Positions 1-64,000 of a stretch of 64,000 bases of DNA are shown here, piece by piece. The DNA is from Candidatus Obscuribacteraceae bacterium (GTDB taxonomy: Bacteria; Cyanobacteriota; Vampirovibrionia; Obscuribacterales; Obscuribacteraceae): the NCBI GenBank assembly GCA_044229845.1, contig JBGASG010000003.1:224001-288000 (forward strand), written 5' to 3'. The translations under genes and the position numbers were made by a program. How positions within the stretch are numbered: position 1 is the first letter of the stretch; the number at the start of each line of letters is the position of its first letter. Under the pieces are notes generated by a model, which saw nothing but the letters and a program-made list of their open reading frames with translations, did no database searches and was not told where the DNA came from.

Positions 1-3000
1 GCCTGTGATCGGATCGATGCGCAGACCTTCTATAGGTTTGCCGTTGGCATCCAACCGTATACCGTCGATAGGTTTGCCGGTAGCGGGATCTATTCGTACG
101 AAACCGTCACGTCCACCGATTTCCAGACGCGCACCGGGCGGAAGCGGTCCGGCGATACCGGACATTTCACCGCGCAACACCATGCCATCGTGTTTGCCAC
201 CAGGAAAATCGAAAATCGGTTTTCCAGTGACAGGATCCAGCATCGGTCGACCAGTGGTCGGATCCATGCGGAGAACAGCGCCATCACGGCCGATTCCAAC
301 CACGCCGGCGTCCTTGCCGCCGATCACGACGCCATCTTTACCGATGATGACACCATCTTTGCCGGTCAGCGAGACACCCACCTCACCACGGCCGGTGCCA
401 GGCGCCATCGGCAACCCTGTGCCACCAACTTTGGTGAACACCGTGCCCATCGAATCGATCATGCCGTCGCGGTTGAGTCCGGAGAATACCGGCTTGCCGC
501 CTGCATTGACCAGCACGCCTTTTTCATCCAGGTGCATACCGCCTGCGGCCAGAACTGATGCTGCAAATCGGTTGCCTGAGCTATCAGTGACGACTCCTCC
601 GGCAGTCTTCTCAAGGAAATCGAGACGTCTGCCGGCTTGTTCCCATTTCGCTTGTTCAGCCGGCGATGAGGCGGAAAGTACATGCTTAGCGATTTCTTCG
701 CGCATTTGGTCGATGGTCAGCGGCTTGCCGCCGGCTGCTCCGCCATCAGCGGCTCCCCTGCCGTCGGGTCCACCTTTGCCGTCACCCTTGACACCCTGTG
801 CGGCACCATTGACGTCCGCAAGGGCCGCCTGCAATTTGGCCTTCTCGGCGTCGGAGCCCTTGGTGAGCTGCAACATCTGCTCACGAGCCATGATTTCTCG
901 TTGCAGACCTTCAATTCTAGTCTGCGATTCTTTCACTACAGCATCACGCGCCTTGGCGTCAGCAATAAGGGCGTCAGCTGTCGGCGGTCCCTTGTCTGGT
1001 TTGGCGACCACGACCGGTTGATCAGTTCCGCCCGTTCCTTTCTGGTCGACTTTGACTTCTTTTCCTGGCGTGCCCGGGGTGCCACCAGCTACAGCGTCGA
1101 CAACTTTCGGCGCCTCGACTCTGAGTTTTTCCGCCCCATCGCGGGTGCGGGTATCACCGGCAGGAGCCGTTACGATACCACCAGGGTTTTCAACCAGCTT
1201 GGTATAGGCATTTCGGATCGCGCCATCGTCAGCACCCTTCGTTTCTTTAAAATAGGTATTGACGGTTTCGGGAGGCAGAGTAGAGAGATACTTAGCCTTC
1301 TCCTCCGGCGTTTTATAGGTATCTAGTTTGGTTTGTATTTCAGCTGACGTCGGCGGCTTCGCCGAGCTGTCTGTACCGGCACCCACTCCATTGTTACCTG
1401 TATCCCCTTTTGCGGGTTTCTCAGGGACGATGGTGGCAGCGCCGACAGTATCTTTGTAATCGGTGATCGCCTTCGACAATCCAGCTTGGACGCCTGAAGC
1501 AATATCCGGGTTCAACTTAATGTACTTATCGGCAAACTGTTGTGCACCATGATCTCCGGTCACAGCCGCGTTGGCGGCGGCATTGGTCACCACCTGGGTG
1601 ACACCTTGCGCTTTCTCGGCCGCAGTCAAGTTCGGATTGTCTTTAATGGCTTGAATTCTGCTCTCTGACACTACCGGGTCGAACTTAACTGGAGTCGGAG
1701 CACCGCCATTGGCTTGGGATGCCTGATAGAGATCCAGCACCTTGCCGCCTTTGTCGGTAGCAACGGAGCTGACGATGCCTTTGTTCACATCGGGAGCAAT
1801 TGCGGTTATAGAGTTCAGATAGTCAACCCGAGCTTTATCGTCAGGAAGCCCAGTCAGTCTGGTATTGATATCCGCTTTGAGCGCTTTTTCGTACTCCGAC
1901 TTGGCTCCGCCTGACAGTGTGGGAATCACGCTTGATACCAGACTTTGCTGACTTTTGTCACCGGAAGTAGCAAGTTGCGCTATGTAGGCACCCTGCTGTT
2001 CAGGCGTCATGGTCTTCAATTTCTCTTGCAATGCTGCCGGTGTCAGAGCTTCGACACGCGGTGTATTGCTGAGCAATTGAGCAGCTTCCATAGCGCGGGT
2101 GGTGTCTTTGTAGGTGTCTAGAGCGCTGCCCTGCAACTTATCTACGTACGGCTTCACGGCTGCGATGCCGTCTGCCGAGGTGGAAAGCGAAGCAAGATAC
2201 TTCGCTTGCGCATTAGTATCATTTCCGAAGGTCTTAAGCTGAGCCTCAATTGTGGCGGCGCTGAGAGCGGGATCTGCCGGCTTAGGAACCACATGCGTTT
2301 CGAGAGGCGCGATTTGCTGCTCGCGCTGATCTCGCCGTGCACTTAAATCCACAGGCGCAGCGGGAGCACCCGGGACCGGGACAGTAGTGCCTTCTTTCGG
2401 AGGCACAGTGGTGCCAAGTTGGCGAGCCAGGGTCAGGTCGGACTGATCAACTAGTCCTTTTTGAACCAATGGATTGAGGGCTTCGGTGCGGGCTGCGGTG
2501 CGGGCAGCCAGATCTTGCGGAGATACGGGTCCTGTTTCGGTTGGTCCAGTGCCCGGCTTGGTCTGCGTGTGGTCACCGGTGGGAGGAACTACCGGCGCAC
2601 CATCTCTAATTTTTCCGAACTTATCCACAACTTCGCTTTGAGTGCTGCCATCTCCGGACGAGACATGTCCAAGAATGGTGGCACGCGCCTGTTCCAACTT
2701 AGCGCGCTGGTCATTGGCCGCGAGGACAGCCGGGTCGCTGCCGGCTGGTAGATTTTTGACATCCGTGGCCGGCGGTCTGACACCACCTTGCTCCGTCGCC
2801 GCAGGCTGACCGGCTCTGATCAATTCGGTGAGAGCCTGTCCATAAGACTGTTTGCCGGCGGCATCCAGCTTGGCAATTTCACCTTGCACTTCGGCGCGGT
2901 ATTGCGGTCCCATGTTGCTGACTTGGGCTAGGTACTGAGCGCGCGCGACCGGGTCGTCTTTGAATTTTTCGAGGTTGGCGGCAATGTCTTTTTTGGCGGC

Positions 3001-5412
3001 TTCGGTGAGCGGAGTCGTGGCACCGCCAGCGACATCAGTTGTACCGGCCAAACGCTTTGCTTCAATCTGAGCCGGAGTGAGCGGCGGGTTGGCTTGCAGG
3101 TCGCCTGTCGTCGGCATCCCTTGGCGGTTCTCAGCCGCGGTTGCAGGTACCGGAACTCCAGGCGAGTCAGCCGTCACCAGCATCAATTTGCCATCTGGTC
3201 CCTTCACCACCTTCGGTGCGTGGCTGTCGGCGGCAGGAATGGTAGTTGCAGGCAGAACAGTTTCGACAGGCGCTACCGGCTTTGCCTGTTCAAAGCTTTG
3301 AATCGGCTTGCCTTCTTTGTCATAAGTCTGAATCGGCTGCCCTGCCGTATCGAGCGGCGGAATCTGTTTGCCCGAGGTGGCATCAAATCTAGGTGGTACC
3401 ACCTGCCCGCTGGCGTCATACGTTGGAATCGGGTTTGGCTGAACCGCTTGCTCGAAACTCTGAATCGGTTTGCCGTCTTTGTCGAATGTCTGGACCGGTT
3501 TTCCTTCAGCATCCAGAGGGGCGATTTGCCGCCCACTCGTGGTGTCATAGCTGGCTGGAATGGGCTGTCCGGTCGAATCAAAGGTTTGAATCGGAGCAGG
3601 CTGAACGACCGCCGTATCGGTTACCGGTACTGTAGCACCTGAGGTGGTGTCACCTGGAACCGCTTGAGTTTGAGCGTAATCGATTGCAGCCTGCAGTTGC
3701 TCCGGCGTGGCGTTTTTCTGCCAGTCGGCGAGGTTGTTCGAGTTCAAGCCATTCAGGAAGCTGTAGTCGTTAGCAGCCACTTTGTCGCGATAACCGAAGT
3801 AGCCATTCAAATCTTCCGGGGATGCGGTGGCAAACCAATCAGATTGCGCTTCGTTGCTGAGCCGATCCACATAGCTGAAATCGCCGGCCGCCTGGCGATT
3901 TTTATAGTCCATGTACTTATTGAAGTCTTCATCTGATGAATTGACGATGAAATCGCTGCGGTTGGCTGGATTGAGGCGATCTACATAACTGTAATCACCG
4001 GCAGCTTTGCGCTCGGTGTAGTTGAGGTAGGAGTTGAATTCTTCATCGGTGGAGTTGGTGATGAAGTTTGTGTAGTTGGCGTCGTTCAGCTTTTCGGTGA
4101 AGCTGTAATCGCCGGCATTGATTTTGTCTTTGTAGTTGACATAAGCGTTCCAGTCGGCATCGCTGGCATTCAGTAGAAAGTCGTCCTGATTTGCCTGACT
4201 CTCCTTATCCAGGAAGGAGTAGTCGCCGGCGTCAATCTTGTTTTGATAGTTGACGTATTTGATGAAGTCGTCGGTGGACGAATTGACGAGCCAGTCAGTC
4301 TTAGCGTCTGGCGGCAATTTATTGACAAAGCTGTAATCGCCGTTGGCAATCTTGTCTTTGTAGTTCTGATAGCCCTGGAATTCAGCATCGCTGGAGTTCA
4401 TCATCCAGTCGGCTTTCGCTTCCGGCGTCATCTTATCGACATAGTCGAAGTTGCCGGCCGCTGTATTGTCCAAATATTTCCGGTAGGCGTTCCACTCGGC
4501 GTCACTGGAGGTCTCGATGAAATTCATCAGATCGTCATTCGACATGTTGTTGACGAAGCTATAGTCGCCGGCCTGTTTGCGCTCTTCAAAGTTCCAGTAC
4601 GCCTCAAAGTCAGGCGTGCTGCTGGTGGCCATCCACTGGGCGCGGTTTTCGGGGCTGAGTTTGTCGACGAAGTTGTAGTTGCCGTTGGCAATGTTGCTCT
4701 CGTAGTTGGCATATGCAGCCAGGTCTTGCGGGCTGGCCGTCGACTTCCACTGTTGATACTGCTCTTCCGTCATCGTGTTGACGTAGCCGTAGTCTCCAGC
4801 TTGCTTGCGCTGCGTGTAGGCTTCGTACTCTTTCATCACCTGAGCGTATTCAGGGTTGGTTCGATACTCTTTTGCAACTTCGGTATCGGTGGCGAACATC
4901 GCATCGAGGTCGCTGTAATCACCTTTCGCGTGGCGGGCATTGAGTTCCGTTTGGCGGGCGGCATAAGATGCCTGGTTGGCGGTCAGGGACGCGAGAAGCG
5001 TCGCGTCCCCACCGGCTGCAGCAATCTGGGCGGCGCTCAACTCCGGAGAAACGATGGCGCCCGGAAGCAGATCGGGCTTGCCGGCCAAGCTGGCGGGCAG
5101 CGGATTAACGGCGAGCGAGAGGTCGGCAGCATTCAGGGTGCCGATGTTTTTGTTAGCCAGGTCGGTCGGCAGAGCCGTGCCGGTCAAGTCGAAGTCGGTA
5201 ACAAACGGCAGCGCACCGAATTGCTGAGCATTCAGCGACAGCGTGAACGCTTCCTGGTTGGCCGGGTCAGCTCCGTCGGCGTCTGAGTGCAACGTCTCTG
5301 AGGTCTGGTCGTCCTCTGTCGTCGTCGCATTCGGGTCGTCGGTAGCGTCAGCTGCCGGGTCAGTTGTTTTCTTCTTGCTGGGATCTTCAGGAGCGTCTGT
5401 TACTGGGGCCAT
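1..5412 (-). CDS. Giant repeat-rich hypothetical protein (>1804 aa, 3' end beyond the left edge of the window)
   Basis: Translated by hand: ATG at 5412 with GGAG SD upstream (gtggagttcaaaccATG), and no in-frame stop down to base 1. It starts MAPVTDAPEDPSKKKTTDPAAD and contains several repeat families. It is absent from the ORF track, probably because it has no stop in the window. Confidence 0.92.
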   Translation of the reverse strand, partial: MAPVTDAPEDPSKKKTTDPAADATDDPNATTTEDDQTSETLHSDADGADPANQEAFTLSLNAQQFGALPFVTDFDLTGTALPTDLANKNIGTLNAADLSLAVNPLPASLAGKPDLLPGAIVSPELSAAQIAAAGGDATLLASLTANQASYAARQTELNARHAKGDYSDLDAMFATDTEVAKEYRTNPEYAQVMKEYEAYTQRKQAGDYGYVNTMTEEQYQQWKSTASPQDLAAYANYESNIANGNYNFVDKLSPENRAQWMATSSTPDFEAYWNFEERKQAGDYSFVNNMSNDDLMNFIETSSDAEWNAYRKYLDNTAAGNFDYVDKMTPEAKADWMMNSSDAEFQGYQNYKDKIANGDYSFVNKLPPDAKTDWLVNSSTDDFIKYVNYQNKIDAGDYSFLDKESQANQDDFLLNASDADWNAYVNYKDKINAGDYSFTEKLNDANYTNFITNSTDEEFNSYLNYTERKAAGDYSYVDRLNPANRSDFIVNSSDEDFNKYMDYKNRQAAGDFSYVDRLSNEAQSDWFATASPEDLNGYFGYRDKVAANDYSFLNGLNSNNLADWQKNATPEQLQAAIDYAQTQAVPGDTTSGATVPVTDTAVVQPAPIQTFDSTGQPIPASYDTTSGRQIAPLDAEGKPVQTFDKDGKPIQSFEQAVQPNPIPTYDASGQVVPPRFDATSGKQIPPLDTAGQPIQTYDKEGKPIQSFEQAKPVAPVETVLPATTIPAADSHAPKVVKGPDGKLMLVTADSPGVPVPATAAENRQGMPTTGDLQANPPLTPAQIEAKRLAGTTDVAGGATTPLTEAAKKDIAANLEKFKDDPVARAQYLAQVSNMGPQYRAEVQGEIAKLDAAGKQSYGQALTELIRAGQPAATEQGGVRPPATDVKNLPAGSDPAVLAANDQRAKLEQARATILGHVSSGDGSTQSEVVDKFGKIRDGAPVVPPTGDHTQTKPGTGPTETGPVSPQDLAARTAARTEALNPLVQKGLVDQSDLTLARQLGTTVPPKEGTTVPVPGAPAAPVDLSARRDQREQQIAPLETHVVPKPADPALSAATIEAQLKTFGNDTNAQAKYLASLSTSADGIAAVKPYVDKLQGSALDTYKDTTRAMEAAQLLSNTPRVEALTPAALQEKLKTMTPEQQGAYIAQLATSGDKSQQSLVSSVIPTLSGGAKSEYEKALKADINTRLTGLPDDKARVDYLNSITAIAPDVNKGIVSSVATDKGGKVLDLYQASQANGGAPTPVKFDPVVSESRIQAIKDNPNLTAAEKAQGVTQVVTNAAANAAVTGDHGAQQFADKYIKLNPDIASGVQAGLSKAITDYKDTVGAATIVPEKPAKGDTGNNGVGAGTDSSAKPPTSAEIQTKLDTYKTPEEKAKYLSTLPPETVNTYFKETKGADDGAIRNAYTKLVENPGGIVTAPAGDTRTRDGAEKLRVEAPKVVDAVAGGTPGTPGKEVKVDQKGTGGTDQPVVVAKPDKGPPTADALIADAKARDAVVKESQTRIEGLQREIMAREQMLQLTKGSDAEKAKLQAALADVNGAAQGVKGDGKGGPDGRGAADGGAAGGKPLTIDQMREEIAKHVLSASSPAEQAKWEQAGRRLDFLEKTAGGVVTDSSGNRFAASVLAAGGMHLDEKGVLVNAGGKPVFSGLNRDGMIDSMGTVFTKVGGTGLPMAPGTGRGEVGVSLTGKDGVIIGKDGVVIGGKDAGVVGIGRDGAVLRMDPTTGRPMLDPVTGKPIFDFPGGKHDGMVLRGEMSGIAGPLPPGARLEIGGRDGFVRIDPATGKPIDGIRLDANGKPIEGLRIDPITG
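3283..3606 (-). repeat. Coding tandem duplication, 2 x 54 aa
   Basis: VQPAPIQTFDSTGQPIPASYDTTSGRQIAPLDAEGKPVQTFDKDGKPIQSFEQA followed by VQPNPIPTYDASGQVVPPRFDATSGKQIPPLDTAGQPIQTYDKEGKPIQSFEQA, offset 162 nt. Confidence 0.92.
3660..4923 (-). repeat. Coding tandem repeat with a 38-aa (114-nt) period, 10 units plus one degenerate unit
   Basis: The first codon of the G(D/N)(Y/F) motif falls at 4795, 4681, 4567, 4453, 4339, 4225, 4111, 3997, 3883 and 3769 (N in the last unit), exactly 114 nt apart. A looser unit lies at 4921. Confidence 0.95.
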
Positions 5413-5612
5413 GGTTTGAACTCCACGCGAATTGGCTTCAGGCCTTAGAACTCTAGTAATTACCTACCCTTCTCTTTACATTCTTAATAAACGGAATGAT
5501 TAAATCTGCAGCCGCTCTTATGAGCGGCGACAGGTTTGAGGGGAGTGTGGGGATGCCTGGGGTGTAGTTCGGTCGTTCGGTCGTTGCGGGAAGTACCGGG
5601 GGTGTCGGTTTC

Positions 5613-5636
5613 AAAAGGACCGGGGGGTCCCCGGTC
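5613..5636 (-). terminator. Possible weak intrinsic terminator after the LysM gene
   Basis: 8-bp stem gaccgggg/ccccggtc overlapping the stop codon, followed by CTTTT on the minus strand. Confidence 0.4.
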
Positions 5637-8600
5637 AGGGTCGGGGCGCGCCCGCTGTCGAGGCAAACTTGTCACAGTAGACTCGCCAGTTGGACGTGAT
5701 GTCGTTTTCGGCCAGTTCCTTAGCGGCTTGCGGGGGCAAGTCGATGCGCACGGTGCGGCGGGAGCCGTCCGCGTTATACTCGTGGCGCAGAGCCACGTCT
5801 TCAAAAATTTCGTAACCGAGGACGGGCAGCCAGTAAGTGCCGGTGAGGCGCATTTCCAGTCGCAGCTTCAGTCCGTGCAGTTCTACCTCGCCGTGGCGAG
5901 ACACGCGCACTTGTTCGGATATCTGAACGGTGTCGGTTGGACCTTCGTCGACGCTGGCCGCAATTTGGGTTGTTGGTCCGTCACCACTGGTGGTGTCAGA
6001 ACGAACAACGCGAGTGCGATCATCCCGCATCATCGGCTGAGTTTCCGGGCCCGAGGTCGCCGCCGACGGAGATACCGGCTCGGTAGCCGCGCCACCACCT
6101 GCGAGGGCACCGGCAGCAGCCGCCGGTCGCGTTTGTGCTACCGTATTTGGTGCGAGTTTCACTTCCTCATCAAACGATCTGAAGCAGCCGGGACAGATGC
6201 TGGCACTAGCTATGGTGGCACGCCCGCAGCCACCGCAGTTTTTGGTCTTCAGATCGTGCGGCCCGCTGGCATAAACATTGGTCTTGCGATCGCCGCCGAC
6301 AGTCCTGGCCTTATAGGCAGCCACTTCCTCCGCGGTCGGAATGGCGATAGTCATGCCCCGGCGCAGAGCCGCCTGCGGAACACCCTTCTCATCCGTACGG
6401 GCGGTCATGTCGTTCACTTCGGCCAATAACTTCCAAAGTCCTACATCTTGCAGAAGCGGATGTTTCATAGACACCGACTTAAGCGTGTCACCCAGGCGCA
6501 CGACATAAGTGCTGCGACTGCCGGCTTCCTGCTTGGCGCCGCTCAGCGGTCCGAGCAACTTCTCGATGTTCTCGCGGCGCTTCTTAGCCGCAGCTACCGC
6601 ATCGGCAGCCAGATCTTCGAGATCTTCCCCGGTGGCTGCGGGCGCATTTTTGCCGCCCTGCTCGCCGTCCCAGTTCTCGCCGAACTTGGCAGTCAGTTCC
6701 TCTTCAGCGGTGAGTTTCTTGCTGGCTTCTCCGAAATCGAGTTTGACACCGCCGCCCGCTACCAGACGTCCACGGAATTCGCGAATTTCTTGAGTGGTAG
6801 GCAGCCAGATAACCATCTTCGGACGCAGCGCCACCACATCACGACCTTTGCGCTGGATGACGGGAATCACTTCTTTATTGATCTCATAGATCAAAGCAGC
6901 CAGACGTTTGTCACGCAGCATCTTGCTGGCGATGCTCTCCAGTGTGTCGCCTTCCTTGACGATGTACTTGGTGCGACGTTCGGGCTCCTTCTTGTCTTTT
7001 TCTTGAGCCTTCTCCTGCTCTTCCTTTTCCTTCAATTCCTGACGTTTCTTGGCGGCGATCAAAGCTGCCAGTGCGGCATCCTTTGCTTGTTGTTCTTCCT
7101 TGTCCAGACGAGCTTCCTCCTCCTCTTCCTCTTTCTTCTTCTTCTGCTTAGCCTGCTCTTCTTCGAGCGCCTTCATGGCGGCAGCCGATTGTTCTTTGGC
7201 CGTTGCCATATCTAAAGGATTGAGAGGATTGAGCCCGACATCTTTGATGCCGGCCAAGGAGGGGTCGACGCGCATGCCCAGCTGTCCCAGCGCGGCAGCC
7301 ATATCCGCCTGCGCCTTGGCAGCACCATCGACCTTGATGGCTGTCGGGTCGAGTTTGAGAGCAGCATTGAACTCTTTGCCGCCCAGGATGCCCGCAGTGC
7401 CCGCGTCTTTGAGACCCATGTCGCGAGTAATTTGCGACAGAAGGGTTGAGGCGGCTGCGTCTTTGATCGCCCCTTGATCCAGTTGGCGCACACCCTGAAT
7501 CAATACATCTATTGGTTTGCCTGTCAGTTGTGCCGCCATGCCCAGCTCGGAGGTGCGCAATGTTGTTTGCTGCAAAGCGCTGGGATTGAGTATCTGGTTG
7601 AGCACATCGCGCAGAGCAGGCGTCATATTTTTGCCCATCAGCTCTTGCTGCAATTGCAGCATGCGCACATTCATCGTTTCTCCAGCATTGAGCTTGACGG
7701 CAAACATGTCGCCTCGGACGTCTTTGAGACTCAATTGTCCCGGCAGAAGTCCCAGTTCGGCAGCCAGTCGTCCGTCTTGCATACGGCGGCCCATGATGTC
7801 GGCCACTGTCAGCCCTTCGCCCGGTTTCAATCCCAGTTGAGTATTCAGATCCTTGAGGATCTTGTTGAGTTCGAGGAAGAAGGCTTTGCCGCCCTCGCCG
7901 GTAAGTCCCTTATCCAGAGCCTGCTGATTGACCTTCAGGAAGTCGGTCAGGCGTTCGAACGGCGATCTCGGCACGCCACCATCGGCGGTGGTGCGTCCTT
8001 GCATCAGATCCATAAAGTTAGCCAGCTTCTGTTGCTGCAGCGCGTCCAGTTTACCCAGCCCTTGCGGATTGTCCAGTAACTGCTTGAGGGAGATGCCGGA
8101 CTTGTCCAGTCCGAGATCTTTCAGGATGTCAGCCATGCGCTGTCCATTAGGACCGAGTGCATCGAGCTTGCCGGCTTGAATTTTGCTCATCGCATCGAGC
8201 ATTTGCGCGCGCAGTTGAGGATTTTGCAGATCCATCTGCAACTGCTGCATGCGCAGCGCTTGCATCTGATCGCCGCCGCCCATACGGTCTTGCATCATCA
8301 TCTTCGCAATGTCTTGCTGCGACAAATTGCGGAAGTCTTGCTGAGTCATCTTGGCAAAATCAGGATTGAACTTGGCGAGATCTTGCTGAGTAAGCCTGCC
8401 GAGGTCGATTTGACGCCCGGTGGCATCGACCAATTTGCCGGTGTCGATCGGTTTGCCGGCGCCGTCCAGAATTACCGGCTTGCCGCTCACATCGACCGGC
8501 TTCACACCTACATCCACCGGCTTGATGCCGCCCGGCAATCCGCCATCGGGGCGGAATGTAGTCGGGTTGACTGTTCTCAAATCTTGAACCAGGTTGCGAA

Positions 8601-9672
8601 CATCATCGCGATTGTTGAAGTTGTAGCCGCCCTGAATCTGTCCACTGGCCTTCAGCTGGTCGAGCACGGCGGTGACACCCTGGGTGTGCCCATCAGCAAA
8701 GGTGAGGTTGCCGGTCTTCGGATCGTACTTGGTGGCACCGGTAGCATCCAAAATGGTCCTGGTGAACTGGTTGCCGCTTGGGTAGACCTGAGTATCGCCA
8801 GGCTTCGGTACGACGACTGGTGTGACTGCAGGTGTGTCTGCTTTCACAACCGGTGTGTCTGCCTTCACTACCGGCGTATCAGCTTTGACGACCGGTGTGG
8901 TGCCTGCCGGCGCGGCGGGAGCCTCGTACTGCACTCCGGAACCTTGCTTCCAGGTGAGACTGGCAGCCGGTTGGTCGGCGCCGGCCTGGAACGAAAGTTT
9001 TTTGTCACTCCTGTCGAACGAGAAAGAGGCGCCGTCCTTGGTGGTATAGACGGTCGTGTCTCCGCGGCGTGTGGACTGGACGCCGGTCAAATCGTGCTGT
9101 GCGGCAAATGCTTGAAACTGCGGTTGTTGAACCAGACCTTTCATCACACGGCTGTCGAGACCCTGTGCGAATGCGGCGACACTGCTGTCCGGCGTTGTGA
9201 CCGCGGCACCATCGCTGGTTGCGGCGCCGGCGGGGGCCTTCTCTGCGCGCACGACTGGAGCGCCGGCGATCGGCTCACCGGTCGATGGCTTGATTGGCGT
9301 GTAAGTCCCGTCGGTATTGACCGTCCAGGCTTCTTTACCGCCACGAGCATAGAAATTGGTCACCCCTTCGGCATTGGTGGTCTCGATGCCGCGCACCTTC
9401 TCGCCATTGATCTGCAATTCGGCTCGGCGTGCCAATCCGACGCCCTCACTGGAAGCGACGTCGGTGCGGAAGCCGGCAATGCGATCTTTCAGCTCGGTGT
9501 TGGAGCCGGGCACCTGATTGGTGGGCAGGTCGGCGCGCAATAGCCCCGCTGCCGTCTCGCCTGCCTGCAGGTCGTTGCCGGTGACGGGCTTGTCACGCCC
9601 GAGCTTCTCCACCTTGTTGGGATCGAGAGAGTCGATGTTGGGAGAACCTGGCTTTTGTTCGAGAGGCGGCAT
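5635..9672 (-). CDS. Large protein with two C-terminal LysM-like domains and a zinc ribbon (~1345 aa)
   Basis: YIVKEGDTLESIA...IYEIN...PKMVIWLP and YVVRLGDTLKSVS...LAEVN...GMTIAIP fit LysM. CGGC..CPGC follows, with a charged coiled coil before the LysMs. ATG at 9672 has a GAGG SD; the track's TTG at 9801 has none. Confidence 0.85.
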   Translation of the reverse strand: MPPLEQKPGSPNIDSLDPNKVEKLGRDKPVTGNDLQAGETAAGLLRADLPTNQVPGSNTELKDRIAGFRTDVASSEGVGLARRAELQINGEKVRGIETTNAEGVTNFYARGGKEAWTVNTDGTYTPIKPSTGEPIAGAPVVRAEKAPAGAATSDGAAVTTPDSSVAAFAQGLDSRVMKGLVQQPQFQAFAAQHDLTGVQSTRRGDTTVYTTKDGASFSFDRSDKKLSFQAGADQPAASLTWKQGSGVQYEAPAAPAGTTPVVKADTPVVKADTPVVKADTPAVTPVVVPKPGDTQVYPSGNQFTRTILDATGATKYDPKTGNLTFADGHTQGVTAVLDQLKASGQIQGGYNFNNRDDVRNLVQDLRTVNPTTFRPDGGLPGGIKPVDVGVKPVDVSGKPVILDGAGKPIDTGKLVDATGRQIDLGRLTQQDLAKFNPDFAKMTQQDFRNLSQQDIAKMMMQDRMGGGDQMQALRMQQLQMDLQNPQLRAQMLDAMSKIQAGKLDALGPNGQRMADILKDLGLDKSGISLKQLLDNPQGLGKLDALQQQKLANFMDLMQGRTTADGGVPRSPFERLTDFLKVNQQALDKGLTGEGGKAFFLELNKILKDLNTQLGLKPGEGLTVADIMGRRMQDGRLAAELGLLPGQLSLKDVRGDMFAVKLNAGETMNVRMLQLQQELMGKNMTPALRDVLNQILNPSALQQTTLRTSELGMAAQLTGKPIDVLIQGVRQLDQGAIKDAAASTLLSQITRDMGLKDAGTAGILGGKEFNAALKLDPTAIKVDGAAKAQADMAAALGQLGMRVDPSLAGIKDVGLNPLNPLDMATAKEQSAAAMKALEEEQAKQKKKKEEEEEEARLDKEEQQAKDAALAALIAAKKRQELKEKEEQEKAQEKDKKEPERRTKYIVKEGDTLESIASKMLRDKRLAALIYEINKEVIPVIQRKGRDVVALRPKMVIWLPTTQEIREFRGRLVAGGGVKLDFGEASKKLTAEEELTAKFGENWDGEQGGKNAPAATGEDLEDLAADAVAAAKKRRENIEKLLGPLSGAKQEAGSRSTYVVRLGDTLKSVSMKHPLLQDVGLWKLLAEVNDMTARTDEKGVPQAALRRGMTIAIPTAEEVAAYKARTVGGDRKTNVYASGPHDLKTKNCGGCGRATIASASICPGCFRSFDEEVKLAPNTVAQTRPAAAAGALAGGGAATEPVSPSAATSGPETQPMMRDDRTRVVRSDTTSGDGPTTQIAASVDEGPTDTVQISEQVRVSRHGEVELHGLKLRLEMRLTGTYWLPVLGYEIFEDVALRHEYNADGSRRTVRIDLPPQAAKELAENDITSNWRVYCDKFASTAGAPRP
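8830..8898 (-). repeat. 21-nt coding tandem repeat (TPVVKAD x3)
   Basis: Translation reads TPVVKADTPVVKADTPVVKADTP. Confidence 0.85.
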
Positions 9673-10000
9673 GGGCGATCCTCGTGATTTCTGCGACGTG
9701 GACTCCGGGGCCGGAATTGCCCAAGAATCAGCCGCGAAGGCAAGCTGGGTGGCAAAATGAGTAGTAAGGGGGACAATTGCGGCTGCGAATGCGGCTAGCA
9801 AACCGCCAAAATGATAACTTATTAAGAAACGCTTGTCAATCGCTCAAAAGCCCAGAGGACGCGGCTTACAGTTAAATTTCAGCCGTCCGGAGACGAGCGT
9901 GGACCAGGCGGCCGAGAACCCCGGGACGAAACGTCCTGCCGGCCGCGGCACGCCACCATATTCAACACCATGTATAGTATCAGCGGTTGGTGAGAAACAG

Positions 10001-10906
10001 CTACTCCGGCGACGCATCCGGCACTGGAGCCGGAGCAGCGGCAGCATCGGGATTGTCCGAAAGCTCCGGAAAAACTCCCAGTTCGCCGTCGTGGGTTCGC
10101 ACTCTCAACTTGTAGACAATGTCGGTGGTGACGCAGCGTCCCTGCAGATAAAGCCGGCAAATGTTGCCGGATCCGTCGAAGAAACCCACATAGTGGCGCT
10201 GGGTCCCCTCGGGAGCCTTGTCTCCCAGGTAATACAGCGCGCTGCCACGAAACTTCACCCCAAGAATTTTGCGTCGCTCCCCAAGTTCGTTAAGCAAGAT
10301 ACCGCGGTCATCTTCGCGAATTTCGATGGACTCCATCGGCAGATCGTCGGAGAGAGGTTTTTCCGGGGGACGAATCAAAAGGTCGTCGTCATCAGTAAGT
10401 TCGACGATAGGAGCCGTTCGCCCCGCCGCTGAAAACAGCCGTCCTTGATCGACAAACACGATGTCTCCCAACTCCTGAACGCCCAGTTCATCAGCCAGAC
10501 TGAGCGGTCCGACTACCTCGTCTTCGTCGTCTCCCCAGGAATCGGACTCTTGCACCCCCGGCGCGGAGTCGTCGGCTTGCGGCTTCTCATCGACAATCTC
10601 GGCATCATAAAGGTCTGAGGAGCGCTGCTGCTGCTCGCCACCTTGCTCACCGTCCTCATCCTCGTCCTCGTCCTCGTCCAGATAGTCTTCTGGTCGAACA
10701 GACACCTCATCGTCGTCGTCATCGAAGTCGGCGTCTTCCGGCGCAGCAACTGCTACTGCCGGCTGTTCGTCCTCTTCATCCGGAGTATTCGGATCGCTGG
10801 TGCTGGGATCGGTGGAGTTGGCAGTAGAAGACTGTGCTTCGTCGTCCGCGTTTTGAGTAGCGGGAGCCGGCTGCTGTCCTCGATAGCGTTCACGCCTAGC
10901 CGCCAC
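10001..10906 (-). CDS. Highly acidic hypothetical protein with a small globular C-terminal domain
   Basis: 301-aa ORF with a D/E-rich disordered N-terminal two thirds. Its GTG start overlaps the stop of the upstream ATPase (11 nt), which suggests translational coupling. Confidence 0.75.
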   Translation of the reverse strand: MAARRERYRGQQPAPATQNADDEAQSSTANSTDPSTSDPNTPDEEDEQPAVAVAAPEDADFDDDDDEVSVRPEDYLDEDEDEDEDGEQGGEQQQRSSDLYDAEIVDEKPQADDSAPGVQESDSWGDDEDEVVGPLSLADELGVQELGDIVFVDQGRLFSAAGRTAPIVELTDDDDLLIRPPEKPLSDDLPMESIEIREDDRGILLNELGERRKILGVKFRGSALYYLGDKAPEGTQRHYVGFFDGSGNICRLYLQGRCVTTDIVYKLRVRTHDGELGVFPELSDNPDAAAAPAPVPDASPE

Positions 10907-13900
10907 CGCCGCCTTCTCCTCCTCCGCCTTCCTGTCCCTCGTTCTGGAAGTTTTCCAGAGCTGTGCGGACTTTGTGCAAGAGTACCAGCTGAGCGTCGGT
11001 CGAAAGCTGCTGATCTTTGATCAAGTGAACAGCCAGGCAGTAAGCCAGATCGAGATCGCCCTGACCGATCATGCGTTCGGTAAGCAATCTGCAGAACCAT
11101 GCTGCCGAATCGGAAGCCGATGAATCTTTGCGGTTGATGGAAGAGTTGAAGTCGAATTTGATCTTCGGATCGCGAACGATTTCCGAGACTTCGAAGCGAT
11201 AAATGCATTTAGATGTGCACGGACCACAGGTGGGGTGCGGACCTTGATCGCGCTTGTGCAATTCGATGAAGTCGTCACGCCACTCGCGCAATACTGAAAT
11301 ATCGAGGCGGCGGTTGACTTCACTTGGTTGAAATGCTGGTCTCAAAAGGTTCAACCAGCGCAGATGCTGCTCGCGCACCTGATCATAGAACCAGTAGTTT
11401 TCTTCGCCCTTGCGCTCGAAATAACGTTCAGTCGCCTGAGTAAGAGCGCACCAGGTGATACCGGTGAGATTACCGGAACGGGCACGACCGCCGATCACCC
11501 GCTGAATCTCGTGGATGATCTGAGCGCGGAAGTGCACCAGTTGCGTGAGATCCTTCAGCGTCGAAAGCACATAGCGGTTATATACTTGCCGGAATAGAGT
11601 ATCGTCAGCCACCATCACCGCCGTGTCGAGAATGGCGGAATCGCAGCGATGCAGGCAGAACTTACAGCCCATATGGCGGTCGAAGTTCTTGACGATCTCC
11701 AGTCCGGCCATCGCTTCCCGCACCACCTGATCAGACTCGTGTGGTGTCTCCGGCGGTGGCACAGAAGCCGTCTTGTCATACATAATCGCCAGATGGAAAG
11801 GTGTCTCCATCTTTTCCGCATACACGATGGCGCGTCCTTGCCCGAGCGCAGTCACGTGGCGCTTCTGAATATCATCAAGGTTCATGGCACCACCCATGGA
11901 GTCGCGGTCGTCGGTGGCCACGATGCGGTGCATAACCTTCAAGTTCGTGTTTTTCAGCGCTTCCGGAGCCAGTTTGTTGGGGATCTGGTCTGCGATGATA
12001 AAGCCCTGACCATATGAACGAATTTCTGCCAGCATGTTGGTGAAGAATTCCACCGCTTTACCGGCCGGGTTGGCACTTTCCGCGCTCTGCGAAGTAGGCA
12101 CGTTCTTCAAAAGACGGTGAGCCTCTTCAATCAGCATGACGTGCTGCAAGTTATCGTGCGGTCCCAGTGATTCACGGTATTCGTAAAGGAAGACGAGAAT
12201 CATACCCATCAGGAATGACTTTTCAGAGTCTTCCGACACCATCTTGAGCTCAACGACCGTCGGTCTGCCGAATAGAATTTCAGGCGGGATAGATCTCCTG
12301 GTGTTGAGCATCTGCCCTTTACCACCAATGAGCAGCGAGCCGATACGGGCTTTCAGCGCAGCCTGCACGTCAGGTCCGATTCTCTCCGAATATCCGAATG
12401 ATTCGGTAATCGGGTCGATGATTTCGAACAAGTCTTTCATGGTCGGATAAATCTCGGGCGGACAGTCCGGATCACCGACGTTGATGCCTGGCGGCAGGCG
12501 ACGATTCTTGTTTTGCACAAGGTCCCATCCGCGCACACCGTAGATGGCGTTCAAAGCCTTTTCCAACACCTGCGGCATTGGTGAATACATTTCAAAAGAT
12601 GCGTTAAACACAGACTTCAAGGCATCAAGGTGAGTCTGTACTTTCACTCCTTTCATGATTTCAAATGGGTTGAGGCGGAATGGTGATACCGTTTCATCCC
12701 CCAGAGAAAATGCCTGACCGTGTCCTTTGAAGGTCTCGGACATTAGCATCATGTGCCGATATTCTGATTTCGCCGGCTCGATCACCATAAACGGGATCTT
12801 GTATCGCCAGAGCTGGTTGAGCAGATAGAAACACGTGTTAGTTTTACCGCCGCCGGTCACCCCGCAGACAATGGTGTGTTTTTGCAGCGCATCCACATCG
12901 ACATAGTAGAGGTTGCCTGTGTCCATGTTCTTATCGAGGATGTTGCCGATGGCAATTACCCTGGTTGGATCTTTCGGCGGAATCTCGGCGAGCGAAAATT
13001 CAGCAGATCGGCGAATGCGGAAGCCAGGCATTTCGCTCTTCGGTAAGTGGCAAAACGCTGACAGCATTCGGGAGTTGAGTGGTGACACAAATGTATAGCG
13101 CAGCAGATCTTGCACCGTGTCGCCCTGACGCTTGTTAGACAACAAACCGAATTGTTCGACGTGCGGCTTCAAGCCCGGCAGCTGGTGCGTGCGCAATGGT
13201 GTCGGACGACTTTGTTCGTCGGTGTAGATAGCGCGAATCAAAGACTGCAGTCGCACAAAGACAGACTGATCCGGTGCGAAGTAATAAACGCCGACCTGCC
13301 ACATTCCGACTGCGGTACCCAGCTGCACGTGCTTCAGATAGGCATCTTGCAACTCTAAGTAGTACTTGATGCGCCGCTTTTTCTCAGGGTCTTCTTGATC
13401 TTGAGCTCGCTGAATCTGATCAACAATGGCAAACTCTTCCTGGCTGACCAGGCGCTGCGGAATTGGCGCCGCCAGAAGCAAGATGCCGAACTGGTTGCCC
13501 TGCAAGCCGTTCGCGACACGCTCAATCTGCTCAGACTCCATGGTGCTGTCGATAGAACTCTTCAGCGAAGGCACGCCGGTAACGATGCCGGTGTAAGTCG
13601 CCAGAGGCGAGATCATGGAACGAATCGCATCGCTGCTGAAAGGCTCCGCGTGAATATCTACGCCGTTGTAGACGCTATGGAGCAGCGACCGCAAAGTCGT
13701 GTAGGGCAGATTAGGATCTTGCTGCGGTTTGCTGCCGTTGCCGTTGGTTTCTTGAAAAACGGGCGGTGACATGCCCATGTAGTAATTGACGCCGGCTTTG
13801 TTGCCGATCACCAGATACGCGATGTTAGCTTTCTGCGCGTGCAAGCCGGTGAGGGCATCTTCCATAACGTATTGCCGCTTGGGCAGTTGGTTAGGATCGT

Positions 13901-14114
13901 TATTGGCTTGCGGCTGTTGTTGTTGCTGCTGTTTTTCCCGTTCTATGTCCCAGGATCGCAATACGCCATCGATGCGTACGAATGTCAGCCCGGGCACTCG
14001 CCAGCTCTCGAATGCTGCCGGATCTATAGGTTGACCCTCCAGCGCATCGAGATCATAGCGGCGCAAGTCCGCTATCTTCTCGTCCCAAATATTTCGACTA
14101 GGTGCCTGTGTCAT
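10896..14114 (-). CDS. HerA/FtsK-superfamily (DUF87-like) ATPase, 1072 aa
   Basis: Walker A GVTGGGKT, Walker B VMLIEEAH, and arginine finger plus Gln motif EIRSYGQGFIIADQ. No TM segment is evident. C-terminal Cys clusters are CKFCLHRC and CGPCTSKC. Confidence 0.88.
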   Translation of the reverse strand: MTQAPSRNIWDEKIADLRRYDLDALEGQPIDPAAFESWRVPGLTFVRIDGVLRSWDIEREKQQQQQQPQANNDPNQLPKRQYVMEDALTGLHAQKANIAYLVIGNKAGVNYYMGMSPPVFQETNGNGSKPQQDPNLPYTTLRSLLHSVYNGVDIHAEPFSSDAIRSMISPLATYTGIVTGVPSLKSSIDSTMESEQIERVANGLQGNQFGILLLAAPIPQRLVSQEEFAIVDQIQRAQDQEDPEKKRRIKYYLELQDAYLKHVQLGTAVGMWQVGVYYFAPDQSVFVRLQSLIRAIYTDEQSRPTPLRTHQLPGLKPHVEQFGLLSNKRQGDTVQDLLRYTFVSPLNSRMLSAFCHLPKSEMPGFRIRRSAEFSLAEIPPKDPTRVIAIGNILDKNMDTGNLYYVDVDALQKHTIVCGVTGGGKTNTCFYLLNQLWRYKIPFMVIEPAKSEYRHMMLMSETFKGHGQAFSLGDETVSPFRLNPFEIMKGVKVQTHLDALKSVFNASFEMYSPMPQVLEKALNAIYGVRGWDLVQNKNRRLPPGINVGDPDCPPEIYPTMKDLFEIIDPITESFGYSERIGPDVQAALKARIGSLLIGGKGQMLNTRRSIPPEILFGRPTVVELKMVSEDSEKSFLMGMILVFLYEYRESLGPHDNLQHVMLIEEAHRLLKNVPTSQSAESANPAGKAVEFFTNMLAEIRSYGQGFIIADQIPNKLAPEALKNTNLKVMHRIVATDDRDSMGGAMNLDDIQKRHVTALGQGRAIVYAEKMETPFHLAIMYDKTASVPPPETPHESDQVVREAMAGLEIVKNFDRHMGCKFCLHRCDSAILDTAVMVADDTLFRQVYNRYVLSTLKDLTQLVHFRAQIIHEIQRVIGGRARSGNLTGITWCALTQATERYFERKGEENYWFYDQVREQHLRWLNLLRPAFQPSEVNRRLDISVLREWRDDFIELHKRDQGPHPTCGPCTSKCIYRFEVSEIVRDPKIKFDFNSSINRKDSSASDSAAWFCRLLTERMIGQGDLDLAYCLAVHLIKDQQLSTDAQLVLLHKVRTALENFQNEGQEGGGGEGGGGG

Positions 14115-14263
14115 TTCTTTGAAAGTTTCCCGCTATAAGACTAATCGTCTTAAAGCACCACGTAACGCCTGCTTTTTCCCCGGACCGGCTCCCTATCCGC
14201 TCTCTACGCCTTGTTTTTACCATGCCTGCTCGTAAATATCAGGCATTGCCGAATATCAGGCGC

Positions 14264-17200
14264 TCAAGCCGGAGATTCTGCCAGTTCTTTAGACTTCTTG
14301 TTCTTGTCTTTCTCCTTTTGAGTTTTTGGTCGATTGGCGTAGATCTGATCGATCAAGCTGCGGTTGATGTCCTTGTCGGCGACGTCTTTGAAATCCGGAG
14401 ATTGCATATTGAAGACGCCGGCTACAGTGCCTACTCTGTAGCAGAAGTACGTCCGCTCCTCTTGACCCACTACGCGGTCGATGTTGAGTTTTTCTTCGTC
14501 TGAAATAAGTTCGAACTGTGGTGAAGTATTGACCTTGTTGAAGATGTTCTGAATGGTCTGGTGCTTTACTTTACGACCGTCCACACGGAACATTTGAGGT
14601 CCTAACATATCGCCGTCCTTTTTAGCCAGCGCGAAGATGCACATGGTGCCGGTGTTGATTACTACCTGGTTGCGGTAGTCTTCCGGCAGACCTTGCAAAG
14701 TCTTGGTGGCTGCGATCAGACCGATCTGAAACTTTTTCGTTTCGCTGGTGAGCGCATCGAAAGTTTCTTTTTCAATGAATGAATCGAATTCATCGAGATA
14801 CAACGCAGTCGGCCGGCGCTTGTTGGAGTTTTTCAGCGACAGCGACAGGGCGGCCTGCTTCAAGCCGCTGACGATCAAAGAACCGAGCAAGTTGGCGTTC
14901 TGGTCCAACTGCCCTTGCGGTATTTTGACGAACAGAATCGACTTGTCGTTGATGACGTCCCGCAGGCTGAGGTCACCTTTAGCCTTTGTGAGAATCGGAC
15001 GAATACGCGGGTCACCAAGCATTGGCTGCACGCGGTTGAGAATCGGCTCGATCCAGTTCAACCATTGATCTGTACGGGCGAGGCGCTTGTAGTTGTTCCA
15101 CGCGTCTATGAGTGTGATGTACTCGGCGCGCTCGTTCTTCATGCGCTCGACCTTCTCCAACAGCACATCGCGAAAGTCGTTCTCCGCCAGCAAGGTGGGC
15201 AGGTCGGTGAGGGTACGCCCGTTAGCCATGAGCAAAATAGCGGCGTTGCGCAAAATGTTGGCGGTCTGCTGGTTCCACTGGCTCTGCGAACCAGGCGGTT
15301 CCGTATATATGGCTTTGAATCCGAACACGATTGCCGAAGCTGCGTTCTGCAGGTCGCCGTCTTCAGGAAACTCAAGCGGGTTGTAGCCAATCTGATGATC
15401 GACATCGCCGAAAGTCGGGTCGATTACAACAATCCGCTTGGCCATGTCGCGTCCCTTAGGATGAGAAGCGACCCAATCCAACAACAGATCTACCAGTCCG
15501 CCGTCGGAGTCGACCAGCACCACTGCGCGGTCAGCCGCTGCCATATCGTGAGCAATCATAGACGCCATCATGCGGCTCTTGCCTTTGGCAGCGCCGCCCA
15601 GGATCAATATGTGGGGATTCTGCTCGCGAACATCCGGCGGCATAGACAGCGTGCGCGGTGTGTAAAAGCTGAAGATGTTCCAGTCGACGCGGCTGCCGAA
15701 AGGCACGCCTCCGGGCTTCAGCCCGCGCCCAAATTCCCGCACCATCTTGGTGTGCTGCGCCTGGAACTGAGAAGGAATGTATTTCTTCTTCGCCCAGATG
15801 TTGATCATGCCGGATGGTCCGAACAGTTTCAGTGAAAGCATAGCCAGCAGGGCACCGATGCCGATGATGCCCAGGGCGACGTTGAGGAAGAACTGGTGCA
15901 TCTTCTTCGGATCTTTGCCGATGTCATCCATATTGACGCCCTTGCCGCCACCGGCACCGCCAGTATTGATTGGAATCTGGCCGCTGGCAATCTGCGTGCC
16001 GGTTGGTCCGGCTCCGGGCTCGAAGCTCTCCTGCATAAAGCCTTTGAAATCACCGACGAAGGTTTGAATCTGTCCGCGCCAGCCGAAGCCTACGCGCTTG
16101 GTGTACTTGTAGGCACCACGGAACAATGGAGCCTCTCGGGTCTGTTCATTCCCGGGCGTGATATTGGCGATGATGGCAATCGGTTTGCCTCGCGCCTGTT
16201 TATTTTCGTCGACGTACTGTTTGCCCAGTTCCATCCGTCCATTTTTGTAGGTGCCGTTCACGAAGAACAAACCGAAAGAATCCATGCCCTGTCCCTGGAC
16301 CTGTTCGCCGTTTTGCACCAGCGTCAGGTCGCCCTGGACAGATTTGCCTGCTGCCGGTCCGGGCCCGGCCGTAGCCGCCTTTGCAGGTCCCATGATCGTC
16401 TTCCATTTGCCGCCGACGTACTGTCCGCTGGACTGGCCGCCACCGCCTCCTCCAAACGGATTTGGAAATCCGCCAGCGTTGCTGCTTGTGCCGCTGCTCG
16501 GCATAGTGGGGTGCTGCTGCCCGGCATTAGAGATTGATTGTCCGAGTGAACCAAATACGGTGCTGAGAATTCCGAGCACCGGTGCCACTACCATGAATAT
16601 AACGATGCCGGCCGTCATCACGGTCTGCATCTTCATGGGTATGCCGAAAAGGCTGATCGTCTTGTCTTCGGTGACGCGATCTTCAAGACGCGGACGGCGC
16701 TTCGGCTTCTTATCCTTTTCTTCTTCATCTTCGTCGTCGTCATCTTCATCTTTGACGACGATTTTGTGTTTGGGAGGCTTGCCGTCCTCTTCGAACATCG
16801 AGGACTTGGACTTCGATTTGACCGGCTCCAATTTTTCATCGTCGTCGTCGGCAACCACCGGCTTCTTGGCCGGCGGCGGAGCGTCTGTAGTTGCACCTTC
16901 CTTTGCGGCGCGCTGGGCGCGAGCGATTGCCTCGGCAATAATCGAAGGCTGGGCACCGCTCATGGTCTGGTCTAATCCGCCCCCGGTGGTCGGACCGCCG
17001 GTCGGGCTGCCCGCACCGGCAGGCGCGCTGACAGCCGGGGCAGACGAATTTTGCGAGAAAGGACTGGCTGCTGGTTGTGATGATCCCTGAGAAAAGAAAT
17101 CTGCGCCGGAATCGAAGAAAGAGCTGTTGTTGGCTGGAGGAGCCGCCACAAAGGGAGCCGGCGCCTCGACGGGCGCCGCGACAACCGGTGCCTCAGTTAC

Positions 17201-18577
17201 GGGAGCGGCAGCCGGTGCCGCAGCCGATTCGGTGTTGACACTGTCAGTAGTGGCAGGCTCGGTGGTTGCTCCGCTGTCAGCGGCAGGCGCTGGATCGCCG
17301 GGCTTGACACCAAAAGGCAAGAACGCTGAATCATTACCGCTGGACGGTGGTGCACCAGCCGGCGCTCCGGCAAAGAAATCGCCTTTGGTCTCGGACAGTG
17401 GCTGCGTGATTGGACCGGTGGCCACTTGATTGAGTCCGCCGCCGCCAATCTGCCCCGGCCCGGTCACCACCTGATTGGGTTGCGACATTGTCTGGCTAGG
17501 CGGAGGCAACGCGGGAGCACTGGCGACCGATATGGTCGAATGCGGCTGGCTGGCGGCTGCCAGCGCCACATTGCTGGCCGGCTCGGCTATAAAAGATGCG
17601 ACCTGTGACTGGTCGGCGGCTGCCGGATTGGGAGTCGTCTCCGGTTGGGCAGCATCCGGCGGTTTATCAGCGATCGAATTCGACTGTCCGCTGTGGAAAA
17701 GCGCCCCAGCAATCGCAGCGGCGGCTGCACCGGCAGCAAATCCGCTCGCCGCGGCAGCCAGCGGAGGAATAGATGCGGACTGGTTGATGCCACCAACCGG
17801 AGCGATTGTACCGACTGGAATCGGTCCGCCTATAGGCAAGTCAGACACCGATTCATCCGAGTCAGCGTCCGAGCTGCCACCGTCGATGGTCGGTTTGATT
17901 GGCTCGGGTTGCGGCTGCGGAGCCGAATCATCCGCGGAGTCTGCCGGCATCGCTTCTTGCGGCAAAGCAAAAGAATTATCGGAAACAACCAATTTGGGCT
18001 TCTCCGATTCAGGCATGAGAGTCATGGGTTGGGCTACAGAAGCAGCCTCAGCGGCGAACTGCTCAGCAACCGGCTCCAACGAAATCAAACCCGATACGTC
18101 CTGGGCACCGCCAGTCGTTCCCGGAATTAGAGAAGCTGCACTGCCCAGGAGACTGCCTAGTTTTGATTGCGCTGCCGGCGGCACCGGCTCAGGCGGTGGA
18201 GGCGTGGCGATCGGACGTCCGGTGGCAAAGTCTATTTCGGTCGGTTGCGGCGGAACAACATTGATCGGGGCAGCGTGCGGCGAGCCCCAGGTGTTGGCGG
18301 CGGCGGCGTGTCCGTTGCCATTGCCGTTGCCATTGCCGTCCTCACCTTCTTGCATGTAGCTGTGTTGCGTATAGAGATTGCGGTACTGGTAACGGTTTAC
18401 AGCTTTTTCTAAAACAAGCGGATCGGGCGCGACAGCTACAGCCAGCGGGGCACTGGTATGCGAAATGACCGGCAGCGCGGTTGGCGAGTGCTTCGAGATG
18501 GTGGCGCCGCAATCAGGACAGGCTTTTGCCTTACCCCTGAGAATCACACCACATTGCTGGCAAATGAGAATTTCCAT
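14264..18577 (-). CDS. VirD4/TraD-like membrane ATPase paralog A (zinc ribbon, long disordered region, 2 TM, ATPase), 1437 aa
   Basis: N-terminal CQQC..CPDC and two hydrophobic segments. ATPase motifs: HILILGGAAKGKS, LVDSDGGL, GYNPLE, ILRNAAILL, EPILNRV, LYLDEF. Confidence 0.82.
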   Translation of the reverse strand: MEILICQQCGVILRGKAKACPDCGATISKHSPTALPVISHTSAPLAVAVAPDPLVLEKAVNRYQYRNLYTQHSYMQEGEDGNGNGNGNGHAAAANTWGSPHAAPINVVPPQPTEIDFATGRPIATPPPPEPVPPAAQSKLGSLLGSAASLIPGTTGGAQDVSGLISLEPVAEQFAAEAASVAQPMTLMPESEKPKLVVSDNSFALPQEAMPADSADDSAPQPQPEPIKPTIDGGSSDADSDESVSDLPIGGPIPVGTIAPVGGINQSASIPPLAAAASGFAAGAAAAAIAGALFHSGQSNSIADKPPDAAQPETTPNPAAADQSQVASFIAEPASNVALAAASQPHSTISVASAPALPPPSQTMSQPNQVVTGPGQIGGGGLNQVATGPITQPLSETKGDFFAGAPAGAPPSSGNDSAFLPFGVKPGDPAPAADSGATTEPATTDSVNTESAAAPAAAPVTEAPVVAAPVEAPAPFVAAPPANNSSFFDSGADFFSQGSSQPAASPFSQNSSAPAVSAPAGAGSPTGGPTTGGGLDQTMSGAQPSIIAEAIARAQRAAKEGATTDAPPPAKKPVVADDDDEKLEPVKSKSKSSMFEEDGKPPKHKIVVKDEDDDDEDEEEKDKKPKRRPRLEDRVTEDKTISLFGIPMKMQTVMTAGIVIFMVVAPVLGILSTVFGSLGQSISNAGQQHPTMPSSGTSSNAGGFPNPFGGGGGGQSSGQYVGGKWKTIMGPAKAATAGPGPAAGKSVQGDLTLVQNGEQVQGQGMDSFGLFFVNGTYKNGRMELGKQYVDENKQARGKPIAIIANITPGNEQTREAPLFRGAYKYTKRVGFGWRGQIQTFVGDFKGFMQESFEPGAGPTGTQIASGQIPINTGGAGGGKGVNMDDIGKDPKKMHQFFLNVALGIIGIGALLAMLSLKLFGPSGMINIWAKKKYIPSQFQAQHTKMVREFGRGLKPGGVPFGSRVDWNIFSFYTPRTLSMPPDVREQNPHILILGGAAKGKSRMMASMIAHDMAAADRAVVLVDSDGGLVDLLLDWVASHPKGRDMAKRIVVIDPTFGDVDHQIGYNPLEFPEDGDLQNAASAIVFGFKAIYTEPPGSQSQWNQQTANILRNAAILLMANGRTLTDLPTLLAENDFRDVLLEKVERMKNERAEYITLIDAWNNYKRLARTDQWLNWIEPILNRVQPMLGDPRIRPILTKAKGDLSLRDVINDKSILFVKIPQGQLDQNANLLGSLIVSGLKQAALSLSLKNSNKRRPTALYLDEFDSFIEKETFDALTSETKKFQIGLIAATKTLQGLPEDYRNQVVINTGTMCIFALAKKDGDMLGPQMFRVDGRKVKHQTIQNIFNKVNTSPQFELISDEEKLNIDRVVGQEERTYFCYRVGTVAGVFNMQSPDFKDVADKDINRSLIDQIYANRPKTQKEKDKNKKSKELAESPA

Positions 18578-18660
18578 CTCGCTCTACTATCCCTTGACAT
18601 CTATGTCCTGATCTGCTTTGCCTTTTGGCTATCGTAGTTATTCCCGTCAGTTCCCCTTTT

Positions 18661-21336
18661 TCACTTTTTATCTTTATATGGCCGGTAGGCTCGAGCCAGC
18701 AACTTCATATCGACACTGTCCCTGTCGATGTCCGGAAAGTCCGGCGCCCGCATGTTGAAGACCCCGGCTACGCTGGAGACCTTGTACCAGAAGAAGGTGC
18801 GGTCCTCCTGTCCGATGATGCGATCCATATTCAGCTTTTCCTCGTCGGCAATCAGGTCATAGTTCGATATGGCTGTGTTGACGGCGTTGAAGATGTGCTG
18901 AATCGTGCGCTGCTTCGCCTGGCGACCGTCAACCCGGAAAATTTGCTTGCCTAGCGCTTCGGCGTCTTTCGGGGCGCAGGCGAAGGCGGCCATGTTGCCG
19001 ACGTTGTTGACCACGTAGTTGCGGTAGTCTTCGGGAATCTCTTGCAAACTGCGTGTCGAACAAATCAGACCCAACCCATAACGGCGGGTGTCGTTGCCGA
19101 CCAGCTGAAACATGTCTTTGTCGATGAAGGACGAAAAGTCATCGAGATAAAGCGAAGCTGGATATCGGCAGGCATCGTCTTCATGAGATAGAGACAGGGC
19201 TGCGTTTTGCACGCAACCGACAACCAATGCACCAACCAGCGAGGCATGATCGCCGAAGCGCGCCCGGGGCAACTTGACGATCACGATGCCTTGATTCTCC
19301 AGCACCGAACGAAAGTCGACGTCGTGTTTGCCACTGGATATGATGGCATTCAGTTTGGGATCGCCGAGGACGGGTTGCAACCGGTTGAGAATCGGCTCCA
19401 CCCAGTCCAGCCACTGTTCGCTGCGGGCCAACTTGCGGTAACGGCTCCAGGACTCGGAGATCATCAGCAGTTCTGCGCACTCGTCTTTGCGAGCCTCGAC
19501 AGTCTGCAACAACAGATCTCGTTCGTCGTTGTCTGTCAGCAGTGTCGGCAGATCACCGAGACTGCGACCGTTCACCGCCAGCAGCAGCAACGCACTGCGC
19601 AAGATGTGCGCCGTCTGCTGCGTCCAGGTCTGCTGTTGTCCTGGTGCAGGCGTGTATATGGCACGAAAACCTGCCACTACAGATGATGCCATATTCTGCA
19701 ACTGGCCGTCGTTCGGCTCGCGAATCGGGTTGAAGGACAGCGGCAAATCGCGCGTACCATCGATGATTCGCAAGCGTTTGGTCAGCTGGGATGCATCCTG
19801 GTGGCAGGCGATATGGCGCACCACCAGATCGGACAGCGCGCCGTCTGGATCGACGATGATCACTGCTCTGTCACCACATTCGATATCATGCACGGCCATG
19901 CCGGCCAGCAAGCGCGTCTTGCCCTTGCCGCTGCCACCGACCGCCAGGATATGAGGATTAGTGATGCGCAAATCGGCCGGCAAGTTGAGCCGGCGGGGAG
20001 CAAGGTGCCAGGGCGCCCAGTCGATGCGCGTCCCCAGCGGCAGCGAACCGGCAGTCAGCCCTCGTCCATACTGCGAAAGCCATTTGTTTTGATCGCCCTT
20101 GTGACGAGTCGGCACATACTGCTTGCGACTCTTTATATTGATATAGCCGTTCGGTCCGAATATTTTCACCGAGGCGCCGATCAGCCCGAAGCTGAGCAGC
20201 AAAAAGCCGAGCAGCGACTTCAAGAACAGATCGCGCAACCAGTCGCCCGAGGGAGGATGCACCAGCAAGTAGAAGAAGTCGCGACGATTCGCTTCCCAGG
20301 TGCCGCGACCGCCGGACATGATCCAGCCGCTCAGGCGTCCCTCGCTCAAGTGTCCCTGTCCATCAAATCGCAGTCCGCGCTGTCCAGGAACCAGCGATCG
20401 TTGACCGAGCGAGACACTGCCATTATCGAGGGCAATGCCGGACAGTCCATCACCGCCCGCCGACAGGGGTGTGCCGGTCAGTCCGGTGCCGCGCCGCTGC
20501 AGGTGCACGAAGAAACTGCGCGTCTTGACGCCCAGCGTCGTATACTGGACCTGCCAGATGCCTTCATCACTGTAACCGCTCAGTAGCGGCGTCTGCGTGG
20601 CTGCTATCAGCATGACGGCGGCCAGGACGGCGGCGCCGAAGACATAGAGCTGACGGGCCGAGGGTACTCCGGCTGACGCAAATTTAGCGCTCTGTCGACG
20701 CTTGCGCGCAGCTTTTGTGGGCTCAGGCAGGACGACTGCCGGCTCTTGCTCTGCAGATCTCGTGAGTCTTGCTACCACCTGTGGTGAGTCGGCGGCGGTC
20801 GATTTTGCCACCGCCTTTGCCACTATCGGCGGCGGCGGGTCCGGTTGTTGTTTCGCCACTGCTGGCGGTACCACTGCCGGTGGCGGCGCGGGCGACGGCG
20901 CGGTCTGTTCTGCCACCGCCGGCGGAGCCGGTACGGAGCGCAGGGCCGGTATCATGTTGACAGCGTTGGCGAAAAAGTCGGCAGCCTGCTCGCTGGCTGG
21001 CTTTTCTTCCATGAAAGTGAGTGATTGGATCGGCACGTCCGGTGCCGGTTGCGGCTGAGATTGAGCCCCCGCCACTGAAGCTGCCGGTGCCGTATGAGGC
21101 AGGGGCGACTCAGTCGGGTCGGGGAGCGAAAACGGCTGAGCCTGGACCGCTACCGGAGACACAACGGCGACCGGCGCGGACGGTCGACTCTCGCCGGCTT
21201 TCAGTGGTTGAAGATTGATGTTCGCTCGCGACGATCTGGTCGCAGAAATTGAGGAGACTTTCAGTCCGCATTCGCTGCAGAACTTGTCCTTTTCTCGAAT
21301 TACATTGCCGCAATGGTGGCAAAAAAGGAGGTCCAC
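18661..21336 (-). CDS. VirD4/TraD-like membrane ATPase paralog B, 891 aa
   Basis: GTG start with GAGG SD, N-terminal CHHC..CSEC and two TM segments. ATPase motifs: HILAVGGSGKGKT, IVDPDGAL, SFNPI, EPILNRL, LYLDDF. It is colinear with paralog A through the C-terminus. Confidence 0.82.
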   Translation of the reverse strand: MDLLFCHHCGNVIREKDKFCSECGLKVSSISATRSSRANINLQPLKAGESRPSAPVAVVSPVAVQAQPFSLPDPTESPLPHTAPAASVAGAQSQPQPAPDVPIQSLTFMEEKPASEQAADFFANAVNMIPALRSVPAPPAVAEQTAPSPAPPPAVVPPAVAKQQPDPPPPIVAKAVAKSTAADSPQVVARLTRSAEQEPAVVLPEPTKAARKRRQSAKFASAGVPSARQLYVFGAAVLAAVMLIAATQTPLLSGYSDEGIWQVQYTTLGVKTRSFFVHLQRRGTGLTGTPLSAGGDGLSGIALDNGSVSLGQRSLVPGQRGLRFDGQGHLSEGRLSGWIMSGGRGTWEANRRDFFYLLVHPPSGDWLRDLFLKSLLGFLLLSFGLIGASVKIFGPNGYINIKSRKQYVPTRHKGDQNKWLSQYGRGLTAGSLPLGTRIDWAPWHLAPRRLNLPADLRITNPHILAVGGSGKGKTRLLAGMAVHDIECGDRAVIIVDPDGALSDLVVRHIACHQDASQLTKRLRIIDGTRDLPLSFNPIREPNDGQLQNMASSVVAGFRAIYTPAPGQQQTWTQQTAHILRSALLLLAVNGRSLGDLPTLLTDNDERDLLLQTVEARKDECAELLMISESWSRYRKLARSEQWLDWVEPILNRLQPVLGDPKLNAIISSGKHDVDFRSVLENQGIVIVKLPRARFGDHASLVGALVVGCVQNAALSLSHEDDACRYPASLYLDDFSSFIDKDMFQLVGNDTRRYGLGLICSTRSLQEIPEDYRNYVVNNVGNMAAFACAPKDAEALGKQIFRVDGRQAKQRTIQHIFNAVNTAISNYDLIADEEKLNMDRIIGQEDRTFFWYKVSSVAGVFNMRAPDFPDIDRDSVDMKLLARAYRPYKDKK

Positions 21337-21827
21337 GTGTGCCTCGGTTGTTTAAAAACGCCCCTCATAAAACGATGGTTTTGGATGGTCCGGAGTCTTC
21401 CCCAGGGAGCTTCTCTGACGAGAAGCTGATAAACGCACCCCCGATTGAGTGAGGATGCGGCTTGACGACTTTCTTCCGGTTGCTTCGTGTGAAGGCTCTT
21501 CTTGGTACTAACGATGTTAAGTTAATTTGCCCTAATGGACAGCAGCATGGTACATTCGCCCTTGCCCCTTGTCAAGATGAGCAGCGACTCCGAGGAAAGG
21601 GTTACCAGCTATATACTGTGATGGGTGCAGGGGCGCCGCTTGCGTGGTCCAAATGGCGACCACTCAAAAGTTATCAGGCCGGTTAGTTTCACCTGTGTAG
21701 TGGAACAGATAGATACAGGAAGAAGGCAAAAGGCAGGCTCACTCTCGTTACAAGCTTGCCAGACTCCGCCTCGAAGGCGGGGTCAAACAGCAGGGTCCTA
21801 GCAGGGAATTCAGGAAGGAAAAACCGC

Positions 21828-23888
21828 ATGCCGCGGGAGGACAAAGGCACAAGCTCGGCAAGTCCGCTGAAAGATGCTTCTGGTGGAAACGACAACAACA
21901 CGTCGTCACTGGCCGCACGGCGGGCTCGTTTGCGTGGCACGCTGGCACGCGCGACCAGTGCCCAGGATGAGACTTACGAACAAATGCCCGCCCCCACATT
22001 CGGTTCAGAAGGCATGATGAGCGGCGTTGATGAAGCAGCCTCGGCTCCCGAAGCCGCAGTCGGTGCAGCCGACACACCAGATGTATCCGAAGGCGGACTC
22101 GATCAGCCCGGCGGCGGCGGCAGTCAGCCGGCTGCCAACGAAGAGAACGGAGCGTCCAGCATGCCCGCACAAGACCCGCCTCACCAAGACCCCGCACCTG
22201 TCGCACCGTCCAGCGCAGCCGACCCATCCCCATTTTCACAAGATTCCTCACCCTGGGGCGAAGACCCGAATCCATCGCCGGCGCCCAATTTGCTGGCAGC
22301 TTTTATTCCGGCACCGGTGTCATCGCCGCAAGCCTCCTTCACCGCACCACCGCAGTTGCAGCCGCTGGCCGAGGTGCCGCCTCACGCCATCGAACTGTTG
22401 CAGAGCATCGACCAGGCTATGAATGCCTGCGCCACCAACCTGGCCACGTTGCAACGGCTATCCGGCGAACAGACCGATGTGCTCAAGAACTTGACGAACA
22501 CGTTGCAGAATCAGACTCTTTCGCAGATTGGACTCAATCTCAACAGTCTCACCGACTCATTATCTGCTGCTCTCGAGCCGATGAAGGCAATCGGAGAACT
22601 GGTGCCGGCGATGGATCAGTTGGTGACCACGCTGGAAGGCAAGGAAGCTTATCCCCAGCAAGAGAAGATGTCGCAGGACCAGTTGGTGACGAGCCTCGCT
22701 GACCAGCTGTCTGCCGGACTTATAGATCCCTGGACTTTCAGATGCGCCTACATGGCAGTTTATCCGACTGATCACCCGGCTGATTTGCTGCACAGACTGG
22801 TCGAATTGCTCGGCACTCAGAGACTTTCCGGAGATCTCTTCCGGGCAGCGTACGAAGCAGTGCAAGCCGCGGAGCCGCCGGCCGGCGGCGGATCATTTAT
22901 TCCGCCCACTAGAAACCTCGACCCGGCGCAGATAGACGAAACGATCAAAAAGCAACTCGACCAGCTGCAAAAGTCTAACGACGAAATGCGCAAGCGTCAG
23001 GAAGAACGCGAAGCCGAACTGCAGCGGGTGCTGGAAACCAAAGACCGGGAACTGGCCGAACTGCAAGAGAAGATGCAGAAAATTCCCGAGGCAGATCCCG
23101 GCAAAGAAGACGAATATCAGTCTTTGCTCGAAAGCAAGGACATGGAGTTGGTCGAGAAAGAGTCGGAAAACAATATGCTGCGCGCGCAAATGGAAGAGTT
23201 GCGCTCGCAAACAGAAGAGATGGTCAAAGACATGCAGAAGCAGATCTCTGACCTGAAAGTTGCCCACGAAGAATCGGTCGCCAATCAGCCACCAAAGCCG
23301 GTATCAAGCTTCTTCGACAATGCGCCGTCACCGGCTCGGTCCCTTTTCGACAGCGGACCGCAAAAGAGTCTCTTCGATCAACAACAACAGCAGCAGCAGC
23401 AAGCCAATATGGCCACCACGCAGCCGACCCCCGCACCGGCACCGACACCGATGCCGTTGCAGCAAATGGCAGCTGCGCAGATGACACCGCAGCCGCTGGC
23501 ACCGCAAAATCAGCAAATTTCCCAGAGTATGCAAGCGATGGCCCCGCCGGCGCCCAGCGTGTCAGGCGGCATGGCTCCCCCCGTCAATGGCGGCGGAGCT
23601 CCACCCACCGCATCGCCCGTAGTACCACCGTCGGCGCCGGCGCCACCGCCAGCGCCACCAGCACCGCCAACCCGACCTGCGGCCCAGACGGCTACCACTC
23701 CCTTCAGTCAGGGACAGGGCAGCTACGGGAGCGGCGTTCGCGCACAGGTCTTCGAAGTGATTGTTCGCCAAGCTCTCGCTGGAGCGCCCTGGCGCGAAAT
23801 CTGCGCCGGACCGATGCAGGTCAACAACATCACCCCAGATGAAGTGGAAGCAGAAGTCAAACGCCGCCAGGCATTGCTCAACAAGTAG
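21828..23888 (+). CDS. Hypothetical Pro/Gln-rich coiled-coil protein
   Basis: Long ORF divergent from the ATPase locus. ATG at 21828 follows AGGAAGGA (track start 21756). It has heptad-rich E/K/Q segments, polyQ and a short folded-looking C-terminus. Confidence 0.8.
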   Translation: MPREDKGTSSASPLKDASGGNDNNTSSLAARRARLRGTLARATSAQDETYEQMPAPTFGSEGMMSGVDEAASAPEAAVGAADTPDVSEGGLDQPGGGGSQPAANEENGASSMPAQDPPHQDPAPVAPSSAADPSPFSQDSSPWGEDPNPSPAPNLLAAFIPAPVSSPQASFTAPPQLQPLAEVPPHAIELLQSIDQAMNACATNLATLQRLSGEQTDVLKNLTNTLQNQTLSQIGLNLNSLTDSLSAALEPMKAIGELVPAMDQLVTTLEGKEAYPQQEKMSQDQLVTSLADQLSAGLIDPWTFRCAYMAVYPTDHPADLLHRLVELLGTQRLSGDLFRAAYEAVQAAEPPAGGGSFIPPTRNLDPAQIDETIKKQLDQLQKSNDEMRKRQEEREAELQRVLETKDRELAELQEKMQKIPEADPGKEDEYQSLLESKDMELVEKESENNMLRAQMEELRSQTEEMVKDMQKQISDLKVAHEESVANQPPKPVSSFFDNAPSPARSLFDSGPQKSLFDQQQQQQQQANMATTQPTPAPAPTPMPLQQMAAAQMTPQPLAPQNQQISQSMQAMAPPAPSVSGGMAPPVNGGGAPPTASPVVPPSAPAPPPAPPAPPTRPAAQTATTPFSQGQGSYGSGVRAQVFEVIVRQALAGAPWREICAGPMQVNNITPDEVEAEVKRRQALLNK

Positions 23889-23935
23889 CAAGTCGCTTGA
23901 GTAACCGCGCCAGCACCGCTCGAGTCAGGAGGCGA

Positions 23936-26566
23936 TTACTTGTCGTTGCCGTTCAGGTCTGATTCACGCAGTCGGCGATAGGCACCGCTGGTGTTCTGAT
24001 CGCGCTTCACGAATCCGAGCGCCACCAGCTCGCTCAACGTCCGCAAGAGCAAATAGCGGTCGGCATAAATAGAATCCGACATGGCTTCGTTGCTGACACC
24101 GTCTTCCAGCAGCATCCAGACATCCACTGCCAGATCGCAAGTCTCCTCACTGAGCTTAGAGGTATCGAGCACTCGTACTTTCTTTTCATAGCCGGTGCGC
24201 GGCCAACCGATCGACTCGATCAACCTTGGCAGTTCATCGGCTCTGCGTGCGGCTTCCAGAAGCAGCCCGTGAGCTGGCATGACACTGATCGTCGGATCGT
24301 TTTGCTCTTTAGAGACATCCTGCGGATCAAAGCGGAAGTTATATGGATCGTTGCGAGCCGCCAACTCGTAGAAGGCATGCAATCCTTTCAGGTGTTTGAA
24401 CCGCACGTTCAAAAGATTGTGCCCTTTCACCGCCAGGCGCGCCACTTCTTCGCCCTTGTTATCAGTCAGACTGAGCACGCCGTCACGACCGGCTACCGTG
24501 ATTGTTTGCAGGACGGTCGGCAGGTCAAAGTAAGCGAGGTTGCCCTGCAAACTGTTTGGCTGCGCCGGCTTGTCATCACTCAACCGCTTCTCAATCAAGT
24601 CCTGGACTCGATTGTGGAACTCGTCGTTCTTGTTGAGCATGTCCTGGAACATCTCGCCGGTGATCTTGAGCAGCTTTGTCGATTGCGGCACGCGCACGGT
24701 GGCAATCCGGTTGCAACCACGGGCGATGGCAATTTCCCCGAACAGCTCTCCAGAAGCCAGGTAGGCAAGCACTTTACCGCCCTGCACCACTTCTACACTG
24801 CCTTCGTAAACCAGGTAGCAATCACCAGGCGGATCACCTTCGCTGACTATGACTTCGCCGTTCTTATAGATTTCTTCAGTGACTTGCTTCGATAGTCTGT
24901 CCAGTTGCTTTTCGCCAAGAACGCGAAAGATAGGGCTGTCCAGGAAGAAATGCAGGCGGTTCTCCAGCTCGCGCTCATAGTTTTCTTTGATCTGTTTGGC
25001 TTGCTCGGCAAAGCGATGGGACATCTCGAGATTGCCCAGGGCTTCCTGCAATCGAGCCAAGTGCTCGAGCGTAGTGCCGACCAGGGCACTGCGATCGCCA
25101 AGCATTTGCGAACGAATTTGCAGAGATTGGTAATAGAGAGGCTCGCTCTCGATCAGGCGCTTCTGTACATAGTACAAGTTAGCCATGCGGAACAGGCAGT
25201 CGGCCAGTTCCAGATCCTTTTGACCGGTCGATTGTTTGAGAATAAACAGTCCGCGCTTGTAGAGGCCTTCGGCGGCAGCAAAGGCCCGCCGGCGCACGTA
25301 CAGATCGGCCAGTTGCATGTTCAACTGCGCAACGCCCGAGTGGTGGATGCCCAGCGCTCGCTCAGCGGCCATCAGCTCAGCTGATGTGGTCAAAACATCT
25401 TTGAGATCTTCCATCGCCATGGTCGGCTCTTCCCAACCTAGAAGACGCAGAGCGCTTTCCAGAGTGTGGTTTTCCTCTGCCACCATGCGCAGTGCCTTGC
25501 TGCCCAATTGAGCCGGCACCAGCGATTCCTCGATCAGTATCTGCACCTCCAAGACGGCTTTCAGCACCGCCTCGGTGATCAACGAAAGTTGAATAAGCTC
25601 GTGCCCGATCGGTGTGCTGTTTTTCTGCTGAGTCTTGAGTGCATGATCCAGCGAGCTCGCATCCAGAAGTCCGGCTTCGGTCAAAAGTTCTCCGACTCGC
25701 TTGCGCTCTCCTTTCTTGCCCTTGCGAGACCAAAAGGTTGACAGTTGACGGAGAAAGGCGGTCGTCTCCGGATTTTCTATGCCCAGCACCCGCTCATGTA
25801 CACGCAAAGACGAGGTGTAGAGCTGCTCAGCTTCGGCTAGATTGCCTTCGGCTTCGAAAACGCTGCCTAGCATGCGCAAGCAACGAGCCGTATTGATGTG
25901 CTCAGGTCCCAGACCCTCTTGCAAGATCTGCAAAGCCCTCCAGCCATACGTGCGGGCGTCCTCAAAGTTACGCTCGTTGACGGCAATTTGAGCCAGTTTG
26001 ATCAACGCGATTGCCGTTTTGGAATGACGCGGTCCGAAGAAATGCTCAAAAAGCCCCAGAGCGCGCTGATAGACGCCGCGAGCCTTGGCAAATTGCTCAG
26101 ATGACGTATAGGCGTCTCCCAGGTCCAGGAGCGGTCCGATCAACTCTCGGCTGTCGGCGGCATATTTCGTCTCGGCGACTTTAAACCCTTGCTCGGCCAC
26201 GAAAATCGCATCTGACTTGTCGTCTTGCTGCCTGACCTCCTGCAGGTAGGCGCGCGTAGCCGTAACAGCATCATGTAAAGTCATATTGTGGCGGCGTGCA
26301 AGCTTCAGAGCTTTTATACAAATGTCGGCACTGATTTCGCCGGCATTGACCATGTCCTGAGCCTCAAGAGCCAGCTCTAGGTCCTCGTTGGAGACCAAAT
26401 CCATGACAACGAGAGACTGCCCGACGAGCATGGAGTGCTCCTTCGAGTGTTTTAATGCGGCTTCCAACTTGTCGGCAGCCACGATCTCAGCTTTTACCAG
26501 TAGGTCGCCGATTAAAAGCCGCGAAGTGGGCTTCTCGGTGACGTACATGGACCGTTCTTTATCCAC
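23936..26566 (-). CDS. Multidomain signalling protein: (MshEN-like + TPR) x2, cyclic-nucleotide-binding domain, DUF4388-like C-terminus
   Basis: RLLIGDLLVKAEIV..LEAAL and KRVGELLTEAGLL..LDHALKTQ, plus kinesin-light-chain-type TPRs (LGPEHINTA). cNMP motif is GELFGEIAI..RIATVR and the DUF4388-like start is LQGNLAYFDLPTVLQ. An alternative start is ATG at 26548. Confidence 0.8.
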   Translation of the reverse strand: MDKERSMYVTEKPTSRLLIGDLLVKAEIVAADKLEAALKHSKEHSMLVGQSLVVMDLVSNEDLELALEAQDMVNAGEISADICIKALKLARRHNMTLHDAVTATRAYLQEVRQQDDKSDAIFVAEQGFKVAETKYAADSRELIGPLLDLGDAYTSSEQFAKARGVYQRALGLFEHFFGPRHSKTAIALIKLAQIAVNERNFEDARTYGWRALQILQEGLGPEHINTARCLRMLGSVFEAEGNLAEAEQLYTSSLRVHERVLGIENPETTAFLRQLSTFWSRKGKKGERKRVGELLTEAGLLDASSLDHALKTQQKNSTPIGHELIQLSLITEAVLKAVLEVQILIEESLVPAQLGSKALRMVAEENHTLESALRLLGWEEPTMAMEDLKDVLTTSAELMAAERALGIHHSGVAQLNMQLADLYVRRRAFAAAEGLYKRGLFILKQSTGQKDLELADCLFRMANLYYVQKRLIESEPLYYQSLQIRSQMLGDRSALVGTTLEHLARLQEALGNLEMSHRFAEQAKQIKENYERELENRLHFFLDSPIFRVLGEKQLDRLSKQVTEEIYKNGEVIVSEGDPPGDCYLVYEGSVEVVQGGKVLAYLASGELFGEIAIARGCNRIATVRVPQSTKLLKITGEMFQDMLNKNDEFHNRVQDLIEKRLSDDKPAQPNSLQGNLAYFDLPTVLQTITVAGRDGVLSLTDNKGEEVARLAVKGHNLLNVRFKHLKGLHAFYELAARNDPYNFRFDPQDVSKEQNDPTISVMPAHGLLLEAARRADELPRLIESIGWPRTGYEKKVRVLDTSKLSEETCDLAVDVWMLLEDGVSNEAMSDSIYADRYLLLRTLSELVALGFVKRDQNTSGAYRRLRESDLNGNDK

Positions 26567-26724
26567 CCTTGATTACTCAGCATTTCTGCCGCTACAGTCT
26601 CATTATGCCCCGTCGGGCGGGGTAATTCCCCTCTGAAACGCTTTTCCGGCGCCAATACGTGCCTTCTCAGCGATAAATCTTCAAAATCGGACACTGGCAT
26701 CGCCTTTGCACCACAGGCAGTGGC

Positions 26725-26755
26725 AAAAAAAGCGCACCGGGGAAACCGGTGCGCT
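26725..26755 (-). terminator. Rho-independent terminator
   Basis: 10-bp stem agcgcaccgg/ccggtgcgct followed by a T run on the minus strand, just downstream of the 98-aa gene. Confidence 0.8.
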
Positions 26756-26779
26756 CAAAGGTCTACCGTACGACGACAG

Positions 26780-27076
26780 TTATTTGGCGGGAGCTGCGGT
26801 GGTGGTGGCAGGCGCTGCTGGCGCCCCCCCAACACCGGCTTTGGCGCCGAGGTTGTCGTAAGTCTTCCACTGGCTATAGATGATCTGCAGGTTTTCCTGG
26901 TACTTAGCCAAGATAGCAATCGGCAGGTCAACAAACATCTCGTGCATCATGTAGAACATGACGCAGAGGTTGGCGACACAGGTAACTACTACCAGAGTAC
27001 GGGTGAAGCGGCTCTCTTTCTCAATTTTGGTGGCAAGTGCTGCCACGCGATCCGGGCTTGCGGTGTCGTCTACCAT
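26780..27076 (-). CDS. Small single-pass membrane hypothetical protein
   Basis: 98 aa with one hydrophobic stretch, a GAGG SD upstream and a terminator downstream. Confidence 0.7.
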   Translation of the reverse strand: MVDDTASPDRVAALATKIEKESRFTRTLVVVTCVANLCVMFYMMHEMFVDLPIAILAKYQENLQIIYSQWKTYDNLGAKAGVGGAPAAPATTTAAPAK

Positions 27077-27135
27077 AATTCCTCTTTCCTTGACCTAAAG
27101 CGCATTCAAAGCAGATACCCAAAATAACGCCCGCA

Positions 27136-28572
27136 TTATATCCTCTTGATTTTTGGGGGCACAATTTCCAGCGCAACCAAAGGCTCCTTGACCACGGTCA
27201 AAAGGACTTCAATAAGATCTTTGCAGTCGCTTTCCCTAATGGTTCGAAAATCCAGCACGACCGCTCCATCTTTGATCACTGAAATGACAGGAGGTTCTGC
27301 CTGTCTGAGTTTCAGAGAAAGCTGAGCTGCTTTGCACGCGGCCAACTTCAATTGCAACCCGTAACTGAGAGCATGCTGTCCGGGCAGCGAGCCGCCACCT
27401 GCCACCGACTCGGTTTTTACAACCGCAATGCTGAGGCGGGTGGCATCTGCTGACTGGTCAGCAGCAATACGGCTTTGGCATTTAGAGAGGAAACTTTCAG
27501 CGCGGAACCGCACGCTGTCCGCCGATTCTTTGAGCATGGAAAGTGCCGGCAAGAGTTTTTCCGGGTGCGGTGTCAGATAAGCAATCAGCGTGGTTTCCAA
27601 AAGAGCCAACCCCACTTTATCCAGCCGCAAGGCGCGATAAAGCGGATTTTTCGCCAGCTTATCGACTATTTTTTTGCGTCCGACAATAATGCCTGCCTGC
27701 GGACCGCCCAGGAGTTTGTCGCCGGAAAAACTGACGATATCACAGCCGGTGGCGACCACTTCGCTGACACTGGGCTCCTTTTGCAAGTCGGGAAATTCCG
27801 GCAGCGCCTGACGGCTGAGCAAAACTCCGCTGCCCAAATCCTCCAGCACCGGTACTCTTTTCTTCTTGCCGATCTGCACCACGCTTTCCAGATTCGGTTG
27901 CTCCGTAAAACCTGAGATCTGAAAGTTGGAGCGGTGGCAACGCACAATCAAGCCGGTTTCTTCCCTCACAGCCCGCTCGTAGTCGGTCGCTCGCGTCCTG
28001 TTGGTGGTGCCGACCTCTCGCAGGCGCGCACCACCGGCGGTGATGACCTCGGGCAGACGAAAGCTGCCTCCGATTTCGATCAGTTCGCCGCGCGAAACAA
28101 TCACTTCGCGATCGCGGGCCAGCGTGTTGACGCAAAGTACGACCGCCGCCGCATTGTTGTTTACACAAATAGCAGCTTCCGCTCCAGTTATCAGCCGCAG
28201 CAATGCAGAAACATGCTCCGACCGTTTGCCTCGTTCACCACTGACGAGATCGAACTCCAGATTGGAGTATCCCGAGATTTCCTGCAGCCGCCCGAGCGCT
28301 GACTCGGTCAATGGTGCCCGTCCGAGGTTGGTGTGCAGTACGATACCGGTGCCATTGATCACCCGGCGCATACCTGGTTTGAGCAGCAACTCTGCGCGTT
28401 CGGCTACGCTGTCGGCCAGCGCGTCGACACCGGGAATCTCACCGCCCTCGTCGCGCCGGCGTCCCAGTTCGTCGCGCACTAAGAGCGTCAAAAGATCGCG
28501 GCGAAACCTATCTTGCAGCGCAGACAGACGCGGATGTCTCAGCAATTTGTCTACCTGGGGGATCTGTCTCAT
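27136..28572 (-). CDS. selA: L-seryl-tRNA(Sec) selenium transferase
   Basis: Motifs INGTGIVLHTNLGRAPL, YSNLEFDL, VNNNAAAV, SRGELIEIGGSFRLP, EVGTTNRT, HRSNF, PLP-lysine SGDKLLGGPQAG and RALRLDK. The start is placed at MRQIPQVDKLL (28572), the typical SelA N-terminus. Confidence 0.93.
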   Translation of the reverse strand: MRQIPQVDKLLRHPRLSALQDRFRRDLLTLLVRDELGRRRDEGGEIPGVDALADSVAERAELLLKPGMRRVINGTGIVLHTNLGRAPLTESALGRLQEISGYSNLEFDLVSGERGKRSEHVSALLRLITGAEAAICVNNNAAAVVLCVNTLARDREVIVSRGELIEIGGSFRLPEVITAGGARLREVGTTNRTRATDYERAVREETGLIVRCHRSNFQISGFTEQPNLESVVQIGKKKRVPVLEDLGSGVLLSRQALPEFPDLQKEPSVSEVVATGCDIVSFSGDKLLGGPQAGIIVGRKKIVDKLAKNPLYRALRLDKVGLALLETTLIAYLTPHPEKLLPALSMLKESADSVRFRAESFLSKCQSRIAADQSADATRLSIAVVKTESVAGGGSLPGQHALSYGLQLKLAACKAAQLSLKLRQAEPPVISVIKDGAVVLDFRTIRESDCKDLIEVLLTVVKEPLVALEIVPPKIKRI

Positions 28573-28689
28573 AACACTTTTCGCTTCCCAATTTGCTTTC
28601 AATATTGTGACAGTCGACCCTTGCGGAATGAGGGCTTGAACCGCACAATAAATATATAGACTCCTTGCCGTCTGAGCTGAGGTGTATTC

Positions 28690-28938
28690 GTGGGCAAGAC
28701 CTTGCGTAGCAAAACTCTCTATCAAGATCGCGAATGGCTTTATCAGAAGTATGTGCGCGAAAAACTGAGCACCGTTCAGATCGCGCGCATTTACAGAGAC
28801 GAAGTAAACCGCTGGTGCGATCCCAACACAATCTCGCGTTGGCTGAAGAAGCACAACATTCCGATGCGCTCGCTTGCTGAGGCGCAGCAGAATCGTCATT
28901 CGATCACGCCTGCACCGACCGGTAAAAAAGGCCGTTAG
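28690..28938 (+). CDS. Small helix-turn-helix protein
   Basis: YQDREWLYQKYV..LSTVQIA..TISRWLKKHNIPMR has an HTH pattern. GTG start with GAGGT SD. Confidence 0.7.
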   Translation: MGKTLRSKTLYQDREWLYQKYVREKLSTVQIARIYRDEVNRWCDPNTISRWLKKHNIPMRSLAEAQQNRHSITPAPTGKKGR

Positions 28939-29058
28939 CAGATAGCCAATCGACCGGGTACTTATATATATGATTGGGCATCCCGCGCCCTGGACCCGAC
29001 ATTTGACAGCCACTTCCCTGGCTGTCGTCTAAAAGCGTCTGCGGGTCTGAAATTTCAA

Positions 29059-29286
29059 CTAAAGAGTGGGGGCGCCGCCGGGTACTGAGATCCAGGCGTG
29101 TCCCATGATCATCCCGCAAGTCAGGTAGAGCAGGACGTCGCGTCCCCCGGCTACATAGAAAACCGAGTAAGCCATGCAAGAAGCGGCGCAGCGCCAGAAA
29201 CGCGGATCTCCCTCCCGCAGAGCGACAACCGTCAGAGCGACAGCTGCGGAGAAGGGTCCTCCCAGAAAGAACATATCGAAAAGCAT
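29059..29286 (-). CDS. Possible small hydrophobic protein
   Basis: 75-aa hydrophobic ORF filling an otherwise empty gap; no recognisable motif. Confidence 0.35.
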   Translation of the reverse strand: MLFDMFFLGGPFSAAVALTVVALREGDPRFWRCAASCMAYSVFYVAGGRDVLLYLTCGMIMGHAWISVPGGAPTL

Positions 29287-29386
29287 GAGTTTTCCAGCCG
29301 GTACCGCGTATCCAGAGTCTTCCGTCCTTAATTAATCATCGCCGCCGCAAACTGTCTATGGTACTTTGCCCCATGCACACGGGTAA

Positions 29387-30370
29387 ATGAGAAACATGGA
29401 CTCCGGGGACGACCTGATTTTTGGCAAGAACGCGGTGCTCGCCTATCTTCAGCGCGCTGATGACGGCTCGGGCAACGACTACAAGCAACTGCGTCAGGCT
29501 CTGATTAAGGAGCGGTTTGTCGATCACGACTTGAAAGCAGCCGATATGGCCGGCGAAGTGGAACGTGTCCTCAAGAAGTTGCGCACCGAAACCGGCGACA
29601 AGGGGCTGAAGCTGCCCAACATCAAGCAACTCGAAGGTCTGCCGACGGTGAAGGTCAACAAGATCCTTCTGGCTACGGGCGGCGCTCATGATGGGCGCAT
29701 CGACAAGATCAAGAGTCTGGCTCGCAAGCAGAAGATTCCGCTGCAAAGCTGCGACCGTCGCAAGCTGGATCAACTGGCGGGGCCGCAGCGCCGTCACCAG
29801 GGCGTCGTGGCTTTGATCACCCCCACGGAGATGTGGACTCTGGACACGTTTCTCCAAAAGCTGGTGCTGGACCGCATCAACAGAGAGTTGAACGGACAGA
29901 CGATGTCCGGCTACATGGTGGTGGCACTGGATGGGATTGAAGATCCGCACAATCTGGGAGCCATCGTGCGTACGGCAGAGAGTGCCGGCGCCAAAGCAGT
30001 TTTCGTTCCCCAGCGACGCTCGGCTGGTCTGACCGGCACGGTCGCCAAAACCAGCGCCGGGGCGATTGCTACGTTGCCGATGGTCCGCGTGTCAAATCTA
30101 GTGCACTCTATTGAGACCATGAAGAAGTATGGCTTCTGGGTGGTGGCGCTCGACCACACGGCCGAGCAGGTTTACTGGCAGGCAGACTTGTCGCGTCCCC
30201 TGCTCATCATTGTCGGCAATGAGGGTAAAGGGGTCACCCGTCTTGTTAAGGAGACCTGCGACTTTCTAGTCAAGATTCCCATGCTGGGACAGACCGAGTC
30301 ACTCAATGCCAGCGTTGCTGCTGGCATCGTTATGTACGAAGTTGTTCGCCAATGTAAAGCCGAACTTTAG
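29387..30370 (+). CDS. rlmB: 23S rRNA (G2251-2'-O)-methyltransferase, SpoU/TrmH family
   Basis: Motifs IFGKNAV, HQGVVA, LDGIEDPHNLGAIVRTA, VGNEGKGV and IPMLGQTESLNASVAAG. Confidence 0.9.
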   Translation: MRNMDSGDDLIFGKNAVLAYLQRADDGSGNDYKQLRQALIKERFVDHDLKAADMAGEVERVLKKLRTETGDKGLKLPNIKQLEGLPTVKVNKILLATGGAHDGRIDKIKSLARKQKIPLQSCDRRKLDQLAGPQRRHQGVVALITPTEMWTLDTFLQKLVLDRINRELNGQTMSGYMVVALDGIEDPHNLGAIVRTAESAGAKAVFVPQRRSAGLTGTVAKTSAGAIATLPMVRVSNLVHSIETMKKYGFWVVALDHTAEQVYWQADLSRPLLIIVGNEGKGVTRLVKETCDFLVKIPMLGQTESLNASVAAGIVMYEVVRQCKAEL

Positions 30371-30454
30371 AAGAACGGTTATAATTTTCCCAGTTGAGCG
30401 CCCCAACGGACAACTAAGACCGATCCGGATCGACGTTGAAAACCGGGTCTGTAT

Positions 30455-30484
30455 TTGACACCCTCAAATACAAGCCTGTAGAAT
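30455..30484 (+). promoter_or_regulatory. Sigma70-type promoter for the tRNA-tuf transcript
   Basis: TTGACA-18 nt-TAGAAT followed by a GC-rich stretch, 30 nt before tRNA-Thr. Confidence 0.7.
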
Positions 30485-30514
30485 TCTGCGTCCGGCCCGG
30501 TTTCCCAGACTTTC

Positions 30515-30586
30515 GCCGGTGTAGCTCAACGGCAGAGCAACGGTTTTGTAAACCGTAGGTTGCGGGTTCGAATCCCATCACCGGCT
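30515..30586 (+). tRNA. tRNA-Thr(TGT)
   Basis: Acceptor GCCGGTG/CACCGGC, anticodon arm ACGGT-ttTGTaa-ACCGT, T-loop GGTTCGAATCC. CCA is not encoded. Confidence 0.95.
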
Positions 30587-30590
30587 TTGG

Positions 30591-30673
30591 GGGCGGATGT
30601 CCGAGTGGCTAAAGGAGACGGGCTGTAAACTCGTTGGCGAAAGCCTACGCTGGTTCGAATCCAGCTCCGCCCA
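30591..30673 (+). tRNA. tRNA-Tyr(GTA)
   Basis: Acceptor GGGCGGA/TCCGCCC, anticodon loop ctGTAaa, long variable arm GGCGAAAGCC, T-loop GGTTCGAATCC. Confidence 0.95.
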
Positions 30674-30810
30674 AATTATTTGCTTATGCCATTGCAGGTG
30701 GTGACCAACACCACCTGCAATACGGGCAGAGCTTGCAAATAAATAGTTACGGTCCCAGTCGCACATTATCAAGGAGTCTACAATCTATCTCTAAGCTTGG
30801 CTCTCCATGC

Positions 30811-30885
30811 GCCCATGTAGCACAGCGGTAGTGCACCCCCTTGGTAAGGGGGAGGTCACCAGTTCGATTCTGGTCATGGGCTCCA
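30811..30885 (+). tRNA. tRNA-Thr(GGT)
   Basis: Acceptor GCCCATG/CATGGGC, anticodon arm CCCCC-ttGGTaa-GGGGG, T-loop GTTCGATTC, encoded CCA. Confidence 0.95.
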
Positions 30886-30979
30886 TTTTCCCCCCAGCAT
30901 GATTGAGCAGCGCAGGCCGACAGCCAGATTGGTAAGGACTGATTCAGCAAACACCCAAAGTAGGAGTTAAACACAGGAA

Positions 30980-32164
30980 ATGGCTCGCCAGAAATTCGAA
31001 CGGAATAAGCCAAACGTAAACGTTGGCACCATCGGTCACGTTGACCACGGCAAGACCTCCCTGACTGCAGCCATCACTAAAGTGCTCGCAGAACAGGGCA
31101 AAGCTAAATTCAAAGCTTACGATGAAATCGACGCTGCTCCCGAAGAGAAAGCGCGTGGTATCACAATCAACACAGCGCACGTCGAGTACGAAACCGACAA
31201 TCGCCACTACAGCCACGTCGATTGCCCGGGACACGCCGACTACATCAAAAACATGATCACCGGCGCAGCCCAGATGGACGGCGCTATCCTCGTCGTCTCC
31301 GCAGCCGACGGCCCGATGCCCCAGACCCGCGAACACATCCTGCTCGCCCGTCAGGTCGGCGTTCCGTACATCGTAGTTTGGCTGAACAAATGCGACATGG
31401 TCGACGATCCTGAATTGCTCGACCTGGTCGAAATGGAAGTTCGCGAACTGCTCTCCAAGTACGAATTCCCCGGCGACGATCTGCCGATCGTGCGCGGTTC
31501 GGCTGTGAAGACTCTGGAAGGCGACGCCAAAGAGAAAGAAAAAATCCTCGAACTGATGCAGAAGGTCGACGAATACATCCCAACCCCCGAACGCGAAATC
31601 GACAAGCCGTTCTTGCTGGCTGTTGAAGACGTGTTCTCGATCACCGGGCGCGGCACCGTTGCCACCGGACGTATCGAGCGCGGACAAGTCAAAGTCGGCG
31701 AAGAAGTGGAAATCGTTGGTTTGCAAGAAACCCGCAAGACCACCGTCACCGGCGTTGAAATGTATCAGAAGACCCTCGACTCGGGTATGGCTGGCGACAA
31801 CGTAGGTATCCTCCTGCGTGGTATCGACAAGACCATGATCGAACGCGGTCAAGTGATCGCCAAACCGGGCTCCATCAAGCCGCACACCAAGTTCTCCTCC
31901 GAAGTGTACGTGCTCTCCAAAGAAGAAGGCGGTCGTCACACCCCGTTCTTCCCCGGATACCGCCCGCAGTTCTACATCCGTACGACCGACGTCACCGGCT
32001 CCATCACCCTGCCTGCAGGCGTTGAAATGGTCATGCCCGGCGACAACGTCAACATGGTTGTCGAACTGATTCAACCAGTCGCCGTCGAAGAAGGCATGCG
32101 CTTCGCCATCCGCGAAGGCGGCCGTACAGTCGGCGCCGGCGTCGTAGCCAAAATCATCGAATAG
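30980..32164 (+). CDS. tuf: Elongation factor Tu
   Basis: [20 protein letters not shown] and [10 protein letters not shown]. Confidence 0.99.
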
Positions 32165-32192
32165 TCACCGACTCTTCGAAGAAGACCTGTTT

Positions 32193-32226
32193 AGAGAGGC
32201 GTAGCGCAAGCTGCGCCTCTCTTTTT
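32193..32226 (+). terminator. Rho-independent terminator after tuf
   Basis: Stem agagaggcgtagc/gctgcgcctctct with a GCAA loop, followed by a T run. Confidence 0.8.
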
Positions 32227-32642
32227 GCCGCCGAAGAAACCAGACAACAGCACCACCGACACCGCCGGCAAGGGCGCGAAGAGTTTCGTGTATACAAATC
32301 CTTCAACATTGCGCTTGGCAGCTCAACAGGTAACCAACTATTGCTGAGCCGCTCAGAAAGCCAATCGCGGCTGCCAGTATGTCGCGCGCCCCGCCAGTGG
32401 TGCCATTTCAGGTGCTTGGAATGTATCAAATTGTCGCGCAATCATTATGGACGAATAAATTTTTAGGCGAGCATTTAACCTATTACGTTAAAATGAACGA
32501 CTTGTTCCGAATCCATCGCTCCGTGAGCTTTTCGCACATAAGAGCCGGTTAATCCTCGCGGAGAACCGGCGACGGAGCAGGTACCGGGAGCGAGGCGTAC
32601 CAACGCCCCCGGCGGACAAGGTTCTCATGCACAACTGGAGAA

Positions 32643-33005
32643 ATGAGCAACATGGCACGCGCCAAAGCACATAAGGCTGGTGATACTACCGGCGGAGCAA
32701 AGGTCCAACGGATTCGCATTCGTTTGAAATCCTACGACCATCGCTTGCTGGACAAATCGGCCGAACAAATCGTCGACACCGCCAAACGCACCGGCGCCAC
32801 CGTCCTCGGACCGGTTCCGCTGCCCACCCGCAAGCGCGTCTATTGCGTGTTGCGTTCTCCCCACGTCGACAAAAAGTCCCGCGAGCACTTCGAGATTCGC
32901 GTGCACAAAAGATTGATCGACATAAACGATCCGACCCCGACCACGGCCGATGCGCTCATGCGCCTCGATCTGCCGGCCGGTGTTGATATCGAAGTGAAGC
33001 TATAA
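32643..33005 (+). CDS. rpsJ: 30S ribosomal protein S10
   Basis: [33 protein letters not shown]-terminal extension. Confidence 0.98.
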
Positions 33006-33025
33006 ACAAGCACGGATAAGCGCAA

Positions 33026-33676
33026 ATGAAAAATTCAGTTGGAATTCTGGGTAAAAAGGTCGGCATGACGCAAGTCTTCGATAAAGAAGGCTCCGTAGTG
33101 CCGGTCACCGTCGTGCAACTCGGCGAAAACATCGTTACCCAAAAATTGACCGCCGAGAAGAATGGCTACACAGCCGTACAAATCGGCGGTTTCGTCGTCA
33201 AAGAAACCAAACTCAACAAGCCCGAGCGAGGCGGCCAGACCAAACAGAATTTGCCACCGCTCAAGCCCCTCAAAGAGTTCCGCGTCAAAGATTCCTCCGC
33301 CTTCAATGTCGGCGAAGAATTGAAACCAGCGGAACTTTTTGCTGAAGGCACTCTCGTTGATGTGCAAGGCAGAACGATCGGTAAAGGCTTCCAGGGAACT
33401 ATCAAGCGCTACCACGCCGGTCGTGGACCGATGAGCCACGGCTCCAAGTTCCACCGCTCTATGGGTTCGATCGGACCCGGCACCACCCCCGGTCGCACTT
33501 TCAAGGGTCTGCACATGCCCGGTCAAATGGGCAACGTCACCGCGACGGTCCGCCATCTGACAGTGGTCAGTGTCGACACCGAAAAGCGCCTGATGCTGAT
33601 CCGCGGCACCGTTCCTGGTGCAGAAGGCGGACTTCTGGTAATCACCCCCTCCGTCACTAAGTGGAACGCCAAGTAA
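33026..33676 (+). CDS. rplC: 50S ribosomal protein L3
   Basis: [26 protein letters not shown]. Confidence 0.98.
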
Positions 33677-33731
33677 TCGAACCTCTTATATACGTGACAA
33701 AAGCGAACCAACCCAACAGGGAAATTGAGAC

Positions 33732-34544
33732 ATGAGTTCTGTTCAACTGAAAGATCTGAAAGGCAAAAGCGTCGGCGAAGTGAATTTCGACGGAGAGCTT
33801 TTCGACATCGAACCGAACGTTCCGGTTCTGCATTCGGCGCTGCATCGCCAGCTGACCAATGCGCGCGTCGGCAGCGCTTCCACTAAAACGCGTTCGGAAG
33901 TGCGTGGCGGCGGCCGCAAACCGTGGCGTCAAAAAGGCACCGGTCGCGCTCGCGCCGGTTCGACTCGCTCGCCACTGTGGTCGGGCGGCGGCGTCATCTT
34001 TGGACCAAAGCCGCGCGATTATTCGCAGTCGATGACCAAAAAGTCCCGCCAACTGGCATTGCGCTCGGCGATCGCCGCCCGCAAAGATGATTTCACCGTC
34101 GTGCAAAACTTCGATGGTCTCTTCAGCAAACCACCAGTTGAAGGCAAAGAAGTCGAGCACATCAAAACCAAAGCCTTCTTCACCGCCCTCAAAGATCTCG
34201 GTCTGACCGGCAAGAAACTGCTCGTCCTTCTGGACAGCGCAGCTCCCGGTGCCGCCCAGGTCGAAAAGGCTGCCCGCAATATCGGCACGGTTTGCGTCTG
34301 CCACACCACCAACCTGAACGTCAAAGCGCTTCTGGAAGCAGATGCGATCTTGACCACGGAAAGAGCTGTGGAAGCGCTTAACTCCCGTTTCAGAGCCCAC
34401 AAAACCACCGGTGCCGGCACCAAGCACGGTACCGCCAAAGAACGCAAGACGGCTAAAGCCACCGCCAAAGAAGGCGCTGAAAAGCCGGCCAAGAAAGCCG
34501 CTCCCAAAGCAGCCGACAAAAAGACCGGCAAAGAAACTAACTAG
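33732..34544 (+). CDS. rplD: 50S ribosomal protein L4
   Basis: TKTRSEVRGGGRKPWRQKGTGRARAGS; K/A-rich C-terminal tail. Confidence 0.98.
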   Translation: MSSVQLKDLKGKSVGEVNFDGELFDIEPNVPVLHSALHRQLTNARVGSASTKTRSEVRGGGRKPWRQKGTGRARAGSTRSPLWSGGGVIFGPKPRDYSQSMTKKSRQLALRSAIAARKDDFTVVQNFDGLFSKPPVEGKEVEHIKTKAFFTALKDLGLTGKKLLVLLDSAAPGAAQVEKAARNIGTVCVCHTTNLNVKALLEADAILTTERAVEALNSRFRAHKTTGAGTKHGTAKERKTAKATAKEGAEKPAKKAAPKAADKKTGKETN

Positions 34545-34568
34545 AGCCAAGCACTAAAGGACTACAAG

Positions 34569-34874
34569 ATGGACAGCCGTCAATCACAGATCATCATCAG
34601 ACCAATCATCAACGAAAAGACCGTGTTGATGACGATGAACAATCAATACACCTTCGAAGTGGCGAAAAACGCCAACAAGACGGAGATTGCTCGCGCGATG
34701 GAACAAATCATCAGCGAACTGTGGCCCAAAAACAAATCCACGGTCGTGAAGGTCAACACGTCCGCCACCCGCGGTCGCTTCCGCGCCCGCAAGCGTCACG
34801 GCCGCAAGCCGCATGACGGCAAAAAAGCCATCATCACCATCGATGGCGATCCGCTCGAACTCTTCAACAGCTAA
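34569..34874 (+). CDS. rplW: 50S ribosomal protein L23
   Basis: IIRPIINEK, YTFEV..ANKTEI, VVKVNT, KKAIIT; located between rplD and rplB. Confidence 0.93.
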   Translation: MDSRQSQIIIRPIINEKTVLMTMNNQYTFEVAKNANKTEIARAMEQIISELWPKNKSTVVKVNTSATRGRFRARKRHGRKPHDGKKAIITIDGDPLELFNS

Positions 34875-34967
34875 CCCAACAACATCAGTTATGGGCTATC
34901 GCAAAAAAAATACGGATATCGCAAAAGCGAGCCGCCTAGATAGCCCGCAAAGATAAGGACCAACAAA

Positions 34968-35798
34968 ATGGCACTCAGAAAAGTAAATCCTACCTCGCCC
35001 GGTCGACGCGGCATGACGCTGCAAGACTTCTCGGACATTACCAAAGGTAAGCCCGAGAAAGCTCTTGTCCGCGCTCTGCGCAAAACCGGCGGCCGCAACA
35101 ACCAGGGTCGCCTGACCACCCGCCACCATGGCGGCGGTCATAAACGCAACTATCGCGTCATCGACTTCAAACGCGACAAGGCCGGCATTCCGTGCGTTGT
35201 CAACGCAATCGAATACGATCCCAACCGCAACGCCCGCATAGCCCTGCTCTTCTACGCGGATGGCGAAAAACGTTATATTCTCGCGCCCAACAATTTGAAA
35301 GTCGGTGACAGCCTGATGTCAGGTCCGGCCGCCGAAATCAAAGACGGCAACGCGCTTCCCCTGCGCGCCATTCCTCTGGGCACCATCGTCCATAACGTCG
35401 AAATGATTCCCGGCAAAGGCGGACAACTCGGTCGCGCCGCCGGCACGCAAATCCAAGTTCTCGCCAAAGAAGGCAAAACCTGCACCCTGCGTCTTCCCTC
35501 CGGTGAAATGCGCATGGTGCACATCGAGTGCATGGCTACCATCGGTCAGCTCTCCAACCCTGATGCCAAAAACATCAGCCTCGGTAAAGCCGGTCGCAGC
35601 CGCTGGCTCGGTATCAAACCGACCAACCGCGGTGTTGCGATGAATGCTGTCGACCACCCACACGGCGGCGGCGAAGGCAAGTCACCAATCGGTGGCAAGC
35701 CGCAAACTCCATGGGGCAAGCCGGCGATGGGTTATAAGACCCGCCGCGGCAAGAATTCCTCAACCAAATACATCGTCAAGCGCCGCAACGCCAAATAA
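34968..35798 (+). CDS. rplB: 50S ribosomal protein L2
   Basis: [37 protein letters not shown]. Confidence 0.99.
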
Positions 35799-35820
35799 GG
35801 CTATCTAGGAGAAAGAAGAC

Positions 35821-36102
35821 GTGTCTCGTTCACTCAAAAAAGGTCCTTACGTTCACCCTTCGATCAGCAAAAAGATCGAAGAGATGAATCGCAAAGGAGA
35901 AAAGAAGGTCATCAAGGCCTGGGCTCGCGCCTCCATGATCATTCCGGAAATGATCGGCCACACCATCGCTATCTACAACGGTCGCAAGCACGTGCCTGTC
36001 TACATCACAGAACAAATGATCGGTCACCGACTCGGCGAATTTGCGCCCACGCGCTTCTTCAAAGGTCATGCCGGCGGCGAAAAGACCGCTAAGAGGGCGT
36101 AA
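35821..36102 (+). CDS. rpsS: 30S ribosomal protein S19
   Basis: [20 protein letters not shown]. Confidence 0.98.
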
Positions 36103-36107
36103 TCATC

Positions 36108-36458
36108 ATGCATACCAGAGCACAAGCAAAATGGGTCAGGATGTCACCTTTGAAGGTGCGCCGCATCATGAACCTTATTCGCGGCAAAACCGTCGAAGAA
36201 GCGTACGTCACGCTCTCCTTCCTGCCGCACTCGGCCGCCAGTGAAATCAAGAAAGTGCTGCATTCCGCCATGCACAACTTGATCAACCACCAGCACAACC
36301 CGGTCAACATCAAGGAAGTGCAACAGTTCCGCGTCAGCAAGGCACTTGTGGACCAGGGACCGACGCTGCGCCGCTGGCAACCACATGCCCGTGGTCGCGC
36401 CTTCCCGATTAAGAAGCGCACCAGCCATATCACCATCGAATTAGACGATCTGCAGTAA
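36108..36458 (+). CDS. rplV: 50S ribosomal protein L22
   Basis: RMSPLKVR, VDQGPTLRR, ARGRA, KRTSHITI. Confidence 0.97.
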   Translation: MHTRAQAKWVRMSPLKVRRIMNLIRGKTVEEAYVTLSFLPHSAASEIKKVLHSAMHNLINHQHNPVNIKEVQQFRVSKALVDQGPTLRRWQPHARGRAFPIKKRTSHITIELDDLQ

Positions 36459-36471
36459 GGAGCAATAAATC

Positions 36472-37341
36472 GTGGGTCAAAAAGTACACCCGAATGGTTT
36501 CCGCCTCGGCATCCACAAAGGATGGGCGTCGAACTGGTTCGTTTCGACCAAAGACTTCGGTTTCTTGCTCGAAGAAGACCATCGCATCCGCAACTTCATC
36601 AAGAAAGAGTTGCAGGGCGCCGGCGTTTCCAAAGTGGAAATCAATCGCAAAGCAGATCAGATCAACATCGATATCTACACCGCTCGCCTCGGCGTCGCCG
36701 TCGGCAAAGGCGGACAGGGAATCGAGAGCCTGCATCAAAAAATTCGCGGCATGCTCAACCGCCAGGGCATCGATATCAAAATCAATATCCTGGAAATCAA
36801 CCGCGTCGATCTGGAGTCGCAACTGGTCGCTGAATCCATTGCCCAACAGCTGGAGAAGCGCGTTGCCTTCCGTCGCGCCATGAAGCAAGCAGTGCAACGC
36901 TGCATGCGCGCCGGCGCCGTCGGCGTCAAAATCATGGTAGCAGGCAGATTGGGCGGCGCTGAAATCGCCCGCACCGAGTGGACCAAAGAAGGTCGGATTC
37001 CTCTGCAAACACTGAGAGCAGACGTGGATTACGGTCTGGCTGAAGCCCACACCATGATGGGATTGATTGGTATCAAAGTCTGGATTTTCCGCGGCGAACT
37101 CGAGCGCGGACAATGGTCACCTCCGAACGTCAAAGCCCCCAGCGAAAGACCAGATCAAGCTGCTAACCGCGCTGAGCGTGGTGGTGGCGGCGGCGATCGC
37201 GGTCGCCAGGGACGTCGCGGTCGCGGCGGTGGCGGACATGATCGCGGTAGCGAACGCGGCGATCGCGGTGGACGCGGCGGTGGCGGTGGCGGCGGTGTCG
37301 GCGGCAACGAAGGCGCTCCGCCGGCGGAAGACCAACAGTAA
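36472..37341 (+). CDS. rpsC: 30S ribosomal protein S3
   Basis: GQKVHPNGFRLG, GRLGGAEIARTE, PLQTLRA; RGG-rich C-terminal tail. Confidence 0.98.
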   Translation: MGQKVHPNGFRLGIHKGWASNWFVSTKDFGFLLEEDHRIRNFIKKELQGAGVSKVEINRKADQINIDIYTARLGVAVGKGGQGIESLHQKIRGMLNRQGIDIKINILEINRVDLESQLVAESIAQQLEKRVAFRRAMKQAVQRCMRAGAVGVKIMVAGRLGGAEIARTEWTKEGRIPLQTLRADVDYGLAEAHTMMGLIGIKVWIFRGELERGQWSPPNVKAPSERPDQAANRAERGGGGGDRGRQGRRGRGGGGHDRGSERGDRGGRGGGGGGGVGGNEGAPPAEDQQ

Positions 37342-37376
37342 GTAAAGATCGAACGAACTACCAAGGATAACTAGCC

Positions 37377-37796
37377 ATGTTAATGCCAAAGCGAACAAAA
37401 TTCCGTAAGCACCACAGGGGTCGGATGACGGGTACCGAAACCCGCGGCGCTGAAGTGCAGTTCGGCGAATTGGGTTTGCAAGCACAAGAACCGGCGTGGA
37501 TTACTTCCCGCCAGATCGAAGCCGCCCGTAAAGTGATGAGCCGTAGCGTTCGTCGCGGCGGACAACTGTGGATTCGCGTTTTCCCGGACAAATCGGTTTC
37601 CAAAAAACCGGCTGAAACCCGTATGGGATCCGGAAAAGGCGCACCGGAATTCTGGGTCGCTGTGATCAAACCAGGACGTGTTCTGTTTGAGATCTCCGGC
37701 GTGCCCGTCGCTGAAGCGCGCGAAGCAATGCACCTGGCTTCGCAAAAGCTGCCCATCAAGTGCAAGGTGATCACGCGTCAGGCAGGAGGCGCCTAA
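37377..37796 (+). CDS. rplP: 50S ribosomal protein L16
   Basis: [27 protein letters not shown]. Confidence 0.98.
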
Positions 37797-38068
37797 TGAA
37801 AGTAGCCGAAATCAAAGACCTGTCGGCTGATGAACTGAATGCCCGCATCACCGACACACGCAAAGAAATAGTCGACCTGCGCTTCCAACTCGGCGCTCGC
37901 AAGCTGGAGAAGCCGCACAAGATTCGCGATGCCCGCAAACTCTTGAGCAGACTTTTGACAGTGCAAACTCAGAAGCACAACGACGAAATCGCCAAAGCCG
38001 GCGACAAAGAAGCCAAAGCTGCTAAAGCTGAAAAGCCCGCAGCCAAAGCTAAAGCCAAAACCAAGTAA
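37796..38068 (+). CDS. rpmC: 50S ribosomal protein L29
   Basis: ATG overlaps the rplP stop (TAATG); [22 protein letters not shown]-rich tail. Confidence 0.95.
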   Translation: MKVAEIKDLSADELNARITDTRKEIVDLRFQLGARKLEKPHKIRDARKLLSRLLTVQTQKHNDEIAKAGDKEAKAAKAEKPAAKAKAKTK

Positions 38069-38090
38069 CAAGTAATAGGTAGAGCAGAAA

Positions 38091-38366
38091 ATGCCGAAGA
38101 AAGAACTGGTCGGAAAAGTGGTGTCCAACAAGATGGACAAGACGGTGGTAGTCGCCGTCGACAGCTACGTGCCGCACCCGCGCTACGAAAAACAAATTGT
38201 GCGCACCGCCAAATTCAAAGCGCACGATGCTGAAAACAAATGCCAGCTTGGCGACAAGGTGCGCATTCAAGAGTGCCGTCCGCTTTCCAGGGACAAGCAT
38301 TTCACGGTCATTCAAGTTATCGGTTCAACCCGGGACCTCACGGTTCCGACTGAGGAGTTAGGGTAA
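38091..38366 (+). CDS. rpsQ: 30S ribosomal protein S17
   Basis: [29 protein letters not shown]. Confidence 0.98.
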
Positions 38367-38734
38367 TGATTCAAGCGCAAACGCGATTGACGGTAGCCGA
38401 TAACACCGGCGCGCGCGAGCTCATGTGCATCCGCGTGATGGGCTCCTCGAATCGTCGCTACGCATCCGTCGGTGATGTCATCGTGGCCGTCGTTAAAGAC
38501 GCGCTGCCCAACATGCCCGTCAAAAAGTCTGAAGTTGTGAAAGCGGTCATCGTCCGCGTTCGCAATCACATCCGCCGTCCGGACGGTTCGACGATTCGTT
38601 TCGACGATAACGCCGCCGTTATTATTCAAAAAGACGGCAACCCGAAAGGGACACGCGTATTCGGTCCAATCGCCCGCGAACTTCGCGACAAGAACTTCAC
38701 GAAGATCGTTTCGCTGGCACCGGAGGTTCTCTAA
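38366..38734 (+). CDS. rplN: 50S ribosomal protein L14
   Basis: [27 protein letters not shown]. Confidence 0.99.
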
Positions 38735-38739
38735 AGATC

Positions 38740-39243
38740 ATGGCTGTCGAAACTAAAAAGCAAATTCGCTTCAGCAATTCACCCATTGCCAGAAAACACA
38801 AACCCGGCGGACGCACCGTCGTCTCCCGCGCGTTTGTGCAAGAAGGCGCCACCAACCTGCGCCCGCATGTGCACGTCAAGCGCGGCGACATGGTGATGCT
38901 GATTTCCGGACCGAAGAAAGAAGACAAAAAACGCGACAAAGATCTGCAAAAGCGTTTCGATGAGCGTAATGCCTTCAAAGGCATGGTCGGCAAAGTCTTG
39001 TCCGTGTCCGCCAAAACCGGCAAAGTCACCGTCGAAGGTATCAACATCGTCACCCGCGCCAGCAAACCGCGCGGTCCGATGTCCAAATCGGGGCTGATCA
39101 CTAAAGAAGCTCCGCTCTTCGCCTCGCGCGTCATGCTCTACTGCACAGCTTGCAAAAAGCCGACGCGCATCAAGCATAAAGTCCAGGACAACGGCAAGAA
39201 AACGCGCGTTTGTCACCACTGCCAACAGGCAATTGATGCCTAA
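38740..39243 (+). CDS. rplX: 50S ribosomal protein L24
   Basis: HVKRGDMVMLISG, VEGINIV, EAPL; position after rplN; N-terminal extension and internal insertion. Confidence 0.93.
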   Translation: MAVETKKQIRFSNSPIARKHKPGGRTVVSRAFVQEGATNLRPHVHVKRGDMVMLISGPKKEDKKRDKDLQKRFDERNAFKGMVGKVLSVSAKTGKVTVEGINIVTRASKPRGPMSKSGLITKEAPLFASRVMLYCTACKKPTRIKHKVQDNGKKTRVCHHCQQAIDA

Positions 39244-39295
39244 TTAGACACGACAAAGACCGTGTCGAACCCTAGAACAACAAGAGAGCAAGAAA

Positions 39296-39832
39296 GTGAA
39301 ACTGAAAGAGAAGTACCAGAAGGAAGTTGTGCCGGCGCTCACCAAAGAGTTCGGTTACACCAACAACATGCAAGTGCCGCGCCTCGAAAAGGTCGTCATC
39401 AACATGGGTCTGGGCGAAGCCACTGCTAACGCCAAAGCCATTGAAGGCGGTCTCAAAGATTTGACGGCGATTGCCGGACAAAAGCCCGTGGTCAACCGCG
39501 CCCGCAAATCCATCGCCACCTTCAAAGTGCGCAAAGGCATGCCGGTCGGAGCCTCGGTCACCCTGCGCGGTCAGCGCATGTTCGACTTCCTCTCCAAGTT
39601 GATCAACATCTCGTTGCCCCGTATCCGCGACTTCCGCGGACTGTCCAACAAGTCGTTTGATGGACGCGGCAACTATTCTCTCGGCGTCAAAGAGCAAATC
39701 ATGTTCCCGGAAATCAACTACGAAAACGTTGATGCCATCCGCGGCATGGACATCTCAATCGTCACCACCGCGCGTACCGACCAGGAGGGCAGAGCACTTC
39801 TGCTGCACCTCGGTATGCCGTTCAAGAAGTAG
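39296..39832 (+). CDS. rplE: 50S ribosomal protein L5
   Basis: [30 protein letters not shown]. Confidence 0.99.
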
Positions 39833-39878
39833 ACAGCAGAGTCATAACTGACTCAGGGCCAATCACAAGGAGCGAAAC

Positions 39879-40085
39879 GTGGCCAAAACATCGATGATCG
39901 ACAAAGAAAACAAGCGCCGGGTCTCCGCCTCCCGCGGTAAATACCCGACCGTGCGCTTGCACAATCGCTGCCGAATTTGCGGCAGACCGCGCGGGTACTA
40001 CCGCGACTTCGGTCTGTGCCGCTGCTGCCTGCGCAAAATGGCTCACGAAGGTTTGATTCCCGGTTTGACCAAGTCCAGCTGGTAA
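39879..40085 (+). CDS. rpsZ: 30S ribosomal protein S14, zinc-binding (type Z) form
   Basis: [28 protein letters not shown]. Confidence 0.95.
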
Positions 40086-40127
40086 CCACTTTCTTTTAGA
40101 TAGGACACAAGGAGCATTAGCTAACAC

Positions 40128-40529
40128 ATGCCAGTTACAGATCCGATTTCCGACATGTTCACGCGCATCCGCAATGCGGCTCGCACGCATGCGCCGGCGG
40201 TGGAAATGCCCGCTTCCAAACAGAAGCTGGCAGTCGCCGAGGTGCTTCGGAACGAAGGTTTCATCTCGTCCTTCGAAACAAAAGGGATTGGTACGCCAGA
40301 ACAGAAATTGCGCGTCGTCCTCAAGTACGGCCCCAAGGGTGAGCAAGTCATCCAGGGCATCAAGCGCGTCTCCAGACCCGGCTTGAGAATTTATCGTCCC
40401 GCCAAGAAAGTACCGCGCGTGCTGGGCGGACTCGGTGTTGCCATCGTCAGCACCTCATCTGGTCTCATGACCGATCGCCAGGCTCGCAAGAGCAATCTCG
40501 GTGGCGAAGTTTTAGGATTCGTTTGGTAA
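40128..40529 (+). CDS. rpsH: 30S ribosomal protein S8
   Basis: DPISDMFTRIRNA, RVSRPGLRIY, GGEVL. Confidence 0.98.
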   Translation: MPVTDPISDMFTRIRNAARTHAPAVEMPASKQKLAVAEVLRNEGFISSFETKGIGTPEQKLRVVLKYGPKGEQVIQGIKRVSRPGLRIYRPAKKVPRVLGGLGVAIVSTSSGLMTDRQARKSNLGGEVLGFVW

Positions 40530-40542
40530 AGAGGGTAAGCCC

Positions 40543-41088
40543 ATGTCTCGAATCGGCAAAGCACCGATTGCAGTACCATCTGGAGTGCAAATCACTCTCT
40601 CTGGTACCGAAGTCAAAGTAAAAGGACCGAAAGGCGAATTGAAGCGCCACATCCGTCCGGAAATCACAGTGCGTCAAGACGGCGACAAATTGCTCGTCGA
40701 GCGCACCTCGGAAGACCGTATCGTGCGCAGCCTGCACGGACTTTCCAGAACGCTGGTGGCCAACATGGTCAAAGGCGTCACCGATGGTTTCGAACGCAAG
40801 CTGGAAATCGTCGGCGTCGGTTATCGTGCCGCGGTCGAAGGACAGAAGCTGATCATGCAGCTCGGTTACAGCCACCCGGTGGAAATTCCGATTCCGCAAG
40901 GCATCGCCGTAACCGTCACCAAAAACACGGCTGTCTCGATCACCGGTTATGACAAGCAGCAACTGGGGGATTTCGTCTCCTACGTGCGCGACCGTCGTCC
41001 GCCTGAAGTTTACAAAGGCAAGGGCGTCAAGTACGCCGGCGAAGTCATCCGCCGCAAAGCTGGTAAAGCTGCCGGTAAGAAGAAGTAA
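40543..41088 (+). CDS. rplF: 50S ribosomal protein L6
   Basis: MSRIGK, VKGPKGEL, GVGYRA, PEVYKGKGVKY. Confidence 0.98.
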   Translation: MSRIGKAPIAVPSGVQITLSGTEVKVKGPKGELKRHIRPEITVRQDGDKLLVERTSEDRIVRSLHGLSRTLVANMVKGVTDGFERKLEIVGVGYRAAVEGQKLIMQLGYSHPVEIPIPQGIAVTVTKNTAVSITGYDKQQLGDFVSYVRDRRPPEVYKGKGVKYAGEVIRRKAGKAAGKKK

Positions 41089-41175
41089 TGCATTCAAACT
41101 AATTGCGGCCTAGAAGCCGCAGCCTAACAAGTACGGATCGACAAAGCAGATTCGGAAATTTCAAAGGACAGGACA

Positions 41176-41541
41176 ATGATCAACAAGCCAAACAAAAACC
41201 AAGCCCGAGTCAAGCGCCATCAGCGCATTCGCAAACGCGTGGAAGGCACCACCGAGCGTCCGCGTCTTTGCGTTTATCGCTCCAACAAACATATCTACGC
41301 CCAGATCGTCGACGACACCCAAGCCAGCACAGTCGTTGCTGCTTCCACTCTCGATCCGGAATTGAAAGAAGTCGGCAAGACCTGGGACAAAGACGCCGCC
41401 AAAGCAGTCGGTCAATTGATTGCTAAACGCGCCAAGAAAAAAGGCATTGAAGCGGTCGTTTTCGATCGCGCCGGTTACATCTATCACGGCAGAATCGCTT
41501 CCGTAGCCGATGCGGCTCGCGAAGCCGGTTTGAACTTCTAA
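41176..41541 (+). CDS. rplR: 50S ribosomal protein L18
   Basis: [36 protein letters not shown]. Confidence 0.98.
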
Positions 41542-41565
41542 CCAAGGAAAAGGAACTGCACCGAA

Positions 41566-42213
41566 ATGTCGGACAAAGAAGATAACAAAATTCCTCCAGT
41601 AACCGGTGGCGACGACGCAGCCGCGCCAGCTACTGAAGGCGGTCCCGGTCAACGCCGCGGACGTCGTGGCGGTCGTGAAGGTGGCGGCGGCGGCGGTGGT
41701 CCGCGTCGCGGTCAGGACGACCGTCCGCGCGAGCAATCCGAATGGGAAGAGAAGATCATTCAAGTTCGCCGTGTGACCAAGGTCGTCAAAGGCGGTAAAA
41801 AACTTTCGTTCCGCGCCGTCGTTGCTGTCGGCAACGGCAAAGGACAAGTGGGTGTCGGCGTCGGCAAAGCTGCCGAAGTAATCGGCGCCATTCAAAAAGG
41901 TGTTGTGGATGCTCGCAAGAGCCTCGTCTCCGTCCCCATGGTCGGCACCACGTTGCCGCACCGCGTCGTCGGAGAACAGGGCGCCAGCCGCGTTCTGCTC
42001 ATTCCGGCCGCCAAAGGTACCGGTATCATCGCCGGTGGCGCCGCTCGTGCCATTCTGGAACTGGCCGGCGTCGGCGATGTGATGGGTAAATCACTCGGTT
42101 CCCGCGCGCCGCTGAATGTGGCCAGGGGCACCATCGACGGGCTCAGACGCCTGCGCACATTCGAAGAAGCAGCCAAGTTGCGCGGCATCTCTGTCCGCCA
42201 GCTGCTGACATAA
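41566..42213 (+). CDS. rpsE: 30S ribosomal protein S5
   Basis: [22 protein letters not shown]; Gly/Arg-rich N-terminal extension. Confidence 0.98.
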
Positions 42214-42226
42214 CAAGGAGCAGGAA

Positions 42227-42493
42227 ATGGCAACGAAGAAAGAAGAGTCGGGCGCCAAAGCCGGCGGCAAGCGCATCAAAATCAAACTGACCAGCGGTCT
42301 GGTCGGCAAGATGAAGACGCACCGCAAAGTCGTCGAAGCTCTCGGTCTGAAAAGATTCAACAGCGAAGTCGAGCATGTCGACTCGCCGACCATTCGCGGC
42401 ATGGTGAACAAAGTTCGCCACCTCGTCACCGTCGAAGGTGAAGTGACTGCCGCCAACGGCACCAAGCCGAAAGCCAAAGCTGAAGCCAAGTAA
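42227..42493 (+). CDS. rpmD: 50S ribosomal protein L30
   Basis: IKIKLTSGLVG..ALGLKR..DSPTIRGMVNKVRHLV. Confidence 0.95.
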   Translation: MATKKEESGAKAGGKRIKIKLTSGLVGKMKTHRKVVEALGLKRFNSEVEHVDSPTIRGMVNKVRHLVTVEGEVTAANGTKPKAKAEAK

Positions 42494-42562
42494 CTTACAC
42501 AGAAGCCGAGTCGCACGCCCAATATCTTCTTGAGGCAGCGGCGCAAGGCAAAAGGAGAAACA

Positions 42563-43237
42563 ATGAGACTGGAAGATCTAAGACCCGCCGACGGCGCTCG
42601 TCGCAATAAGAAGCGCGTTGGACGCGGACGCGGCTCGGGTCACGGCAAAACCTCCACCCGCGGCCACAACGGTCAGGGTCAGCGCTCCGGCGAAAGCCGC
42701 CGCTTCGGATTTGAAGGCGGTCAGACACCTTTGTTCCGCCGCTTGCCGAAGATCCATAACTTCGATCAAGTGATCAATCGTGATTGGGTGGAAGTGAATG
42801 TCGGTCAACTGAATGCTCTGCCGGCCAATACTGAAGTGACAGCGGAAAGTCTCGTCGAGCACAACGTGCTGCGTAGCGCCACCGACAGCCTGCGCATTCT
42901 CGGCAACGGCGAACTGAAGGTTGCGTTGAAAGTGCGCGCACACCACATCTCCGCCGGCGCTAAAGAGAAAATCGAAAAAGCCGGTGGCGCAGTTGAACTC
43001 ATCGGTCTGGCTCCGCCCACTAAAGGCAAGAAGCAAGCCAAAGTCAAAAACCCTGCCACCCGCCCCGTAGAGCCGAAGGCTGAAGCGCCGAAAGCCGACA
43101 AGGGCGAAGGCAAGAAAGAGAAGGAAGGCAAAGGCGATAAAAAAGATGCCGGCGCCGCTCCCAAGGGTGAAGCCAAAGAGCCTAAAGCCGAAGGCAAGAA
43201 AGAGAAGCCGGAAGCGAAGAAAGACGATAAGAAGTAA
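42563..43237 (+). CDS. rplO: 50S ribosomal protein L15
   Basis: ATG at 42563 after AGGAG; RVGRGRGSGHGKT, GFEGGQTPL; long K/E-rich tail. Confidence 0.97.
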   Translation: MRLEDLRPADGARRNKKRVGRGRGSGHGKTSTRGHNGQGQRSGESRRFGFEGGQTPLFRRLPKIHNFDQVINRDWVEVNVGQLNALPANTEVTAESLVEHNVLRSATDSLRILGNGELKVALKVRAHHISAGAKEKIEKAGGAVELIGLAPPTKGKKQAKVKNPATRPVEPKAEAPKADKGEGKKEKEGKGDKKDAGAAPKGEAKEPKAEGKKEKPEAKKDDKK

Positions 43238-43339
43238 ACTGGATATCTGTTATTAGTTGTATCAGGGGCGAGTCTAAGACTCGCCCGCTGCGATCTAAGA
43301 CCTTGAACATAGCTAGAAGCTGGAGTAGTACGAAATCAA

Positions 43340-44827
43340 ATGACGCAAAGCGGAGCAAGCGGAGCCCCGGCACCTAAGAAAGGCAGCCCGATCGGTGGTC
43401 CGGAAGAACTGCTGAAAGTACTCAACTCACCGGGATTGCGCGAACGCATCTTATTCACTCTGGCAATGATCGCCATCTATCGCATCGGCGTGCACATTCC
43501 ATTGCCGGGCGTCGACCCTGCCGCTATGTCCAAACACGCCGAACTGGCGCAAAACTTGCTGGGCATGATCGACCTCTTCACAGGCGGCGCCCTCGGCAAG
43601 CTCTCGATCTTTTCAATGGGGATCGGTCCCTACATCACCGCCTCGATCATCATGCAACTGATGGGCGTGGTGGTGCCAAAACTGGAAGAGCTGCAAAAGC
43701 ACTCCGGAGAACAGGGACGCAGACAACTGCAGCAATACACCCGTTATGCAACGGTGGTGCTGGCCGGTTTCCAATCGTTCATGCTCTCGAAGCTGCTTCT
43801 GCAAATTCAAGGACCACCGGTGGTGACGGTACCGCCAGAGATGGCACCGTTGTTTTTGTTTACGGCAACTGTAATCCTCACCGCCTCGGCTCTCTTCATT
43901 ATGTGGCTGGGCGAAACCATTACAGAGCGCGGCGTCGGCAACGGCGCATCGCTTTTGATCTTCCTGGGCATTGCCTCACGTCTGCCTGTGATTATCAAAA
44001 ACACATACGAGGCAATTCATGCCGGCACCACGTCGGCATTCGGCGTTGCGGTTCTCGTGGGAGTCTTCCTCTTGCTGACCGCGCTGGTTGTCTGCCTGCA
44101 ACAAGGCGTGCGCAAAATCATGGTGCTCGGAGCGCGCCGCAACGTCGGCGCCAAAGTCATGTCGGTACCCGATGACTATCTGTACCTGCCGGTTAACCCG
44201 TCAGGCGTTATGTCGATCATCTTTGCGTCATCGTTGCTCATGTTTCCGAGCACCGTCATGTCATTTGCGGGCCGTCAGGGAGGTGACCCGATGGCCGGGT
44301 TGCACCAGTGGCTCTCCGGCTTACCCGGTGTCGGTCCGCAGTGGGCATCGTTCTCAGCACAACCGCAAGTGCAGAAAGTCGGCGACTTCCTGATGACCGA
44401 ATTCGCCCGGCTATTTTCATATCAGGCCTGGGAGCATTCGCTGCTCTACTTCGCATTGATCATGTTCTTCGCGTTCTTCTACGCATCGATTGTGTTGCCG
44501 ATCAAAGACATGGCGGAGAATCTCAGACGCAGCGGACGTTCCATCCAGAACGTCAAACCCGGCCGCCCGACGGTCGAGTTTCTCGAAGTGACTTTGAATC
44601 GGTTGATCTTCATCGGCGCCACCGCCATCGGTATCGTCGCCATCATGCCCATTCACGTGGAGCAAGCAACCGGCGTGCAAACCCTGCAAGGACTGGGTTC
44701 CACGTCGCTAATCATTCTGGTCGGCGTCGCCATCGACACGCAGCGGCAAATCATGACGCACGCCATGGCCGCCAAAACTCATGCCCGCGGACTCTTCCGC
44801 GACAAAGCAACCAAGGAGAACAAGTAG
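43340..44827 (+). CDS. secY: Preprotein translocase subunit SecY
   Basis: SIFSMGIGPYITASIIMQL, WLGETITERGVGNGASL, GSTSLIILVGVAID. Confidence 0.98.
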   Translation: MTQSGASGAPAPKKGSPIGGPEELLKVLNSPGLRERILFTLAMIAIYRIGVHIPLPGVDPAAMSKHAELAQNLLGMIDLFTGGALGKLSIFSMGIGPYITASIIMQLMGVVVPKLEELQKHSGEQGRRQLQQYTRYATVVLAGFQSFMLSKLLLQIQGPPVVTVPPEMAPLFLFTATVILTASALFIMWLGETITERGVGNGASLLIFLGIASRLPVIIKNTYEAIHAGTTSAFGVAVLVGVFLLLTALVVCLQQGVRKIMVLGARRNVGAKVMSVPDDYLYLPVNPSGVMSIIFASSLLMFPSTVMSFAGRQGGDPMAGLHQWLSGLPGVGPQWASFSAQPQVQKVGDFLMTEFARLFSYQAWEHSLLYFALIMFFAFFYASIVLPIKDMAENLRRSGRSIQNVKPGRPTVEFLEVTLNRLIFIGATAIGIVAIMPIHVEQATGVQTLQGLGSTSLIILVGVAIDTQRQIMTHAMAAKTHARGLFRDKATKENK

Positions 44828-44830
44828 GTT

Positions 44831-45493
44831 ATGCAGATACTTTTCCTGGGCGCTCCCGGAGCCGGCAAAGGAACTCAATGCAAGCGCCTGGCACCTGAAC
44901 TGGGACTCATCCATTTGTCATCCGGCGACCTGCTCAGAGAAGCAGTAAAAAACGGCACCGAAGCCGGCAAAAAGGCCAAGTCCTTCATGGACCAGGGCGT
45001 GCTGGTTCCCGATGATGTTTTGATCGCCATGTTCCGCGACAAGCTCTCCTCAGCCGAGTGCAAAAAGGGCGTCATTCTTGACGGGTTCCCCCGCAACCTG
45101 GCTCAGGCTGAAGCTCTCGATAAGCTCCTCGAAGAACTGGACAAGAAGCTGTCGGTGGTTTTGAACATCGACGTCAACGACGAGCTGCTCACCGAGCGCA
45201 TCGCCGGACGGATGAGCTGCTCCAACAAAGACTGCGCCACGCCATATCACCGCAGCTTCATGAAGCCTAAAGTCGAGGGCAAGTGCGACAAGTGCGGCAG
45301 CGAGCTCTCCACCCGCTCAGACGACAAAGTTGAACTGGTGGCAGCCCGTCTCAAAACCTATTACGAACAGACCGAGCCCTTAATCGACTACTACAGCAAA
45401 CGCGGACTCGTCAAAACAATTGACGGCAACAAAGACGCCGACACCATCTTTAGTGATATCTTGAACGCGCTAAAGTCCAACTGCACTCGCTGA
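44831..45493 (+). CDS. adk: Adenylate kinase with a Cys-containing LID
   Basis: GAPGAGKGTQ, LDGFPRN, RSDD, C..C/C..C in the LID. Confidence 0.98.
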   Translation: MQILFLGAPGAGKGTQCKRLAPELGLIHLSSGDLLREAVKNGTEAGKKAKSFMDQGVLVPDDVLIAMFRDKLSSAECKKGVILDGFPRNLAQAEALDKLLEELDKKLSVVLNIDVNDELLTERIAGRMSCSNKDCATPYHRSFMKPKVEGKCDKCGSELSTRSDDKVELVAARLKTYYEQTEPLIDYYSKRGLVKTIDGNKDADTIFSDILNALKSNCTR

Positions 45494-45515
45494 TTTCAAG
45501 AGATCGCACCTGCCC

Positions 45516-46298
45516 ATGATCTTCACCAAAGAAGAAGAACTCGACCTATTTCGACAAGCCGGCAAAATCGCAGGCGAAGTCCTCGAGCTGATCTCCAAGA
45601 TGGTCGCGCCCGGCGTCACCACGCTCGAGCTGGATACTGTCGCCGAGCAAGCGATTAGAGATCGCGGCGCCATCCCCACTTTCAAGGGGTATCGCAACTT
45701 CCCTAATACGATTTGTGCCAGCGTCAACGAAGAAGTAGTCCACGGCATTCCCAACGGCAAGAAGGTTCTCAAGGAAGGGGATGTCATCAGCATCGACATC
45801 GGCGCCACCATTCGCAAGATGGAAAATGGCAAAAAGTTGGATTACATCGGCGATACAGCGATTACTGTGCCGGTCGGCAAAGTTTCCGAGCGCCTCCAGA
45901 GCCTTCTGGATGAAACTCAGAAAGCGCTTTACGCCGGCATCGAAGCGTCCAAGTCTGGAGCAACGCTCGATGATATCGGCGGCGCCATCGAGGATTTCGC
46001 CACGTCAGCCAACTACGGAATCGTACGTGAGTACGGCGGACACGGCATCGGCTACACGTATCACGAGGAGCCGTTTATCCTCAACTACAGGAGCGGTAGT
46101 CGCACCAAACTCAAAAGTGGTATGGTGATAGCCATCGAGCCCATGTTCAATCAGGGTGGCGATCGCGTACGCCTTAAGCAAGACGGCTGGACGGTTGTTA
46201 CGCAAGATTACAAGCCGTCAGCCCATTTCGAGCATTCACTTTTGATCACAGAGAACGGTCCGGAGATTCTGACAAGGCGTCCAACAGAGCAAATATGA
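45516..46298 (+). CDS. map: Methionine aminopeptidase type I
   Basis: [29 protein letters not shown]. Confidence 0.97.
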
Positions 46299-46516
46299 GT
46301 AAGCAAGGTGTAATCGAGTTCGAAGGCGTGATCCGCGAAAGCCTCCCCAACGCTATGTTTCGGGTCGAGCTCGATAACGGCCATAAAGTGCTGGCTCACA
46401 TCTCCGGGAAGATTCGCAAAAACTTCATTAAGATATTGCCTGGCGATCGAGTGCGTGTAGAGCTCACCCCATACGACTTAACGCGTGGCCGCATTACGTA
46501 CCGCATCAAGGATTGA
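46295..46516 (+). CDS. infA: Translation initiation factor IF-1
   Basis: [29 protein letters not shown]. Confidence 0.98.
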
Positions 46517-46611
46517 GGTACAATACAGCGTTTGTCTGCGGCTGCATTGACTGGTTTCCCAGTCATGTTTTGTACTCGTTTTCAAGCGCTTACTGAAGCG
46601 ATGGGATCACT

Positions 46612-46725
46612 ATGAAAGTTAGAGCATCGGTCAAGAAAATCTGCGAAAAGTGCAAGGTCATTCGACGCAAAGGGCGTGTAGCCATCATTTGCGAGAACCC
46701 GAAGCACAAGCAACGGCAGGGCTAA
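46612..46725 (+). CDS. rpmJ: 50S ribosomal protein L36 (zinc-binding form; not in the ORF track)
   Basis: Hand translation: [37 protein letters not shown]. Confidence 0.98.
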
Positions 46726-46906
46726 AACTCCCTGCGGTGGGTGTCATTTCCCACCGCCAGGGTGCTCGTCCTTTTGCAAAGCAGTACCTCAACTGCAGCG
46801 CACATGCGATGAGCTGTCTCCGCCGCTTCTCTTACGCGCGCGAAAAGAAAACACGATTACTGCCCTTTGGGGCGCTTTGACCCTACAGGGGAACTGGAGG
46901 AACTAG

Positions 46907-47293
46907 ATGGCTCGTATAGCGGGTGTTGACCTGCCGAGAAACAAGAAAGCGCATATTGCGCTGCGCTACATCTACGGCATCGGACCGACGATTGCCGCCA
47001 AGATTTGCCAGAAGCTCAATATCGCTGAAAACAAGCGCGTTCAAGATTTGAACGAAGACGAAATCAGCCGTATTCGTGAAGAGATCGACAAAAACTACCA
47101 GGTCGAAGGCGACCTGCGTCGTATCGAAGGTCTCAACGTCAAACGCCTGATCGAAATCAACTGCTACCGCGGTCAGCGCCACCGCAAGGGCTTGCCCACT
47201 CGCGGTCAGCGCACCAAGACCAATGCCAGAACTCGTCGTGGACGCAAGCGCGTCACCGTCGCCGGCAAGAAGATCGCGCCATCGAAAGGCTAA
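46907..47293 (+). CDS. rpsM: 30S ribosomal protein S13
   Basis: [28 protein letters not shown]. Confidence 0.98.
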
Positions 47294-47326
47294 TGCAATA
47301 ACGCAGACATAGGAAGTTTTTGAAAA

Positions 47327-47719
47327 ATGGCTAAAGCACAGAAAGCACGCACGAAGAAGAAGGAACGTCGTTACGTTCTGGAAGGTGTAGTGCACATCTC
47401 ATCCACCTTCAACAACACGATTGTTGCCGCCACCGATCCGCAAGGACAAGTAATTGCCTGGGCATCGGCCGGCACCGTCGGATTCAAGGGCGCCAAGAAG
47501 GGCACTCCCTTCGCCGCCCAGCAAGCCGCTGAATCAGTTGCTCGCCGGTCGATGGACCAGGGCATGCGCAAAGCGGAAGTTCTGGTGAAAGGACCGGGCG
47601 CCGGCAGAGAAACCGCGATTCGCGCTCTGCAAGCCGCCGGTCTGGAAATCACTTTGATCAAAGACGTCACCCCCATCCCTCACAACGGCTGCCGTCCACC
47701 AAAACGGCGTCGCGTGTAA
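47327..47719 (+). CDS. rpsK: 30S ribosomal protein S11
   Basis: [32 protein letters not shown]. Confidence 0.99.
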
Positions 47720-47746
47720 TTCGGATTTATAAGAGGAGATCGGCAA

Positions 47747-48370
47747 GTGGCCAGATATACAGATTCAGTTTGCAAATTGTGCCGCAACGAAGGCTTGAAG
47801 CTTTTCTTGAAAGGCACACGTTGCTACACCAGCAAATGCGCCATCGAGCGCCGTCGCTATCCATCCGGACAGCACGGACAAGAGCGCAAGAAACAATCGG
47901 AATACGCAGTGCAACTGCGTGAGAAACAAAAAGTTCGCCGCTTCTATGGCGTACTCGAGAAGCAATTCGAGAAGTACTACTCGGAAGCCAACCGCCAGAA
48001 AGCAGTGCCCACGGGTCTTCGACTCCTGCAGCTTCTGGAATCGCGTCTGGACAACACGGTACACCGCAGCGGTTTCTCTCCGTCGCGCGCCCAAGCCAGA
48101 CAGCTTATTTTGCATGGACACATTCTCGTCGACGGCAAGCGCGTCACTATTCCTTCTTTCCAATTGAAAGCCGGACAGATCGTTTCGATCGCCGAGAAAA
48201 GCAAAGCGCTCTTCAAGAAGCTGCTTGAAGAGAATCCAGCAGTTGGCGCTCCCCGCTGGATGAATGTGGACATGGAGAACTTCAAAGCCTCCATCGCCCA
48301 ACTTCCGGCGCGCGAAGACCTCGACCCGACCATCAAGGAAGCGCTGATCGTGGAATTCTATTCACGTTAA
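47747..48370 (+). CDS. rpsD: 30S ribosomal protein S4
   Basis: ARYT..CKLCR, QLREKQK, LESRLDN, LIVEFYSR. Confidence 0.98.
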   Translation: MARYTDSVCKLCRNEGLKLFLKGTRCYTSKCAIERRRYPSGQHGQERKKQSEYAVQLREKQKVRRFYGVLEKQFEKYYSEANRQKAVPTGLRLLQLLESRLDNTVHRSGFSPSRAQARQLILHGHILVDGKRVTIPSFQLKAGQIVSIAEKSKALFKKLLEENPAVGAPRWMNVDMENFKASIAQLPAREDLDPTIKEALIVEFYSR

Positions 48371-48452
48371 GCCTGCCTTCCCGTCCAGTCCAGTCCTCAG
48401 TTTTGCGGTTTACTGCAGATTTGTTCTTCAACAGGAGTGTGTACGACCAGCT

Positions 48453-49397
48453 ATGGAACCTCTCAAAATCAAGTGCTTAGAAAACAAAACCGGAACCGAC
48501 GGATCTATTTACGGCAAGTTCGTAATTGAGCCGCTGGAGAGAGGTTATGGCACCACGATCGGCAACTCTTTGAGACGCGTATTGCTCTCGTCCCTCGACG
48601 GCTCGGCTGTGACCGCCGTCCGCATCGAAGGCGTGACCCACGAATTCACCACCATCCCTGGTGTCGTGGAAGACGTCATCGACGTCATGCTCAACCTCAA
48701 AGGTCTGGTCGTTAAGTCGTACAGCAACGACCCGCAATACCTGCATCTGGACGTGGTCCGTCCGGGTCCTGTCACCGGCCGCGATATCATCTGCCCGGCT
48801 GATGTCACCATCATCAACCCCGACTGGCAGCTGTGCACCCTCGCCGAAGACGGCCGCGTCCGCGCGGAAGTCACCGTCGAGCGCGGTCGCGGTTATGTAC
48901 CCGCCGACGCCCACAGTCACTACAAGCAAGCGATCGACGTTCTGCCGATCGACGCAGTCTACATGCCGATTCGCAAAGTCAGCTACAACGTTGAACCGAC
49001 CCGCGTCGGCGAATCGACCGACTACGACAAACTGACCATCGAACTGTGGTCGAACGGATCTATTGATGCCACCGAAGCTATCAGCCAGGCTGCCCGTCAA
49101 TTGATCGACCACTTCGTACCGATTGCCGAACTGTCCGGCCGCCCGGTGGTGCCAGTCACCGCTCAACCGGCTCAGCCAGACGGCAAACATCACTCCATCT
49201 CCATTGAAGAGCTGGAACTGTCGGTGCGCGCCTACAACTGCTTGAAGCGCGCCAACATCCACTCCCTGGGCGAACTGCTCAAACTCACCTACGACGATCT
49301 GATGAACATCAAAAACTTCGGCAAGAAATCAGCCGATGAAGTCATCGAGCGCTTGCGTCAGTTTGGACTTACGCTCTCCGATACGGCTAAGGCCTAG
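48453..49397 (+). CDS. rpoA: RNA polymerase alpha subunit
   Basis: EPLERGYGTTIGNSLRRVLL, GVVEDV, LSVRAYNCLKRA, NFGKKS. Confidence 0.99.
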   Translation: MEPLKIKCLENKTGTDGSIYGKFVIEPLERGYGTTIGNSLRRVLLSSLDGSAVTAVRIEGVTHEFTTIPGVVEDVIDVMLNLKGLVVKSYSNDPQYLHLDVVRPGPVTGRDIICPADVTIINPDWQLCTLAEDGRVRAEVTVERGRGYVPADAHSHYKQAIDVLPIDAVYMPIRKVSYNVEPTRVGESTDYDKLTIELWSNGSIDATEAISQAARQLIDHFVPIAELSGRPVVPVTAQPAQPDGKHHSISIEELELSVRAYNCLKRANIHSLGELLKLTYDDLMNIKNFGKKSADEVIERLRQFGLTLSDTAKA

Positions 49398-49439
49398 TCC
49401 CCCGGCTAGCGCCCTCTCAAAGGACACGAGGATACAATC

Positions 49440-49865
49440 ATGCGTCACCGCGTACCAGGAAATCGCCTGAACAGACCACACGACCAGCACCGCGCCGTGT
49501 TGCGCTCGCTGGCCACCGAGCTGCTCAGACACGACGAGATTTTCACCACTCTTTCCAAAGCCAAAGCCGTCAGGTCGGAAGCGGAAAAGATGATCACGCT
49601 CGCCAAGCGCAGCCACCTGGCTGACTATGCAGACCTGCAAAAGAAAGCCAAAGACGGCGATGCAGAAGCGCAAAAGAAACTGGCTTCCCACGTGCACGTA
49701 CGCCGGCAGATTGCCGCTTACGTCTACGACAACGAAGTCGTCCGCCGCGTCTACGACGTAGTGGCACCGCGTTATGAGTCGCGTCAAGGTGGTTACACCC
49801 GCATCATTCGCGCCGGCTATCGCCGCGGCGATGCTGCCCCGATGGCCCTCATTCAACTGGTCTAG
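49440..49865 (+). CDS. rplQ: 50S ribosomal protein L17
   Basis: MRHR, EKMITLAK, RQGGYTRIIR, RRGDAAPMA. Confidence 0.98.
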   Translation: MRHRVPGNRLNRPHDQHRAVLRSLATELLRHDEIFTTLSKAKAVRSEAEKMITLAKRSHLADYADLQKKAKDGDAEAQKKLASHVHVRRQIAAYVYDNEVVRRVYDVVAPRYESRQGGYTRIIRAGYRRGDAAPMALIQLV

Positions 49866-49900
49866 TCCCTACAGACTGACAGTTCAGTTCACCGTACGTT

Positions 49901-49928
49901 GGCGAGGCTCATCCAGGGCCTCGCCTTT
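49901..49928 (+). terminator. Weak terminator-like hairpin between rplQ and truA
   Basis: 8-bp stem ggcgaggc/gcctcgcc followed by TTT. Confidence 0.45.
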
Positions 49929-49939
49929 CCATTACCGAA

Positions 49940-50815
49940 ATGCGCATCGCAATCAAACTGGAATACGAAGGCAAAAAGTTCTGCGGCTCGCAGTACCAGG
50001 ACGGCGTGCGTACCGTGCAGGCTGAACTGGAAGCCGCTCTGGGCACATATCTTCGCACAGCGCCACCACGCGTGATACTGGCTGGCCGCACCGACAGCGG
50101 TGTGCATGCCCGAGGCATGGTGGCACACTTCGATTGGCCGCAAGATGCGCAGACCGAGATTGAAAATGGCTCGGCATCAGCTTCTTCACCAGACGCACCC
50201 GCGATAGACCTGTGGCGGTTGTGCTGGGCCCTCAACGGTATTCTGAAAACCGACCTGGCGGTGACGGCAGCGTGTCAGGTTGAAGATCGGTTCCATGCTC
50301 GCTTTTCGGCGCTGGAGCGGACATACGTTTACCGCATCTTAAATCGACCGCAACGCTCCGCCCTGGTCAAGGACAATTGCTACTTCGTGCCTCATCCGCT
50401 CGATCTCGATGGCATGAAAGAGGCTGCGGCGGACCTTCTTGGCACCCACGACTTCGCAGCCTTCCGCTCAACAAATGCCGACAAAAGCACCACAGTCTGC
50501 GATTTGAGCCGCGCCGAATTCTTGAATTTAGGTGAAGGTGAGCTTGAATTCTGGATTACAGCTAATCACTTCGTTTACAATATGGTGCGTATCATTGTCG
50601 GGACGCTCGTGGAAATCGGCCTCGGCAAGCGATCAAAGGCCCGTTTAAGCGAAGCCCTGTCCCGGAAAGACCGTGAGCTAGCGGGTCCGACAGCACCTCC
50701 CTGGGGACTCACCTTGGTCTCTGTAAAGTACCCAGAGGAATTCAAGCTGTTCTGTTGTGAGAATAATCAAATCCCGGTTCTCAATGGAGAGCCAGGGCAG
50801 GAGAATCACCCGTGA
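49940..50815 (+). CDS. truA: tRNA pseudouridine(38-40) synthase
   Basis: [43 protein letters not shown]. Confidence 0.96.
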
Positions 50816-51267
50816 ATACTTATCAAGCGAAACCCGATGAATTGACGCGCGACTGGTACATAGTCGACGCCGAAGGGCAGACGCTGGGCAGACTGGCTTC
50901 GCAAATCGCTCAAGTCCTGCGTGGCAAACACAAGCCCACCTTCACCCCCCACGTTGATATGGGCGACTTCGTTATCGTCATCAACGCCGAAAAGATTCAA
51001 GTTAGCGGACGCAAGGAAGAGCAAAAGCTCTACCGCCATCACTCCGGTTACCCGGGTGGTTTCAAGACCGAAAACTTGAAGCAACTGAGAGGGCGCCGTC
51101 CGGAAGCCATTCTCGAGCGCGCCGTCCGCGGCATGCTTCCGCACTCCAGACTCGGCGATCGCCAGATCACCAAACTGAAAGTGTATGTCGGCTCCGACCA
51201 TCCGCATGCAGCCCAACAACCGAAGCAATTCAACTTCATGCGCGAAACGGCAAAAGCCGGCAAGTAA
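50812..51267 (+). CDS. rplM: 50S ribosomal protein L13
   Basis: [34 protein letters not shown]. Confidence 0.98.
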
Positions 51268-51295
51268 GCGACTCAACGAGGATTTTAATTAAGCA

Positions 51296-51694
51296 ATGAC
51301 CAGCGTAATTCAATACTATGGAACCGGTCGCAGAAAGACAGCCACTGCGCGCGTCCGTCTCATCCCAGGCACCGGACAGACCACTATCAACGGTCGCACT
51401 CTGGAAGACTACGTGGGCAACCGACCCGGATTGGCTCGCGAACTGAGCGTGCCGTTCGATGTAGCCGAAGCGCAAGGACGTTTCGACGTAATCGTCACCG
51501 TCTGTGGTGGCGGTATCGCCGGTCAAGTCGGCGCCATCCGTCACGGCATCGCCAGAGCTCTGGCAGAGGCCGCTCCGCAAAACCGTCCGGTCCTCCGTCA
51601 GGGCGACCTTTTGACCCGCGACCCGCGCGTCAAAGAGCGCAAGAAGTACGGCAGAAAGAGAGCGCGCAAACGCTTCCAATTCAGCAAGCGCTAA
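51296..51694 (+). CDS. rpsI: 30S ribosomal protein S9
   Basis: GTGRRKTATARV, LTRDPRVKERKKYG, QFSKR. Confidence 0.99.
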   Translation: MTSVIQYYGTGRRKTATARVRLIPGTGQTTINGRTLEDYVGNRPGLARELSVPFDVAEAQGRFDVIVTVCGGGIAGQVGAIRHGIARALAEAAPQNRPVLRQGDLLTRDPRVKERKKYGRKRARKRFQFSKR

Positions 51695-51723
51695 TCGACC
51701 AGCGATCAGCAATCACAATATAC

Positions 51724-51755
51724 GAAAGGGTCCGGAATGCATTCCGGACCCTTTC
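51724..51755. terminator. Perfect 32-bp palindrome, likely a bidirectional terminator
   Basis: gaaagggtccggaatg|cattccggaccctttc lies between convergent rpsI and the 155-aa gene. Confidence 0.7.
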
Positions 51756-51791
51756 TCGTAACCTTTGTTCCTAAACCTCGGGGTGCTGGAC

Positions 51792-52259
51792 CTAAGCTGC
51801 GGCAGCCTTATCGGCTCGGGTTTTGCCTTCGACCCAGCGATGACCATCCGGAAACTGATACGCAGCCTGTCCGTTGGTGTTCTGCCAGGTGAGCGTGCCG
51901 GTACGCGGCTCGATGCGCAAGTTTTTGCCGACTTCGCCGTTGCCCATGTCATAGTTGCCGTCGCTGCGGCGCGTCCAGGCGGCACCGCCTGCCGAATTCC
52001 ATGTCACCTGCCCGATTTCGCCGTCCGGAGCGTAGGCGACAGTGAATTCCAACTGAGGGGTCTGCACGTGCACCGGGCGGTTAAACTGGTCGCGTTCAGC
52101 TACGGCGCCAAACGGACCGCTTGCGGTGTCAGGCTGGCGGGCGACGGTAATCGAATCCTTGACGCTATGAATCAGATCCGTGTCCGAAGATTGCGTCGCC
52201 CCCACGTCTCCCACTGCTGGGGTAGGAATGTCGTTGCCTTCGCCGCCTAATTGACCCAT
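51792..52259 (-). CDS. Hypothetical beta-hairpin-rich protein
   Basis: 155-aa ORF with GAGG SD, an acidic N-terminus and repeated strand-DG/NG-turn patterns. Confidence 0.7.
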   Translation of the reverse strand: MGQLGGEGNDIPTPAVGDVGATQSSDTDLIHSVKDSITVARQPDTASGPFGAVAERDQFNRPVHVQTPQLEFTVAYAPDGEIGQVTWNSAGGAAWTRRSDGNYDMGNGEVGKNLRIEPRTGTLTWQNTNGQAAYQFPDGHRWVEGKTRADKAAAA

Positions 52260-52393
52260 TTGACCGAATCCTCAAATATATAGCCACTGCTGTTTATATA
52301 CCCAAACCGCGCTTTTTATCCGTCGGTTTCGGTAATGCAAATAACAAAATGCCACAGGCTCTCAGTTTCCGGCTTCGAGAGGACCTTAGCACC

Positions 52394-52759
52394 CTAGCGC
52401 CCGGCTGATACACCGATCTGCGATTCGCCTTCGGTCACCTGTATCGATTCTACTTCCGGTTCCGCTTCAGACGGCTGGAAGTCTGCGCGCTCTGCCACCA
52501 CCGGCGGTGGCGCCACTCTGATATCACGCGGTTCTTTCATCTGCCCGTTGGCCCGGTAGTTATTTTGAAGCCTGGCAAACGCCACCAGGGCACAGATAAT
52601 CGCCGTCACGCCGACGCCGATCAGGACATAGCCGACACCATAGCCGTTATAGACAAGGAAAATGCCGGCGGCATTTATCACCGTCGACAGAAACATACCG
52701 CTCGGGATGAGGTACGCCTTCAGGTTCTGGATGAATTCTGCGCGCTCGACTGGATCCAC
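52394..52759 (-). CDS. Hypothetical membrane protein (2 TM)
   Basis: Two hydrophobic segments and an acidic tail; GTG start with GAGGT SD. Confidence 0.7.
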   Translation of the reverse strand: MDPVERAEFIQNLKAYLIPSGMFLSTVINAAGIFLVYNGYGVGYVLIGVGVTAIICALVAFARLQNNYRANGQMKEPRDIRVAPPPVVAERADFQPSEAEPEVESIQVTEGESQIGVSAGR

Positions 52760-52959
52760 GATCTAACCTCTACCGTCCGATAACCGCCGCTATCTTACAC
52801 CGTCTGCCAGCCTGGCATTCGATATCTGAAACGACTATAAAATTGCGTCTTCCGTTTGGATCTTTGACGGGTTACACTGTCTACACAATCTGAAGTAATA
52901 GGCATTATTTTTCACGAATCACAGCCTGCCGACTGCGACTAGAAAGACGCCACGGCTCC

Positions 52960-54330
52960 ATGGAACACCTGAGTTTCTGTTGCCCCTTCTGTCAGAAAGC
53001 TGTTTCTTTACCAGATAACTACTGCCAGTCCTGCGGAGAGCGCTTGCTCTGCGTCCAGATTCTGTCAGGGACTGCGCTTACGCAGTCAGTTGCCGATAAA
53101 GTCGAGCCCACACCATATATAGTGTCGCCTGGTTTCACCGCGCACCCGGTGCGCTGGCTGAGTCCGGAATGCGCAGTGGCATTTCAGCGCCGCTCTTCCG
53201 ACAAGCCTGCATTGCCCGAAGATACAAAAGCCACAGTCGGCGTTCGACCGCCACTAAGGAATAAATCTATGTCCCGATTGTTGTACGAAGTCGCCAACGA
53301 CATGGCGCCCGAAGATCCCTGCGAAATCACGATCGTGCTCACACAGGCGCAGCTCTACCAGAGCGGCTCCTACCATAATCCATATCCCACCCGCCACGAC
53401 GGCCGCGCACTCGTGGACATGTGCGTGCAACTAAGTGCGGTGGCACTAGCGATAGTCACAGTCGGTATCGGTACCGAAACCATCCTCAATCCACATGATG
53501 GTCAGGTCAACCAGGTATTCAAAGCCGCGAAAACAGCGCTCATCAGCCAGCGCCCGGAGAAGGCAGCAGATATTCTCGAATCGATTCCCAGAGGCACACC
53601 CAATATTCTCAACGTCGAGCGGCGCGCAATATTCGAAGACGCCATGATTGCCCGCGCCCGACAGCAAACCCAAAGTGGTCTCTATGCCCAAGCGCTCGCC
53701 GATCTGTCGCGCGTCCAGGCTCAGTCGCCGCTCTCGGCGGAAGCGACCCGCCTGGCTATCGAGTGCAGAAACCTGCAGGCTTTGGCACTGGACACAAAGT
53801 CCAGCACCACGCCGGCCACAGAATTTTTGAAGACCGACGCCGACACGCAAATCGCCGCCGTTCCACCTTCTACACCAGCAGCGTCTGCACCGCGGGTTTC
53901 TTCCACAGCAGCCTCGCTGCCTCTGTCCACCCAGGTGGCGTCGGCGCAGAGCAGTTATCCGGTTTCTCCGTACAAGGCCTTCCGCACATGGACCCGAGAC
54001 CAAACCAAGCAACTCGCAAGAGTCTCACCGAAAAGCTCGCTGACCTCCATCGACTCACAGTTGCCGCCGCAACTGCTGCCCGCGTCCGGCTCCGCTCCCA
54101 GCGTTTCTCCAGAGGTTCCAGCCGGCAGCGGACCATCAAACGCGCCTCCCAGCGAAGGCACATCTTATTGGATGCAGGAAAGTTCCAACAACACAGACGA
54201 ACCGGCAGCGACAGCACCGGACATTGAGCCGGCTCCGGCCCAAGACATCGCCCCCGTAGAGGCGCCAGCCGTGCCCAAACGCGAGTGGAAGACTGCACCG
54301 AGCGGCAAGACGAAGTTCGCCGACAACTAG
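52960..54330 (+). CDS. Hypothetical protein: N-terminal zinc ribbon, one TM, TPR-like helices, Ser/Pro-rich tail
   Basis: CPFC..CQSC, hydrophobic LSAVALAIVTVGIG and a low-complexity C-terminus. Confidence 0.65.
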   Translation: MEHLSFCCPFCQKAVSLPDNYCQSCGERLLCVQILSGTALTQSVADKVEPTPYIVSPGFTAHPVRWLSPECAVAFQRRSSDKPALPEDTKATVGVRPPLRNKSMSRLLYEVANDMAPEDPCEITIVLTQAQLYQSGSYHNPYPTRHDGRALVDMCVQLSAVALAIVTVGIGTETILNPHDGQVNQVFKAAKTALISQRPEKAADILESIPRGTPNILNVERRAIFEDAMIARARQQTQSGLYAQALADLSRVQAQSPLSAEATRLAIECRNLQALALDTKSSTTPATEFLKTDADTQIAAVPPSTPAASAPRVSSTAASLPLSTQVASAQSSYPVSPYKAFRTWTRDQTKQLARVSPKSSLTSIDSQLPPQLLPASGSAPSVSPEVPAGSGPSNAPPSEGTSYWMQESSNNTDEPAATAPDIEPAPAQDIAPVEAPAVPKREWKTAPSGKTKFADN

Positions 54331-54525
54331 AAACGCAGACCCTCAAAAAGTGACTCGGACGGCTGGTCAACACCAGCCGCCCAAGCCGAGCTACACCCCA
54401 ATTCGATCAGACAATGCTTTTAAGGCGAAACCACCGTTGTCATGAGCCTTACAATTCATACGTACCCGGATATCCGCCTCCCGAAACGGTTTTCGGCTCT
54501 CCATCACGTTAAATGGGTCTCACGC

Positions 54526-54945
54526 ATGTTAAACGAAGTTCAGAAAACTATCCACGTGCGCCGGCTGGTACGCGGGCAAGACTTGCGCCGCGAGCTGGCC
54601 AACATGGCTGCCGACCACGAAATTGGAGCCGGCGTCATCATCAGCCTCGTAGGTTCTCTGACGGAAGCGCGCCTGCGCATGGCCGGCGGTCACAAGGTGC
54701 GGCATTTCGAGGGACCGCTGGAAATCGTGTCGGCGACAGGCACTATCTATAAAGATGGCATGCACGTACATACGGCAGTATCCGATTCGACCGGCACCAC
54801 ATTTGGTGGCCACCTCATGGACGGGTGCATCGTCAAAACAACGGTCGAAATAGTTCTGCAAGACCTGAGCGAAGCCTGGCAGTTCACGCGAGCCCACGAC
54901 ACTGCCACCGGCTACTCTGAGCTTGTGGCAGTCCCCGTTTCGTGA
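54526..54945 (+). CDS. PPC/DUF296 domain protein
   Basis: RLVRGQDL, VGSL..ARLR, EIVSATGTI, HVH..VSD..G..FGGHL, TTVEIV. The start is probably ATG at 54526 (track start 54442). Confidence 0.88.
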   Translation: MLNEVQKTIHVRRLVRGQDLRRELANMAADHEIGAGVIISLVGSLTEARLRMAGGHKVRHFEGPLEIVSATGTIYKDGMHVHTAVSDSTGTTFGGHLMDGCIVKTTVEIVLQDLSEAWQFTRAHDTATGYSELVAVPVS

Positions 54946-54971
54946 AGTCTGCGCGACCGGCGGTCGCCAGG

Positions 54972-55442
54972 TTACTTCAGTTTGTCTTTGAACAGTCCAA
55001 CACCTAGACCCAACGCTGCGCCAACACCGGCAGCGGTAGCCGTTTTCTTGCCCGAGCCATGCCCTTTGGTGGCAGACAACCCGAGCCCGGTTCCGATTAG
55101 TGCACCAGTGGCGGTATCTTTAATCAGAGGATGACGTTTCATCGTCTGAGACTTGCTCACCACTCCGACTCCGGCACCGGTAGCTGCGCCGATTCCCGCA
55201 CCGCGCAAGGTACCCTTGCCTGATATCAGTCCGGTGACTGCGCCCGCACCGGCACCAACTCCGGCACCGATTGTCGCTCCCTTCACCTTCGGGTGACTGT
55301 TCAAATAGCCTTTGACGCCGCCGCCGGAAGTGTTTTTCGACACATTGGCCTGATACTGAGCCATAGTGGCAGTGCCGTTTGCCATCACCACGGCCGCGAC
55401 CAGAAGTGCAGCATAGGCCGGTTTCTTACTCATATAAATCAA
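54972..55442 (-). CDS. Exported glycine-zipper protein
   Basis: Signal-peptide-like N-terminus and repeated GAxxGAxxG motifs. Confidence 0.75.
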   Translation of the reverse strand: MIYMSKKPAYAALLVAAVVMANGTATMAQYQANVSKNTSGGGVKGYLNSHPKVKGATIGAGVGAGAGAVTGLISGKGTLRGAGIGAATGAGVGVVSKSQTMKRHPLIKDTATGALIGTGLGLSATKGHGSGKKTATAAGVGAALGLGVGLFKDKLK

Positions 55443-55572
55443 TCCTCAAAAAAAGGATCAGCAACCCAGTATTTATCTTAGTCCAGTCAGGCAAACCTGA
55501 CCAGTAGAGGGACTGTCGCGACGAATAGAAAGTAAAATAACCCTTGGTCACGAGTCTAATACGTGAGATGTC

Positions 55573-57846
55573 ATGGCTAAGCAAGACGGTTCAGGCAAGA
55601 AACGCAAACCACCTGTCGACCTTTCTCAGTTGGGAAAGGCGAAGCAGAAGGCGAAAGCCAGCCGCGCCGCCGCCCGCAGTCAGGCGACCACCGAAAATCG
55701 CCTGAGCGGCACCGGCGAAATTTCCGGACTACCTTTAGATATCGATTGGAAACTGTTGGCGATCTTCGCTGCCATTGCCGCTTCGCTGGCGATCGCCGCG
55801 CATATCAATTCGATATCCAACACTATCGTTTTCCAAGATCGCGCGACACTGACACCAATTGCCAGCGTTCTCAAAGAAGATGCATTGTGGCGAGGCATCG
55901 GCACAGACCTCGTCACCAAGCCCCTCACGCAGCCGTGGGTGCGCGTGTCATATGCCCTCGATTGGATGAACTATAAAACCACAGTCAGCTGGTTCCACGC
56001 GGCCAACGTGGCTGTCCACACCCTGACGACGCTATACGTTTATCTCTTTTGCTGGCGATTGGGAAGGCGGTGGCAGCTGCAAGCGAAATACAGTCTCAGC
56101 CCTGAATTCATGGCCCTTTGTGCGGCTGGTCTCTTCGCCGTGCATCCATTTACCAGCGAGACCGTTGCCTATCTTTCCTCACGCTCGCCGCTGATCGCCA
56201 CCAACAATATTATGTTGGCACTCAACACCTTCTTGATGGCAGTCCTCGCGAAGCGATTCAACACCAGGATTTACGCCTGGATCCTCACGATCGCCGCCGG
56301 CTATATGGCCGTCACCAGCGGTCTGGAAGCGCTTGCTCTGCCGCTTTTGATGATCTTGACTCTCTGGACAATCAAGCCCGAAGAGCAATCGTTCGTCGAC
56401 TGGATATACGACAGATTGCCCGCGATCGGATTCTCTATGTTGCTGTTGTTGGGTCTGCCGTTTCTGTTGCTCCTCGGTGCCACGTATCCGCAAGGCACCA
56501 GCTATGCCCAGGAAACCCTCAATCAGATTGGCTACCTGAAGGCGCAGGGCACCGCACTGATCACCTATTACCTGCCGAAGTTCTTTGTGCCCTGGGGGCT
56601 ATCAATAGATCCGCAGTACCAGTTCAAAGACGTGATCAACTACGCCACCATTCCCGGTCTGGCGGTATTTGGTTTTGCAATCGCTACGGCAATCAAGTTT
56701 CGCCAATTGCCGTTTGTCCTCTTCTCAAGCCTGTTCACAGTCTTCGCACTCTTGCCTCACGTGATTCTTGTGCAGCCGCAAGCGGTAGCAGATTCAGCCT
56801 TTTACCTGCCGCTGATCGGTCTGTGCACCTTATGCGGTGGCTTGATTTCGATTGCATTTAAAGCCAATCCGCGCCCAACAGTTGCGGCAGCCTCGGTAGT
56901 GGCGCTGGCACTCCTGGCTCTGACCAGCTATCGCAACTCCGAATGGACCAACGATCTGGCACTCTGGGAATCGACGGTCAGAGCCAGCCAGAAGAGTCCA
57001 CGCGCCCACGCCTTGCTTGCAGTCGAGCTGATAAAACAGCAAAAAGACGACCGGGCATTGGCGGAGGCGAACCGCGCCACCGAACTTGGTGACAAGTACG
57101 CGCTGGGCTGGGTGGCCAAAGGCAACCTTGCCTTGCAGCGTAAAGATTACGCTGAGGCCGAAAAGGCCTTTGAAAAGGCAGTTGCAGCTTGCAATGAGAA
57201 AGTGCAGGCGAGCGAAATCACCACAGCCGCAGGACTTGGTCTGTCCGAGGCGTATTTGAAACAGGACAAGCCGGACAAGGCTTTGACGATTTTGTACACA
57301 CTCGGCGCTAAGACAAAAGGCGACCCGCGCGCCAGTGCTGTAGCGGCACTGGCAACATATCAGACCGGTAACCCGCGAAAGTCTTATGTTTACTTGCAGC
57401 AGGCTGCTGAACTCAACCCCATGAATGAAGAACTCTGGTCGAAACTGGCGGACGTTTCGTTGCAGTTGCACAAGAAAGAAGCGTTGCGTGCCGCTGCCAT
57501 CGCCAATCAGCTCGAACCATCTGCCATCAATAAGCTGCTCCTGGCCCGCTCGCTCTTCGCCAACGATAGGGCGGTTGACGCAAAAACTATCCTGCACGAC
57601 CTCGCCGATCAGTCCCCAAAGGATGCCAGAGTTCTCGCCATGCTGAGCCGCGCTCATGAACAGGACGGCGAAACGCAAGAGGCTGAGAAATTCAAGAAAC
57701 AGGCACTGGCCATCGACCCGACCATATTCAGCAAAGACCTGTTTGCTGAAATTCACGGACGTAAACCGGGAGCCGGCAGCCCGGTACCTCCGGCGGGCGA
57801 CAAACCAGCCGCCGCCCCCACAGGGCCAGCCCCAGCGAGTCACTGA
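55573..57846 (+). CDS. TMTC-like membrane glycosyltransferase-family protein with C-terminal TPRs
   Basis: Multi-TM N-terminal half with FHAANVAVH, FAVHPFTSETVAYLSSR, PWGLSID, FYLP and RNSEW..LW, followed by TPRs. Confidence 0.75.
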   Translation: MAKQDGSGKKRKPPVDLSQLGKAKQKAKASRAAARSQATTENRLSGTGEISGLPLDIDWKLLAIFAAIAASLAIAAHINSISNTIVFQDRATLTPIASVLKEDALWRGIGTDLVTKPLTQPWVRVSYALDWMNYKTTVSWFHAANVAVHTLTTLYVYLFCWRLGRRWQLQAKYSLSPEFMALCAAGLFAVHPFTSETVAYLSSRSPLIATNNIMLALNTFLMAVLAKRFNTRIYAWILTIAAGYMAVTSGLEALALPLLMILTLWTIKPEEQSFVDWIYDRLPAIGFSMLLLLGLPFLLLLGATYPQGTSYAQETLNQIGYLKAQGTALITYYLPKFFVPWGLSIDPQYQFKDVINYATIPGLAVFGFAIATAIKFRQLPFVLFSSLFTVFALLPHVILVQPQAVADSAFYLPLIGLCTLCGGLISIAFKANPRPTVAAASVVALALLALTSYRNSEWTNDLALWESTVRASQKSPRAHALLAVELIKQQKDDRALAEANRATELGDKYALGWVAKGNLALQRKDYAEAEKAFEKAVAACNEKVQASEITTAAGLGLSEAYLKQDKPDKALTILYTLGAKTKGDPRASAVAALATYQTGNPRKSYVYLQQAAELNPMNEELWSKLADVSLQLHKKEALRAAAIANQLEPSAINKLLLARSLFANDRAVDAKTILHDLADQSPKDARVLAMLSRAHEQDGETQEAEKFKKQALAIDPTIFSKDLFAEIHGRKPGAGSPVPPAGDKPAAAPTGPAPASH

Positions 57847-57956
57847 GCTGAAATTGTGAAGGCAGAACGCGCGAAAAACAGCGGGATTTCGTGCTGCTAA
57901 TGCTGGAGGGGCGCCAGTACTGTACACTTGGCTTCCCAAACAGCGGCGGGAGCCCG

Positions 57957-58229
57957 ATGAGCGACTATATCTGGTATTTGATCATGGCGACAGTGGTCGG
58001 CACGGCATTTCTGCCTCTGCTGCTGCGTCAAAAATGCACGCGCTGCAAGAAACGCATCCTCAAACAGATCAACCAGATAGAAGCCGTCGATCCGGACTTA
58101 CTGCAAGACGAGCCCAAGTTCTCGACCTACTTCTGGTGCAAACCATGCGACATCATTCTGCGTCGGGAGCGCACCGGTCCGCTAGAGATAATCAGCGAGG
58201 CGGAACAAGTTCCGCAAGCCGTTTCTTAA
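57957..58229 (+). CDS. Small membrane-anchored CxxC..CxxC protein
   Basis: ATG at 57957 after GGAG; N-terminal TM; CTRC and CKPC. Confidence 0.6.
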
Positions 58230-60291
58230 TCGCATCCAGATCCGTCAAAGGTTTTTCGCAAGCATAGTTTTCGCACAGATAGACGGTCGGCATGCCGTCG
58301 GCCAGTCCGCGCGAGACAAGAAGCGGGCTCTGTGATGTCGTCTCATTCGCTCCTGCGCCACCAAGGATGATGGCACCATTGGGCAAATAGATGCGGTGCA
58401 GAGCAAACAGCACGTCGCGCCAGTCGTCTTTCTGCAGGTCGGCGACCAGTGCTATTTCTACCTTGCGAGCCAGATGAAACTCAAGTGCAGTCAGCAAGCT
58501 GGCAAACTGGAAATGAGCTTTTTCCATCGCCTGTCCGTACAGCCGCAGCACAGCTGCGCCCGTCTTAGAATACTTGTCCTGCCCTGTGAGCACTCCCAGG
58601 CGCAACAGAGCAAATACGGCTACCGATGTGGGTGCCGGCACCGAACTATCAAGGAATATCCTCGTCCGCGTAATCAGCTTTTCGTGCGAATGACTGGTAT
58701 AGAAGAAACCGCCTTCGCTGGCATCGAGAAACTGTTCGACCATCGCATCGGTTATTTCAATTGCAGCGAAGAGCCAGCGCGGATCGGCATCGACCGCCAC
58801 CAGATCGATGAGAGCTTGCGAAAAGTATGAGTAATCATCCAGATAGCCCTTCAGTTTGCTCTGTCCACGTCCATACGTGCGATAGAGACAGCCGTCTCGC
58901 CACATGTGATCGAGAATGAACGCTGCTGCTTTGCGAGCGGCTTCCAGATATCGCTCGTCTCCCAGCACCCCATAACCGGCTGCCAGAGCCGAAATCATCA
59001 GACTGCTCCAACTCGTCAATATCTTTTCGTCGCGCCCCGGACGCACTCGCTTCGACCGCTCTTCCATGAGCTTCTGCTTTAACGGATCGGCTTTTGCGAA
59101 AAACTCCTCCTCGGTCAATTTGAATTTTGTACAGAGTTCCTGCAGTGAAGCGCTGAAACGCGGCACACTCTTGCCGTGCTCGAAGTTGCCGGTCTCCGTA
59201 ATGCTGTATACCTCACAGAACCACTTGCCGTCGGCTTCGCCGAGGATTGTTTTTACCTCCTTGGGGTCGAATACGTAGAACTTGCCTTCCTCTCCCTCGC
59301 TGTCGGCATCCAGACTGCAATAGAAAGGACCCTCCGGTGCCGTCATTTCACTCAGCACGAAGTCCAACAGGTCTTTCGCTACTCGGCGCCAGTATGTGCG
59401 TCCGGTCAAAACATACCCGTCCAGATAGTTCTTGCACAGCAACGCATTGTCGTAGAGCATCTTTTCGAAGTGAGGCACGGTCCAGTATTTATCCACCGAA
59501 TAGCGAGCGAATCCGCCCCCGAGATGGTCGTGGATGCCACCAAATGCCATTTGATCTAGATTCTTCTCCACCATCTCCATTGCCAGCTTGGACGTGGAGG
59601 GAGATGCGTAGGGGACTCGCCGCAGAGCCAGATCGATAATGCCGCAACTGGGGAATTTCGGTCCAGCCGGACTGAAACCACCCCACGTGCGATCGAGTAA
59701 ATGACCGAAGTGCTCAAGCGCCTCATCGACCAGCTTGCCATTGAGATCGGTTTCGCTTTTGGGAACCTGATCAAACAGTGAGAGATGCTCCGTTATCTCG
59801 GCAGCTCCCTCCAGCACACTTTCCGGTTGCTCCTTCCAGGCTCTGTGCACGGACGCCAGAAGCCGCTTAAAAGAGGGCATGCCGTGCCGATCTTCAGGCG
59901 GGAAATAGGTGCCGGCATAAAAAGGCTTCAGGTCAGGAGTCAAAAACACCGTCATCGGCCAGCCGCCATGCCCGGTCAAAAGCTGCACAGCCTTCATGTA
60001 GATCTCATCTATATCAGGCCGTTCTTCGCGGTCTACTTTGATGTTGACGAAAAGCTCATTCATCAGCTCAGCAGTAGCATCATCCTCAAAAGACTCGTGC
60101 TCCATGACGTGGCACCAGTGGCACGCCGAGTAACCGACAGACAACAATATCGGTTTGTTCTCTTCGCGTGACCGCTGCAGAGCTTCATCACTCCACGGAT
60201 ACCAGTCGACAGGATTGTTCTGGTGTTGCAACAGGTACGTACTCGTCTCGTTGGCAAGACGATTCGGTTTGCGCTGGCTCTTACTGGGCAC
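58192..60291 (-). CDS. Thioredoxin-domain protein, DUF255/YyaL (SSP411) family
   Basis: [61 protein letters not shown]. The start is probably GTG at 60291 after GAGGA. Confidence 0.92.
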
Positions 60292-60403
60292 TTCGACATC
60301 CTCGCGAGAGGCGACAATTATCGCATTGAAGCGCTCGCAGTGCCGCCGCCCGGCTGCCAAGAGCGGACGCCGGAGTGTCGTCAGCAGGTTATGCTTAGGG
60401 CGT

Positions 60404-61711
60404 ATGGATAGCTACGAGTACATCGTTATCGGCGGCGGCGTCATGGGCGCATCAGTTGCGTATCAACTGGCGGCAGAGAAGCGCAGTGTGCTCTTACTCG
60501 AACAGTTTGAAATCGGACACGTGCGATCAGCATCGCATGGCGAATCGCGCATTTTCCGCGTCGCCTACGACCATCCGGACTACATCAACCTGGCTCGAAC
60601 CAGTCTCGAAATGTGGCGCATGATTGAGCAGGAAGCAGGCGAGCACCTGCTTGTCATCACCGGTCTGCTGGACTTCGGACCCAAGAACGACCGCGGACTC
60701 AAGGACACTATTGAAAGCCTGCAATCCGAGGACGAACCATTTGAGAAACTGACGCCGAAAACGACTGCCAAGAAGTTTCCCCAGATTCAACTGCCGGAAG
60801 ACTGCCACGCGATATTCACTAGGGACGCCGGTATTTTGCGGGCAAGCAAATGCGTGAAGGTACTTCTGGACCGAGCCCGACAGCGGGGTGCCCATCTAGT
60901 TGAGTATGCGGCGGTGCGGGAAATTGATGTCTCACCCGATTTGGTAATCGTCTATACAGAGGTGCAGGCTTACTCAGCGAAGAAACTGATCGTTACCGCT
61001 GGTCCGTGGAGCAACAAGCTTCTGCAAAAGAACGACATTCAGCTGCCGCTGACCGTAACGCAAGAACAGGTAGTCTACGTCCGCCCCTCGCATCCCAATC
61101 TTTTTCGCGCCGGCAACTTTCCGGTTTTTTGCGGGCACGGAGGCATCGGCAGCGGTAGCATCGGCTTGTACGGCTTCCCCACCCTCACCGAACCGGGTGT
61201 CAAAGTCGCTTATCACCAGTCCGGCGATGTCACCACAGCCGATACCAGAAACTTCGACCTGAACGAGCCCAAGGCGCGCCGATTAATAGAAGATGCACGA
61301 AAGCTGCTGCCGGATCTGACCGCGGAAATTCAGTCATTCAGTACCTGCCTGTATACGCTGACACCGGATCAGCACTTCATCGTCGACCACCTTCCCGGTC
61401 ATCCCAATGTGGCGATCGGAACCGGCTTCTCCGGTCACGGATTCAAGTTCGCGCCGGTGATCGGACGCATGTTGATCGACATCGTCAGGCACGGGGACAC
61501 CGAGTTTCCGCACGATTTATTCCGCATTTCGCGATTCGCCCAGGCGCCGGTCGAACCAGCCACAACCACAGCAACGCCAGTAGTGCCGACCACCGCCGGC
61601 ACAGTCAAACAAAATTCGGGCGCAAAAACAGGCAAAGCCGGAAAAGCTGCGGCGCCTTCCCCACCGAAGACTGAGCGCAAGAAAGCCAAATCAAAAAAAG
61701 GCCGCAAATGA
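60404..61711 (+). CDS. solA: N-methyl-L-tryptophan oxidase / monomeric sarcosine oxidase family flavoenzyme
   Basis: [22 protein letters not shown] (position of the flavinylated Cys) and [14 protein letters not shown]. The start is ATG at 60404. Confidence 0.8.
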
Positions 61712-62925
61712 GCACCGGCGACCTACCGGCACCTACAGATGCCGGTGCAGAGCCAGTCCCGTTCATAGACCTGCACGTCGCACAGCGCATCGCCGAACGC
61801 GCGGCAAATGACTCACTCAGACAACTGCGATTTTTGCTCTGGGCTGTGGTGAGCATCATAACTCCAGGCTGCATCGCAGAATTCGCCGGACTGCACTTCG
61901 GTTCGTACATGACTGTCCCCTACTTTTACTACCTGGCATTGCCTGTCTTCTTTGGAGCATACGCCAGTTCCCAAGAGAGCCTGAAAGTTCAACAGGCGCT
62001 GGCAAAGGGCGACCTGGACGAAGTGTCCATAATATGTCCGCGGGCTGCCGTGTGGAACTACATGTGGTGCCCGGTGACACTGAAGCAATACCAGAACTGC
62101 CTGCTCGCTGAAGAAAGAATGCTGATCGCAGAAGGCCGTTATATCGAACTTGAGGCCATGTTGCGTTATCTCTGGGCTCAAAGCGAACAGCGGGCTGTTT
62201 CAATTGGCATACCCCAGGATGTTTTCATCGCCACTCACCTGGTTATGTCATTGATGGAGCAACAGCGATACGCCGAAGCGGCATTAATCCTGCAGAAACA
62301 GCTGGATTTAGCGAAGCAGAAGGACAAACTGCAGATAGAGTGCCAGCTGGCACTCTGTTACGCGCACCTCGGACGATTCGATGACGCCGACAATCTCATC
62401 CAGGACTGCCGCCAGGAAGGTCGAGTGGTCTATCTCGCCGATCAGTTCACCCTCACTCTCGCCGAGTGCATGATACAGCTAGAGCGCGCCGACCTTGATG
62501 AGTGCGAAGAGTCAGCACAAAAGTGCCTCAAGCTCTGCCAGAAAGTGGACCTGACCGGAGACTTTCAACCTTCCTACAACCGATTGATTGGCAAAATTCG
62601 TGCAAAACAAGAGCGGTACGAGGAAGCGGAACTGAACTTCAGAAACGCCCTCGACCTAGCACAAAGCGCCGCAAATCCAGATTTACTAAGCATCAAAGAT
62701 ATTCTCAACGATTTCGCTACGGTGCTGGCAAAAGCCGGCAAACCCGAGTTGGCCAACGAGAAAACGGCGCAAGCAAACCGCGTCAGAGACATCTACGCCA
62801 GGAGGGAACGCCGGGCGATTTCAGCAATACTTACCCGTCTGGATAACAAACAGAATATCTGGGTGGCGCCGCAGATCTTGTCCACAGAAAGGCGGCGTAA
62901 CTTGCTGGGAGAACGACTCTCGTAG
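61708..62925 (+). CDS. Membrane-anchored TPR protein
   Basis: Two N-terminal TM segments and TPR motifs (RYAEAA, GRFDDA, RYEEAE); ATGA overlap with the oxidase gene. Confidence 0.75.
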   Translation: MSTGDLPAPTDAGAEPVPFIDLHVAQRIAERAANDSLRQLRFLLWAVVSIITPGCIAEFAGLHFGSYMTVPYFYYLALPVFFGAYASSQESLKVQQALAKGDLDEVSIICPRAAVWNYMWCPVTLKQYQNCLLAEERMLIAEGRYIELEAMLRYLWAQSEQRAVSIGIPQDVFIATHLVMSLMEQQRYAEAALILQKQLDLAKQKDKLQIECQLALCYAHLGRFDDADNLIQDCRQEGRVVYLADQFTLTLAECMIQLERADLDECEESAQKCLKLCQKVDLTGDFQPSYNRLIGKIRAKQERYEEAELNFRNALDLAQSAANPDLLSIKDILNDFATVLAKAGKPELANEKTAQANRVRDIYARRERRAISAILTRLDNKQNIWVAPQILSTERRRNLLGERLS

Positions 62926-62939
62926 ATTGGACCCAGCCG

Positions 62940-63545
62940 CTAGGTGAAGCTGGCAGAAGAAGCCAGTTTTGCCTCTTCGTAGATGTGCAGGTGCGAGCGG
63001 ATCACATTGCTGGTGGTGACATATGACTCTTCGATTACCTTGATCAAGTTACTCTCGGAGTCGATAAAAATCGTGATGCTGTCTTCATCAGAGATACTGG
63101 CGAGGACGCGACAGTGACGATTGGCGAATTGCACCGGACGTTTCTCTTCGTACTGACGCTGAAACAGCGGACTGAGAATCTGCTTCCTGAGTTCGAACAT
63201 CAACAGCATCGGCACCATGCCGGTGGCGCCTTTCGACGTCTTGAGAGTCTTCTCTACGGCAGCGGGCAGCGACTCGGCATGCCAGGATTCGCTGGCGGCG
63301 GCGCGCGCTAACGTTTGATATCGCGAATGCAAAATGCCCAACTTCTCCGTCGAGTCGAGACGAATAAACTCGAAATTGAATTTCTCATTACGCACGAACT
63401 CCGTCTGAAAACGGATCAACGTCCCCGTCAAGTCGGGATTTTTGGTCAGCGCTTCGGCGCTCATGTTGGAGGTGACGCCACGATCGCTATAGGTGCGGCA
63501 ACTCGCGTACAAGTTGGCAATCTCAGTGATCAGGTCCGTGCTCAT
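62940..63545 (-). CDS. Hypothetical protein (possibly LolA-like beta fold)
   Basis: 201-aa ORF containing YASCRTYSDRG and TIFIDSESNLIKVIE; ATGA overlap with the upstream gene. Confidence 0.6.
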   Translation of the reverse strand: MSTDLITEIANLYASCRTYSDRGVTSNMSAEALTKNPDLTGTLIRFQTEFVRNEKFNFEFIRLDSTEKLGILHSRYQTLARAAASESWHAESLPAAVEKTLKTSKGATGMVPMLLMFELRKQILSPLFQRQYEEKRPVQFANRHCRVLASISDEDSITIFIDSESNLIKVIEESYVTTSNVIRSHLHIYEEAKLASSASFT

Positions 63546-64000
63546 GCGCTCTTCAGAGCCGCGAGCAGACCGTCGTAGAGATGCATATTGGCGTCGAGGA
63601 CACCGTTCATGCCTGCCTGCACGCTTGCAAAAGCATCATAGTTCTGAGCAAAGAGAACAGCCAGCGCCACTGACTCGTTTGTGTGTTCCTGTTCCAGCAA
63701 AACATGGTTGAACCAGATATGGTGCCCGCAACCAATACGACTGAATGCCACGTGCATGGCTCGAAACTCTTCGACCGCCAGAAGTTCGGTCGCAGTTATG
63801 GCACCGGCTGAAATCGCCGGCTTAATCAAACCGGTAAAGCCGGACTGGCGCAGTGGATAATAATACTTGCCGACGGCCCGCAAAAACTTCTTGATGCCGG
63901 GCATCACCGGCATCGCTAGAAATTCTGCCTCAGAACACCCGGCCGCCAGCGCCACTTCCTTGAGTTGCTGGGCATGATTATCTCGATAGTCGCCATTGCC
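63542..64000 (-). CDS. Heme-oxygenase-like diiron (iron-containing redox enzyme) protein, 5' end outside the window
   Basis: The frame is open to the right edge: ..GNGDYRDNHAQQL..GAITATE..WFNHVLLEQEH, matching the H/E ligand spacing of the family. Confidence 0.6.
   Translation of the reverse strand, partial: GNGDYRDNHAQQLKEVALAAGCSEAEFLAMPVMPGIKKFLRAVGKYYYPLRQSGFTGLIKPAISAGAITATELLAVEEFRAMHVAFSRIGCGHHIWFNHVLLEQEHTNESVALAVLFAQNYDAFASVQAGMNGVLDANMHLYDGLLAALKSA

Follow-up and report, generated by a model that had tools for sequence, protein, structure and literature searches.

We describe a locus of the bacterial order Obscuribacterales that, at roughly even chances in our judgement, serves a scattered, domesticated and vertically inherited chromosomal type IV-like protein secretion system as its module for coupling and cargo. 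The order belongs to the non-photosynthetic sister class of the oxygenic cyanobacteria, and its way of life is poorly known. The locus is a core, order-specific and chromosomal one that adjoins the EF-Tu gene, tuf. By the window we mean the whole stretch of DNA that was analysed, 64,000 nucleotides from one genome of the order.

The locus and its distribution

In the window the locus comprises six open reading frames (ORFs), all on the minus strand, with intergenic distances of 83, 149, -11, 199 and 222 nt. These are ATPase B (891 aa, 18661-21336), ATPase A (1437 aa, 14264-18577), a HerA-like ATPase (1072 aa, 10896-14114), its partner (301 aa, 10001-10906), the giant protein G1 (1388 aa as the longest ORF, 5635-9801) and the 5′ part of the giant G2 (1-5412), which is open at the window edge and has 3443 aa as a whole (contig C18:219081-229412). 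The ORFs and the overlap of the HerA and partner genes are as an earlier note on this DNA had described them. Both of the giants that it named are present, although they belong to a tandem of four, as G3 (1295 aa) and G4 (1766 aa) follow G2 to the left of the window.

A gene for a 710-aa coiled-coil protein (21756-23888, plus strand) stands head-to-head with A, an arrangement seen in 18 of the 18 gene maps that cover the region before A. The protein has no known family and no transmembrane segment (TM), its central and C-terminal blocks are highly conserved among 19 sequences, and the gene probably belongs to the module. The context beyond it is also conserved, with selA, a SpoU-family methylase, tRNAs and tuf, then the ribosomal protein cluster (27136-32164). 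Of 18 gene maps, 16 have EF-Tu at most 13 kb upstream of A, and SpoU is found in all 18.

Across the order A was found in 96 of 107 genomes, HerA in 98 and the partner, as a single copy, in 84, with A and HerA in 38 of the 39 high-quality genomes. In the 79 genomes where HerA is full length, A precedes it in 74, the partner directly follows it in 66, and in 73 the end of a giant gene lies no more than 15 kb away. The co-occurrence of these genes is conserved in related genomes, and their order is kept as well. Outside the Obscuribacterales, A had two weak matches in 400 other genomes of the phylum sample and was not found to be carried by the class's other orders. Because every component belongs to the core genome of a single order, co-occurrence is not independent evidence, and linkage is not function. 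There are also departures from the pattern. In the sister family f44 no HerA gene follows A in the two loci with a visible downstream side (L022 and L023), and the HerA copies lie apart from LysM giants. Genome G505 (97% complete) has A and HerA and lacks both the partner and the C-terminal domain (CTD) of the giants, and G467 (92%) and G498 (93%) keep VirB4 and giants with no true match to A or HerA.

It is highly improbable that the locus is an ordinary integrative conjugative element or an anti-phage HerA system, and this explanation is already largely refuted. Weak matches to NCBIfam conjugative coupling-protein models and to the PADLOC HerA and mad8 ATPase models point towards it. However, the locus is near-universal, syntenic at tuf and native in composition (GC 0.562, against 0.555 for the genome), and no relaxase, virB, integrase or effector nuclease gene occurs among the neighbours scanned on either side. 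This includes 18 ORFs over 40 kb left of the window, where a relaxase, VirB and integrase set would have indicated an ordinary conjugative element. Elsewhere, TrwC and MobA_MobL relaxases were found in 0 of 5 genomes and the Relaxase family in 2 of 5, on other contigs. The PADLOC HerA system was rejected separately, as its matches cover the ATPase core only, the partner and G1 match nothing, and no cognate effector gene (Sir2 or nuclease) was recognised beside HerA.

The co-orientation of all six genes holds in this window and is peculiar to the genus. In 71 of 73 genomes the giants lie on the other strand and converge with the ATPases; the shared strand seen here is a local inversion, with no inverted repeats standing out at its ends. 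Sigma-70-like promoter sites, by consensus match only, are located on the minus strand directly upstream of G1 (11/12, 9811-9839) and upstream of ATPase B (10/12, 21547-21575), in a scan that gave 8 consensus sites against 5.7 expected in shuffled sequence. The promoter-like site of their own suggests that the giants may form a transcription unit apart from the ATPases. Of 21 RNA runs, the four that were examined yielded only short contigs of low depth, which covered genes and intergenic gaps without distinction and are uninformative on transcription and operon structure.

The membrane ATPases

From the N to the C terminus, A consists of a zinc ribbon, a long low-complexity cytoplasmic region, a TM (aa 653-671), a beta-rich loop, a second TM (aa 896-914) and an ATPase domain of the VirD4/TrwB fold (aa 916-1413; 14339-15832, minus strand). 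Pfam TrwB_AAD_bind matches A above its cut-off (E 3e-8) and B under it (E 0.0045), and hydropathy places two TMs ahead of the ATPase in both. The AF2 model of A (pLDDT 81) has Cag-beta (8dol), HerA (4d2i) and TrwB (1e9s) as its best Foldseek matches, at E ~1e-10. TMq is 0.53-0.59 for Cag-beta and TrwB, HerA 4d2i ranks among the same matches, and DotL is matched as well. As modelled, A is shown to share its fold and its membrane topology with type IV coupling proteins. The ATPase calls of the earlier note hold, with DUF87 (E 8e-7) identifying the HerA-like protein.

A keeps the Walker A motif G-x4-GK[ST] and the Walker B motif LYLDE (alignment A1). It carries K at what we take to be the Q-sensor position of the superfamily in 17 of 17 rows, and R, K or A at the presumed R-finger position. 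A deep search from A1 returned the clade at E 1e-279 to ~1e-170, followed by a sharp drop to E ~1e-50, where a broad, unnamed TraD-like family comes next. A type VII system (EccC/EssC) was considered and rejected, because A, B and HerA each have a single ATPase domain rather than three in tandem, and WXG100 proteins were found in 0 of 5 genomes (control positive).

B has an A-like architecture, an ATPase domain 48% identical to that of A and the Walker B motif LYLDD. It is found only in this genome and in one near-identical locus, and it forms a long-branch pair with L007 in a quick tree, on which the phylogeny of A is based. By sequence comparison, B is a recent, fast-evolving and genus-specific duplicate of A. 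Three ATPases are present here, as claimed before, but the third is not part of the order-wide set. The idea of a self-contained three-ATPase machine fails, given this duplication, giants that mostly lie on the other strand behind a separate promoter-like site, and the VirB4 operons found elsewhere in the same genomes.

The same tree shows A to have been duplicated repeatedly, its copies evolving fast. This counts against a housekeeping machine of the envelope or of division, in which A and HerA would segregate chromosomes or position the septum while the LysM giants and the divergent coiled-coil protein would form a cytoplasmic or wall scaffold. Such a role is favoured by the result that 4 of the 5 genomes tested had no FtsK-grade match, together with single copies, 80% identity, a place beside tuf and the conserved divergent coiled-coil gene. 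Yet A was not found in the class's other orders, and giants of ~1,000 to >6,300 aa that swap bodies, with RHS repeats in several, are unlike a scaffold. We consider this alternative unlikely.

VirB4 operons

The earlier note recognised no VirB gene in the window, and none was found among the ORFs scanned beside the locus, but the same genomes contain two core VirB4 operons that are unlinked to it. VirB4 (TraC_F_IV and P-loop_TraG) was found in 106 of the 107 genomes of the order, and none of the 294 other class genomes had a match at E 1e-40. Its NCBIfam matches are CD1110 (the best), TraC and VirB4, at E 1e-59 to 1e-33 and under the equivalog cut-offs. VirB4 and the locus have the same distribution, order-wide and in no other class genome searched, which we count in favour of a coupling role for A.

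In operon I, VirB4 is accompanied by membrane proteins of polytopic and bitopic type and by a lipoprotein with a weak OEP match; this operon contained no coupling protein in the nine genomes mapped. Operon II has its own VirD4 (98/107) and a Replic_Relax relaxase-like gene (93/107), and the finding of this gene led us to abandon the idea of a system entirely without relaxase. With operon I lacking a coupling protein and operon II having its own, A is left as a free coupling protein. Putative VirB3, VirB6 and VirB8 fit in size, position and TM pattern. They had no match in Pfam, NCBIfam, PDB profile or HH searches, the last being against single canonical proteins from G439, a genome in which a true mobile VirB system with a relaxase was detected separately as a positive control. 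PF19590 and PF19478 are precomputed on 3 of 120 homologues and were not reproduced. For a VirB10 or outer-membrane core, the signs are a weak TrbI match of an unlinked gene, seen in 5 of 5 genomes, and the weak OEP match of the operon I lipoprotein.

The HerA-like ATPase and its partner

The HerA-like ATPase is predicted to be soluble, with an N-terminal domain of ~380 aa, the ATPase domain and a C-terminal domain with two Cys clusters. It is ~80% identical over the order, and its Walker A/B, R-finger and Q-sensor motifs are intact in 109-111 of 111 homologues. A DUF8128-like N-terminal domain was given as an Atlas lead, and the search returned no relatives of this domain outside its own clade. 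The best NCBIfam matches, ser_rich_anae_1 (E 9e-29) and CedD (second best, E 8e-16), are both far under cut-off. The first (NF033849) was rejected as an identity, at 99 bits against a required 650 and with no long serine-rich tract in the sequence. A HerA-NurA repair helicase was likewise rejected, as NurA is on contig C1 here and away from the locus in four other genomes.

The partner matches nothing in Pfam or NCBIfam. It was called acidic, and here it is, but its acidic N-terminal half is lineage-specific and conservation is confined to a core of ~150 aa (10037-10519; alignment A3). The partner and the CTD are jointly absent in G439 and G440 (from the adjacent giant) and in G505. Their co-loss as a rule was rejected, as it fails in genus g181, whose partner gene has been relocated.

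Most rings of the HerA type act as motors on DNA. The main rival explanation, which we hold somewhat unlikely, is DNA import or chromosomal exchange, in which A and the HerA-like ring would pull DNA in through operon I, operon II would be the donor side, as in archaeal Ced, and the giants would be neighbours or mating adhesins exported by another route. The fully kept catalytic motifs of HerA, its matches to CedD and to archaeal HerA structures, a weak CedB match of the operon I VirB4 and the core relaxase-like gene in the order are all consistent with it. Against this, the CedD and CedB matches fall far short of their cut-offs and extend over the ATPase core only, the locus genes include no nuclease, recombination or DNA-binding family, and NurA is on another contig. 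DNA import also leaves unexplained why giants without signal peptides stay at the locus in 73 of 79 genomes.

The giant proteins

G1 is made up of a variable body, a charged coiled coil, two LysM-like domains (6292-6984; LysM E 5e-6), a zinc ribbon and a beta-meander CTD (5638-5961). In its longest ORF the first 43 residues are hydrophobic, and the start is likely the ATG at codon 44 (position 9672). G2 has A.DYS repeats of ~38 aa, DPxTG repeats and Thr/Pro-rich tracts, and ends outside the window in a LysM-LysM-DUF7718-like module (DUF7718 31.1 bits, above cut-off). A LysM giant and a repeat giant are both in place as previously claimed, with the correction that the repeat giant is also a LysM protein. 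The C-terminal LysM-LysM-CTD module is common to G1-G4, and G1 is paralogous with G2-G5. Over the order, the giants range from ~1,000 to over 6,300 aa with variable, swapped bodies. RHS repeats score above cut-off in 5 of 11 giants from relatives (several genera) and were not detected in this genome's own giants.

The module was found in 101 of 107 genomes and the CTD in 105; the CTD is missing after the LysM pair in three adjacent giants (G439, G440 and G461) and in G5 here. The CTD model is a beta-meander with a long helix (pLDDT 89). Its best Z was 5.8 in 48,161 chains, with no Foldseek match at E 0.001 and no Atlas match. These searches gave no clear structural match by which to relate it to the XVIPCD-type, VirD4-binding C-terminal type IV signal of Xanthomonas. 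Of the pairwise complexes proposed for modelling, the A ATPase domain with the giant CTD was predicted; it scored 0.10 against a mark of 0.32 with controls unfolded, which is evidence in neither direction.

The reported lack of clear Sec signals is borne out, with N-terminal hydrophobic segments in 0 of 18 giants and 24 of 32 control proteins. Type I systems typically export giant adhesins that lack a Sec signal and bear C-terminal signals. The giants resemble such cargo, they are on the opposite strand in most genomes, and HlyD-like matches occur under cut-off in 85 of 107 genomes. It is nevertheless quite unlikely that they leave by an ABC-HlyD-TolC or other route, their place beside the ATPases being inherited synteny without function. 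HlyD is above cut-off in only 19 of 107 genomes and was not found at E 1e-20 in this one (14 candidates scored per genome), G1-G5 contain no RTX nonapeptide motif, and no such transporter genes lie beside the giants. Other export machines also fit badly, as the type VI protein VipB was found in 0 of 107 genomes, and FlhA and a contractile sheath each in 0 of 5.

A proposed mechanism

We infer that the giants are the substrates of a type IV-like machine, and propose the following for their export and binding. Giants would be recognised in the cytoplasm through their CTD and recruited or unfolded by the soluble HerA-like ring with its partner; ring A would then feed them into the operon I channel. 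Once exported, the tandem LysM domains could tether them to peptidoglycan, leaving the variable N-terminal body, RHS/YD-like in several genera, to act as an adhesin, contact factor or effector toward other cells.

Several observations weigh against this coupling role. They are the strand and promoter-like site of the giants, the f44 gene order, the giants without a CTD, the gene losses in G505, G467 and G498, and the K at the Q sensor of A with its variable R-finger. The VirB3, VirB6 and VirB8 labels, given by position and topology only, the hydrophobic N terminus of the longest G1 ORF, the lack of RHS repeats in this genome's own giants, the usual role of HerA-type rings and the rank of CedD belong with them.

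More tentatively, and possible rather than probable, the order may have domesticated two conjugation-derived machines with split labour. One, with VirD4 and the relaxase-like protein, would handle DNA. The other, a two-motor complex of a VirD4-like membrane ring, a soluble HerA-like ring and an adaptor, would export proteins of 1,000 to >6,000 aa via a new C-terminal signal. If correct, this export machine would represent a new class of secretion for giant proteins and would suggest that the Obscuribacterales live by cell contact in a way not recognised so far (epibiosis, predation or kin interaction). Should the true function be DNA exchange, it would still be new for this lineage to have a transfer system that is core and chromosomal. 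A pair of VirB4 operons and a pair of coupling proteins, together with a HerA-like motor and giant LysM proteins of variable make-up, form a concrete, testable trait of essentially all Obscuribacterales, seen in none of the 294 other class genomes searched, and the CTD is a candidate C-terminal export signal.

Comparison with known systems

Our literature search, mainly of the main texts of freely readable papers, returned no description of such a system or of a VirD4 paired with a soluble HerA-like ATPase. Like VirD4, TrwB, Cag-beta and DotL, A has two N-terminal TMs with an extracytoplasmic loop and an FtsK/HerA-superfamily ATPase with an all-alpha domain. It differs from them in the ~650 aa of zinc ribbon and disordered region before TM1, the large beta-rich loop, K at the Q sensor and an identity of 10-16%. 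Its gene also stands apart from any virB gene, in the company of giants and of a second ATPase that is soluble and HerA-like.

The type IV systems of Patescibacteria are, in the excerpted account of PMC12102498, chromosomal and co-opted, with an MPF_FATA-like monoderm VirB4, a coupling protein mostly far from virB4 and mostly no relaxase. The lineage-wide chromosomal VirB4, with CD1110 as the best model here, is similar. Differences from that account are the larger genome of the host, the presence of two core VirB4 operons, of which one includes VirD4 and Replic_Relax, the extra HerA-like ATPase and the giant LysM proteins. The rvh system of Rickettsiales, according to part of its description (PMC2653234), shares vertical inheritance, scattered islets, a duplicated VirB4 and extended VirB6 paralogues. 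However, rvh is a recognisable P-type vir system. In the Obscuribacterales, profiles identify VirB4 and VirD4 alone, and no host cell is known.

Within the same class, Vampirovibrio chlorellavorus has an MPF_T-type system that excerpts of PMC4451040 present as largely plasmid-borne, accompanied by relaxases and proposed for cell attack. In contrast to this T-type system, the VirB4 described here is unmatched at E 1e-40 in 294 class genomes outside the order. The crenarchaeal Ced system, as part of PMC11823120 describes it, similarly combines a chromosomal VirB4/HerA-like ATPase, an unlinked VirD4-like ATPase and a polytopic channel. It is archaeal and, in that account, without giant LysM proteins, and the CedD and CedB scores here are far below cut-off.

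Finally, RHS/YD polymorphic proteins and type VII systems, as treated in excerpts of PMC3482391, resemble the giants in joining a constant trafficking module to a variable remainder and in their linkage to FtsK/HerA ATPases. No WXG100 protein, toxin domain or immunity gene was recognised here, and, relative to the polymorphic proteins of that account, the polarity is reversed, with a constant C terminus and a variable N terminus.

Layout and conservation of the locus

The six ORFs that the earlier note described here, on the minus strand, are all present as it had them: two VirD4/TrwB-type ATPases (B and A), a HerA-like ATPase, its 301-aa partner and two giants (G1 and G2), with intergenic distances of 83, 149, -11, 199 and 222 nt. 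The window covers positions 224001-288000 of contig C18 in this genome (G000). The last gene, its 'repeat giant', extends beyond the window edge to a full size of 3443 aa and is followed by giants of 1295 and 1766 aa (G3 and G4). The operon-like, co-oriented layout does not generalise. In 71 genomes the giant is convergent, and co-orientation is confined to this genome and a genus mate, so a local inversion is the origin of the layout; a promoter-like site precedes G1.

The expected conservation of the neighbourhood is borne out, with the A-HerA-partner-giant linkage recurring in Obscuribacterales. Among the matches listed for the 79 genomes with full-length HerA, A lies upstream of HerA within 6 kb in 74 and the partner directly downstream in 66. 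A giant ends within 15 kb of HerA in at least 73 of the 79, the misses being upper bounds and four genomes being scored by the LysM row instead of the C-terminal domain (CTD). The genomes are kin, so these counts are not independent. All 18 maps that extend upstream of A show, head-to-head with it, a conserved coiled-coil gene; in 16 of them EF-Tu is no more than 13 kb away.

Across the 107 genomes of the order, A has matches in 96 (38 of 39 high-quality genomes; two of the matches are distant only), HerA in 98 (a few partial or paralogous), the partner core in 84, the LysM pair in 101 and the CTD in 105. A phylum-wide sample of 400 other genomes gave 2 weak matches to A. The sister family f44 has two loci whose downstream side is visible, and an A-HerA link was not seen in either; in its loci L052-L053 (G402:C129) three HerA-like paralogues, 58-62% identical to HerA here, flank a protein of 6341 aa that is of a different kind. 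The full gene order also occurs in locus L019 on a contig titled Actinobacteria, which is probably a binning or labelling error.

The absence of a relaxase, VirB or integrase set just left of the window, which the earlier note's reading presupposed, stands for the 18 ORFs scanned in the adjoining 40 kb (a DinG-like helicase, PiT, Usp, GT9, an M16 peptidase, FeoB and similar families, or no match); VirB systems do exist, unlinked, elsewhere. That this is an ICE or a defence locus is very improbable. Locus GC equals the genome mean, and the same searches did detect a canonical VirB system with its relaxase in genome G439. The PADLOC matches are to ATPase cores only.

On the other side, the divergent coiled-coil protein (window 21756-23888) ends in 50 nearly invariant residues, and these reappear in small ORFs at C8:439856-440188 (75%) and C18:134124-134762 (49%). 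A protein of 876 aa (window 23936-26566) combines c-di-GMP motifs of MshEN-like type with TPR, cNMP-binding and DUF4388 domains; it is an insertion, in this genus, between the divergent gene and selA. A tRNA cluster, tuf and the ribosomal protein-secY cluster (window 30515-54330) are ordinary housekeeping context.

The ATPases

In both A and B two predicted TM helices precede the ATPase domain, and the two ATPase domains are 48% identical. Modelled with AF2 (pLDDT 81), the A domain matches the structures of Cag-beta, TrwB, HerA and DotL, so by this model A is built like a type IV coupling protein. Both Walker motifs, A and B, are retained, the arginine finger is variable, and a lysine occupies the usual glutamine-sensor position in all 17 aligned A rows. 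In a quick tree, B and one near-identical locus form a long branch separate from the second copies of other genera, so extra A copies arise time and again and evolve fast.

The HerA-like protein lacks TM helices. Every one of its catalytic motifs, like its two Cys clusters, is conserved in 109-111 of the 111 homologues; its N-terminal domain gives only a DUF8128-like lead (score 0.90). A shorter paralogue of 658 aa without this domain lies at L097:10222-12198, and many genomes have split or partial forms.

A housekeeping role for these ATPases is unlikely, and would draw on the failure to find FtsK in 4 of 5 genomes. No FtsK-grade match occurs in the host genome, G404, G437 or G439, where NurA is present and unlinked to the HerA of the locus. 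A HerA-NurA repair locus is rejected because NurA is unlinked, and a T7SS because WXG100 was not found in 5 genomes.

The giant proteins

G1 (1388 aa) to G4 and a fifth giant on contig C8 (G5) share a C-terminal charged coiled coil and two LysM-like domains; the terminal domain of about 100 aa, the CTD, matches DUF7718 and is present in G1-G4 and absent from G5. Open frames reach 6,362 aa and the bodies vary from genus to genus, with RHS repeats over the cut-off in 5 of 11 giants scanned from relatives (one marginal). An N-terminal hydrophobic segment is found in 0 of 18 giants versus 24 of 32 control proteins from the operon I region. The exception is the longest ORF of G1, whose first 43 codons are missing from the genus-mate orthologue.

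Export of the giants by some other route is improbable: none of the 107 genomes yielded T6SS VipB, and none of 5 yielded FlhA or a contractile sheath. T1SS HlyD exceeds the cut-off in 19 of the 107 genomes, a limited number of candidates being scored in each.

Two unlinked VirB4 operons

A weak FtsK match led to a true VirB4 on contig C17. It belongs to operon I (G000:C17:20254-33800, L072; also L077-L080, L092-L094, L098 and L099), a conserved core VirB4 operon whose neighbours are riboflavin genes. Besides VirB4 it encodes small exported proteins, a lipoprotein that matches OEP weakly, two polytopic membrane proteins, two bitopic proteins, a DUF2225-like protein and a small protein with two TM segments. 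In none of the nine mapped genomes was a coupling protein seen in it. Searched with this VirB4, 106 of the 107 genomes of the order give a match, four of them only through a 32% paralogue, and no match came from 294 genomes that belong to the class but not to the order.

Several upstream genes of operon I are in pieces in this genome and whole in a genus mate, possibly through assembly indels. A third, stand-alone VirB4, 65% identical to that of operon I and with no T4SS-like neighbours, lies at G000:C13:100090-102915 (L085:12090-14915), and similar extra copies occur in several genera. Weak TrbI/VirB10-like matches lie at G000:C12:27986-29059 and C22:44306-45523; a match of comparable kind was seen in 5 of 5 genomes tested.

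The 32% paralogue is VirB4b of operon II, a second core VirB4 operon (G000:C13:1-8832, interrupted by the contig start; L087, L089-L091, L100 and L108-L109). Alongside VirB4b it encodes a bitopic protein and a giant polytopic one, further proteins that are DUF2225-like or small with TM segments, its own VirD4 (98 of 107 genomes) and a single-copy Replic_Relax protein (at least 93 of 107, a lower bound since the family search missed a 62% orthologue in G404). It is possibly a domesticated chromosomal DNA-transfer system. Of the T4SS parts in the two operons, VirB4 and VirD4 alone are recognisable by profile; the labels VirB3, VirB6 and VirB8 are putative, from position and topology. A bitopic protein at another contig start (G000:C11:181-879) is 33% alike to the VirB8-like gene of operon II.

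A candidate mechanism and comparison with known systems

There is about an even chance that the locus is a coupling-and-cargo module through which the giants reach operon I. What is observed are folds, motifs, synteny and distribution; from them we infer that the C-terminal module of the giants would be recognised, HerA would unfold them, operon I would serve as channel and the LysM domains may anchor them to the wall. A strict signal role for the CTD is countered by its absence from three adjacent giants of relatives and from G5, and by genome G505, where the ATPases are present and neither partner nor CTD was found.

The foremost rival, Ced-like DNA import or exchange, has perhaps half that likelihood; Ced is described as importing DNA by means of an unlinked VirD4-like ATPase (PMC11823120). 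Scattered chromosomal T4SSs are reported from Patescibacteria (PMC12102498) and Rickettsia (PMC2653234), and the Vampirovibrio system is given as T-type and largely plasmid-borne (PMC4451040). A polymorphic-toxin survey links FtsK/HerA ATPases to T7SS cargo (PMC3482391). The main text of a 2025 T4SS review contains neither 'cyanobacteri' nor 'LysM' (PMC12857230), and the literature searched yielded no published description of an Obscuribacterales system. The locus falls outside ICEs, T7SSs, HerA-NurA loci and defence systems, but putatively works like a type IV coupling module.
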